Part shown: piece after piece, positions 1-64,000 of the stretch
How positions within the stretch are numbered: the stretch's first letter is position 1
Layout of the letters: each line of letters begins with the position of its first letter
Assembly (NCBI RefSeq): GCF_000150275.1
Contig: NW_002060945.1
Coordinates: 3,955,397 to 4,019,396, forward strand
Source of the DNA: Trichoplax adhaerens
Taxonomy: Eukaryota > Animalia > Placozoa
Reading direction: 5' to 3'
Length of the DNA: 64,000 nucleotides
Notes under the pieces: model-generated
What the model saw: only the letters and a program-made list of their open reading frames with translations
Databases searched by the model: none
Told to the model about the DNA's origin: nothing
Made by a program: the position numbers and the translations under genes

Positions 1-748
1 GACTGAAGTCATTACGAATAGATAATATCATGAATTACGGCGTTAGCGATAAAGTTATTACATACTTTAAGCAAGGCGAGAGCACCCATGCAAATAATTC
101 TTCAATAACTAATTAATAGCCATTCCAAAATTATCATCGTTAAAATTTTACTATTATGTAACAATTTGTTTATTTACTTAATGAGTAAGTTCGGTTACCA
201 TTTTATAACTATCTTTCCTAAAATACATACTCGTATAGCTTAATTTAATTCAATCTTAAGTTTCAAAATAATTTCATCCAGTTGAGGCATTTTGGTCAAC
301 AATTTTAGTAGTAACTATAAATCGCTAGCAATATGCTAGTTCTTCTTTACAGTTTCTATAATTTGCGATAAGTAATGATCAAAGAAATGGATAAACTGTA
401 AAAGCTGATAACTCTTCAACTAAACTAGTTTCATCACTGTTATTGTTACGTCCTCCAGTTTTGCAGTGTATACGTAACATTTATAATTTATTATATTATA
501 TTTGCTAGATTATGATGCATAATAGTGCGATGTATTACTAAATACGGTGTTGGGATGTAGTACTGATTAATAATAATAAAAGCAGACTTTAGATCTAGCT
601 ACATATTCAATTCATCAGTTAGAAAATAGAAATTATCAACGAGTAGCTGAACAACAACTAATTTAATAGTGATATGTTACCAACGATTAATAAGATCAGA
701 TCTAAATAATAACTCTCCGCTAACCCTCTTTCTCGTGCTTAGCTTATC

Positions 749-865
749 CTCTGCTCTCTTAGATTTCAAAGGCCGTAAGACACAAAACTTTGTTAAATTA
801 TCCTGATAATTTAGGATGAACTTATATCCATGGTCTGCTTGTGTTTGCATATCAATCAAATCAAT
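749..865 (-). mobile_element. Fragment (single exon) of a Ginger/KRBA2-SCAND3-type DDE integrase/transposase
   Basis: Translates IDLIDMQTQADHGYKFILNYQDNLTKFCVLRPLKSKRAE, the N-terminal part of an rve integrase core typical of KRBA2/Ginger-like proteins. Preceded by a T-rich tract and AG acceptor. Similarity ends after KRAE. Adjacent to gap 895-944. Confidence 0.75.
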
Positions 866-944
866 CTATAAAAAAAGATTATAAATAACAAAGANNNNNN
901 NNNNNNNNNNNNNNNNNNNNNNNNNNNNNNNNNNNNNNNNNNNN

Positions 945-3740
945 GATGAATTAAGTGTTATTGTGAGAGCAGTTACGACTTTTTGTTTAAGTGTTTGATA
1001 TGTTGTCGTGTTAGGATTATTTAGTTGTTGATCGAAAGTACCGGCGAGTTTAAGACTACCGTTAAAGATATCTCCACGTTGACAATGAGTATCTGATTGA
1101 AGTCGTGTTTCAGATAATACACTATTAGAATAATATCCGATCTTACAGCTGCAATAGTAGTTATTATTATATATGAGACAGCTTGCTTTGGTATCGCAGT
1201 TATTATTTCCATAGCAGGTAACAATCGGAGTACAAGAGATACCATTTCCGTAATAGCCAGATTTACAACGACAACGGAATGATCCAAGAGTATTAATACA
1301 TTGAGCGTTAGTGTGACAGTTATCTAGATTATTTGAACATTCGTCTATATCTGTACAAGATATTAATCCGTTTCCAGAGAATCCAGTATTACATAGACAG
1401 TCGTACGATCCGTTCGTATTAACGCAGTTCGAGTTATTACTACACATGTTAACGTTATTAGTAATACATTCGTCGATATCTTGACAAGTGATGCCGTTAC
1501 CTTTGTAACCGTTATTACAAGTACACATATACGATCCAATAGTGTTATTACAGTTTGCGTAGATAGAACAGCTGTAAGTTTCTGTTGTACACTCGTTAAT
1601 ATCGTTGCAAGATATTCCGTTACCCGAAAATCCTATGTTGCATTGACAAGTATAAGATCCAATCGTGTTATTACAATAAGCGTGGATTGAACATCGATGT
1701 ACTTCTGATAGACATTCATCGACATCGTTACACGTTCTACCATCGCCTACATATCCGTTATTACATTGGCACGTATAAGATCCGACTGAATTAATACATT
1801 GAGCGTTAGTGTGACAGTTATCTAGATTATTTGAACATTCGTCTATATCTGTACAAGATATTAATCCGTTTCCAGAGAATCCAGTATTACATAGACAGTC
1901 GTACGATCCGTTTGTATTAACGCAGCTCGAGTTATTACTACACATGTTAAGGTTATTAGTAATACATTCATCGATATCTTGACAAGCGATGCCGTTACCT
2001 TTGTAACCGTTATTACAAGTACACATATACGATCCAATAGTGTTATTACAGTTTGCGTAGATAGAACAGTTGTAAGTTTCTGATATACACTCGTTAATAT
2101 CGTTGCAAGATATTCCGTTACCCGAAAATCCTATGTTGCATTGACAAATATAAGATCCAATCGTGTTATTACAATAAGCGTGGATTGAACATCGATGTAC
2201 TTCTGATAGACATTCATCGACATCGTTACACGCTTCTACCATCGCCTACGTATCCGTTATTACATTGGCACGTATAAGATCCGACTGAATTAATACATTG
2301 AGCGTTAGTGTGACAGTTATCTAGATTATTTGAACATTCGTCTATATCTGTACAAGATATTAATCCGTTTCCAGAGAATCCAGTATTACATAGACAGTCG
2401 TACGATCCGTTTGTATTAACGCAGTTCGAGTTATTACTACACATGTTAAGGTTATTAGTAATACATTCGTCGATATCTTGACAAGTGATGCCGTTACCTT
2501 TATAACCGTTATTACAAGTACACATATACGATCCAATAGTATTATTACAGTTTGCGTAGATAGAACAGCTGTAAGTTTCTGTTGTACACTCGTTAATATC
2601 GTTGCAAGATATTCCGTTACCCGAAAATCCTATGTTGCATTGACAAGTATAAGATCCGATCGTGTTATTACAATAAGCGTGGATTGAACATCGATCTACT
2701 TCTGATAGACATTCATCGACATCGTTACACGTTCTACCATCGCCTACATATCCGTTATTACATTGGCACGTATAAGATCCGGCTGTATTATTACAATTAG
2801 CGTTAGAATCGCATTGATTTGTTGTAGAGCATTCGTTGACGTCTTGGCATGTAAATCCGTTTCCAGAATAACCAGTACGACATATACAAGTATAAGACCC
2901 ATTATTGTTATAGCAATCGGCATTAACGGAACATGAATGAGTTCCTGATGAGCATTCGTTATTATCTGTACATGTAATTCCATCGCCTGTGTATCCTTGC
3001 GTACAATGACACGTGTATGAGCCGTTAGTANNNNNNNNNNNNNNNNNNNNNNNNNNNNNNNNNNNNNNNNNNNNNNNNNNNNNNNNNNNNNNNNNNNNNN
3101 NNNNNNNNNNNNNNNNNNNNNNNNNNNNNNNNNNNNNNNNNNNNNNNNNNNNNNNNNNNNNNNNNNNNNNNNNNNNNNNNNNNNNNNNNNNNNNNNNNNN
3201 NNNNNNNNNNNNNNNNNNNNNNNNNNNNNNNNNNNNNNNNNNNNNNNNNNNNNNNNNNNNNNNNNNNNNNNNNNNNNNNNNNNNNNNNNNNNNNNNNNNN
3301 NNNNNNNNNNNNNNNNNNNNNNNNNNNNNNNNNNNNNNNNNNNNNNNNNNNNNNNNNNNNNNNNNNNNNNNNNNNNNNNNNNNNNNNNNNNNNNNNNNNN
3401 NNNNNNNNNNNNNNNNNNNNNNNNNNNNNNNNNNNNNNNNNNNNNNNNNNNNNNNNNNNNNNNNNNNNNNNNNNNNNNNNNNNNNNNNNNNNNNNNNNNN
3501 NNNNNNNNNNNNNNNNNNNNNNNNNNNNNNNNNNNNNNNNNNNNNNNNNNNNNNNNNNNNNNNNNNNNNNNNNNNNNNNNNNNNNNNNNNNNNNNNNNNN
3601 NNNNNNNNNNNNNNNNNNNNNNNNNNNNNNNNNNNNNNNNNNNNNATATCTATGCAAGTTGTTCCATTACCCGTATAGCCTGTCTTACACTGGCAAGAGT
3701 ATACTCCAAGTGAATTGACACAATCTGCATGAGAATTATC
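945..3740 (-). CDS. Paralog A terminal-exon remnant: calcium-binding EGF repeats and start of SEA domain
   Basis: ORFs 866-2242 and 2226-2525 show repeated D(I/V)(D/N)EC EGF_CA motifs, then QSDTHCQRGDIFNGSLKL matching the SEA start of paralog D. +1 frameshift near 2233; gap 3031-3645. Confidence 0.85.
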
Positions 3741-6700
3741 GTGAAAATTTGAGTATAAGAAAGTATCCTAATAACGTATAAAGTATACATGACGGAACAA
3801 TTTTAATTTAATTAATCAAATAGTGTATTTATATTCACTAATAGATCCACACTAGTTATACTTGACGTATTGCTATTATTGTAATTTTCTTGATAATTGT
3901 TTAACATTATATTTAGTAGATATATTTGTAGAAATATTGTGATTGTTGTTAACGTGATGAAGGAAAGTATAAATGTAAAATTTCAGTAGACATTAGTTAG
4001 ACTATTCTGAACAGACCCACACGATAAGTTATACCAGCGTCTTCGGAATGGCAACAGGTATGAACCCCCAACTGCTATGGGGACAATCTGTTAGATAGAT
4101 TTCGCCGTCTCTACAGTGCAGGTTATCTAGCCATATAGGGCCAGTGCCGGAACCGTAAAGTATACTATGATTGGACGCTCATGAATTGAAATCTAATTGT
4201 CTACACTACATCGGCGTCAGTTATACTAAATGCATCGTCACATCCTGTGCCCCATATATATTATGATAGATTTCTATCCGTCCAGAGCTAACGGATTGAC
4301 CACCGACAAGGCGTATTTCATCTGTACAAACTTTTTATCAATTATTAAACAGAATTTGAGTATTCAACGAGTTATCTCACTATAAATTACAGCTATTTTT
4401 CCTGTGAAAGTTTGATTAAGACGTGCAATACACAGATATGGACACTGTTATCATATTGATTATTTAGGATGGTATAATTTCAAACCTTTAATTGGCGAAG
4501 CTAGGGTTCTATCTACTTCTCTAATTAAAACGAGCATGAAGAACTACACATATATCAAGAATTACAAATAAACTTCTCAGCTGCTGAGTATCAATCAATA
4601 CGATATTTGTGATGATACAGAGTGATCTATGACGTCAGTAATACTACGATTTCTTGTACTATTCTCAATAAGAGTATCAATTGAATCACAGCGACACTAT
4701 ATTTCGAATGTGATCATTTCGCACCGAATAGTATACGCTCACGTCAATATTATTCAATAAGTATGTATATTATCTACAGTAATGAATGAGAGCATAGCAG
4801 ACAGTTATTAACTTGCTGCTGTATTTAGAAGTCGATTCACCTGGAATAAAGAAATAATCTTATATTATATGTAAGAATAGCAGTTTACTGAAACCTTAAC
4901 TATGAATGCAAACAGAAATTTCTCAAATTTGCATTACTTTCTGAGTTATTAACTATTTACTGTAATTGCTCTATCAAAGTCGTGATGTACGATGTATTCT
5001 AGAGTTTAATGCGGTAAACATCATAAATACTATAATTCTGTCAATAGTAAAATGACAACGACTTTTTAGCTACGATACTTTGAGTGTACATACAAAATCG
5101 GTTAAATAAAGAATTTATAAGCTGGCTTTAAATAAGAAACTGTCTCCGTCGCCAAACTATATTTTTATACTTCGTAGTGTTGTAATAAATTGTTGTAGTT
5201 AATGTACTTGTCAGTGCTGGAAGCTTACTTGTGTTAAGTCAGGTCAGCTTACACATAATCTATTGTACAGTAACTACATCTAATCTTACACGATGCATGC
5301 AATATGTAATCAAAATTCTATTTAAAAGCTAGAATGCCTTGTGTTAAATATCTGATAGCTACTTAATCTTTTATCAATGCATCGAATCCTATATCACAAT
5401 TGTAAAACTTATTTGTATGAAATAATGTGATAAAAGGTTTAATCAGGTATTATCGTGTTCTGAAAGGAACTACAATATATATGGTGTGTTTATATAGTCT
5501 AGATACACATAGAAGCAGCTACTACTATCACTGGCTTACTACAACGTCCTGGTAACGCAGCGATATCATCAATAGCCATGTCGCCTTTCGGACTGCTACC
5601 TTGAACTCCTACAAATCTAATCTAGAGATTCGTGGCGACAAATTATTGCGTAGTAGTTTATATAATATTATAAGATATGGTGAGTATTCTTTTACTAATT
5701 CAAAAATAGTGAGTAGAGAGCTATCATATTTCGCTGTACCTTATGGATACCAGAAGGGATATTTAATTGAACCAGATACCAAACGTCTCCACTATTGCCA
5801 GAAGTATTATATATTCTTTTAGAAAGATCATCAACAATGAGAGGACCAATTGTTATTCCATTCCGGTTATACCAAAAAGAGAGGCAAAAGACGCTATCTG
5901 AATAGATTACAGGACTTTCAATGATAAATTTAGTTCCTTTAGGCATATCGGATGCTTCCGTATGAATGTAATAGCCTATAGACAGAGAAATAGTCACTAT
6001 AGCATTGTCTGTAAATGGTAAATGATTCGTTAATAATTGCCGTTTAATGCTAAAATTAGGTAGGAGATGCAGATATATCTCTTTGCTCTAATTTTTTGCA
6101 AGTATGCACACTCTAAATTAAATGAGACTATTGTAATTTCAATGTTTATGCAAAGTTAAATAGAAATTCAGAAGGCTTGACTACAGAGAAGGGGTTAGAG
6201 TAATTAACTTAATGTTAATGTACGAGTCTATGTCTTTGATCGAACTGCATGTACTGTATGTGTGTGTATAACCTGATATGTTTCCGTATGTATGATCGAA
6301 GCTTGGTCCAGTAAGCCAACTTGTGGTTTGGCCTCTACGCCTTGTCCACTGGAAGGTAGTTTCATTTGGATGTTTCCAGTTACAAAATCCAGACTCGAAA
6401 GTACAATTTAAACTATCGATACCGGCTGAAAATAATATAAAATTATAGTTCAAAGTAATTATTAGCAATTTAGTTATTGATAAGTTACTCTAGAAGATCG
6501 TAAAAATTGTATCTAGATATAGTCAGTATCTGTATTAAAATAAAATAGTCGAAAGCCTTATAAAAATTTATTGTAAGTATAACGATTAGACGCAATTATT
6601 TAGTACGTTCGTAGATCGTGATAATTGGAGATATACGTATAACAACGTAACTAGATTAAACATACCGTTACGACAAGTTACGCCTATATCTCCGGAATGA

Positions 6701-9700
6701 TTACAGTTATGAACGTTCCAACCGTTATGTGGACAATCCCTTAGATAGGTTTCGTTACCTCTGCAGCGTAGACCACTTAACCATATACGACTGGTACTAG
6801 AGCCGTAGTAGTTACTATAATTCGATGCTCCTGAATTGAAACCTAACTGTCTACACGCTACGTTGGCGTCAGTCATGTCAAATGCATAACCACATACTGT
6901 ACCCCATACATTATTATGATAGATTTTAATACGTCCAGAATTAAGAGATCGATCATCGACAAAACGTATTTCACCATCGAAAACTTGTATTGGTTTGTTA
7001 ACATAAAAATTCGAGTATAAGAAAATCATTCTCATTGTAAAACTACGTATACCGCTATACTTTTAATTAATTAATCAGTAGGTAAAATATTGTATTTATG
7101 TAACATGTATATATATTAGAATACGATTGATTACTGTTTAACCATAACGTAGTAGTGAATACACATGTATTGTGATTGTTATTAACGTAATATTAATCTA
7201 GGAAAGTGTAAATGTAAAATTAAAGTAGATATTAACTAGATTGAACATACCAAAACGGCAAGTTACGCTAATATCTTTATCATGGCCACAGTTATGAACT
7301 CCCCAGCCGTTGTGGCGACATTCTTTTAGATACATTTCGTTACCTTTGCAGTGTAGATTACTTAGCCATATAGGACCGGTGCTGCTAGAGCCGTGGTAGT
7401 TACCATAATTGGCTGCTCCTAAATTGAAATCTAACTGTCTGCAAACTACATTGGCGTCAGCCTTTTCGAAATAATCGCTACATACAGTGCCCCACATATT
7501 ATTATGATAGATTTCTAATCGTCCAGAATCAGCATATTGACCACCGACAAGGCGTATTGTACCTTCGCCAACTTGTAATCGATTAATGAAAAGAATTTGA
7601 GTATTAAACGAGTGTACTGCCGTTATACGACAAAAGGAAGCAAAGTCAATTTTTTCGAAAATTTGAGTTTATTAATTCTAATTACTTATTAGGGCGTAAT
7701 CTAACGGCAGACTAAATTTGATACTGTTCCTAGTATTCTCTGCCTATTTTTTTACTCAATTGGTATGACCCATTAAAACGGAATTTCTACCATTATATCG
7801 TACGCTAAATTCTACAAAGTTACTATACATCGCTGAGATGGCTATATTATACTAAAATTGCATACGATTTTATTAAGACGATTCTAACTACTGTATGGCA
7901 GCATGCACTTTGCCATGGACTTCTAGATCGCCTGGACGAGACACGAGTTACCGTGAATTACAGTACTTAAATAAGCGATAGCATTAGATTTTATATAGCA
8001 ATGAAGGTACTGTAGCATCTTCATCACTATAAAAGTGATGGCTTTAGAATTCTACTTTCTAGCAATTTACCATCGAAATATAATAATATTGCGATATATT
8101 GTTGAGATATTGACATATATATATATATTCTAACCTATAACGTATAATAAAATGTTCCGAATATTGTAGTAATTTGATAGTATAAAAAATTTAAGACATA
8201 TCTATTAAGTGATGCTGACAGACGCAAATTACTACACATCGTCAAATTTCATGCAAACTATTTAGAAGTTCTTGTAAGAGTCCATGATATAACTAGCACT
8301 TTACACCCGTAACTATCTCCCTTAGTAAAGTGTGTTTGTACTGCTGTATTTATTGATATTCACGAAAAAATTTCGTTTTGCCAGAGTAATTCAAGCCAAA
8401 TACTTATAGCGCTTATGTATCACAGGCCTAAAGTTCAAGCCCAGATATGCCTAGTTTATTGTTAGATAGTCTAGCCCTAAATACTGAACTGTATCCATAA
8501 ATACTCTGCTTTGCTCTGTTTAGGCAAAGAGGGGGAGGGGAGGGATTAGTATTGTAGCCAAAGATGTAGCAAGAATGCTGTCTAGAGTTCTAAGATATTC
8601 CCACTGTTTGAAATCAACCGACTAATTACTATTTTCGTGCAATATGTACACTTACCAAATTCACAGAAATCACCATTGTATCCTTGCGGGCATTGGCACA
8701 GGTAATGAGAACTGTTTCCAATACATGTTGCATAACTTGAGCAAGGGTTGGAATTGCAAGTATTATTACTTGACGACAAAACTATATAAGATAAAAACTA
8801 CGTAAAACGTCGGTCCATAATAGACGGTATTTTAAAATCTAAGACAGTTCTTTATAGGGTTTTTACAAATTAACTGATTGTCTATACAGATACGTTTAAA
8901 TATACTGTAATATACAATACTCGTACAGTGTATTGCATATTAGTAGTTAAACTATGCTGTATGCCTGTTTACGACATGTTAACGACTGGATTAGAAACTC
9001 ATAAGTAAAATCAACTATACTTTAGTATAAATTGCTGTCATTCACGGATAAGCTGAACACTGTAATTCTTACCTAATAGGACAAATTGTGATTCAGATAT
9101 GATGAGCTGAATTAAAATTAAGAGTAAGTTAGAAACAAATCATTACGATTTTATCGATCAAATTGACTCCGAAAAAGAATAAAATACGGCAATTTGATAT
9201 TTAACTTTAGCAAGTTTGCAATTAATTTGTTCATGAATTACGCGACACATAAATACAAATGAAAGCGTAAAAATTCTATGATTATCTCGCTAGAAATTCT
9301 TTTAGTTAGTTGAAATTAACCGGTAGGTAACGATTCACTACTTGTAAGTTCGTCATCTTTCTGTATAACATACATTAAGATTATTCGTCTGACTTGATTC
9401 TGGTTTAAAAATAGGCTATAAATTTACTAACGATAGCTACCGTACCGTATGTAAGTAACTATTCACACTCTTTTCATGCTTAGTCGTTAACATTGTATAA
9501 GAATTTTATATTGTAGTTAATACAGTAAAAGATTCAAGCGATATTTTATAAAATTACATAGTATTTGCTGTTAAAGAATTGCCATAGCTTTCACGATATT
9601 AATTTGATAATGGCTTAATGGCTTTATCAATCTCGTACGTGTATATGTACTAGTTGCTTAGATCATAGCACGTATAGTGTCTTTCATATTGTTTGTTCGA

Positions 9701-9807
9701 TTCTAATAATCGATATCGTTTCTAATAAGAGTACAATCGTCTGGATAAATATTCTGTGAATGACTTACCAGCACAATGCTACAGAGAAGCCAAATATTTT
9801 TCCCCAT
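945..9807 (-). CDS. Paralog A: signal peptide-EGF-SRCR-SRCR-MAM-(dead SRCR)-cbEGF array-SEA. Spliced; 3' end lost at gap; functional status uncertain
   Basis: GT-AG exons read by eye: 9769-9807 and 9073-9106 (MGKNIWLLCSIVL|LIISESQFVLL, signal peptide), EGF 8656-8781, SRCR 7251-7571 and 6666-6983, MAM 6273-6425/5740-5975/5540-5621, then EGF/SEA sequence 945-3740. All 5' exons are open and phase-compatible. Confidence 0.75.
1290..2780 (-). repeat. Three near-identical tandem copies of a 498-bp unit (4 EGF domains)
   Basis: Anchor cacgttctaccatcgcctac recurs at 1731, 2229 (with an extra C) and 2728. Confidence 0.9.
4016..4331 (-). pseudogene. Degenerate SRCR exon of paralog A
   Basis: EIRLVGGQSVSSGRIEIYHN... 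homologous to exon 7251-7571 but with 1-bp deletions near 4255 and 4205. Confidence 0.8.
5540..6425 (-). CDS. MAM domain (3 exons) of paralog A
   Basis: CTFESGFCNW...GPSFDHT...GYYIHTEAS...CLSFWY...GDMAIDDI, canonical MAM motifs; GT-AG junctions in frame. Confidence 0.9.
6666..7571 (-). CDS. Two group-A SRCR exons of paralog A (6666-6983, 7251-7571)
   Basis: GRxEIYHNNxWGTVC...ANVxCRQL...IWL..L.C.GNE..L..C.H.GW..HNC.H..D..V.C. Confidence 0.92.
9073..9807 (-). CDS. Signal-peptide exons 1-2 of paralog A
   Basis: ATG at 9807; 39-nt exon followed by gtaagt; 34-nt exon (ttcag...gtaag) restores phase 1 for the EGF exon; hydrophobic core IWLLCSIVLLII. Confidence 0.7.
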
Positions 9808-10989
9808 TTCAATCTATATCATTCGGTTCGCTACATAAAGTAGATTGTTTTGGCTTTATCTCACGCAATCTTCCTAATTTCGAATTTTATATCTGTGATT
9901 TTAATCAGTATTGGTGAAAGGTTGTTTATTTATTAAGTTAGATACTATTATCATTTCTACGAGACTGAAATAAAGAAATACAGTAATAAATTCTTCATCG
10001 ATAGTTATATAATTAATCAGAAAATAAATTACATTCTATTTTATACTAAATACTCAGTATCTTGCTCTTTACTAAGTGGAAGAGTCTGGCTTGCTCAATT
10101 TATGGCGTCAAGATTTAAGATTATTAATTTTATTCTAAAAACAACTCAATTAGGTATCAAAGATTATACTATGTGACGGATCTAGATATATCATTAGAAT
10201 GAATAAATATTCGTAATAAGAAAGAATGGGACATAAGTACACTAATGAAATTATGATAATTCGCTTCTACTAGACGTTAAGAAATCTTAAATTAGTTAAA
10301 TAAGTGGAACTTTTCGGCGCGCTTACTCATGATACTTCATGTACTTGTCTACTTAGAGAGTTATAAGCGCTTCACTTATGGTTATTGTATAAGATCGGCA
10401 AGTAAACTATAAACAACTAAATTACGTGAATAGATGATTTGAAATCAGTTCGATTCGAAGTTGAATGATTGCAGCCTATATTTAATTAACCGAACCGTTA
10501 ATATCGTGAACAGGGAATATCAAAATTCCAAAACTAGTAAACAACAGTCAATGAATTATAGATGAATATGTAATTATATGTGAGGAGACTTTTGGCCTAA
10601 TATTACAACGTGATATAAAATTACTTTAACGAACAATCTTTAAATTAGATTTATCCTATCCGTAACCGCATATCATTTAGAGTCTAGTGGCATAGCTATA
10701 AGCTACGCTTATCACGGTAGATATACAGTAATAGTACTAACTTTATGAATTTATTATTATTTTTGATAGGATAAGGTTCATTTAGTCTCCTTTATTCGGT
10801 TTTCGATATTATTCTCATTCACTAAAACTATAGAAGTGGCAAGGTACAGAAATGTAAATTTACAGTATACGCGTATACTATACCGTACAGTATACGTATT
10901 ATGTACAGTAAATGGGGATTTTTTGTAATACCGTCACAGTCAAGCAGAAAGTAGAAGGAAAATTACGCCCATCTCCACAATCAGTATTA

Positions 10990-11197
10990 AGTGTAGATGG
11001 TTTTTGTCGACTTTAAAATGGTCAAAGAGCTTTAGAAATGGTATTAACCAATAAACTTCTAAACTCTATCGTGAAGAAGTGGGTATGCTACCATATTGTG
11101 CATGCACAGTGTATAAAATATGCAACCGTCAGCGTTCTTCTACTTCCAAATTTGTGCGAAAATGCCTGGCTACGCGGCCGCGGTTGTACATTTAGTA
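10990..11197. repeat. Diverged remnant related to the Helitron-like repeat at 46180-46744
   Basis: Shares gactttaaaa..g..a.aga.ctt, aataaacttctaaact, gtgcatgc..agtg and a GC-rich aatgc..ggctac...tagta end with 46370-46745 and 63748-63860. Confidence 0.5.
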
Positions 11198-12607
11198 AAG
11201 AACATACTAAATTCTACATAGAAACTTTGTGTTCGTTAATAAATATTAAACATTTTATTTCTAGTACTGTAGATAATAATTTACATTCTTTTCGAATTAC
11301 GCTAGAATTTGATCATTTCGATATACGTACTCGTGCGTACATAATTATTCTCATCCTATTTTACGTCACATACTTATGCTTTCTAGCGGAATTAATTAAG
11401 TACTGTAGAATTTAAAAATTATTCTTCAGGATTACACTAAAATGCGACCAATTCAGTATACGTAGGTAATTATTTTGCTAATTTCTATCTTGGGTAAACA
11501 TATCTTCTGGAAGAGTTACGTCACTCTTACCGCCGTCAATAAGTTTAACATTTCGTTTTCTTATTGCGTAAATGGCGTAATGATATTTGTTTAGCATAGC
11601 TCTGCTATAGTATCTCTACATTACTTTATACTTATTGCGTACTCGTTCAGCAAGAGTTTACTTAAGTTCGAATGAGATAAAATTTCTTAATGCTGACTGA
11701 CATAGGAGCGTTTCTTGTCATATTGACCTAGGATAGAGAAGAGTAAAATCGTCTATTTCTTCCCAATCTATCCATTTATGATTGGGATAGGGGCGGTGCC
11801 CGTCTTGTATCTATGTAAACATACTATATGCTTTACTGTATACCCTTACAGCTCTGTTATTCTTTATTTGCATACAATTCAATACAGCAAAAATGGCGTA
11901 CTGTATTATGAGTCTATTTTTGTAATATCAGAATATTTCCAACGAAAGTAGAAAGAGAAATAACACGAATCTTCATTCAAGCTAGCCGAGAGCTTACTGA
12001 CTTAGTACCGTTTTTAAGTATGTTTGAATAGTGAAATTTAGTACATATGTTTAGACAGAGGTGACTTACAAAACTTGATTAAAACTGTATACTGCAGTTT
12101 GGTATCATTGAAAATAAAGTGATTTTAAAAATAATTACTTTAAATACCAGTCCCTGTAACAAACACCTATGGGATTGCAAATTTTATCAAGTAAGCTAAA
12201 ATATATCAAGCTTAAAAGAAACCTTATGGTGGAATCTAATTATAAGAATATTGGTGAAGGGGAGGGGGAAAATAGTTTGAATAGCTAATATATCAGTAAT
12301 ACGTGAGCAACTAATACAATGTAAACCTATTTATTGATGTTTGCTTCAGTAACAAAAGGATATCAATAGTGAAATTTAATCTACTGCTTTTTCGTAGATG
12401 TGGAAATAATTTTGTATTTAAACTCGATTCTATTTATAGAATAATCAAGCCATAGGTAAGGTTTTGCTAATGAAAGTACTATAACACATTGCCTGCACAT
12501 TAAAGCTGTGATATAGAACATTTTTAAAAATTTGTATAACTAGATCTAACCAGAATACCATCGTTATATTTTCGTGCAAAGGCCTAATGAGTAATTGTTA
12601 TACTGTA

Positions 12608-14653
12608 CTAGCGTTCAGAATAAGTACTATTTTTAAAATCAGGCAACTTTGGTAATGGTGTATTGGTAATTGTAGGATTTTGTATTGACGCTAAAATTGG
12701 TCGGCTTGGTTTTTCTTCAAATTTACTTTCACTATTGCTGACATCGGTTTCAGCTATTAAGCTATTCTGGCTTTCTGGAATAGTATTACGAGGCTCAATG
12801 CTTGTTTGCTCATTAACTTCTATTTGCACTCTAACAGTTGGTGAGCTTGATGTTTGATTATTTCTGTTTTGACCCTGTGCTATAGATTTAATAAATGCAA
12901 TCTTAGGTGAATGATCCTTTAATTCAACTTTATCGCTTGAAGAATCCGCTATTGATTGATGTTCGGTGTGGTCTTTAACGACACCATGTGCTACTGAAGT
13001 TCGTCTTTTATAGTATGGACTTCGTAGATAGTATACAAGGCCAGCTATAGCGATTAAAAATACTGCACTTACTGTTCCCACCGAAATTCCAGCCACTACC
13101 CCAATCGAAAGCCCTGTTGCTTTTAAATTGCTACATCTAATGCCAGTATAAGCGTCAGTACAATTACATGTGCGTGTATTATTTTGGTAAATACATTTTC
13201 CTCCATTTAGACAGAAATCATCATTGCATTCAATGCTACAACCGGGATTGGAGTATGGATTGCCTTGATAGCCAATCAAACATGTACATGTATATGAACC
13301 TAAAGTGTTTCGACATACAGCGTTAATTCCACATGATTCTGCTGCCAGACATTCATTGATATCGACACAGCTAGATCCAGTGAAACCAACTTTACATTGG
13401 CAATTGTAAGTACCCGGTAAATTAATACAGTTTTGATTACTATTACAGATGTTGTCTGTTGACCATGCACATTCATTGAAGTCGGTAACTGTGACATTTT
13501 GTATCGGTTGTCCTTGGATAGTAACTGAGCCAGTAGATATGATACTAGCAATTTGGTTTGGATTAATATTAGAATTTTGCTTAAATATCGGATAATATTC
13601 AGCAATGATACTACCAGCTTTGAATCCTGTAACCTCTACTCGTTCGAAACCATCTTTGGTTACCGAAGAAGATTCAAGGGCTAAAGTTAATACTGAAGTA
13701 ATCTGCTGCTTAAGTGTTTGAAATATAGCAGAATTTGAATTGTTCAAGTCTGATGTGAATGTACCACCAATTTTAAGACTTCCAAAAAAGACCTTGCCTT
13801 GTTGACGGTGAGAATCGCTTTGAAGTTGAATTTGCGGTAATGTATTGTTAGAATAGTATCCAAGTTTGCAGCTGCAATAATACTTATTCTCAAATATCAT
13901 ACAGGTTGCTCTATTAGTGCAGTTATTATTTCCGTCACAGGTAACGACAGCAGCGCAAGTAACACCGTTGCCATAATAACCTGGTTTACAGTGGCACGTA
14001 AATGATCCTGGAATATTAGTACAAAGAGCATTACTATGACAATTATATTGGTTACTTGAGCATTCATCGACGTCACTGCAATTAATTCGTGCATTTCCAA
14101 AATAACCAGCGTTACACTTGCATTGATATGATCCATTAGTGTTAATACACTGAGAATTATTAACGCACATATTGAGACTAGTAGCATTGCATTCATCGAT
14201 ATCCTGACAAGTAAATCCATCTCCTGAATAGCCACTATTACAACCACATGTATACGATCCAATGCTGTTACTACAAGCCGCATTAACTGAGCACCGGCGT
14301 AATCCAGATGTACAATTGTTTATCTCTTTAGTATTGCAATTAAACATTGTTGAACATTCATTGACATCCTGACATGTATATCCATTCCCTATAAAGCCTG
14401 GCTTGCACATACAAGAGTATGATCCATTGTTGTTCATACAACTAGCGTTAGAAGAACACATATTTGAACCTGTTAAACATTCATCGATATCGCTACAAAT
14501 TTTACCATTGCCAGTATAACCAATTTTGCATTGACAAGAATATAAACCAGGTGCGTTGGTACAGTTTGCATTTTGACTACAGGGATTATTTTCTAAACAT
14601 TCATTAATATCGTCACATGTCCAACCATCTGAACCAAATCGATAGCCGTTCAT
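12608..14653 (-). CDS. Uninterrupted 3' ORF of paralog B: cbEGF repeats, SEA (FKAGSII), 3 EGF, TM helix, ~135-aa cytoplasmic tail
   Basis: 681-aa ORF; TM IGVVAGISVGTVSAVFLIAIAGLVYYL. The Met is internal to an EGF domain, so it is not the true gene start. Confidence 0.6.
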   Translation of the reverse strand: MNGYRFGSDGWTCDDINECLENNPCSQNANCTNAPGLYSCQCKIGYTGNGKICSDIDECLTGSNMCSSNASCMNNNGSYSCMCKPGFIGNGYTCQDVNECSTMFNCNTKEINNCTSGLRRCSVNAACSNSIGSYTCGCNSGYSGDGFTCQDIDECNATSLNMCVNNSQCINTNGSYQCKCNAGYFGNARINCSDVDECSSNQYNCHSNALCTNIPGSFTCHCKPGYYGNGVTCAAVVTCDGNNNCTNRATCMIFENKYYCSCKLGYYSNNTLPQIQLQSDSHRQQGKVFFGSLKIGGTFTSDLNNSNSAIFQTLKQQITSVLTLALESSSVTKDGFERVEVTGFKAGSIIAEYYPIFKQNSNINPNQIASIISTGSVTIQGQPIQNVTVTDFNECAWSTDNICNSNQNCINLPGTYNCQCKVGFTGSSCVDINECLAAESCGINAVCRNTLGSYTCTCLIGYQGNPYSNPGCSIECNDDFCLNGGKCIYQNNTRTCNCTDAYTGIRCSNLKATGLSIGVVAGISVGTVSAVFLIAIAGLVYYLRSPYYKRRTSVAHGVVKDHTEHQSIADSSSDKVELKDHSPKIAFIKSIAQGQNRNNQTSSSPTVRVQIEVNEQTSIEPRNTIPESQNSLIAETDVSNSESKFEEKPSRPILASIQNPTITNTPLPKLPDFKNSTYSER

Positions 14654-17600
14654 ACAACTACATGTATAGCTACCATCGTTGTTTGTACATAGTAGATTAG
14701 ATGGACTAGGATTGGAGTTACACTCGTCGATATCTTCACTCTCAGTCTGGCTTCCATATGTTAGCGCTTAACCTTTCATACATGAACATATTTCAGATCC
14801 GTTTATATAGGTGCAAATTTGTGAACAATTATGTCCAATGCCACAAGATTCACTGACATTACATGTTAGTTTGCTATTATTTAGTTCAAAACCTTGTTCA
14901 CATTCACATGTAAACGATCCTTCTGTATTAATACAAACTTGGTAACATGGTCTAAATCGTTGGCATTCATTTATATCCACGCAAGTAAGTTTATCACTAC
15001 TTAACTCGTAACCTTGAATATATGAACATGTATAACTTCCGACGGTGTTATTACAAATCTGGCTACAATTATTAGACATATTTTGACACTCATCTACGTC
15101 ATAACAGTTTATGCTATCGCCTACATAGCCCGAATTACAAGCGCAGCTATAAGAACCAATTTGATTAGTACATGTAGCGACATTACTGCAGTTATTTGAT
15201 CCAGTAATACACTCATTAACATCAGTACATCCTCTATTATCACTATTCAGAGTATAGCCAGGTAAAGACTGACAACTGTAGCTCCCCTCTTCGTTAATAC
15301 AAGTTTGACTGTATGCATGTGTGCCATTTAAACATTCGTCATAATCAGAACATTTCAAGCCATCACCGACATAACCTATTGGGCAATTACTACATGTATA
15401 GCCAGACATCGGAGCGATATTGTCCGTACAAGTAGCATTACTGAAGCATGGTTGATCTGCACATGCATAAAATCTTGTGCACAATGACTACCAGTCCAAG
15501 CAGGATTGCATCTACATTTAACTTGATCAACATTATCAACAGTAACCATTTCGGCTGCGTAGTCGCATAGGTAGATATATTCCATGTAAATGTGTAAGTT
15601 TGTCTATCGAAACGAGAATTTATTGGAGGATTAATGATCTCGACTGTAACAATGTCGCCATTATTAAGATCTGTTATGTTCAATGTTGTAGTAAACATAT
15701 TTCCATAAGTGACATTATATGTCGTCAATCCAGAAATTTGAGGGGGGAAATTTTCTAATTGATTACTTGTATCTTGATATGTCTGAGATGTATCTTTACT
15801 AACGACAGCAGCATCAAGATTTAATGTTAATGCAGCATCAAATAAACATTCACTATTATTACCGCATTGTGCTACGGCTTGGTTATAGAGTTCCGTATTA
15901 TTAGCAAATAATGCTTGAATATTTTGACCAAAGATTGGCGTAAAGTTTAAATCTGAATAATTACTAGCCGATAGACCATTAGAATAGGTAAAAAGTGAAT
16001 CACTAGCATTAATCATCCATAATTGGCCAAAAATTGTAAAATATTTGGGATTCTGTTGAATTAATATTCAAGTATGATCCATGTGGTCGTTTGAAATCAT
16101 GATTGATATTATCATTCCAAGTACCTAAAAGACCAGATGTTATACCTTTAATTTCATCAGGTGCATTGAAAGCAATAGGTAGCATTTTAAATGATATTGT
16201 TCTATTGACTAAGATATCGATACCATTAAAAGTCGAATTAAGTGTAAATTGAACAATATCTGCACCAATTTCCATAGTAGCGAATTCAGAGAATACGGTA
16301 GCAGCCGCAGATAGTGAGCTATTTCGAATAGCTTTCATTGTACATCCTTGTAACTGAAAATTTTTATTTATAGTTTGCAATAGAACATATTCACCCAGTC
16401 CATTGAAGGTGTATAGTTTTCCATCAAATGTCCTTACATGGGGATCACCCCAGAACCAAGCCCTTTTTGGGGGACTGTATCTATTACATTTATTTTTTGA
16501 TAGGTCTTTTTCTTGTATAAGAAAGACACAACCCAGATCTTACACAGCAATCTGTTAGTGCCTGTCTACTTGTGGATTGCAAGGTAGTATTTTTTAAGAT
16601 GAACGAACTTCCGAGGGGATATCTAGTAATTAATGAACCGAAAGATTTTCCTGCTGAAAAGTAGCAGCATCGTTGATATACACACACGCCATTGGAATTC
16701 CTAGCAGAAAATCTCGATCTCGCACAAAACGTAGTAGTACTGAATCTAAATCGTCTATCACGAATAGCTTGATAAACAGAATAAGGACAAGGTCTTCGAG
16801 ATAGTAAACTCAAATACATACTTGGTGATGGTTCATTGGCGATCCAAATTTGGCAACGTTAAACGTAATTAATGCGTGGAATTGAGGGATCGTCAACTCT
16901 GTATGCCCATCGTCCTTTTCTACCATAATTTCCGGTTATGCTATCGATGCGTAGTATCTTAATAGTATTCGAACTAGGCAGCTCATAAGTGTAGCTAGGT
17001 ACTTTATAACTATAACCAACTCGAGGCCGAACGAACCTATCCTTTTCCACCAATTCATACCTTTGTCGGCATATATGAATGATGATATAAGTTGTCACCA
17101 TTAGATGACAAGATCAACTGAAAAGTATTAGTAACGCCATATTTTGCTGTGACAGAGGATGGATATGGTACTAGTTTATGCCAGGTTATTATTGTTACTA
17201 ACTTCGTATCAAATTTAGTAACAGTTTCATTAAACAAGCCGTAGCTAGTATCACTTGGATTTCTAGATAGATACTTTTGGTACCGAGCAACATCCATACT
17301 AGCATTCGCTAAAATTTCTCTTGTTAAGCTAGTAGGATTTAATGAAGTGTACTGGTTGATGTAAACCTGAGAATTTGGAAAAAATGGACCGTCTGCATCA
17401 GCGAAGAATGGAGCAATAAAAGGGGCATTTCGTGATCTGTATAATGATCGATTTGGCGACCCGTAATAGGGATTACTAAATGATACAAATCCATTAATTG
17501 AAATCTGTGATATGATGTTGTGGAGTAATAATACAAAAATTACCGTAAGAAAATAAATTTGAAAAGAAAAGTAAACCGAAAATTGCCACCTTGTAATATG

Positions 17601-20600
17601 TTATGCTGTAAATTTTCTGGTAAATAATTAATAAACTAATACCAGCGCTACGTAAAATTCACTTACATATAGTTTACGCTGAAATTTATTCATGAAAAAT
17701 ATTGGTGTTCTCGGGTAGATTACGAAAGGTCTGCCATCTACTCTACCGAATGATTGATCGTTTTGTGATGGTCCGTATGGGTAAAGTCTTAACTCTAAGA
17801 TGGGATTAATGCCGCTATTAATCTGATATCAATTTGCATTTCAAAGCTTAAAAAAATCTTATAGGGTTTGAGGTGATAATATACAAAATATTTCAAAATA
17901 ATTCAAATCTTAAATTTTTTTATCGTAAATAGAAATTGCAATCGTTATGGCATAGACACGCGTCAAAATCAGAATGTACTGAGATAATGGTGTACTATAC
18001 CTTTGCAAGTTAATCCGTCTCCTATATACCCAGGATTGCAGTAACAGCTATAAGAACCTATGGAATTATGACACATAGCATTCTGATCGCAGCTGTGCAT
18101 GGCCAGATCACATTCATTTTGATCTTGATGTTTTACAGAATAATATTATGATTAATACGGTGCCGTTATTGATTATGCAATTAGTGATCTATCCATTCAC
18201 TAATTACTGGTCGTGCACAGAAATTTTTAGTAAAAGCCTGACTATTACATCACGTATTGTACGAAGTATTAATTATTTATATACGTGTTTCGTCTTAAAA
18301 GAGTGGCATTTGAACCCTGGTTTGCATTGACAGATAAACGAAACATTCCTATTATGGCAAACTGCATTTTCATGACATGTGTGATTTCCAGCCACGCACT
18401 CATTGACATCTTCAATAAAATGCATGAAAAATTACTAATATTCTGTGGAGTATAGGCTTGAGTTGTAGCATAGAATATCTAATTTTGGCTAAAGACTTAT
18501 ATTCAACCCCTTCGATTTCAAATGCTATGAGAATTTTTTATTTTTCGTCGTACCTTGGCATGTAAATCCATCCCCAATATATCCTTTTCTACATCGGCAA
18601 ATATACGAACTGCTTGTATCAATGCATACAGCGTTCTCATCGCAACCATGAATTTCAGCTTTACACTCATCAACAGCTGAAATAAGATAAATAAGTTATA
18701 CCTGTCATCAATTTAAATGTCACTACGTCGGATTACTATCTACACAGATCCTAAGCATTGATATGCCATTTTCCTGAATGTAGAATTAAACTACGTGGCA
18801 CTGTATTTGCTTTGAAAAGGCTACAGATGTCAGAACTGGCATGATAAGAAGTTCATACAGTTTCCATAACTATGGTACGAGAGATACAAGGTAATCTCCT
18901 TATCAGGTGGATTACGTAATATCAAAATACTTTAAATCTGATCTACATCTATAACTCACGCTTAATCATATTATGTTAGTACTACCAGTAAAGTTCCTGT
19001 TCAAATGAACGGGTATATGCTATATTCTACGCAAAGAAAGATATTGAAAGGAAATTTACAGCCAGATTATTTCTTACTACTGTGTATATGCTTTCTCTAG
19101 TTTATGACGTGCTTTTTTGGTATTTTGCTATAATACCAAGATATTGCCTACTGTAACTATGGTATACTGTAGAGTTAGTATTGCTTATCCTTGTTGCTTC
19201 ATTCCTCTGAATACATAAAAATTGTAACTTACTAGTTTTTCCCTATAATAAAATCAAGATACGGCGAAATTGGGGCAAGCATTAGTGCTATTGATAACAT
19301 GCTAGGTGGAATAAAAACGGACTCTAAATTAGCGCTCGATAACAATTAGCAATAACAGAATTTCTTCATAAATGAAATCTGCATATATTTACTGGGCTTG
19401 TTAGCGGAATACCACTGTAACTTTAGTACTTGTATGATATCGATAATAGTAAGAAATTTTACTAGCATACCTGTATTACAGCCAATACTAACATCTTCAT
19501 TGTGGATACAGTAAGTTTGTCTCAAATAGGAATGAGGACATTGTGCTATATCTTGTTCATAGCCAACACATTTGATATCAGCTAACCAATCATGCCATTT
19601 CCGGAGCCATAAAATGCGTTCTTTCTAATAAAGATTGCTCCACTTGGAAAACCTAATTGTTTACATATCACATCAGCAGAAGTAATGGTAAATCCTCGTT
19701 GGCAAACAGTTCCCCAGATGCTATCATATTTGATTTTTAAGACGTCCTATGGAAAGATCACCACCAACTAGTCTGGCTTCCACATTACGGGCTTTATTGA
19801 GAAAATCGTGGTAGATTAGTTAGCTATTAGGGCGCAAAGGTCTGAATATGTATATGTGATTTACGATTATAGCAAGATACGCCAACGTCTTCCAAATGTG
19901 AACAATCATGGAAACTCCACCTATTATGATCACAGTTTGCCAAAGCTGATTCATTTCCACTACATGCGACGTTATCAAGCCAGATTGGTCCAGTTCCTTT
20001 TCCATAAGAGTGCATATAATAATTCGCACGTACGAATCCAATTGTTGACAAACTACTTTGGCATCGGCATTTTGAAATTGGTCATCACAGACAGTACCCC
20101 AAACATTGTTATGATAAATTTCGACGCATCCTGTTGAGAAAGTGAAAGTATTGCCGGTGGCAGGTGTACCAGCAAGACGAATGTCGCCCTCCTTCGGTAC
20201 GATATTTGCTGTAAAGACCAATTAAAAGCAAAATTAGATATCTTGCCGTGAAATATAATAATACTACCGACAATACTTAATAATTATATTCCGAGGTAGT
20301 TTGATATTGAAGCGGTAAATTAAAAAAATTCAGATTATTATTATCGTAGTATTATGGTTTACTTCAAAGCTAATTTACATTTAAAATGGTTATCGATTGG
20401 TTCGTAATGCCTATAACAAGATCATCTGCTTTAGACTTTGTTTCAACGTCCTTAGCTGGTTATCAGATTATAGAGATACATGGATGAGCAAATCTACTTC
20501 ATAATTTTAAAGCGATGTAACTGTAAAACTGATTATTTATTAGCTAGTAGATTTTAGATTGGAGCACTTATAATATCGTCAGCTGAAACTATTACAAACC

Positions 20601-23600
20601 GGTAGTCTTCGTAACTATACTTTATTGTAAAACAATACAGTATCTTTTTATCTTATCGATGCACTGTATCGATAGCTAATTGACCCGGTTATAAGCAACA
20701 GTACTAATCTAATATTAATCAGCATCGTTAATGGATTTTAGGGTTACTGAAATATGCGATAATTCATAAAGCTCAACAAAATTTTGTATGCTTGGTTATT
20801 GTGTTAGATATAAGTAATGCGGCAAAATATTACACTTACCGCATCGATCAAATTTTACCGAAATATCGTATATCGCTTGTAGATTGAAAGAGACGAGTTC
20901 CGATAAAAAGAAGCTAGAAATTATGTGAAATATGTAATGTAGCTCAAATATTAAATATTCGAATCGTAAATGTTTACATTCTCTAAGATTTATTAGTCTT
21001 TGAAAAATGTAACAGTTCTAGTTAATACTCTCAAAAGGTTACCAAGGAGTGCAGAAAATCGGGGAATTGTGATACTATACCCTGTGAAGCCCAGGCGAGA
21101 AGTTAATGTTAACATGGTACCATCGCTGCCCGCTGTTGCCAGAAAGTGTATAAACTCTATTTGAATAGCCAAATAGGGATAGATCGCCAATTCCCTCCCC
21201 ATATCTGTTGTAACAAAATGTAAGGCAGAATATGTTAAATGCATAGATAGATGGCATCGTCAATTTTATTTGTAGCATTTATGTAATTTTGTCAGCAAGC
21301 TCACAAATTTACTGTGTGGTATAGTAATAGTTACGCTATAGATATTTCAGTCACGGTGACGTTTAATCATATATACTGCAGTAAAGCATTCGACGAAATT
21401 TTCAAAACAATTATATACGTTTTACTTTATGCTGTTTAGATTTGATGATAAAGTAGTACAAACCTGCTGGAGTGCCTAAAGTATGATCATTATTTGGACC
21501 AGTATTGGAAGTTGGTGTTTTTCCTTTATTTCTAGTCCAACGGACCGTGTTGCTAGTGCCATTTGCTGGATTTTGCCACTTGCAATTGCTCATTTCGAAA
21601 TTACAACTTAAAGCAGTTGTATTCACTACGGTACAAAAGGTGTAATTAGCGTAAAGTATTCTTCACATTGATTATGAGCAATAACTCTAAAAACATTTGT
21701 CGTATTCTGACATGTGTTACTTAGTGTATAAGATATTCTAAGTGTATCACATCAGCTAAGCTGGTAAATTTAAATAAAAATGAAAAGATGAAAATGCTTT
21801 TGTTATGCTAATTTTCTCTACCTGAGTTTGCAACAGCTTCGTTATGTCGTCGTTTGCATCATAAATATTAAACCTTTATGAAAATGAAATTATTTATTTT
21901 GCAAAGAAGGATATATGGCTTCTAAATTGTTGCCAAATACTGCTGAATCAAATATTTAACATTTTTCACAATAATTATCAATTAGAGTAAGAGATATTAA
22001 CAGCTTACAGTCTTGGCAGTATCTGCCGGCAATAATTGGAGGGCAGCTACATTGAATTGCATTGGTTGCCTGGTTAGCTGTGCAGACGCCATTAGTAAGA
22101 CAGGTAGTAGATGTGCAGTATTCTCCTATGGCAATAAAGACAGGATAAAATGTGAAGCGATTGATGTAATTATTTATTTATGATTGATTAATATTCTACA
22201 ATCTCTAGCTAAAGCGTTAAATTTGTAGTGATAACAAATTTAGTACGGTAATAGACATCGATTTTTGAAGTATTAGATATGACATCTTAGTATACACTGT
22301 ATAGTTACCATACATTTACTTCAGGGATTACTTTTATTTACTGATACTTTATGCTGTCATTTTAATTGTAGCATAACAACTTTTAATTGCATCTTAATTA
22401 ATGCATTGGACTTTCAAAGTCTACCTTCTGCTTGAGTAACTATTGATCTAGTATAATCACTACGAGTATTTACGAGTCAATAGTAATCGCATGTACTCGT
22501 AATCGAGTATTTAAATTCATAAGTACGTATATTACAGCGTTTTCCAGTATATGTTGGAGCGCAATCATATTTGTAAGTGCTATTTTGAATGGTACAGTTG
22601 CTACCGAAGCAAGGATTTTTATAGCAAGGATCACCCTCTAAAAATAAATAGATGATCAAGAGGGATAAATTAAAGCTGCAAGATTAATATAGTTTTAATG
22701 ATCCACCTTAAAGAGATTTATTAGCATTTTACTCTGTAAAATATTAGGTTGTATTGTAAAAGCATGTTTCTTTCATAAACTACCGTATTACTTAAATTCG
22801 TTACTTATTGTAGTATTTCCAGCTGATTTAGGTACGGCATCATTAAGAAGTAATCTTGTGTCACGTTAGAGATTCGCTCAATTTTAATAACTCAGACTTT
22901 GAGTTAGACGTTTGCGAGCCTAAGGGGTTATAAAACCTAAACACTACACTTATATAGGTATAGTAAAGCCCATAATTACGGTTGCTTAACATAAAAATGA
23001 GAATTTGATATTTGTATGGCCGAAAAGCATTCTATATTACTTGATAAATATCGTAAAACAATAGTATTTTATCATTTCAAAATACTGTTATCACAGATTA
23101 TGGAAATATCTTCGTCATGATTGCAGCTAGTTTTTCCCGAATAGGAATGAGGACATGTAGCAACATTACTTTCATCGCCTCTGCAGGAAACATGAGAGAG
23201 CCAGACTTTACCTCTCTCCAGGCCATAGTAATTTCCATTAAGAAAGTTTACTGCGGCGTTCATAAATCCTAACTGTTTACAGATAACATCGGCGGATTCT
23301 ATGGTAAAGCCTTTTTGGCAGATTGTACCCCAAGTGTTATTATAATGAACTTCAATACGCCCAAACGAATACTCATCCCCGTCAGCTATTCGAACCGAAA
23401 CGCTGGTTGCTAGACGTGGTCAGAGAATTGCAAAATCAGTAAACTTAGCAATAGGGACTTGTTTCATTGTACCATCTAAAATAAATATAGCAGAATTGGA
23501 AGATTTTATCATTTAATCACACACCATCATGGCATGTTACACTCATTATGTTCTCTATCGCGACCCTAATTCCTAAACATTACCAGTCTATCATACATAA

Positions 23601-23739
23601 CATCCTCCTTCCTCAGAAACAAAACATATTTATTTTTTATATCAATAAATTGTATTCACTGCACCTAAGCTTAACATTCAAAGGTCTTGTCTGACTGAAT
23701 ACATTCCGTGCCAGCCTATTAATTAATTATTAAATTACT

Positions 23740-24894
23740 CTAATACATAGTCCTCGAGTTCCTTGGTAACTTTATATTACGACCCGATCTCGTGCTCGGT
23801 CTTCTGGTTACTGATGCTGACGTTTCTTGTCCTTTGTTGTCAGTTATATTCTGACTTTGCTCCGTTTCCCTTTCCGAAAAACTATCTATTAGTTCCTCTG
23901 TGACCGCGTAGTCATGATTTGGTACTTTCCTAATATGCTTTCGGTTACGTCTATAAATAACACCATCTAGCGATTGCAGTATATACGATCGAGGTGAATT
24001 ATGTAACTTTAGTATCCTAGCACGTATCCATGCGCCTTTAAGCCGCATGACTACTTAGTCTCCTTCTTTCAGAAGCGACAAATCTCTGCCACTGCGACGA
24101 TCGTAGTATCTTTTAGATAGCTCCTGTCTTTTCTTAAGCATCAATGGGATGTTTAAATTATGTGCTATAGGAAGTAATACTTTTGCAGTAGCCGGTAGGA
24201 AAGCTTTTAATCTTCTTCCCAGAAACATTTGAGCTGGAGATCGTCCTATATCTAGAGGAGTATTTCTATAGTCTAGTATTGCTCGATGTGGATCTTTGTT
24301 TTTTCGTAGGATGTTCTTTACAGTCTGCACTGTTCTTTCCGCTTGTCCGTTACCTTGCGGGTAAATTGGGGCTACTTGAAGTATGTTTGAATCCATACTG
24401 TTCCATAAAGCGTCTAAAGTTCTCTGAATTAAATTGCGGCTCATTATCACTGACGATCTCGTCCGGTATTCCATATCTAGAAAACAAACCCTTCAAGCAT
24501 GTTATCGTCGCTTCGCTATTTAGGCTTTCGAGTCGTAGGAATTCCGGCCATTTAGAATAATAGTCGATGACTAATAAAAATGTCTTCCTTGAAACTCAAA
24601 TAAATCTACTCCTAATTTAGACCATGGTCTCTCGGGCATTTGAGGCATTATCATTGGCTCTCTGGCCGGCATCTTTTGATATTGAGCACATATATGACAC
24701 GACTTCACCAAGTTTTCCATGTCTAGTGACATCCCTCTCCAAAACAGTATATCTCTTGACATACTTTTGCACTTAACTATACCCTGATGTGAATGATGAA
24801 TAATTTCCAACATGCGCTTTTGTAACGCTCTTACTGTTTGTAAATCATTTGCATCCCAATTCATTCTCGGGCAATTTCCCATAACCCCTTCCAT
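23740..24894 (-). pseudogene. Gag N-terminus fused to degenerate integrase (zinc-binding, rve core, C-terminal domain)
   Basis: MEGVMGNCPRMNWDANDLQT joined to IHHSHQG...CHIC; PWSKLGVDLF, IVSDN, YPQGNGQAERTVQTVK, YRNTP, PRSY...YRRNRKH. Confidence 0.88.
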
Positions 24895-24902
24895 ATTCTT
24901 TT

Positions 24903-24915
24903 ACTTCTGACACCA
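24903..24915 (-). promoter_or_regulatory. Primer-binding site (complementary to a tRNA-Leu 3' end)
   Basis: TGGTGTCAGAAGT immediately follows the 5' LTR; tRNA assignment is from recall of tRNA-Leu 3' ends (...ACTTCTGACACCA). Confidence 0.8.
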
Positions 24916-26369
24916 CGTTATGTTCTCTATCGCGACCCTAGGTCAATCATGCGATACTCGGTTAGACACAGCAAAGTAGCCTGATGCGTGGAGTCCACTT
25001 CTTTATTCTGGTTTGCGTTTCCCACAAGTGATATATATATATATTACATACGTAATTAGTAAATTACTAGTGAACGTATTGATACAGTTACGATATTAGT
25101 ATCATACGGTTATCTTATCAGCTAGGCAGCTATGCAATTTATCAGCCCTAATTCCTAGACATTACCAATCTATCATACATAACAACACTAATATCCTCGG
25201 AATGAGCGCAGTTATGATTCCCCCAGCCATTATTGGTACAATTCATTAGGGAAGGCTCAGTGCCGAGGCAACTAATATCACCTAACCAAATTTGTCCGGT
25301 TCCTGCTCCGTAGATATTACCAAAAGTAATTACTCCTAGGAAACCTAATTGTTTGCAGACGACTTCTGCATTGGTATAAGTAGATCCATCATCGCATACA
25401 GTTCCAAACATCGCTGTGGTAGATTTCAACTCTTCCTGAAAAGTAATTCGAACCACCAACTAAGCGAATTGTACCTTCTCTGGCAGTTGCGATACGAAAT
25501 TAATATCAGCATATCAATAACAGGCGATCTTTCTGACCTAGGTAGCGTTAGTGTGATCACTCATCTTCAATTTAAGTTTGAATTTAATAAACACATCGGG
25601 CATGCATACTACGTTACAATACTTTAGCAATGCAATAAAACTATTAAAAACAGCATAACAATTATAATGTAATTCATTACATGGAGCATAAATTTAAATT
25701 TTATTCGGTATGATGCGCAAAATACGGTACGATAGTCAATAATACTAAATTGTTGGATTATCATTCAATGTACGGATAACTGTAGAGAAAATCTTAAGTT
25801 TTAGAGATGATTTTGAACAAATGTATTGACTGGTATGGGAAGCACTGATACCTCGAAATTTCAGGTTATACGAAGAAAATTTAAGCGGTATGCTCCAGCA
25901 TGTCTATTAATTTACTTATATTATAATTTTGTGGGTATTGTTCTTTAATACCTTCAGGTTGGAATTCAGAAGTTGCTGCTAGATTCAATTATTTGACAAT
26001 ATAAAAATTAAGAAATCGAAAGTCATTAATTCATACTTCCAAATAGACCCTAGTGAACACTAATTTCACATACTCTGATCTCAAATGCAGTGGCATATCG
26101 CTTTTACAGTAAGAAGAATATAATTATACTATACAAAATGCGGTATACAAAAACAGATAGTCTGAGTTTATGATACCATCAATGATTAACTCTCCTATGT
26201 CCTTCTCTGATAATATAACAACTTACAATAGGGTTCTAGTGAGCTTGATATATCATCAATTTGTAATGTCACCCGTAAAACTGGTTCCAGCAACTCCTAC
26301 AAACCTTATCTAATGCAATTAATATGTGATATTAAACGAGCACTGCTATTCTTATGATTCAGTACCATA

Positions 26370-29240
26370 CGCAGACAAGTTACTACTAGAAATGACACCA
26401 ATCAATTGATTTTGGCTAATGTCAGTATTTCGTTTAAAAACGATATAGCAATCCATAATAATACTTCATGCTCGGAATCCCGTAACTAATAATATTTCAA
26501 GATTTTCCTTTGTTGCCGTTGATGAGTTGAATGTAGCTGTTAAGGCAGATGTAACTTGCTGCTTGAGCACGCGATATGCTGTACTGCTGGGATTATTTAA
26601 TTCTGGTTTGAAAGTCCTAGTCAGTCTTAGATTTCCAGAAAAGACCTTCCCACGTTGGCAATGTAAATCAGATTGAAGTTGAGTTTCTGGCACGGTGGTA
26701 TCAGAATAATACCCGATCCTACAACTGCAACAGAAGTTGTACTCAAAAATCATGCAATTTGCTTTGTTATTGCAGTTAGTATCACCTGTGCTTGTACCAA
26801 TTTTTCGTGCAATTTAAGCCGTCACCGAAATAATCTGATGCACATTGACGGTTAAATGATCCAGGCACATTAATACACTGAGCATTTTTATGACAATGAT
26901 GCTGATTACTCGTGCACTCATTAATATCGTTGCATTCAATCAAGGTATCACCAAAGTAGCCACTATTACATTGGCAGTAATGTGATCCGTAAGTATTAAA
27001 GCAATGTGAATTTTTTCACTGTATTCATTAACGTCTTCACAAGTGTAGCCATCACCATCGTCACCGTTGTTGCAAGTGCATGTATATGATCCAATAGCAT
27101 TACTACAAATTACATTGACAGAACAGGCATGAATATTAGCATGGTATTCATTTATATCGCCATAAGTTATTCTTTTGCCTGAGTATTCATGATCACATTG
27201 GCATACGTATGATCCAATAGTGTTATCGAAGGTAGCGTTATAAGAGCACCGGCGTATTCCTGTGAAGCATTCATCAACATGGTTGCAAGTTTTACCGTTA
27301 CCTGAATAGCGAAAAGCCTTGCTTGCATTGGCAAGTATAAGAGCTAATAGTGTTAGAACAATTAGCATTTGGATTGCATTCTTTGCTTATCAGGCATTCA
27401 TTGATATCTTCGCAAATAAATCCATCTCCAGAATAACCTATATTACATAAACAACTATATGATCCATTGTTGTTATTGCAGTAAGCATCGACGGGACAAT
27501 TGTGACCATTTGAAGAGCATTCTTTGATATCAGTACAGGTCGACCCATTACTGAAGTAGCCCTGTTTACATATACAAGTGTAAGAGCCATTACTGCTTAA
27601 ACAATTAGCATTCGCGTCACAGCGATTACTGGTAGAGTATTCATTGATATCTTGACATGCAAATCCGTTTCCCGTGTAGCCTCCATCACATATACAATTA
27701 TAAGATCCATGAATATTATTACAGGTGGCTTTTGCGCAAGAAATGTGATTACCCCACAATACATTCATTGATATCTACGTACGATCTACCATTACCGGTA
27801 TAACCATGTCTGTAATAGCAAATATAAGAACCAATATTATTAGTACAGTTGACATTGAGATCACATTGATTATAATCATTTGTGGTACACTCATCTACAT
27901 CTTTACAAGTAAATCTGTTCCCTGTATAGCCAGTATTGCATATACGAGTATATGTATAAGATCCGTTAATAGTACCACACGAAGCATTTATAGAATATGA
28001 ATGAATACTAGTAGCACATTTATTTATATCTGAGCATGATCTACCGCTGCCAATATATCCATTTTTATGTCGGCAATTATAAGATCCTACATTGTTGGTA
28101 CAGTCGGCATTGGAGTCACATTGGTTACTGAAGGTACACTCATCGATATATCCTGATATACAAAGCCATTTCTAGTATAGCCTGTATAGCAGTTGCAGGT
28201 GTCAGACCCGTTCTTGTTTAAGCAATCAGAAACAACTAAGCATGAATGGTTACCGTAAAGGCATTCATTAACATCATTGAATGTTGTTCCATTGCCATGA
28301 AAGCTTTGCTTGCATATACAAATATGTGAACCATCAGTATTCATACAATCCGCATTATCACTACATGAGTTACTAGTAATACATTCATTGATATCTTGGC
28401 ATCTATATCCATCTCCAGCATAGCCTGGCATACAGGTGCATGTATATGACCCATTCCTATTAAAGCAGTAAGAATTGCTTGAATACATACGTATTGGTAT
28501 CTGTTAAGCATTCATTAATTTTCGAGCTAGTTGTTCCATTAGCTTAACATAGCTTGATGATTGCACTATATAAACTAGTACTGCGATAAAGAAGGAGAAG
28601 GAGATGTGACAGTATACGTCATTGTATGTACATTCGTATGGTTCATAGTATTAGATGTGTTGCTTATGACTTGGTACGCTTTAAATATGAATACTGTATT
28701 AAAGTATTAGGGATAAATAGTCATTATGATAACGTTTGATATACAACATATATAATCACTGGATAAGAGACCAGCTGCGACAGATGTACATGTACGAGCA
28801 AGGAAGTAGGACAGGCTCTTAAATAAAGACTTACCTAAAACCGTTATAGAGTTATTGCCAAAAAAGTTGTCGGATGTTATCACTAAGTATCGGCATAAAA
28901 CTTGTATTAGTGGAAATCGCTAGCCACTTATTTGGCCTTTAGGATAAGTAAATAGAGAATCAGTTGCATTGATCATCCATAACTGACCAAAATTATAATA
29001 TATATCTAAGATTCCGTGGAATTAATATCTATATAGCTTCCATCTGGTCGCTCAAAATCATCTTTCATATTGTTTTTCCAAGTATATAGTAATCCTGCTA
29101 TGGTACCTTTAATTTCCTCGGGCCCATTAAATGCCACAGTCAGTATCTAGGTTAACAAAGTCACTTCGACAGATAATCCTGATGCTATTGGATGCTTTAG
29201 CTACTTCTACGTTGGTAAATGTATGATCTCCATTCTCAGA
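26370..29240 (-). pseudogene. Paralog C remnant: VWD fragment (28835-29240), cbEGF array and SEA (26370-28542)
   Basis: [11 protein letters not shown]...GLL.TW...[21 protein letters not shown], many EGF_CA repeats with lost Cys, stops and frameshifts, QLQSDLHCQRGKVFSG...VTGFRA*. Confidence 0.88.
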
Positions 29241-29404
29241 CCGGTAGGCACTAGTGTATTACTGATAACATTGATACATGATGGAACGTATTGGAAATAC
29301 CAGGTAAGCATATTACAGTACAGTGTACTGTATGGTACTCGCAGGAAATTTCAACTTATTTCTCACTTGCAATCAATCGTATTTTACTAAGATAATCTAT
29401 GGAC

Positions 29405-29575
29405 AATCTACAGCATCTTTAATTGCTTGTGCACATATAAATTATGTAAATGGGTCAGATAATTGCAGTATCTTTAATTGTATGCGCACAGTACGGTAAA
29501 TTATGTAAACTAGTCATATAAATAGGTAAGATAAGCTACAGCATCTTTAATTGCATACGGACACGTAAATGGGCA
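29405..29575. repeat. Three degenerate ~55-70-bp tandem repeats
   Basis: Core cag(c/t)atctttaattg...gtaaa at ~29411, ~29466 and ~29539. Confidence 0.6.
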
Positions 29576-29714
29576 TCGAATACCTATATTGCACGAAAGG
29601 AAAATATTATGAGCACGATTAAACCGTATTTTATTGAGATTCTGACAAACACCTCAAAACAATTTGAGGTATATTTGAAATGAAACGATGAATAACGTCG
29701 CCAATATACACCTA

Positions 29715-30145
29715 TACATCATTAGACTGTATAAACAAGGTTGAACGAACATGGCATATTTTTGATACTGGTACTTGAATAGACGTATCACTGTTTACCT
29801 ATGCAATTCCCAATATCAAACAAATAAAGTACGTAAGAACGATGGGAAAACTTCTCAACCAATATGCTGTATATAATAATAATCGGACATAAATATTAAA
29901 ATATTGAATAGACCTATTACAATCTACCCTAAGCAGCTCAAACATCAAGCAAATAAAGAAAGTATAAAATTATGAGGAAGTTTCTCAGCCAACATAAACC
30001 GACATACTATATTTATTTATTAATAACTGTACAGTATACGCGTATACTGTAAGTGTTAAAATATTAAGTAGACTTGTTGCAGTGTACCCAATGGGTCAAA
30101 AATATCAAATAAGGTTATAGAATAATGAGAAAATCTCTCAACAAA
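29715..30145. repeat. Three degenerate copies of a ~90-bp core spaced ~160-190 bp
   Basis: a(a/g)tagac...tacc...atcaa...aataa...atg.g.aa.t.tctca.c.aa at ~29715, ~29905 and ~30065. Confidence 0.5.
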
Positions 30146-32612
30146 CAGAAGTATCTCTAATGATATACGTTAGAGCATGTTCTGCGTGGATGATATTTAC
30201 TCCTACATCTAATCTTAGCCATGAAACGTTTACATCTATTCTTACTGCAGGCTATTTGCAAGAGCATTTAAAAAGATCCTGACCTTTGTAAAGAGAATCT
30301 TTTCGGGAAGCTCCAAGTATAAGACTTCGAGATTAGCGATAAAGAGCAAATTATACACGTGCATTTAAGCGAAGTATAAACTTTGAACAGTACAAATGAA
30401 AGATTAGTTCTAAGCTCGCAAAGATCTACATCGCGATAGACTAACAATATTCTTTAGCGATCTAGGTACATATATCAGCCTCACTTCAAGAGACAGTGTA
30501 CAAAATGTCGAGTGCTAACCCGTAAATAAGTTAATAATTCACTGCAGCTAGTGTCAAAATTTCAAGCGTTTCTCAATGAATCTATTACAATAATCAGCTC
30601 TACATACTGACAGAGCTGTAAGAAGGTTTTCTATTAAGTGGCTTTCTTTCAGGAACGAAGTGAATCAGTTTTATATTTCAGTTTATGTACGGTAGCAAAA
30701 GATTTAGGAGTAAGTTCTTAAATCCAGATCACGACAATGAAATAGTAATCTATCCATAGTAAACGAACACAAAAACCAGATCAAGATTGCTGACACGTTA
30801 TGTGAAACATAAGGCATTTAATTCACTGAATAATGTCTTATATCTGAAAATGTAGCATATCTACTACAGCAATGAAAAGTCACTAATAAGATAAAATGTA
30901 TCTAACATAATTATTTCAAAATTCTAAGTAAAACTTCAATTTTACTGGATTAAATTGCATTTAGTCAATAAATTTGATGAAATATGGATACTTGTATACT
31001 TTCTATTATAATAAAAATGACAACTAACTGAATTGAAGCAGTCATTTCAGCTCTCATAGATCACTTTCACGGAAATTACTATTACGTAAATTGTAAATTC
31101 TAACAGTGCACTTCTGGTTTTCAGTAGGACCCTATCCTACTAGACACTTCATTAGAATTTCTACTAAGTAATCAACATATAATTATAATATTACAATAAT
31201 TATAGATGACCCAACTTATCAATAAATATGGCTGATAAAATGATAACCATTAACAAGTTTCATCTGGTACTGGTAAAAATGAATCCCTCCAAATTAACTA
31301 CAATTAATCTGTGCACCTAAGAATGCATAACCATCATAAAATTATAATTACATTGTTTACTTATTTAAACCAGAATATATCTTACAACGCCTGAAATTCA
31401 TTAAACAATAGCCAAGCAATCATTCACGAGTAATTGCGATTTTGAGGTAATAATTTATTAATTCTCTGTAACAAATCAATGCATGTCGGAAGCCTTATTC
31501 AAAGCCAGAAAGATAGATTCTGGTGTTTTAGCAAGAAATGACATTTAGTATGGATACCTATCAAAATTTAACGCTCCGTTTTATAAGGCATATACAAATT
31601 TTAGAAATGTTAATGATTTGGTAACCAGTGATTGTAACAACCAAAACGGTATCCAATTATAATACGCGTGTGCTTAGTTTACCATCAAACCGTGGATACA
31701 TTCAAATTTTTTAGGCTGCGAATTACATTTTTTGACAACGCGACCTGATGTATAGAGCTGTACAATGTGCATTCTCCGCTCATGGTGCCTATCAGTTCTG
31801 GACTGTAGTGTATGACAGCTCATTTATTATATTATGCAACTGTGAATTATTATGTCTTATTTCATACCGTGCACCTCTAATTAAGAGTTTAAAGAGGGAT
31901 TTTATGCCACAATTAAGACAATACACGACCGTACAATGCCAAGCGATAATTTACGACATCTAAGCCTTGTTGCATCAGTAATCATCAAACTGATAAAAAA
32001 TAATAAATGTTGTAATAGCATATGGTATCAGTGACCATCATTATACTGAGTATCCTGCGAGTTGCACCAAATAGTCTTGCGAGAACAAATCATAACATCA
32101 CAGAGATTTTATTTTGTTTTATTTATTTATTCAGTAAGATAGAAACTGGATTACCAACACTCATTCAGTTAGGCTGCAATATCATTATAGACTAAGTGTG
32201 GGTAATATAGGCTACAGATATCAATATAATAAAAATCCGAGAAAGACATATTAATCCTGCTAGCAGCATCCTTATTATTTCATTCAGATTTGAAACTATG
32301 AAATAGCATGAAGATTAAATCTAATAAAATTTCAAAACGTGGATTAATTTGAAGTGATAATAAAGATCTAACAGCTAACGATACGATATATATCCATATA
32401 AAATTAGAGTCGTCGTGTTTCCACGTTCGTCACGAGAGCTTTCTATACGAGTATTATTGAAGATATCATGGCTACCAAAAGTTTATTGAGCCAATTATTT
32501 ATTACGTATTGAAGCGTAGTACATCTCAAGAATTTAACTTGCTATGCTACACATACGGTAGAATCTATGTTATGTTATTTATATAATTAAAAAGACTAAA
32601 AATTATAATGAA

Positions 32613-35600
32613 CTAGAAGCTAGCATGAGCTTCAAAATCTTTATTCACGACACCACTAGGCCCGGGTGTTGGTTTCGTCTCTGTTAATGAATTCAACTCA
32701 ATATCTTTGTTACTCTGCTTGTCTCGAACCATTGGTTGTTCAAAATGATGATCTAGATTTTCTTGGCTTTCATCTTTTTTCGCTACACGATTGGGCCTTA
32801 TATTCTTTTTGTAGTATAGAGTCCACGCCAAAATGATGATAATTATTAATACCACTCCACCAACCGATCCGACAGAAATGCCAATGATCAATCCTTGAGG
32901 ACTAGTACATCTATCACCACTATATCCGCTAGCACATTTACATTTTCGTTTACCTTTTTCAATGGTACATGATCCACCATTGACACAGTAATCACTATTA
33001 CATTGTAGGAAGCATCCTGGTGTCGAATATGGGTTACCATAATAGCCAGCCAAACATGTACAATTAAAATATCCTTGGGTATTGGTACAGATAGCATTAT
33101 TAGCACAAGAATCTCTAGTAGCGCATTCATCGATGTCAACACAACTAGATCCGGTGAAACCTGATTTGCAATTACATGTATATGTACCAGGTAAGTTCAA
33201 ACAATTTTGATTATCGCTGCAATCATTGCTTTCAGGGTTTGCACACTCGTTAAAATCTTCTACAGTTACATTTTGGACTGCTTGCCCATTAACTGTCACA
33301 TTGCTGTTTGACACCACGGAAACTAACTTATTCTGGTTAATATTTAAAGTTTGCTTAAATACCGTATAATATTCAGCAATAATGCTGCCGGCTCTAAAAC
33401 CTGTTATTACTACGCGTTCAAAACTTTCTTTTGTTGCAGAAGACGAGTTAAATGTATTGGTTAAAGCAGTTGTAACTTGATCTTTAAGTGTTGTATATGC
33501 AACACTATTAGGATCATTTAAATCTGAATTAAAGGTACCAGCAAATGTGAGACTACCGCTGAAGATTTTGCCGCGTTGGCAATGAGAATCCGATTGAAGT
33601 TCAGTTTCCGACTGTGAACTATTAGAGTAATATTCAGCATTACAACTACAATAGTAGCTACTGCCATACACCACACAAGTTGCTTTACTACCACAATTAG
33701 TGTTACCAGAGCAAGATACAGTTGACGTGCATGTTAAACCATCACCAGAATAGCCCGATTTACAGCTACACGTATATGATCCTGCCGTATTATTACAATT
33801 AGCGTTGCTACTGCAATTATTATTTGTTGCACATTCATCAATGTCTTGGCATGTGATGCCATTTCCAATGTATCCAGTCCTGCATGTACAGGTATATGAT
33901 CCTGGTGTATTGCTACATACGGCATTGCTATTACAGGTGCTGCTATTTGCGCATTCGTCAAGATCTTCGCATATAAAGCCATTACCACTATATCCTGAAT
34001 TACATGTACATGTGTATGATCCAACGGTATCAACACATGTTGCATTACTAGAGCATTGATCAATTTTAAGTAAGCATTCATCGATCTCATCGCAAGAAAA
34101 TCCATTGCCCGTAAAACCTTGTCTGCATTGGCATGTATATGAACCTTCAATATTGGTACAAGTAGCATTGCTATCGCATTTATTGGCACTTTCACATTCA
34201 TCGACATCTTGACAAGAAAATCCATTTCCTGAATAACCAGTTTTGCAGGTGCAAGTGTATGATCCAGCAGTATTAGCGCATGCAGCATTTGTAGAACAGG
34301 TGTGATTACCTGATGAGCATTCGTTGTCATCTGTACAAGTTCTGCCATCACCACTATAACCTTGCTTGCACTGGCATGTGTAAGATCCGTTAGTATTATT
34401 GCAAGTGGCGTTGTTACTACACTGATTGCTTGATAAACATTCGTTAACGTCTTGACAAGTGAAGCCAGTACCTGAGTAGCCAGTATTACATGCGCATGTA
34501 TATGACCCAGCGCTGTTAGTACAATTAGCATTCAGAGAGCAAGAGTGAGTACCTAATGAGCACTCATCAATATCTGTACACATACCACCATTTCCAGTGT
34601 ACCCTTGCATGCATTGACATATATATGAGCCGTTCGTATTAGTACACATTGCATTAGCATCGCAATTATTGCTTGTAGAACATTCATCGATATCTTGACA
34701 GGTAAAACCATTTCCAGCGTAGCCGGTCTTGCAAGTACAAGTGTATGATCCAGCATTATTAGTGCAATCGGCATTACTAGAACACATATGACTATTGGAT
34801 GTACATTCGTTGATATCGGTGCAGACGCTACCATTACCAGTATATCCAGTCTTACACTGACAGGAATATGATCCCGGCATATTTACACAATTTGCAGTAG
34901 GAATGCAAACATTAGTATTTAAGCATTCATTAATATCAATACATGTCCAACCATCTGCTGCATATTTGTAGCCATTCATACAACTACAAGCGTAACTACC
35001 GTTGCTGTTATTACAAACTTGATTGCATGAAGGCGGACTAATGTTACATTCATTAATATCTTCGCATACCGTCTTACTACCATTTGCAAGTTTATATCCT
35101 TTCGTGCAGGAACAGACTGCCAATTCGTTTATATTAGTACAGATTTGTGAACAGTTGTGACCTGGATCGCATGGGTTAGTAACATTACAGGATAGCCCAT
35201 CATTATTCAACTGAAAGCCTGTCTGACATTGACAGTGGTAAGATCCAGGAGTATTAACGCATACTTGATCGCATGGTCTAAAGCGAATACATTCATCTAC
35301 GTCATTGCAAGCATGCTGATCATTGCTTAATTCATAACCTTGATTGCACGAACATATATAACTACCGTTTGTATTGCTACATGTTTGATTACAATTTCCA
35401 TTAGATAAATTACACTCATTTATATCTGTACAATTGATGCCGTCACCGGTATAACCAGCATTACAGACACATTCGTATAAACCTGGTCGATTAATACATG
35501 TTGCCAATCCGCTACAGTTATGAGATCCTACGGAACATTCATCAATATCTGTGCAACCTCTGTTGTCGGCATTTAAAGTATATCCAGATAAGCATTGACA

Positions 35601-38057
35601 ACTATAACTTCCCTCTTCATTGATACATGTTTGACTACACTCATGTGTACCGTTGACGCATTCATCGAGATCAGTACATTTTAAGCCATCTCCAACATAA
35701 CCGGTAGGGCAATCGCCACAACTGTAACCAGATTGTGGAGCAACATTGTCAGTGCACGTGACATTTCCAAAGCAAGGCTGATCAGCACATGCATCAACGT
35801 CTTGAGTACAATGATCTCCAGTCCATGCTGGGTCACAAATGCATTCAACTTGATCGATATTATCGATGTTTACCATTTCTGCTGCATAATCGCAGACACC
35901 ATTATTCGGACAGTAACACATGATAATTTGTGGTGACAGTTCACTTGTTGCTCCCTTAGAATCTGTAGCTACAAATTTAAATGAAATATTTTGATACGTC
36001 GATACGTTCCATGTAAATGTGTATGTTTGTGTATCGAATTGAGCCCCCTCCGGACGATTAACAACATCCACGGTGATAGTATCACCCTGGTTTTGATCAG
36101 TCACATTCAAAACCGTGACAAATGTTTCACCAAAAGTGACATTGTAACTTGTTAATCCAGATATCTGTGGCGGAAAATTTTCTAATTGGTTAGTGGTATC
36201 TTGGTAAACTTCAGATGTATCTTTACCATTGACGGCAGCGTTGAGATTTAACGTTAAAGCGGCGTCGAACAAGCATTCGTTGTTGTTACCACATTGTGCA
36301 ACAGCTTGATCATAAAATTCTGTATTATTACCAAATAAAGCCTGAATATTCTCACTAAACACTGGTGTGAAACTGGGATCTGTGTAATTATTTGCTGTCA
36401 GTCCGGCTGGATACGTAAAGAGTGAATCAGTAAAGTTAATCTTCCACGGCTGACCAAAACCACTATATATCTGCGACTCCGTAGAATTGATGTCTACATT
36501 GGTTCCATCTGGTCGTTGAAAGTCGTCGTTGACGTTATCATTCCATGTGCCGAGTAGTCCAGAAGTTGATCCTTTAATCTCTTCAGGTCCGTTAAATGCT
36601 ATCGTTAACATTTCTGTAAGCAAGGTAACCTCTACTGAAATGCCTGAAGAAAATATTGCTGCTATTGAAACATTAGATACTCTGGTAATATCAACATTGG
36701 TAAATTCACGCGTGTCATTTTCAGGGACACTATTCATAGTAAATGATGTAGTTCTATTAACTAATATATCGATACCATCAAAGGTTGCATTAAGAGTAAA
36801 TTGTACGATATCAGCACCAATTTCTGTAGTTGCAAAAGCAGAGAAAACTGTTGCTGCAGCAGACAAGGTTCCATTTCGAATAGCTCTCATAGTGCGTCCC
36901 TGTAAAACAAATGTGTTACCTATGGTTCGTAACAGTACATATTCTCCAAGTCCATTAAATGTATACTGTTTCCCATCTAATGTTTTAACGTGTGGATCAC
37001 CCCAAAACCATGCCCTTCGAGGTGGTCTATATCCGGCACACCGATTAATGGGTCTCTTTCTTGAGTATAAAGAACAGAAACTGGACCTGAGGCAGCAATC
37101 TGAATATGCCTGTCTACTACTATCTTGCAGTGTGCTATTCCTAAAAGTAAATGAGCTACCAAGAGGGTAAGTGGTGATTAATGAACCAAATGATCTCCTA
37201 AGAGATGAATAACAGCATCGTTGATAAACCCGTTCGCCGTTACTGGCTCTACGCGAAAATCTTGATCTAGCACAGAAAGTAAAGATACTAAATCTAAATC
37301 GTCTGTCACGAATGGCCTGGAATACAGAGCAAGGACAAGATCTTCTACGAAGTGCACGGAGATAGATTGATGACGACGGTTCATTAGCTAACCATGTTTG
37401 ACAGCGATCGGCATAGTTGATACGAAAAACTGAGGGATCATCGACTCGATACATCCATCGTCCTTTTCTACCATAATTACCTGTCATACCGTCAATGCGC
37501 AATAACTGTCTAGAGAATGAATCAGGTAATTCATATGTGTATCTTGATGTTCCGTTACTATAACCGGCGCGAGGTCTCGTATATCTATATCTTTGCCACC
37601 AGTTCATTCCTTTATCTTCATATATATATCCAGCAAATAAGTTAGCACCATTAGATGATAATACAAGTTGGAAAGTATTAGTTATACCATATTTTCCAGT
37701 AGTGGAAGATGGGAACGGAACAAGCTTGTACCACGTAACAGTAGTGACTAGCGTTGCAGTAAAATTGCTTGCAACATCCGGAAATAATCCATACTGATTT
37801 GAATTAGACGGATTATTGCTAATATAGCTCTGATACTGCATAACATCATTAGTAGCATTTCTTAGAATTTCCGTTGTTGCATTTGAAGGACTAAACGAAG
37901 AATACTGACTGATGTAAACTTGAGACGTTTTATAAGATCGACTGTCTGCATCGGCAAAAAATGGTGCAATTATTGGTGCATATCTAGATGAATACAACGG
38001 TTTACTTGCTGTTCCGTAGTAAGGCCGGTCGAAGGATACAAATCCATTCATTGAAAC
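32613..38057 (-). CDS. Terminal 5.4-kb exon of D: NIDO, AMOP (~37010-37420), VWD with GDPH (36990-37001), 19 EGF, SEA (~33260-33570), 3 EGF, TM (~32815-32890), tail
   Basis: 1812-aa ORF; [26 protein letters not shown] (NIDO); CPCS..QA..D.RF, QRCCY (AMOP); [22 protein letters not shown] (VWD); FRAGSII (SEA); acceptor tttgtcag at 38058. Confidence 0.95.
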   Translation of the reverse strand, partial: VSMNGFVSFDRPYYGTASKPLYSSRYAPIIAPFFADADSRSYKTSQVYISQYSSFSPSNATTEILRNATNDVMQYQSYISNNPSNSNQYGLFPDVASNFTATLVTTVTWYKLVPFPSSTTGKYGITNTFQLVLSSNGANLFAGYIYEDKGMNWWQRYRYTRPRAGYSNGTSRYTYELPDSFSRQLLRIDGMTGNYGRKGRWMYRVDDPSVFRINYADRCQTWLANEPSSSIYLRALRRRSCPCSVFQAIRDRRFRFSIFTFCARSRFSRRASNGERVYQRCCYSSLRRSFGSLITTYPLGSSFTFRNSTLQDSSRQAYSDCCLRSSFCSLYSRKRPINRCAGYRPPRRAWFWGDPHVKTLDGKQYTFNGLGEYVLLRTIGNTFVLQGRTMRAIRNGTLSAAATVFSAFATTEIGADIVQFTLNATFDGIDILVNRTTSFTMNSVPENDTREFTNVDITRVSNVSIAAIFSSGISVEVTLLTEMLTIAFNGPEEIKGSTSGLLGTWNDNVNDDFQRPDGTNVDINSTESQIYSGFGQPWKINFTDSLFTYPAGLTANNYTDPSFTPVFSENIQALFGNNTEFYDQAVAQCGNNNECLFDAALTLNLNAAVNGKDTSEVYQDTTNQLENFPPQISGLTSYNVTFGETFVTVLNVTDQNQGDTITVDVVNRPEGAQFDTQTYTFTWNVSTYQNISFKFVATDSKGATSELSPQIIMCYCPNNGVCDYAAEMVNIDNIDQVECICDPAWTGDHCTQDVDACADQPCFGNVTCTDNVAPQSGYSCGDCPTGYVGDGLKCTDLDECVNGTHECSQTCINEEGSYSCQCLSGYTLNADNRGCTDIDECSVGSHNCSGLATCINRPGLYECVCNAGYTGDGINCTDINECNLSNGNCNQTCSNTNGSYICSCNQGYELSNDQHACNDVDECIRFRPCDQVCVNTPGSYHCQCQTGFQLNNDGLSCNVTNPCDPGHNCSQICTNINELAVCSCTKGYKLANGSKTVCEDINECNISPPSCNQVCNNSNGSYACSCMNGYKYAADGWTCIDINECLNTNVCIPTANCVNMPGSYSCQCKTGYTGNGSVCTDINECTSNSHMCSSNADCTNNAGSYTCTCKTGYAGNGFTCQDIDECSTSNNCDANAMCTNTNGSYICQCMQGYTGNGGMCTDIDECSLGTHSCSLNANCTNSAGSYTCACNTGYSGTGFTCQDVNECLSSNQCSNNATCNNTNGSYTCQCKQGYSGDGRTCTDDNECSSGNHTCSTNAACANTAGSYTCTCKTGYSGNGFSCQDVDECESANKCDSNATCTNIEGSYTCQCRQGFTGNGFSCDEIDECLLKIDQCSSNATCVDTVGSYTCTCNSGYSGNGFICEDLDECANSSTCNSNAVCSNTPGSYTCTCRTGYIGNGITCQDIDECATNNNCSSNANCNNTAGSYTCSCKSGYSGDGLTCTSTVSCSGNTNCGSKATCVVYGSSYYCSCNAEYYSNSSQSETELQSDSHCQRGKIFSGSLTFAGTFNSDLNDPNSVAYTTLKDQVTTALTNTFNSSSATKESFERVVITGFRAGSIIAEYYTVFKQTLNINQNKLVSVVSNSNVTVNGQAVQNVTVEDFNECANPESNDCSDNQNCLNLPGTYTCNCKSGFTGSSCVDIDECATRDSCANNAICTNTQGYFNCTCLAGYYGNPYSTPGCFLQCNSDYCVNGGSCTIEKGKRKCKCASGYSGDRCTSPQGLIIGISVGSVGGVVLIIIIILAWTLYYKKNIRPNRVAKKDESQENLDHHFEQPMVRDKQSNKDIELNSLTETKPTPGPSGVVNKDFEAHASF

Positions 38058-41000
38058 CTGACAAATATTATGTCCTTAATGTTACTAAAAGAACAGCTAC
38101 CAAAGAATTATAAGGAGTTTCAGTGGCCATACTGAAACTACTGTAGTTATTACTCTGAACTTTAACAACTGTATTTGCATAGTAAAAATATACTTGTAAA
38201 GAGTAGAGGATATTATTACGGCACTTACGTAGAGCTTACGATGAAATTTGTTCATGAAGAATACGGGCGATCTTAAGTAGACTACAAAGGATGCATCATC
38301 TACACCTCCGAATGATTGATCACTTTGCAAATTTCCAAATGGATAGAGTCGCAATTCTATTTTCAAAGATATAAAACGTAAAAAATTGACGAAATTATCT
38401 TGGTATCAGACTATAAAATTCACAGTTAAATACTGTACCTTTACAATTAAATCCATCTCCAATGAAACCTGGCTTGCAAGCACAGCTGTATGAGCCAACT
38501 GAATTTAGGCATATCGAGTTTACATCACACTTATGTATTCCAAGTCGGCATTCGTTTGCATCTTTAATTTAAAAAAATTTCGCTTTTATTTGCTCTGTAA
38601 TCATTACATTTACTGTAGCTTATACTCTATCAACCAGCAAAAGCATGGAACAAGTAAACCATAATTTTTCGCTTATATAAGATCCGTACTAAAGTATTTG
38701 CAAAAATACAGTTTGTGATAGCGATACTCCTATGTTTCTACTGGATCCATAGTAAAATATTTACGATTTTATTACTCTACTACGATTGCAGATGCAAAAT
38801 ACTAACGCTGTTGTACCTTTAGTTCGCTTTCTAGCAATCATAACATTTTTGATAAATCTAGTCTGTCTTGTATAACAACGTATACCTAAGTTACAAGTAA
38901 GATCTAGCAGTCATTGTCGATAGTTACCGATACAAATAGTGCCATTTCCAGTGTATCCCAAATTGCAAATGCATTTATAAGAGCCGTATGTGTTAACGCA
39001 TCTTGCATTATTATTACATCCAGTTACATTAGTTGCGCATTCATTAATATCTATGGAATCCAATGAGTGAAATTATAGCTTTAATAACTTATTCAAAATG
39101 AGTAATTTATAAAGTATTGAATAATACCTGAGCATTGAAATCCATTTCCAGTAAAACCCGAATTACATACACAATAATATGACGAATTAGTATTCACACA
39201 TTGAGCCTGAGCATGACAACGATGACTTCCAATAACACATTCGTTGATGTCTTAATCAATAAAACGAATAAGCAATAAAGATTAATATAAATACATACCG
39301 GACATGGAATAAATTCTTTTAGAATTAATCATTTTATTGTAAAACTGAATCAGTACCCGGAGTCGTAGTTGTAACATAGTTTGGAGTCGTAGGTCTTGCA
39401 GATGAAACCGTAAGGATTGTCGTTGCTGTGGGCGATGCACTTATAGTCGCCGATGCAGATATGGAAACGGTTCCAGATATTGAGTCTGTAAGCGAAGAGC
39501 TAAGGCTGGTAAACGAACGAGAACTTACGCGTGATAGCGATAAACTGTTTGAAGTTTGATAAATACTCCCCGAAATCGAAGACGAGAAGATAGCCGATGA
39601 TAAATCACTGGAAGTTCGATATACACTACGCGATATCGAAGATGAGAAGACATTGCTTAGTGTTGGTGAAACAGAGGATAAATCGCTGGAAGTTCGATAT
39701 ACACTACGCGATATCGAAGACGAGACGACATTGCTTAGTGTTGGTAAAACAGAGGATAAATCGCTGGAAGTTCGATACACACTACGCGATATCGAAGACG
39801 AGACGACATTGCTTAGTGTTAGTGAAACAGAGGATAAATCACTGGAAGTTCGATATACACTTCCCGATATTGAAGAAAAGACACTTGTCAGGGTTCTCGA
39901 AACAGAAAACATTCCGTTGGAAGTTTCATACGCGCTTCTCGATGTTGAAGAGAAAGAGAAGTTGGTACTGCTGTACGATGTACTACTCGATAATGATGTA
40001 TATGGGAAATTGGTTGATAACCTTGAAATAGAACTGCTAATAGATGCTAGTAAAGTCGTGTACGAGGCAAATGTTGTAAACATGCTACTAGATCGCGTGG
40101 AAGAAATATAATTGCTTGCTGTTCCTGATAATAGTGATGTTGATGTTGACATATGAGTAGCGCTGATGCTATGTGTAGCATTTGTTCCATCTAATCATAA
40201 GAAAAAAAGTTATGCATTTGAAATATTCAATTTTACGATCTATTCTTAGATATCAGCATCGATATAGGTTACACTGATCAGTATTACATTATATTAAGCG
40301 TGTAAATATAATAAAAACTTACTGCGACACATAACTCCAACCCAACTATATCTTCCACAATCCGGAGTTTGAATCCAGCTGCTATTATGAAAGCATTGAT
40401 CTAAACTGTTGCCTGTACTATTACAAACAATACCACTAAGCCATGTATGCGTAAACCCATTAGTGCCAAAGTGGCCACAACAATAATATGTAGAAGCTCC
40501 TCCTGTAAATCCAAGCTGACGGCAGACTACATTAGCCTCATTAAAGCCAAAATATTTATTACAAACTGCACCCCATGACCCATTATGATAAATTTCGACA
40601 TTTCCCTTATTGCTCTGATAACCATTTACAAGCCTTAAAGTTCCTTCTGCAACAGGACCTATTTGCAATCAAGTATTTTTATAATATGAGCGTATGATCC
40701 TATTGTGTACAGTCGTACTTAAATCGCTTTTCGTTTTTTTAGCAATGCTATCAGATGTAGTTTTCAACATTTAAATAGATGTTTGGAAATATTTCCTTGT
40801 GACTACAGGTGTATCCGTGATAAAATGTTATCACTACTGATAAAAAACATGTATGAATTAAATTGCTGGCTGAATTACATTATTTCAAGTACTTTGCTCG
40901 GCCGAGCAAGACATGTTTGAGGCATCTACTAGAGACTAACTAAATGCAGTATTTAGTAAAACATTCTAGAGATCTTCTTTTCGAGGGATAGAAATTATAC

Positions 41001-44000
41001 ATGCATATAACAGCGAATGAGTACAAAGCATATTCTGAACTGTAAACATAAGATATTTTATAGTTGATGTAAGTATAACACCAAAAACCTCCAATATTAT
41101 AATGTTCGAGTTTTTAAATTAATTTAATGCAATTTTTACAATGTAAATTTATCTATCTACTAATAGAATAAAATGCTTAAATCGCGAACTTAAAAGATTA
41201 AAATTAAAACTATAACACTAATGTATATCGAGCATGGAATCAGCAAAATAGAACTATTTTTAAAACTTATTTTCTTGCTCATACCTTGTCTACAATTATT
41301 TCCGTACCAGCCGTTAGGACAGAGACAAACATAACTTCGAAGTTTATCAATACAAGTGGCATTTGGTGCGCACGGATTAGACAGACATTCATTCGTTTCT
41401 ATCGCAATAAGTTCAGGGTAAATATTTAGTCAAAAAATGAACAAAATCATTCACGATGACAAAAATAGTTTATGGTACATGCGCCTATTAAAATGTTACC
41501 GATGCTTTTACCTTGGTCACATTGCGCTCCAGACCATCCACTGTAACATGAACAATTATATGATGAATTACTAGTTGCAGTACAGCTACCACGAACGCAC
41601 GGATATGAAGCACAAGGCCCGGCTATAGTTAAATTTAAAATGTTCGATAAGTTATTTAGAGTACCAGTATATTTCAATATAAACAAATATAGTCTCTAAG
41701 GCGATATTGACTAACTTCATAGCGATATTATATCATAGTCTACTATAGCAATTTTATGATAAATTTCAATACAAACTTTATTCGGCTATACTGGTGCTGG
41801 ATTATGTATCGCATAATAAGGCTATCATTATATATTAATACTACTGGTAATATTGAAATTTACAGCATTTATTTCCTTTCATAAACTATTACCGTACTTG
41901 AAATTGAATTACTTACAAATACATTGAACACCAGCGTGATTATATCTGCTGCAATAGCTTCCAGTGGTAACATTAGAATACGGACAATTATCTATGAAGG
42001 TTTCCGTGCCTGTACAATTAACCATTTCCTTTAAAATTGGACCGTTAAAATATCCGTAGCCTGAACAACAACCAGCACCACTGGTATTATCGAATCCCAA
42101 TTGGCGGCAAACAACCATAGCGTCACTGATATCCCAGTAGTTATCGCATATAAATCCCCATAGACCATTCTGATAGACCTGAACAGTGCCGTAAGTTGAG
42201 CTGCCTCCGACAAGACGTACTTGCCCATTCTGAGCTATACCTATCATAAAATGATGGTATCAATTAATATCAAACGGTCATGCAATAAACAATGCCAACT
42301 CTGGTTGTACTGTAGATATTTTAGTAAAAATTTTTTAATACTGTTAAGATGTAACTCTCTCATCTAATGATATTTCATCAATTACAACGCGAAATAAAAC
42401 TTGCTGAAATACTCGAATTTACTGCATAATTTAAAGAGAAAATTCCATTGAACTACCTAAGCCTATACCTTCAAATAAATTTACTTGAAGTAATATATGC
42501 AAATCATGATAATTAGTAAATAATTACAAAAAATGTATATTACATTTTAAACGCTAATAAAATATAACAACATGACTATAATTAATTGATAATACAAGAA
42601 TTTAAAATAGTTTCCCAAAATCTTAATGAGAACAGTACTAAATAAGGTCAACATTGAATTCTTTTCTTATTATTCGTAAATTCCTACCTTCTCGACAATA
42701 ATTTCCATAGTAACCTTGTGGACATCGGCATGAATAAGATAAGTGAGCATCAACACAAGTTGCATTGGCAGGGCAAGGATTAGATGCACATTCATTGGTT
42801 TCTAGTAGGAAATAAATTTAATAGTAGTTTGTGTTTGAAATACCATAAAATTCTAATTTTACAAATAGAAAATTTCTATGACAAATAGACTGGAAAAAGT
42901 ATACATCCTGAGTTAAAAATAGATCAAAACGTAATTGTCAGTAAACATGATGCAATTTATCGCAGATATGCATTTTTCAAATCACTCAAATAAAGAATCC
43001 GTTAAACATTTCAAAGATTAAACTGAAAAAAAAAACTACAAGGATATCATACCAATGTCACACTGCTGGCCAGTCCATCCAGAGTTACAACTGCAGTTAT
43101 ACCCACTAGTTGAGCTATTAGCATAACATGTACCATGAACACAAGGGTGAGATCCGCAAGCTCCAACTGAAACAATGAAAAATTCTTACTTATCGAATTA
43201 TAACAGTACCTTGACATAGTAAGAACAATATCTTTAAGAACATCGAATATTTTATAATGTAATATAGTATACGTGTATACTCAAATTCAATAAAATTTAT
43301 TTACATCACAGTAGTAATAATAGTACTTTTATTTAGAATAAGCCTAAAATTACATGTATATAAGATACTCGTAATATTCGCCTTTTGAAAATTTACCATA
43401 TATGTGAGGTATCAGAATCTAATTTTTATCAGGGATTTTATTTATAGCGAGACTCAGAAATATTGTATTCACTTTTCATCCAGTAACCTTGAACGAAACA
43501 GTAGCTATTAACTTAATATTAAGCTATCACTGACCTATGCAACGAAGACCAATATCACCATAACTTTGGGAACATTGAGGAGTATTACCCCATCCACTAT
43601 GAGAACACTGTGACAATGAGGTTTCGCTACCGGTGCAATTAACGTCTTTAAGCCAATAGGAACTATTTGTATAACCATAGTAACCACAACAAAACCATGA
43701 TCCACTAACATTAGTGTATCCTAATTGTCTGCAAGCCACCAAAGCAGACTGAATGCTAAATCCCTGGGTACAGATAGGACCCCATCTGTTGTTATGATAG
43801 ATTTCTAAACGACCCTCATTTGGTACCGGACCGTTATCTAATCGTATAAGCCATAAGCTATTCGCGTCTAACATCAAAAATTATTACGAAGTTTAGCATA
43901 AAAACAAAGTGGTGGACTAAACAAATCGCTTCAGATATCAAAGTTAGGATATCGCAACTTGCAATATAAACTGATATACTTGTGTAATATATTCGTACAT

Positions 44001-47000
44001 TTATATTTATGCTATAGTAATCACATTACTATACTGAAATAAAATTGAAAGGATTCTCAATTTCAATACTTAATAAGATATGGTCTAAAGTCTTACAGTA
44101 AAAGGATTAAACTACTGACAGATGGCTGTCTTATAAACAAAATTTGTTTTGAAATGAATTATAATATATGTTTATATATCATAAACCTTCTACCTGTTTC
44201 GCACATAGATCCTGTATAACCAATCGGACATTGGCAATTGTAACTGCCAATGCCATCATAACAAGTTGCATTATTTGGGCACGGTGATGAAAGGCATTCA
44301 TTTATATCTAAGTGTGCGATAAAATTTGTTACGATCAAACAAAAATGAAGCGTGATATGAAGTCATCTAAAATTATGAAATTTATTTCTACGACATAATA
44401 ATAACACGAATCGAAAAACTTTCAAACTTAGTTGAAGTTTGAAATTTCTTATAAAATTTAAACTTGAATAGTGTTCTCTAGTCTGCATATCGTCTATTTT
44501 AATACAATAGATTACAAAAAAAGCATCATACTTACTCAGTCTACATGATGAATTAATGTAACTGTAGCCAGACGGACACTGGCAATCGTATCTACCAATT
44601 CTGTCGATACAAGTAGCGTTGCTTCCACATGGTGATGAATTACATTCATTGATATCTATTTAATAGAAGTACGCGCATATCTAATTAATATTTACTGTAT
44701 ACTAATTAATCTCAAGGCTAATAGTCTATTACAATCTAAAACTTTAATAAAGAACTACTGTACTGTTACTACTGTATGTATTAATAATGGCTACTTGTAA
44801 ACTAACTAACTAACATCGTACATTCCATTTATACTTTAAATTGATAACAGTAAAGAAGTTCATAAATTAATTCTAAACTACTATTACTTGTGTAATTGAT
44901 ATTGCTTACTTGTTTGACACCTATTGCCAGTAAATCCATAAGAACACGAACAACTATATCCATGAATTCCAGCAAAACAAGTAGCACCATTTGAACACGG
45001 ATTCGGTAAACAACTATTACTAGCATCTAAATATAGCATAAATTAATATTAGTATACGAGTATAAATAAGATACAAAACATAGTTTTACGCGTATTCAGC
45101 TTAGCACGTAAATTTGGATAATTATTTAATGTTATTATGAAAAAAGTTTTACTGACTTTGTTGGCAATACGAATTATTGTAGATGTAGCCTGGTGGACAA
45201 TAACAATCGTATCTACCGATACCATCAATGCAGGTAGAATTGTTCAAGCATGGAGAGGAACTACATTCATTAACATCTGTTATAGAATAAATCAAATAAA
45301 ATCAATCCATACATTCTTTTCTATTATTTAAAACTCATAAAAGCTAAGATATCAATCTGTTTCAAAGCTATGAAATCATGCACGACTACAGCATAATGAA
45401 AGTAAAATAATGTGGCTATGAGTGAAGTATGTTGTAATTGTAGTAGTTATTACTTACTTATCTGACAAATATTGCCAGTAAATCCATGAGGACATGAACA
45501 ATTATATCCACTCTGGGTTCCTTGTGAGCAAGTACCGCCATTTAAGCAAGGACTTGGCGAGCAACTATTGTTTAAAGCTGTAATATTTAACAGTTATTGA
45601 CAATCACAATTAGTAATACAAATTATATAGAGGTAAAATCAAATTGCTATGACAAACTATGTATAATAGAATTCTGTTTTGTTATGTGTTCTATCCTATC
45701 TTACAATCGTTGCTAAGAAAGATATACCAAAGTACAATCGTACAGTACAGTGTATGAAGTAGTTATAGTTTGGTGATACTGTATCACACATACAGTGTAG
45801 CCATAGACGTATTTTACGAACTTACACCCGAGACCACTAAAAGGAAAGAAAGAGGGACGTAAAGCGGCTACCAGTGAAAATTAACATGGAGGTCTATCAT
45901 TCTTTAGGCCATTCTGCTATAGCTATGCCACTAGCTCATGTATAACCATCTAGTGTGCTTACTGTAGTACTTATGTCTGATTTCTAAGTATGAAAATAGA
46001 CAGTACGTACACACTACGGTATACTAGACTGTTAGCTCAGCTATTATAGTCTAATACTGTACGCTAGACCACCTACCCCAGGCAACATTAACCAGTTCAA
46101 TTAAAGACAGAGAAAAGAACGCACTAAGCACTTCTTCTTATTGCGTCTTATTAACTTAATAGTAATTATATTTATATTACTAGGGTAAGCTCGGTGCTGC
46201 AAGGTACGTTTCGTATATGGTAACGGAAAGTAACTTTCCTGAAGAAACCAATTTTTGATAACTTTATTCCGCGATTGACGACAACTTTAACGTATTTGAC
46301 CGATCACGGCAAAACGGAGTGGAACGGAAAACTATTGCACAATCTGCATACAGTGTAGATGCTCCTCGTTGACTTTAAAACGGCGAGAGAACTTGAATAA
46401 AAAAAGTTGTAACCTCTAAACTACTCAACTCTATACTGTAGTAAAGCACTATCACCTGTCGTTGCTATTTTGTTTGTGCATGCTTAGTGCCTGATATTGC
46501 TTAAATATACTAAATTTTTATGTTCAGTTATTTGTGATATGCATACAGGTAATGGACAATTGGACATTAGATATTAAACGTTTTATGAGAAAAAGTAAAG
46601 CACATTACTTTAAAATTTGGGGGGATAATACTCGACTACGCGGATTGTGTACACAAATGCCATATATTGTAGATATTTTTATGTTCAGTAATAGATTTAA
46701 ACGTTTTGTGTATAATGCACGGCTACACCTGCTTTCGTGACTAGTAATCAGATAAAAGTGTGTGTATATAATATGCTCAGTCACAGAAATTGTGGATTAG
46801 TGATACAATTGTACGCAGTAAAGTAAAAAAAACAAGTTTGTACAAGTACACTTATACACTCAGTACTCGGTATTGTAAGTAGCTAGTCCAACAACACGTC
46901 TGTGTTTGTTAAGAACGTAATAAATCTAATGAACCATTGTGCGAATATCAAGGTTTAATAGTTAAACTATTACTGTGTATTTTTGTAGTATTATCATATT

Positions 47001-50000
47001 TCGGAGTTGCAATGTAAGTAAATACTGTAACTTTATCATTATCTTAACGTTTTTAGTGTACGTATAGTTTATCTTAAATAATGATGCCTAACATTTATAT
47101 ACACATAGCTAAATATTCTACAGTTGAAACTCTTTACCGATGTAATACAATGTGACTTACTAGTACACCGAACGCCGGCTATATCGTATCTAGAACATCC
47201 ATTACTGATACTTCCCCATCCAGAGCCGCGAGAGCAATCTGAAACTCTACTTTCATTTCCTCTACAATATAGATTGCTTAACCACATTAACGTGTAATTC
47301 TGATTTCCATAGTACGAGCAACAGTAAGAGCGCGAGGCGTTAGGATAACCTAACTGACGACATACAACTTGTGCATCGTTTATATCAAAGGAATAGTGAC
47401 ATATCGAGCCCCAGGTTCCGTTATGATAGATTTCGACATTGCCCTCATTCGGTCCAGCAGCGTTATACTGAGCCACTAATCTAACGCTACCATCAGCAAT
47501 TGGTCCTATTACGTTTTATTAACGTTAAAAATTGTTATACAAAATCATATAAGCATAGTATTTTCGAACTCGTTATCACTTACAACTAAAATAAAATATC
47601 TAATAGTACAATTAAAAGTTTACTGCTTGAAAATAATATTATTGATATTACTGTAAGAGCTGTAATACGAGCATATCATAATAGCAACCTTCTTGACAGT
47701 TCGATCCATAGTATCCATCTGGACATAAACATACATAACTAGTATGTTGATCAATACATGTTGCATTGGCTGAACAAGGGTTAGAAGCGCATTCATTTAC
47801 ACCTAGACGATGTTATCAATCACAAAAATAATTACTATTACAAAGAATATATTTTACGACACCGTAGCATTTCCTGAAATACTATACTACCTATCTTGTA
47901 GTGTAGTATTATATTCGTATCATGAATTTCCATTAAAGTAGCTGTTACAATAAATATTATCAACTACGGTATTAGTTACAATCCAAAACTATCTCAACAA
48001 TATTCAGCCATAAATCTAAACAATAAACCAAAGAATACATAAACTACATTCTACTTACTCATTTGGCATTGCTGTCCGGTCCAACCGTATAGGCAACTAC
48101 AATTATATCCGCCAGTAGAGTTACTGGTACATGTCCCATGAACACACGGATATGATGCGCAACTTCCAGCTGAAATTAATTTCAAACATTAAAAATTTAA
48201 ATAGGGTAATTTCTAGTAAATTTTGGTAAGAAAGTATATCCCGAAATAGTTCCGAAACAGTTTAAAAATAATGTATTCGATACAGTATAGGTATACAGGC
48301 CACAATAATAATATCTCTTCGGAGATATATGATATCGAGTTTTCCAATGATAAGGTTTCGTAACTGCGTCTGCATAAAATGCTCAATACTAGCTCGCTTC
48401 ACTAAGATACGATCGTTCACAAGTATCTATCTGTATAATATATCGTCTCTTTAATTACCGAAATACCCGTAAAAGCTATTGATTTATCGCACCTTAACCC
48501 ATAGTGCTTTACTAATACATTTCCTCTTCTGAATTACTATCTACCGTATACAATTATTTCGATATGTATGCGTATACGAGTATACCGTTTAATTCTATAT
48601 TAATGTAAATTTATTATTTAATATGCTACTAATTACCTATACATTGGACTCCCGCGTAAGTACTTCGCCCACACGAGCTTGTTACATTCCACCCAGAAGA
48701 AGGACAGTCTGTTAATTTACTTTCATTCCCAGAGCAGCCCACATTGGAGAGCCAAATATGTTTTACAGTACTGCCAAAATTTGAACAGCAATAACTGGAT
48801 GATACATTACCATATCCTAATTGCCTACAAGCAACAAGAGCGTCGTTTGTACTCCACGAATAATGACAAATTGCACCCCACATTCCATCATGATATATTT
48901 CTACATTTCCTCTATCAGGACCGTAGTTGTATGCGCTATAAAGTCTGAGATCGCCATCATTTACAGGACCTATTCGGTAATAAAGGTATTATATATTTCC
49001 CTTTATAGATCACCATCATTGTTACACTATCATCGAGTAGCATCTACAGTAGCTTAGTTTTTGTTGTATGTTAGCAAGTATATAATATTATTAAACACTT
49101 TCTCACTGATTTCTAAATACGTACCTTTACTGCTCAATCTAACAATACGAAAATCTTTTATACATAGTAAAAAAGTGTGATTGATGATGTCGCCGATATC
49201 CAATATTATTCGAACAGATAGTACCGTAACATTTTGTGGTTTATTTTATCTCAAACACTAAAAACTTACCTTGACTACAATTAGAGCCATAATAACCTTG
49301 TGGGCACTTACACGAGTAACCAAGAAATAGATCTATACAAGTAGCGTTACCAGAACATGGACTGGAGATACATTCGTTAATTTCTATTACGAGAATCGGA
49401 GGTATTTATTCGATTAGTAATTAAATAGTAATGTACAATCTTGTAAACATATTTTAATTATACAATTATACAAGTGATATCGGTAGATCAGGGTAGTACT
49501 TTAGCTTGATAAATATTCGTAGTATTTATTTTACCGTTTAGATCTTGCACTAACGAAACTGCGTTATATTGAAGTTTTATAACAATTTTATAATATATTT
49601 TAATGCAGTACGCGTACGTAGATATAATGTGTAACAGATTATTGTGTTAATTTACCGATTTCGCAGTTTTGACCAGTCCATCCTGCCTCACATGAACAGT
49701 TATAGTCTCCACCCATAGTCGTATTACTTACACAGGTACCGTGGACACAGGGAAATGAACCACAACTACCAACTATCGATAATCATAATTATAATTATAG
49801 ATATATATATATCATGAACATACGAGAATATTATTAATTTTTAATAAACTTAAAATATGATTTCGGATTAATGTTATTCACTGTAAATGAATATTTTACG
49901 GCCATTCTAATATTTTTGGTATTAATAGGCCATAAGTTGTGTTAAAACTGCGGTATTAGATCGTTCCTGTGGATGATATTTAATACTTGAGCTTTGACTT

Positions 50001-53000
50001 ATTCAAAATACGAGTAGAGTCTACGTTCGTTATACTTTGCGTACCGTAAGTACTTACATATTTTACTTTGAACATACTATTAGTATGATTTATAGCTCAA
50101 ACGTGATTATACTAGTACTCGTAATTTCCACAATTCAAATAATATAATTAGTAAATAGTAGTATGTGGCAATGCTTACACATACGTACTGTACAACTAGG
50201 TAACTATAAACTAATTGACACATACAGTATTTTATCAACATTCTACAGTATATTGCTAGGCAGTTTACAATGAAACTGACTAATACGCGTATATCAGATT
50301 TTAAGCTGTATATTAGTTTTTCTAGTATTAAGTTCTCCAACAAGTAAATCTTTATATGTAAACGAATATCCAATCGATATTACATTATAGACACGAATAA
50401 TTGTTCAATTTATTATTACCTGTACAAGTTATAGCGAGATTACTGTAGGTTGAGCATCCAGTATTATTCCATCCGGTATACGTACATTGAGCTAAACTAG
50501 TTTCTGTACCATTGCAATTTACATTACTTAGCCATACTGGCCCACTAGTGTAGCCATAAGTACCGCAGCAAGAATAGCCTGACGCATTTGTGTAACCTAA
50601 TTGACGACAAGCGACTCTGGCTTCCTTCATGTTAAATCCGTAATAGCAAATAGAGCCCCATACATTATTGTGATAAACTTCTACTCTTCCCTTATTCGGA
50701 GTAGGACCATTTACTAGTCGAATTGGTAACTGACTATTGGAACCTACGTATGAAAACGTTAAATCAGAAAACAAGGTAATACTATACGAACATGCATAGC
50801 CAATGATGCGTATTTTAAAACAGCCTCGGACTGTATCACATACATAACAGCAATCGTGAAGAATATTATATTATATATCGTACAATAAGCTACGAGTATA
50901 TATGCTATATATTATCTTACGTACTTTCATAACAGAATGGTCCTACGTAGCCTGGTGCACAGTTACATTCGTATCTTCCAATAAGGTTACTACAAGTAGC
51001 ATTACTTGCGCAAGGCGAAGAACTACATTCGTCAATATCTATATTAATTAAATATTGAAATACTTATTTCATGATGCACGGTATTACAATATTAATATTC
51101 TATTAAAATAACATAACACTAAAGTGTATAATACACATAAAATATCTTTTATAATAATGTAATCAATACAACTGCTATAATTATCTATAATTAACATTAT
51201 TGCAGATTTTTCAAGGAAAATCGTCAGAATAATAGTTTATATAAAGCATAGAATAATACGATGTTGAAGTAAGAAACTGACGATCTCGTATTGTAATTTC
51301 AGTATGAAGTAATCATACAGTTACGCATATGTGTTGTATTATATAGTAAAAATATTGTCTATACTCTATAATAGACGATATTAATCCACTATTCGTACAT
51401 TAATATTATTATTCTGCTGTACGTCGTCTACCTGATTGACATTCATTCCCGGTGTATCCATTTATACAAGAGCAGTTATAACCGATTCCTGAAGAGCCTA
51501 CCATGCAGGTACCACCATTTAAGCATGGATTTGAGTAACAATCGCTTCCTAATTTTAGATGTTTTGATATATTTGTTTATAAAATATAATATTGAAAGTT
51601 ACTTATTACATATTATTTAATAAATTCGTGTGCTAGTAGTATTTATGTTATAGTACATTAATTTTAATAATAAAACAATTTAGTACAGTACATGTAGAAC
51701 CATACTTACGGATATTACAGTTTGTTCCCACATAGCCCGGCGAACAAGAACAGTTATATGCACCGGGTTGATCGTAACATGTTCCGTTAACACAAGGATT
51801 AGATGCGCATTGATTAAAGTCTATTTCAAGTAAAATGGTAATTAGAGTCTATTAAACATGATACACAAACAATTCTTGTACATTGTGTAGTTATATAGAA
51901 TATCTACATTATCATGTAAATTAAAAATACTGTTCGTTAGTGTCTTAGTAATACTAAAAACTCTATACTTGTATATAACAGGCGTTTAATATCTGACGGA
52001 ACTTAGTAATATAGTAAATACCATAATAATGCTAATGGAATCTTTGAATTTGATAGAATTTCTGACAGTTAAACTACTGTGTATTTCTGTAGTACTGTCG
52101 TACTTTGTAGCTACAATACAAGTAACTATTGTAATTTTATCATTACTTAAACAATCTCTAGTATCTAACTACCAAATTTAACAATGACGTCTAATATCTA
52201 CAGAACGTAGATAGTACAATATTCTACAAGAATGAACTCTTTACCTATATAAATATGTAATATAACTTACCAGTACATCTTACACCTGCCACATCGTATC
52301 TAGAACATCCATTACTGATACTTCCCCATCCAGAGCCGCGAGAGCAATCTGAAACTCTACTTTCATTTCCTCTACAATATAGATTGCTTAACCACATTAA
52401 CGTGTAATACTTGTTATTTCCATAGTACGAGCAACAGTAAGAGTGCGAGGCGTTAGGATAACCTAACTGACGACATACAACTTGTGCATCGTTTATATCA
52501 AAGGAACGGTGACATATCGAGCCCCAGGTTCCGTTATGATAGATTTCGACATTGCCCTCATTCGGTCCAGCAGCGTTATACTGAGCCACTAATCTAACGC
52601 TACCATCAGCAATTGGTCCTATTACGTTGTATTAACGTTAAAAATTGTTATACAAAATCATATAAGAATGGGTGTTTTCGAACTCGTAATCACTTATAAT
52701 TAAATTAAAATATCTAATAGTAGAATTAGAATTTACTGCTAGCGCTATTATATCCTAATAGCAACCTTCTTGACAGTTCGATCCATAGTATCCATCTGGA
52801 CATAAACATACATAACTAGTATGTTGATCAATACATGTTGCATTGGCTGAACAAGGGTTAGAAGCGCATTCATTTACACCTAGACGATGTTATCAATTAC
52901 AAAAATAATTACTATTACATAGAATACTTTTTACAACGCCCTCGCATTTCCTGGAAAACGGTATTATCTATTTTATAGTATAGTATTATATCTGTATTCT

Positions 53001-56000
53001 CAACGTTCGTTAAAGTAGCTGTTATAATAAATATTGTCAGCTATGATATTGCTTATACTCCGAAAATATTTTAATAACATACAGCTATACATCTACACAA
53101 TAGATCAAAGCACACATGAATCACATTCTACTTACTCATTTGGCATTGCTGTCCGGTCCAACCATACGAACAACTGCAATTATATCCGCCAGTAGAGTTA
53201 CTAGTACATGTCCCATGAACACATGGATATGATGCACAACTTCCAGCTGAAATTAATTTTAAATATTCAAATTTAGCCATAGACTAGTCTTTAGTAAATT
53301 TAGACAGAGAATACATCCCGATACAGCTCTCAAATGCGCGTAGTATTATTCAATACAGAACCGGCATATACTGTATCTTGGGATAGTAATATCTTCAGTA
53401 ACAGAAACAACATTACATCGCGGTTTTCAATATAAGAACATTATATTACAGTATTTATCGTATATTATTTATTAGTAAATTCGTAAGTTGCCATTGTCCT
53501 GTATTTACTTAATGAATTAATTAACTGTATTGTAGAAACATCTCACATTCACTCAATGCTGATAAAATCGTAAAGTCGGCCGTGATTACGCAGGCGTAAT
53601 CTATACAACAACGTAATACAAATACATCAAGAATTGGAATCTAAGTTCAAGAAATATTTGAAGCTGTAATTATAAATTGTAACTTATAATATCGATATCT
53701 CTTAAGAGTATGTAAGCATAGAAATATTTAGAGTTGGTTAATTAACCGACTTATAAAATCATCATATAGTAAACAGACGATCCTAAGAAGATTTCGTAAC
53801 CGTCTCTATATGATGTTCGATATTGGCTCACTTCATTAAGACGTAATCGTTCACAATTATCTATTCGTATACAGTATAATGCACTGTCTATTTAATTACC
53901 GAAATAACGTAAAAAGCTTTCGATTTATTCCACCTTGCAACGTAACTTAGTATACAATCACTGTCATTGTCGATTAATTTTCCATTCAATTTGATGTAAA
54001 CACAAAAAAATTTGTGTAGATCTACTAATTATTCAATTAGACGTGACTATTCATAAAAATGTTGTGTTCTTATTTGAACATTAATACTGTAACATAAAAA
54101 GGAGTTCCTAATAGGAAGTGAAGAAAATAGTAAAACTATTTTTTAATTTACTTTTGCGTAAAACTTACTTAAACAAGTAACTCCTGCGTAATTGTAATTA
54201 TTGCAAGATCCAGTATCAGTCCAATTGGATCGAGAACACTGCAATAAAGAGGTTTCGTTTCCTGTACATCCCAGATATCTTAGCCATATCTGAATGCGTG
54301 CAGAACCATATTGTGAGCAACATTGGTATGTAGATACATTTGCAAATCCTAATTGCCTGCAGGCTACTTGAGCATCCTGCATACTCCAGCCATGATCGCA
54401 AATTGCACCCCAACGACCGTCATGATATATTTGTACATTGCCTCTCGTAGAATCGTAACCTTTTCCAACAAGTCTAAGCGCTCCCTCTGCTACGGGACCT
54501 ATGAAATAATGATATGTAAATTATTGCAAAAAGAATAAATTACCTGATGAACAATATCACATTTACAAAGATAATCCTTAACACCTTAAACTAACGATTT
54601 GAATATAGAAGAGATAATTAAGCTGTCTCACCTTCAGCACAGTTTGATCCATAATACCCTTCTGGACATTTGCACGTGTAAGCTTGAAACTGATCAACAC
54701 ACGTAGCATTACTTGAACACGGATTAGAAGCACATTCGTTAGTCCCTGAAAGGAGTTAAAATTAATAATAATGAGATTATAATAGGTATAGCCTCGGACA
54801 TATCTTATTTTAACCATGGCGAAAATAATACCGATTCTTAACTAAAATGACAGTATCGTTAAATCAATAACTATAAAATAAACTCTATCTGAAGATCTCC
54901 AAGTAATTATTCATAGTATCAATCTCACAATAATGTTATTAACGTATATAAAAGAAATATCATCGCCAATCATAAAGTTACCAGCTTCACACTGTTTGCC
55001 AGTCCACCCTGGCGAGCAACTACAATTATAACCAACTCCCAAAGTTGCGTTACTGATGCAAGTTCCATGAACGCAAGGGAAGGATCCGCATGCGCCAACT
55101 GTGAACAAAATTTATTTTTAATGCAGTTCTAAGAGCATGCCAACGGGTAAAAAAACAAGAAGTCAAATTCTTTTACTAAAATTTACATACCAGTACATTC
55201 AATGCCGGCTTCGTCGTAACGTTGACAACCAGTGTTATTCCATCCAGTGTATGAGCATGCAGATAGACTACTTTCAGAGCCAGTACAGTTAACATTACTT
55301 AGCCATATTGGGCCATTTCCATATCCAAAATATGAACAGCAATAATAGGATGATACATTAGTGTAACCTAGCTGTCTGCATACGACTCTAGCATCCTCAA
55401 TTCCAAATTCTCGATGGCATACAGATCCCCACTGATTGTTATAAAATACTTCCAATCTTCCAGCATTTGGCTTATATCCATTTACTAGTCGTATAGGTAT
55501 AGTGATGTTTGTACCTTTGTTTGAAGCAACATTGTAAGATATTGAGTATCAGCTTGCCGATAAAAATACTTTAAGTCTATGTCGCTACATATAATTAAAG
55601 AAATTAAAATACGATAATAACATACAGCATAAGATTCAGGCTAACCATATAATTATAGATCTAATCGTGCTACCAATATAATCAAGTAAAGAACAAATCT
55701 ATCAAATGTCAAAACTGAATAACTTGATTCTAATGTGCTATCTATTACATACAATTTTGACTATTAAACTATATCAACATGATTTAGGAAATTAAGCTGC
55801 AGTTGCAGTTATGTAAAATGTATGTGCAAATGTATTTTTAATAGAAAAAAATAATTACAAAACGTAATAAAACGAAATAAAAACTATTCTAATCTCCCGA
55901 AAGTAATACTTGTCTATAATTCATCAGATAAGGTATAGTACTTAGCATATCTTAATACAATTAGCTACTCTCAAAACCTGAGGTTAGGAAACTATAACTT

Positions 56001-59000
56001 CGTAAATGATTATAATGTTTTTGATACATAACGTAAAACATGCATCTAGGGGCCTATTTAACTAACTTGACCTCACATATCAACTTATAAATCAATAATT
56101 TGATGCAAATTACCTTAAAATGAAAGCTTAATTATTTTTAAATAAATACGAATCGATAAATTTTCGAATTTAGTTGAAGTTTGAAATTTCTTATAAAATT
56201 TAAACTTGAATAGTGTTCTCTAGTCTGCACATCGTCTATTTTAATACTATAGATTACAAAAAAAGCATCATACTTACTCAGTCTACATGATGAATTAATG
56301 TAACTGTAGCCAGACGGACACTGGCAATCGTATCTACCAATTCTGTCGATACAAGTAGCGTGCTTCCACATGGTGATGAATNNNNNNNNNNNNNNNNNNN
56401 NNNNNNNNNNNNNNNNNNNNNNNNNNNNNNNCATAACACTAAAGTGTATAATACACATAAAATATCTTTTATAATAATGTAATCAATACAACTGCTATAA
56501 TTATCTATAATTAACATTATTGCAGATTTTTCAAGGAAAATCGTCAGAATAATAGTTTATATAAAGCATAGAATAATACGATGTTGAAGTAAGAAACTGA
56601 CGATCTCGTATTGTAATTTCAGTATGAAGTAATCATACAGTTACGCATATGTGTTGTATTATATAGTAAAAATATTGTCTATACTCTATAATAGACGATA
56701 TTAATCCACTATTCGTACATTAATATTATTATTCTGCTGTACGTCGTCTACCTGATTGACATTCATTCCCGGTGTATCCATTTATACAAGAGCAGTTATA
56801 ACCGATTCCTGAAGAGCCTACCATGCAGGTACCACCATTTAAGCATGGATTTGAGTAACAATCGCTTCCTAATTTTAGATGTTTTGATATATTTGTTTAT
56901 AAAATATAATATTGAAAGTTACTTATTACATATTATTTAATAAATTCGTGTGCTAGTAGTATTTATGTTATAGTACATTAATTTTAATAATAAAACAATT
57001 TAGTACAGTACATGTAGAACCATACTTACGGATATTACAGTTTGTTCCCACATAGCCCGGCGAACAAGAACAGTTATATGCACCGGGTTGATCGTAACAT
57101 GTTCCGTTAACACAAGGATTAGATGCGCATTGATTAAAGTCTATTTCAAGTAAAATGGTAATTAGAGTCTATTAAACATGATACACAAACAATTCTTGTA
57201 CATTGTGTAGTTATATAGAATATCTACATTATCATGTAAATTAAAAATACTGTTCGTTAGTGTCTTAGTAATACTAAAAACTCTATACTTGTATATAACA
57301 GGCGTTTAATATCTGACGGAACTTAGTAATATAGTAAATACCATAATAATGCTAATGGAATCTTTGAATTTGATAGAATTTCTGACAGTTAAACTACTGT
57401 GTATTTCTGTAGTACTGTCGTACTTTGTAGCTACAATACAAGTAACTATTGTAATTTTATCATTACTTAAACAATCTCTAGTATCTAACTACCAAATTTA
57501 ACAATGACGTCTAATATCTACAGAACGTAGATAGTACAATATTCTACAAGAATGAACTCTTTACCTATATAAATATGTAATATAACTTACCAGTACATCT
57601 TACACCTGCCACATCGTATCTAGAACATCCATTACTGATACTTCCCCATCCAGAGCCGCGAGAGCAATCTGAAACTCTACTTTCATTTCCTCTACAATAT
57701 AGATTGCTTAACCACATTAACGTGTAATACTTGTTATTTCCATAGTACGAGCAACAGTAAGAGTGCGAGGCGTTAGGATAACCTAACTGACGACATACAA
57801 CTTGTGCATCGTTTATATCAAAGGAACGGTGACATATCGAGCCCCAGGTTCCGTTATGATAGATTTCGACATTGCCTTCATTCGGTCCAGCAGCGTTATA
57901 CTGAGCCACTAATCTAACGCTACCATCAGCAATTGGTCCTATTACGTTGTATTAACGTTAAAAATTGTTATACAAAATCATATAAGAATGGGTGTTTTCG
58001 AACTCGTAATCACTTATAATTAAATTAAAATATCTAATAGTAGAATTAGAATTTACTGCTAGCGCTATTATATCCTAATAGCAACCTTCTTGACAGTTCG
58101 ATCCATAGTATCCATCTGGACATAAACATACATAACTAGTATGTTGATCAATACATGTTGCATTGGCTGAACAAGGGTTAGAAGCGCATTCATTTACACC
58201 TAGACGATGTTATCAATTACAAAAATAATTACTATTACATAGAATACTTTTTACAACGCCCTCGCATTTCCTGGAAAACGGTATTATCTATTTTATAGTA
58301 TAGTATTATATCTGTATTCTCAACGTTCGTTAAAGTAGCTGTTATAATAAATATTGTCAGCTATGATATTGCTTATACTCNNNNNNNNNNNNNNNNNNNN
58401 NNNNNNNNNNNNNNNNNNNNNNNNNNNNNNNNNNNNNNNNNNNNNNNNNNNNNNNNNNNNNNNNNNNNNNNNNNNNNNNNNNNNNNNNNNNNNNNNNNNN
58501 NNNNNNNNNNNNNNNNNNNNNNNNNNNNNNNNNNNNNNNNNNNNNNNNNNNNNNNNNNNNNNNNNNNNNNNNNNNNNNNNNNNNNNNNNNNNNNNNNNNN
58601 NNNNNNNNNNNNNNNNNNNNNNNNNNNNNNNNNNNNNNNNNNNNNNNNNNNNNNNNNNNNNNNNNNNNNNNNNNNNNNNNNNNNNNNNNNNNNNNNNNNN
58701 NNNNNNNNNNNNNNNNNNNNNNNNNNNNNNNNNNNNNNNNNNNNNNNNNNNNNNNNNNNNNNNNNNNNNNNNNNNNNNNNNNNNNNNNNNNNNNNNNNNN
58801 NNNNNNNNNNNNNNNNNNNNNNNNNNNNNNNNNNNNNNNNNNNNNNNNNNNNNNNNNNNNNNNNNNNNNNNNNNNNNNNNNNNNNNNNNNNNNNNNNNNN
58901 NNNNNNNNNNNNNNNNNNNNNNNNNNNNNNNNNNNGATCATCCCGATACAGCTCTCAAATGCGCGTAGTATTATTCAATACAGAACCGGCATATACTGTA

Positions 59001-62000
59001 TCTTGGGATAGTAATATCTTCAGTAACAGAAACAACATTACATCGCGGTTTTCAATATAAGAACATTATATTACAGTATTTATCGTATATTATTTATTAG
59101 TAAATTCGTAAGTTGCCATTGTCCTGTATTTACTTAATGAATTAATTAACTGTATTGTAGAAACATCTCACATTCACTCAATGCTGATAAAATCGTAAAG
59201 TCGGCCGTGATTACGCAGGCGTAATCTATACAACAACGTAATACAAATACATCAAGAATTGGAATCTAAGTTCAAGAAATATTTGAAGCTGTAATTATAA
59301 ATTGTAACTTATAATATCGATATCTCTTAAGAGTATGTAAGCATAGAAATATTTAGAGTTGGTTAATTAACCGACTTATAAAATCATCATATAGTAAACA
59401 GACGATCCTAAGAAGATTTCGTAACCGTCTCTATATGATGTTCAATATTGGCTCACTTCATTAAGACGTAATCGTTCACAATTATCTATTCGTATACAGT
59501 ATAATGCACTGTCTATTTAATTACCGAAATAACGTAAAAAGCTTTCGATTTATTCCACCTTGCAACGTAACTTAGTATACAATCACTGTCATTGTCGATT
59601 AATTTTCCATTCAATTTGATGTAAACACAAAAAAATTTGTGTAGATCTACTAATTATTCAATTAGACGTGACTATTCATAAAAATGTTGTGTTCTTATTT
59701 GAACATTAATACTGTAACATAAAAAGGAGTTCCTAATAGGAAGTGAAGAAAATAGTAAAACTATTTTTTAATTTACTTTTGCGTAAAACTTACTTAAACA
59801 AGTAACTCCTGCGTAATTGTAATTATTGCAAGATCCAGTATCAGTCCAATTGGATCGAGAACACTGCAATAAAGAGGTTTCGTTTCCTGTACATCCCAGA
59901 TATCTTAGCCATATCTGAATGCGTGCAGAACCATATTGTGAGCAACATTGGTATGTAGATACATTTGCAAATCCTAATTGCCTGCAGGCTACTTGAGCAT
60001 CCTGCATACTCCAGCCATGATCGCAAATTGCACCCCAACGACCGTCATGATATATTTGTACATTGCCTCTCGTAGAATCGTAACCTTTTCCAACAAGTCT
60101 AAGCGCTCCCTCTGCTACGGGACCTATGAAATAATGATATGTAAATTATTGCAAAAAGAATAAATTACCTGATGAACAATATCACATTTACAAAGATAAT
60201 CCTTAACACCTTAAACTAACGATTTGAATATAGAAGAGATAATTAAGCTGTCTCACCTTCAGCACAGTTTGATCCATAATACCCTTCTGGACATTTGCAC
60301 GTGTAAGCTTGAAACTGATCAACACACGTAGCATTACTTGAACACGGATTAGAAGCACATTCGTTAGTCCCTGAAAGGAGTTAAAATTAATAATAATGAG
60401 ATTATAATAGGTATAGCCTCGGACATATCTTATTTTAACCATGGCGAAAATAATACCGATTCTTAACTAAAATGACAGTATCGTTAAATCAATAACTATA
60501 AAATAAACTCTATCTGAAGATCTCCAAGTAATTATTCATAGTATCAATCTCACAATAATGTTATTAACGTATATAAAAGAAATATCATCGCCAATCATAA
60601 AGTTACCAGCTTCACACTGTTTGCCAGTCCACCCTGGCGAGCAACTACAATTATAACCAACTCCCAAAGTTGCGTTACTGATGCAAGTTCCATGAACGCA
60701 AGGGAAGGATCCGCATGCGCCAACTGTGAACAAAATTTATTTTTAATGCAGTTCTAAGAGCATGCCAACGGGTAAAAAAACAAGAAGTCAAATTCTTTTA
60801 CTAAAATTTACATACCAGTACATTCAATGCCGGCTTCGTCGTAACGTTGACAACCAGTGTTATTCCATCCAGTGTATGAGCATGCAGATAGACTACTTTC
60901 AGAGCCAGTACAGTTAACATTACTTAGCCATATTGGGCCATTTCCATATCCAAAATATGAACAGCAATAATAGGATGATACATTAGTGTAACCTAGCTGT
61001 CTGCATACGACTCTAGCATCCTCAATTCCAAATTCTCGATGGCATACAGATCCCCACTGATTGTTATAAAATACTTCCAATCTTCCAGCATTTGGCTTAT
61101 ATCCATTTACTAGTCGTATAGGTATAGTGATGTTTGTACCTTTGTTTGAAGCAACATTGTAAGATATTGAGTATCAGCTTGCCGATAAAAATACTTTAAG
61201 TCTATGTCGCTACATATAATTAAAGAAATTAAAATACGATAATAACATACAGCATAAGATTCAGGCTAACCATATAATTATAGATCTAATCGTGCTACCA
61301 ATATAATCAAGTAAAGAACAAATCTATCAAATGTCAAAACTGAATAACTTGATTCTAATGTGCTATCTATTACATACAATTTTGACTATTAAACTATATC
61401 AACATGATTTAGGAAATTAAGCTGCAGTTGCAGTTATGTAAAATGTATGTGCAAATGTATTTTTAATAGAAAAAAATAATTACAAAACGTAATAAAACGA
61501 AATAAAAACTATTCTAATCTCCCGAAAGTAATACTTGTCTATAATTCATCAGATAAGGTATAGTACTTAGCATATCTTAATACAATTAGCTACTCTCAAA
61601 ACCTGAGGTTAGGAAACTATAACTTCGTAAATGATTATAATGTTTTTGATACATAACGTAAAACATGCATCTAGGGGCCTATTTAACTAACTTGACCTCA
61701 CATATCAACTTATAAATCAATAATTTGATGCAAATTACCTTAAAATGAAAGCTTAATTATTTTCAAATAAATACGAATCGATAAATTTTCGAATTTAGTT
61801 GAAGTTTGAAATTTCTTATAAAATTTAAACTTGAATAGTGTTCTCTAGTCTGCATATCGTCTATTTTAATACAATAGATTACAAAAAAAGCATCATACTT
61901 ACTCAGTCTACATGATGAATTAATGTAACTGTAGCCAGACGGACACTGGCAATCGTATCTACCAATTCTGTCGATACAAGTAGCGTTGCTTCCACATGGT

Positions 62001-64000
62001 GATGAATTACATTCATTGATATCTATTTAATAGAAGTACGCGCATATCTAATTAATATTTACTGTATACTAATTAATCTCAAGGCTAATAATCTATTACA
62101 ATCTAAAACTTTAATAAAGAACTACTGTACTGTTACTACTGTATGTATTAATAATGGCTACTTGTAAACTAACTAACTAACATCGTACATTCCATTTATA
62201 CTTTAAATTGATAACAGTAAAGAAGTTCATAAATTAATTCTAAACTACTATTACTTGTGTAATTGATATTGCTTACTTGTTTGACACCTATTGCCAGTAA
62301 ATCCATAAGAACACGAACAACTATATCCATGAATTCCAGCAAAACAAGTAGCACCATTTGAACACGGATTCGGTAAACAACTATTACTAGCATCTAAATA
62401 TAGCATAAATTAATATTAGTATACGAGTATAAATAAGATACAAAACATAGTTTTACGCGTATTCAGCTTAGCACGTAAATTTGGATAATTATTTAATGTT
62501 ATTATGAAAAAAGTTTTACTGACTTTGTTGGCAATACGAATTATTGTAGATGTAGCCTGGTGGACAATAACAATCGTATCTACCGATACCATCAATGCAG
62601 GTAGAATTGTTCAAGCATGGAGAGGAACTACATTCATTAACATCTGTTATAGAATAAATCAAATAAAATCAATCCATACATTCTTTTCTATTATTTAAAA
62701 CTCATAAAAGCTAAGATATCAATCTATTTCAAAGCTATGAAATCATGCACGACTACAGCATAATGAAAGTAAAATAATGTGGCTATGAGTGAAGTATGTT
62801 GTAATTGTAGTAGTTATTACTTACTTATCTGACAAATATTGCCAGTAAATCCATGAGGACATGAACAATTATATCCACTCTGGGTTCCTTGTGAGCAAGT
62901 ACCGCCATTTAAGCAAGGACTTGGCGAGCAACTATTGTTTAAAGCTGTAATATTTAACAGTTATTGACAATCACAATTAGTAATACAAATTATATAGAGG
63001 TAAAATCAAATTGCTATGACAAACTATGTGTAATAGAATTCTGTTTTGTTATGTGTTCTGTCCTATCTTACAATCGTTGCTAAGAAAGATATACCAAAGT
63101 ACAATCGTACAGTACAGTGTATGAAGTAGTTATAGTTTGGTGATACTGTATCACACATACAGTATAGCCATAGACGTATTTTACGAACTTACACCCGAGA
63201 CCACTAAAAGGAAAGAAAGAGGGACGTAAAGCGGCTACCAGTGAAAATTAACATGGAGGTCTATCATTCTTTAGGCCATTCTGCTATAGCTATGCCACTA
63301 GCTCATGTACAACCATCTAGTGGGCTTACTGTAGTACTTATGTCTGATTTCTAAGTATGAAAATAGACAGTACGTACACACTACGGTATACTAGACTGTT
63401 AGCTCAGCTATTATAGTCTAATACTGTACGCTAGACCACCTACCCCAGGCAACATTAACCAGTTCAATTAAAGACAGAGAAAAGAACGCACTAAGCACTT
63501 CTTCTTATTGCGTCTTATTAACTTAATAGTAATTATATTTATATTACTAGGGTAAGCTCGGTGCTGCAAGGTACGTTTCGTATATGGTAACGGAAAGTAA
63601 CTTTCCTGAAGAAACCAATTTTTGATAACTTTATTCCGCGATTGACGACAACTTTAACGTATTCGATCGATCACGGCCAAACGGAGAGTGGGACTGAAAA
63701 CTATTGCACACCTGCACAATCTGCATACAGTGTAGATGCTCCTCGTTGACTTTAAAACGGCGAGAGAACTTGAATAAACTTCTAAACTACTCAACTCTAT
63801 ACTGCAGTGAAGCACTGTCACCTGTCGTTGCTATTTTGTTTGTGCATGCTCAGTGCCTGATATTGCTTAAATATACTAAATTTTTATGTTCAGTTATTTG
63901 TGATATGCATGCAGTCAATGCAGGTAATGGACAATTGGACATTAGATATTAAACGTTTTGTGAGAAAAAGTAAAGCACATTACTTTAAAATTTGGGGGGA
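32613..64000 (-). CDS. Paralog D: giant type-I membrane protein (SRCR-EGF2-5)n-Ser/Thr mucin-cbEGF3-NIDO-AMOP-VWD-EGF19-SEA-EGF3-TM; 5' end beyond the window
   Basis: More than 40 GT-AG exons. All single-domain exons checked are multiples of 3 nt and phase 1-1. No stops seen; the only indel is a 1-bp loss next to the gap at ~56360. Stop codon at 32613. Confidence 0.88.
38229..39250 (-). CDS. D exons: NIDO N-terminal exon 38229-38356; cbEGF exons 38439-38561, 38928-39050, 39128-39250
   Basis: LYPFG...DD...SPVFF...KLY|VSMNG; three 123-nt DxNEC exons. The NIDO exon is 128 nt, as in paralog B. Confidence 0.9.
39357..40190 (-). CDS. Ser/Thr-rich mucin-like exon of D (834 nt)
   Basis: Ser/Thr-dominated 278 codons; AG acceptor at 40191-40192 and GT donor at 39355-39356; phase 1-1. 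Confidence 0.85.
39590..39890 (-). repeat. 78-bp (26-aa) coding minisatellite, ~4 copies
   Basis: gataaatc(a/g)ctggaagttcg at 39599, 39677, 39755 and 39833; unit [26 protein letters not shown]. Confidence 0.9.
40323..45577 (-). CDS. D exons: SRCR 40323-40658, 41917-42240, 43535-43867; EGF 41285-41398, 41512-41622, 42688-42801, 43053-43166, 44194-44307, 44536-44655, 44910-45026, 45157-45276, 45458-45577
   Basis: Domain motifs with GT-AG boundaries; lengths 111-120 nt (EGF) and 324-336 nt (SRCR). Confidence 0.9.
46180..46744. mobile_element. Intronic non-autonomous Helitron-like/MITE-like repeat bounded by CTAG at both ends
   Basis: Left attaCTAGggtaagctcggtgc-tgcaag-gtacg; right gcacgg-ctaca-cctgc tttcgtgaCTAGtaat. 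Second copy starts at 63547; relative at ~11000. No coding capacity evident. Confidence 0.5.
47161..51820 (-). CDS. D exons: SRCR 47161-47505, 48637-48969, 50420-50743; EGF 47689-47802, 48059-48169, 49270-49383, 49656-49772, 50925-51038, 51432-51548, 51710-51820
   Basis: Domain motifs and phase-1 GT-AG boundaries. Confidence 0.9.
52271..56381 (-). CDS. D exons: SRCR 52271-52618, 54169-54498, 55191-55514; EGF 52766-52879, 53136-53246, 54632-54745, 54982-55098, 56278-gap
   Basis: Domain motifs and phase-1 GT-AG boundaries. Confidence 0.9.
56432..62005. repeat. Near-identical second copy of 51112-56381 (SRCR 57591-57938, 59794-60123, 60816-61139 plus EGF exons)
   Basis: Identical ORF translations at offsets +5320 and +5625 (the difference is due to gap 58381-58935); only scattered single-base differences. 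Confidence 0.92.
61790..64000. repeat. Near-identical copy of 44425-46625 (4 EGF exons 61903-62022, 62277-62393, 62524-62643, 62825-62944, plus the Helitron-like repeat from 63547)
   Basis: Offset +17367; ORFs 44829/62196 and 45137/62504 are identical; indels accumulate inside the repeat element. Confidence 0.92.

What the first reader, a model, noticed from the sequence alone, without database searches (positions are those of the whole stretch)
945..64000. Tandem cluster of modular SRCR-mucin receptors: variable exon-cassette head on a conserved NIDO-AMOP-VWD-EGF-SEA-TM body
Seen: four same-strand paralogs share all or part of the same C-terminal body but have different heads (A: EGF-SRCR2-MAM; B: SRCR2-EGF2-MAM-SRCR2; D: at least 9 SRCR interleaved with EGFs plus a mucin exon; C: head lost). 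Only D is clearly intact. Known: SRCR arrays (DMBT1-type) are pattern-recognition modules, and NIDO-AMOP-VWD defines MUC4/Mesh-type surface proteins. Inference: a birth-and-death, exon-shuffling family of epithelial or mucosal recognition proteins combining DMBT1-like, MUC4-like and MUC1-like modules. I do not recognise this full architecture as a characterised family.
Basis: partly seen in the sequence, partly recalled or inferred. Interest (0 to 1): 0.85.

Follow-up and report, generated by a model that had tools for sequence, protein, structure and literature searches.

The report
Placozoan SRCR-headed mucin-4-like gene cluster
This stretch of the Trichoplax genome holds a cluster of membrane-mucin genes, one of them intact and transcribed, in which a long array of SRCR (scavenger-receptor) modules is spliced onto a MUC4-like stalk; it is real and strikingly modular, but it is a lineage-specific variant of a known protein family, not a new kind.

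Summary
All genes lie on the minus strand. Gene D ends in one 5.4-kb exon encoding NIDO, an AMOP-like region, VWD (GDPH), C8-3_MUC4, an Ig-like domain, many calcium-binding EGFs, SEA (G/SII), three EGFs, a membrane span and a 68-residue tail. RNA contigs from three studies join three SRCR exons, EGF exons and a Ser/Thr-rich exon to this body through 13 GT-AG introns. A DNA-like run shows none of the 12 tabulated joints. All head cassettes are phase 1-1 exons.

Gene B carries frameshifts and a stop. C is a fragment. A has a head plus a doubtful body contig.

Corrections:
- D runs past the window to about 74.4 kb.
- It has 18 SRCR exons as assembled, probably 15, because 51112-56381 and 56432-62007 look like an unmerged contig overlap at a gap.
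- AMOP is below Pfam's threshold.

The genome is Trichoplax. NCBI already names the H2 orthologue "Mucin-like protein, partial". A 2025 paper mentions a Trichoplax mucin-4-like protein with VWD, SRCR and EGF in dorsal epithelium. Cnidarian mucin-4-like proteins also combine variable heads with a C-terminal SEA. Mussel and sponge models carry SRCR arrays on the same body, apparently gained independently.

Verdict: a new variant of a known kind, of moderate interest. The same scan noted this family on other DNA of this genome.

The parts
32616..38057 (-). Gene D terminal exon: rest of NIDO, AMOP-like Cys region, VWD, C8-3_MUC4, Ig-like domain, EGF array, SEA, 3 EGF, TM, 68-aa tail, stop
   Evidence: Open frame and Pfam hits. 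Acceptor at 38057 from RNA joint 38055|38227. 100% identity to the Trichoplax sp. H2 model P0001 over residues 1-800.
36990..37001 (-). GDPH motif at the start of the VWD domain (body residue 359). This is where MUC4-type acid-catalysed autocleavage occurs.
   Evidence: Motif search. VWD boundaries. Cleavage itself is inferred, not shown.
33378..33389 (-). SEA domain G/SII motif (body residue 1563), the MUC1-type autoproteolysis site
   Evidence: Conserved in B and in the downstream body E, changed in TRIADDRAFT_54443, and truncated in C.
32820..32894 (-). Transmembrane span followed by a basic stop-transfer stretch and a 68-aa cytoplasmic tail
   Evidence: Kyte-Doolittle window above 2 at residues 1727-1738.
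38229..38356 (-). Exon holding the start of NIDO (128 nt; converts phase 1 to phase 0)
   Evidence: RNA joints in three studies. GT-AG verified.
38439..39250 (-). Three 123-nt calcium-binding EGF exons (38439-38561, 38928-39050, 39128-39250)
   Evidence: RNA joints, exon lengths, ORF content.
39357..40190 (-). Ser/Thr-rich mucin-like exon (834 nt; 36% Ser, 15% Thr; about five 26-aa tandem repeats)
   Evidence: internal repeat 39596-39957. Both ends are joined to neighbouring exons in RNA. Its length differs from the H2 orthologue.
40323..44307 (-). RNA-supported proximal head: SRCR 40323-40658, EGF 41285-41398, EGF 41512-41622, SRCR 41917-42240, EGF 42688-42801, EGF 43053-43166, SRCR 43535-43867, and an EGF exon from 44194
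   Evidence: Joints in runs X4, X6 and X12 but not in the DNA-like run X1. The loose end at 43869 maps to 44196. Pfam SRCR hits.
44366..64000 (-). Distal head of D, predicted only: repeating SRCR-EGF-EGF exon triplets that continue outside the window to about 73159. A candidate signal-peptide ATG lies at 74387.
   Evidence: ORF and Pfam scans. No RNA was laid here.
51112..56381 (-). Block Q (3 SRCR exons plus EGF exons), 99.9% identical to block Q' at 56432-62007
   Evidence: Self-BLAST. The alignment begins at the first base after gap 56382-56431 and ends at the last base before it, the signature of an unmerged contig overlap.
56432..62007 (-). Block Q', a probable assembly duplicate of Q. 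It contains gap 58381-58935, which hides the equivalent of EGF exon 53131-53283.
26364..29188 (-). Gene C relic: VWD fragment, EGFs in overlapping shifted frames, and a SEA that stops at its cleavage motif. It has no NIDO, TM or head.
   Evidence: tblastn with the D body, Pfam, translation.
19349..25459 (-). Gene B head: SRCR, SRCR, EGF, EGF, degenerate MAM, SRCR (split), SRCR
   Evidence: Pfam, MAM-start alignment, models P0011 and P0007.
23743..24900 (-). Fragment of an LTR-retroelement integrase (Integrase_H2C2 and rve) lying between B's first two SRCR exons
   Evidence: Pfam.
12611..17828 (-). Gene B body, NIDO to TM, broken by at least five frame changes relative to D and by an in-frame TAA at 14768-14770
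   Evidence: tblastn frames -3/-2/-1/-2/-3/-2 with overlapping coordinates. ORF list. '1 TAA' reported.
5502..8797 (-). Gene A head: EGF, SRCR, SRCR, MAM
   Evidence: Pfam. H2 model P0007 residues 2025-2437.
945..3030 (-). EGF array with 498-bp tandem repeats and the start of a SEA domain (944-1135), on a small contig bounded by gaps. It is attributed to A but may be misplaced.
   Evidence: Pfam, SEA hit, end-to-end 97.6-98% identity to an array at -19859..-15593.

Best explanation
The window is Trichoplax DNA. It carries part of a lineage-specific, tandemly expanded family of type I transmembrane mucin-4-like glycoproteins.

The one clearly working gene here, D, is transcribed. It is built from a long run of interchangeable phase 1-1 exons (group-B SRCR, EGF, a Ser/Thr-rich mucin exon). 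These are spliced onto a single large exon encoding the conserved stalk: NIDO, AMOP-like region, VWD with GDPH, C8-3, Ig-like domain, calcium-binding EGF rod, SEA with G/SII, EGFs, TM and a short tail.

Shown here:
- the domains;
- the splicing of three SRCR exons and the mucin exon to the body;
- the exon phases;
- the paralogues and their breaks.

Inferred:
- The protein sits on the apical surface of an epithelium as a glycocalyx component.
- Its SRCR array binds microbial or particulate ligands, as DMBT1 does.
- It self-cleaves at GDPH and G/SII into non-covalently held subunits, so the ligand-binding head can be shed under force.

Heads vary between paralogues by cassette duplication and loss (1, 4, 11 and 15-18 SRCRs). 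Neighbouring copies B, C and perhaps A are decaying.
For: - Domains.
- Splicing: 12 tabulated joints, all CT..AC on the plus strand, in contigs from three independent studies (X4, X6, X12) and none in the DNA-like run X1. A 13th joint comes from a loose end.
- Exon phase: all head exons are 111-123, 324-336 or 834 nt, multiples of three.
- Gene model: the Trichoplax sp. H2 model RDD39041.1 uses the same exons.
- Motifs: GDPH, G/SII, TM.
- SRCR type: 8 Cys and one exon per domain, i.e. group B.
- Family: placozoan bodies form one clade with 100/100 support next to non-SRCR paralogues, and the genome has many loci.
- Nearest Atlas clusters are 'mucin-4'.
- Literature: dorsal epithelial expression of a VWD+SRCR+EGF mucin-4-like gene, proposed as a glycocalyx component (PMC12013895).
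- Variable heads in gene models of paralogues elsewhere in Trichoplax.
Against: - No RNA was laid on 44.4-74 kb, so the distal 12-15 SRCR exons are joined to D only by strand, phase, spacing and the absence of any other body upstream.
- The H2 model is 'partial' and starts at 44305.
- AMOP is below Pfam's threshold.
- It is unknown which paralogue the 2025 paper saw.
- Ligand binding, cleavage and shedding are untested.
- Cytoplasmic tails are not conserved between paralogues, so no signalling role can be argued.
- Several repeats abut assembly gaps.
Confidence: 0.75

Rival explanations
1. The distal SRCR/EGF array (about 44.4-74.4 kb) is a separate, secreted DMBT1-like gene. On this reading gene D has only the three proximal SRCRs.
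For: RNA contigs were laid only up to 43900, and they end one exon further on. The H2 model starts at 44305 and is flagged partial. Trichoplax has many stand-alone SRCR/EGF 'DMBT1' models.
Against: The contigs break exactly where the 98% repeat P/P' begins (44400), as short-read assemblies do. The H2 model has no start codon or signal peptide at 44305. All upstream exons share strand, cassette size and the SRCR-EGF-EGF rhythm. No stop-bearing terminal or TM exon, and no other NIDO/SEA body, was found within 60 kb upstream. The only signal-peptide-like start found lies at 74387.
Confidence: 0.15
2. The 99.9% identical blocks at 51112-56381 and 56432-62007 are a real, very recent tandem duplication. 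Gap 56382-56431 hides a further copy of block P, so D truly has 18 or more SRCRs.
For: The region has genuine older duplications at 87% and 98% identity with the same unit structure. The flanks of the gap would fit a P-Q-P-Q-P array.
Against: Identity begins at the first base after the gap and ends at the last base before it. That is expected for two overlapping contigs that were not merged and not for a biological duplication. The second copy is itself made of two short contigs. At 99.9%, the identity is far closer than the 98% of the neighbouring P/P' pair.
Confidence: 0.2
3. The proteins are structural or adhesive components (cell-cell junction, extracellular matrix or substrate adhesion, like Drosophila Mesh, SUSD2 or the coral skeletal 'mucin-like protein') and not microbe-recognition molecules. 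On this reading the SRCR and EGF arrays act as spacers or homophilic binders.
For: NIDO-AMOP-VWD proteins include junctional and matrix proteins (established knowledge). The nearest named invertebrate relatives are 'Mucin-like protein' of corals. A long calcium-binding EGF rod is typical of matrix proteins such as fibrillin. No binding data exist.
Against: Rapid turnover, copy-number change and pseudogenes are more typical of environment-facing recognition genes. A Ser/Thr-rich domain plus a SEA module is the hallmark of apical membrane mucins. A family member is reported in dorsal epithelial cells together with intelectins (PMC12013895).
Confidence: 0.25

Closest known systems
Vertebrate MUC4 (sialomucin complex)
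   Same: NIDO, AMOP-position region, VWD beginning with GDPH, C8-3_MUC4, EGFs, a single TM, a short tail and a Ser/Thr-rich domain N-terminal to NIDO. Cat MUC4 is a significant hit to the body (E 3e-77), and the nearest Atlas clusters are 'mucin-4'.
   Different: MUC4 has no SRCR, no SEA and only 2-3 EGFs. Here there are 15-18 SRCRs, many EGFs and a SEA-EGF module next to the membrane. The mucin domain here is short (277 aa) and poor in Pro.
Cnidarian mucin4-like proteins and coral 'mucin-like protein' (PMC9080433)
   Same: NIDO-AMOP-VWD body with variable extra N-terminal domains and, in some, a C-terminal SEA before the TM. The Acropora 'Mucin-like protein' is a hit to the body.
   Different: The reported cnidarian heads are CUB, ZP and FN3, not SRCR arrays. 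No tandem cluster with cassette turnover is described.
DMBT1 / gp340 / salivary agglutinin and invertebrate 'DMBT1-like' SRCR arrays
   Same: Tandem group-B SRCR domains (8 Cys, one exon each) separated by short spacers. Copy number varies through cassette duplication. They are the best-scoring relatives of the head.
   Different: DMBT1 is secreted and ends in CUB-ZP. Here the spacers are EGF pairs, and the array is anchored by a MUC4-like stalk and a TM.
SEA-type membrane mucins (MUC1, MUC3/12/13/17)
   Same: Juxtamembrane SEA with a G/S-hydrophobic cleavage motif, flanked by EGFs as in MUC3/12/17, then a TM and a short tail.
   Different: Those mucins lack NIDO, VWD and SRCR and have far longer PTS repeats.
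Mytilus edulis model P0072 and Amphimedon queenslandica model P0084
   Same: 18 SRCRs, then NIDO, VWD, C8-3 and EGF in the mussel. 23 SRCRs, then AMOP, VWD and C8-3 in the sponge. The order is the same as here.
   Different: Neither gave a Pfam SEA hit. These are predicted models only. The mussel body groups with a mollusc FN3-headed protein, not with the placozoan bodies, so its SRCR head looks independently acquired. The sponge row sat on a long branch and its position in the tree is unresolved.

Membership tests
MUC4-type (NIDO-AMOP-VWD) membrane glycoproteins | NIDO domain | tested here: met
   PF06119, 79.6 bits in D and 46.1 bits in B.
MUC4-type (NIDO-AMOP-VWD) membrane glycoproteins | AMOP domain between NIDO and VWD | tested here: inconclusive
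   PF03782 scores 19.4 bits against a cut-off of 25 and covers only profile positions 3-49. The Cys-rich region does align in register with the AMOP of P0026. Cat MUC4 itself gives no Pfam AMOP hit.
MUC4-type (NIDO-AMOP-VWD) membrane glycoproteins | VWD domain with GDPH autocleavage motif, followed by C8-3_MUC4 | tested here: met
   PF00094 at 49.5 bits and PF23263 at 28.4 bits. GDPH at residue 359. Cleavage itself was not tested.
MUC4-type (NIDO-AMOP-VWD) membrane glycoproteins | EGF domains, a single C-terminal TM and a Ser/Thr-rich domain N-terminal to NIDO | tested here: met
   The mucin exon is spliced upstream of NIDO.
SEA-module membrane mucins (MUC1/3/12/13/17 type) | Juxtamembrane SEA domain with a G/S[VI][VI] cleavage motif | tested here: met
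   PF01390 at 39-42 bits. GSII at residue 1563. Autoproteolysis was not tested.
SEA-module membrane mucins (MUC1/3/12/13/17 type) | Long, dominant Pro/Thr/Ser tandem-repeat domain | tested here: not met
   There is only one 277-aa Ser/Thr-rich exon, Pro is not among its eight commonest residues, and it has about five 26-aa repeats.
Group-B SRCR superfamily (DMBT1-like arrays) | SRCR domains with 8 cysteines, each encoded by one exon | tested here: met
   17 of D's 18 SRCR exons show 8 Cys; the 18th is cut by the gap at 67784-67833. Single-exon status is shown by RNA for three of them.
DMBT1 proper | C-terminal CUB and zona pellucida domains; a secreted protein | tested here: not met
   No CUB or ZP hit in any exon or body scanned. 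A TM is present.
Mesh / SUSD2 | Sushi (CCP) domain after VWD | tested here: not met
   No PF00084 hit in the D body.

The most novel reading that the evidence does not exclude
Placozoans have turned the ancient SEA-bearing MUC4 stalk into a rapidly diversifying family of sheddable surface receptors. SRCR-array length and composition are tuned by exon-cassette duplication, as a germline-encoded, variable microbe-sensing or microbiome-managing glycocalyx. Molluscs, and possibly sponges, arrived at the same SRCR-on-MUC4 design independently.
Probability: 0.25. Interest if true: 0.6.

Novelty: new variant of a known kind. Interest (0 to 1): 0.4.

Why it matters
The locus gives an RNA-backed example, in one of the simplest animals, of how large surface glycoproteins are assembled from phase-compatible exon cassettes on a conserved, self-cleaving stalk.

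It supports the idea that the ancestral MUC4-type protein carried a SEA module. It also shows that SRCR arrays were attached to this stalk more than once in animal evolution.

Practically:
- It corrects gene models. D is unannotated or partial, and the H2 'Fibrillin-2' model is chimeric.
- It flags probable false duplications in the reference assembly.
- It points to a candidate component of the placozoan dorsal glycocalyx that could be tested for bacterial binding.

Tried and rejected
- The distal head, gene B and read depth over the 99.9% blocks could therefore not be tested.
- Paper searches for NIDO+AMOP+SRCR, for NIDO+AMOP+Trichoplax, and for TRIADDRAFT_54443, TRIADDRAFT_54448, B3RS17 or RDD39041 found nothing.
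- The supplements of PMC12013895 and PMC6321704 did not name the gene or list NIDO, VWD or SEA. I could not tell which paralogue is the published 'mucin 4-like' gene.
- Pfam gave no MAM hit for B's MAM exons. Only a local alignment to A's MAM start supports it.
- The ORF at 680-865 looked integrase-like by eye but had no Pfam hit.
- I considered that B's frame changes could be small introns. I rejected this because the adjoining HSPs overlap in coordinates.
- I did not send any joined (spliced) protein of my own to a search tool. Exons were searched by reference and the public model P0001 was used instead.

Full report
**Identity of the DNA**

The window is G000:C1412:3955397-4019396, on a 9.66-Mb scaffold of a 105.6-Mb, 1414-contig assembly. 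Earlier notes of this scan name the genome as Trichoplax. I checked this. The large ORF is 100% identical over 800 residues to an NCBI protein of Trichoplax sp. H2. Two T. adhaerens models (TRIADDRAFT_54443 and TRIADDRAFT_54448) map to this same scaffold at 95-100% identity. GC content is 31-39% outside the gaps. All the genes discussed here are on the minus strand.

**Gaps first**

N runs lie at 895-944, 3031-3645, 56382-56431 and 58381-58935. A further 1338 N lie immediately before the window.

Self-BLAST shows that 51112-53060 matches 56432-58380 (99.95%) and 53314-56381 matches 58939-62007 (99.84%). The identity starts at the first base after gap 56382-56431 and ends at the last base before it. 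That is the pattern of two contigs whose 5.3-kb overlap was not merged. I rate a false duplication at about 0.75-0.8.

Gap 58381-58935 corresponds to 53061-53313 in the other copy. That stretch holds the EGF exon 53131-53283.

The contig between gaps 895-944 and 3031-3645 is, from its first base to its last, 97.6-98% identical to an EGF array 16-20 kb downstream of the window. It may therefore be a misplaced or allelic contig. Continuity or reading frame across any of these gaps cannot be established with the data at hand.

**Gene D, the body**

One open frame, 32616-38075 (1820 codons), gives these Pfam hits:
- NIDO (79.6 bits)
- VWD (49.5 bits)
- C8-3_MUC4 (28.4 bits)
- a weak Ig-like match (He_PIG / Big_9)
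- a long run of calcium-binding EGFs (at least 17 EGF_CA stretches)
- SEA (39-42 bits)
- three more EGFs

Between NIDO and VWD lies a cysteine-rich stretch of about 130 residues. It scores 19.4 bits on AMOP against a cut-off of 25. It aligns in register with the AMOP of a protein that does pass the cut-off. Cat MUC4 itself fails the same Pfam model. I therefore call AMOP 'position and pattern conserved, membership inconclusive'.

GDPH opens the VWD domain at residue 359. The SEA domain has G/SII at residue 1563. A 25-residue hydrophobic span at 1728-1752 is followed by basic residues and a 68-residue tail.

**Gene D, the head, and the key test**

I laid contigs of four public runs on 38000-43900.

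Three runs from three studies show the same 12 joints, every one CT..AC on the plus strand, i.e. GT..AG on the minus strand. One of these runs is on record as RNA. The other two hold about half of the words, as expected for exons only. A fourth run holds 97% of the words, covers the introns evenly, and shows none of the joints. It behaves as genomic DNA.

A loose end at 43869 maps to 44196 and gives a 13th intron, 43868-44193.

The resulting exons are:

| Exon | Content | Length (nt) |
|---|---|---|
| 43535-43867 | SRCR | 333 |
| 43053-43166 | EGF | 114 |
| 42688-42801 | EGF | 114 |
| 41917-42240 | SRCR | 324 |
| 41512-41622 | EGF | 111 |
| 41285-41398 | EGF | 114 |
| 40323-40658 | SRCR | 336 |
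| 39357-40190 | Ser/Thr-rich | 834 |
| 39128-39250 | calcium-binding EGF | 123 |
| 38928-39050 | calcium-binding EGF | 123 |
| 38439-38561 | calcium-binding EGF | 123 |
| 38229-38356 | NIDO start | 128 |
| 38057 down to the stop at 32616 | terminal exon | about 5440 |

Every head cassette is a multiple of three and lies in phase 1-1. Only the NIDO-start exon changes phase. The contigs break inside the repetitive part of the mucin exon (39637-39791), but both sides lie in one open exon. The H2 model RDD39041.1 uses exactly these exons. The SRCR head, the mucin exon and the MUC4-like body are therefore one transcript.

**The distal head**

Upstream of 44.3 kb the same rhythm of SRCR-EGF-EGF exons continues. 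It runs out of the window to an EGF exon at 73004-73159.

As assembled there are 18 SRCR exons. All readable ones have 8 Cys, which makes them group B. The count falls to 15 if the 99.9% block is collapsed.

A 7-kb block at 44400-51558 recurs at 61766-68836 at about 98% identity, and older copies are about 87% identical.

No NIDO or SEA body lies within 60 kb upstream. The array therefore has no other stalk to belong to. I could not lay RNA on it, so its attachment to D remains inference. I give the two-gene rival 0.15.

**The other copies**

*Gene B.* The head is SRCR, SRCR, EGF, EGF, a degenerate MAM start, then a split SRCR and another SRCR. A fragment of a retroelement integrase sits between the first two SRCR exons. 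The body aligns to D's over NIDO to C8-3 in frames -3, -2, -1, -2, -3, -2 with overlapping coordinates, and it has an in-frame TAA at 14768-14770. In this assembly it is a pseudogene. The JGI model TRIADDRAFT_54448 steps around the breaks.

*Gene C.* It retains an 86-codon VWD fragment, EGFs in shifting frames, and a SEA that ends at the cleavage motif.

*Gene A.* It has a clean EGF-SRCR-SRCR-MAM head. No NIDO or VWD was found for it. Its EGF and SEA-start 'body' sits on the doubtful contig.

*Outside the window.* The cluster continues downstream. An EGF-SEA-EGF-TM body lies at -15099..-20616. TRIADDRAFT_54443 lies at -26603..-31764, with a body in one continuous tblastn match (97.9% to its own JGI model); its head has a single SRCR. 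Between them lie 1-kb inverted repeats enclosing inverted fragments of family genes (compare note s1-775968).

*Genome-wide.* The NIDO-to-C8-3 query finds four near-full-length copies and many exon-wise or broken ones on at least ten scaffolds and small contigs. The H2 'Fibrillin-2' model RDD39051.1 fuses B's body to A's head. Its residues 392-855 best match unplaced H1 contigs that carry stops. That model is chimeric.

**Comparison with other animals**

The body finds 'mucin-like protein' or mucin-4 relatives in corals, echinoderms, molluscs and cat. The nearest Atlas clusters are 'mucin-4'.

SEA co-occurs with NIDO (and, in the metagenome proteins, VWD) in an Acanthaster model and in two JGI metagenome proteins of unknown origin. 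PMC9080433 reports it in sea-anemone mucin4-like proteins, which also carry variable N-terminal CUB, ZP or FN3 domains.

Searching with the head finds DMBT1-like arrays everywhere. It also finds a Mytilus model with 18 SRCRs followed by NIDO-VWD-C8-3-EGF, and an Amphimedon model with 23 SRCRs followed by AMOP-VWD-C8-3.

A maximum-likelihood tree of the body region, rooted at the midpoint for drawing only, groups sequences by phylum:
- placozoans, 100/100, with non-SRCR paralogues as sister;
- the Mytilus SRCR protein with an FN3-headed oyster protein, 100/98, inside a mollusc clade, 98/95.

The simplest reading is that SRCR arrays were recruited to this stalk independently. Deep branches are long and poorly supported, the Amphimedon row is on one of those long branches, and the non-placozoan proteins are unverified gene models.

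Within Trichoplax, family gene models carry 1, 4 or 11 (plus 3 MAM) SRCRs, against 15-18 exons counted for D.

**Literature**

- Kamm et al. 2019 (PMC6321704) count 45 SRCR transmembrane proteins in Trichoplax sp. H2 with phylum-restricted domain combinations. They do not mention NIDO, VWD or SEA.
- Mayorova et al. [quoted passage not shown] They suggest it belongs to the apical glycocalyx. No gene identifier is given in the text held.
- No paper held describes the cluster, the cassette structure or the pseudogenes.

**How it probably works**

Shown: the architecture, the splicing, the exon phases, and the paralogue variation and decay.

From established knowledge of the families:
- GDPH in VWD domains and G/S-hydrophobic motifs in SEA domains undergo autocatalytic cleavage.
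- SEA-cleaved mucins stay associated and can separate under force.
- Group-B SRCR arrays such as DMBT1 bind bacteria and polyanions.

Inferred: D is an apical type I membrane glycoprotein. A stiff calcium-binding EGF rod and a glycosylated spacer hold an SRCR array away from the cell. The array binds microbial or particulate ligands, and the head can be released at either cleavage site.

The cytoplasmic tails are unrelated between paralogues, so I propose no signalling function. A structural or adhesive role is the main functional rival (0.25).

**Verdict**

This is a lineage-specific variant of the MUC4-like membrane-mucin family. It is already present in automated annotation and has been mentioned in passing in the literature. 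The added value here is the RNA-verified cassette structure, the cluster anatomy and the assembly cautions. The scan has noted the same family on other DNA of this genome (s1-790366, s1-790333).

Noticed in passing
window 23743-24900 (-): Fragment of an LTR-retroelement integrase (Integrase_H2C2 and rve core) in broken frames, inserted between the first two SRCR exons of gene B.
   Followed up: partly
window 1292-2806: A 498-bp (166-codon, about four EGF domains) tandem repeat, three copies at about 97% identity, inside the EGF array. The same repeat occurs several times at -19512..-15817 downstream of the window.
   Followed up: partly
outside the window, at window coordinates -14833..-13809 and -3328..-2305: 1-kb inverted repeats (98.5% identical) bracket about 11 kb that holds inverted, diverged fragments of B's body and A's head (79-95% identical). 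This looks like an inverted segmental duplication of family DNA as much as a transposon (compare note s1-775968).
   Followed up: partly
H2 protein P0007 (RDD39051.1, 'Fibrillin-2'), mapped to window 21593-5502: The model fuses gene B (through its TM region) to gene A's head. Its residues 392-855 match unplaced H1 contigs C1095, C910 and C1147 (86-95%, two of them with stops) better than the window's B (68-71%). It is a chimeric gene model.
   Followed up: partly
G000 contig C1328:3752-7691: A small unplaced contig carries the same VWD fragment as relic C, followed within 1.3 kb by an EGF-SEA-TM body 97% identical to H2's B. This is a different arrangement from the window (another copy or haplotype).
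   Followed up: no
window 41049 and 43220 (introns of D): In all three RNA-type runs, low-depth unspliced contigs run off into the same foreign sequences at these two points. Neither sequence occurs within 60 kb either side. The two share a short common core, so this may be a polymorphic repeat insertion in the sequenced strains.
   Followed up: partly
window 39357-40190: The Ser/Thr-rich exon differs in length between this genome and the H2 orthologue (450 aligned codons against 405 residues, 87% identity). Flanking exons are 97-100% identical. This is VNTR-like behaviour.
   Followed up: partly
window 11017-11412 (+): A 132-codon plus-strand ORF with 7 Cys lies between genes A and B. It was not examined.
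   Followed up: no
window 32616-44307 (gene D): Among the proteins retrieved, no T. adhaerens (H1) gene model covers gene D. Only the H2 partial model does. The length filter of the search may hide shorter H1 models.
   Followed up: partly
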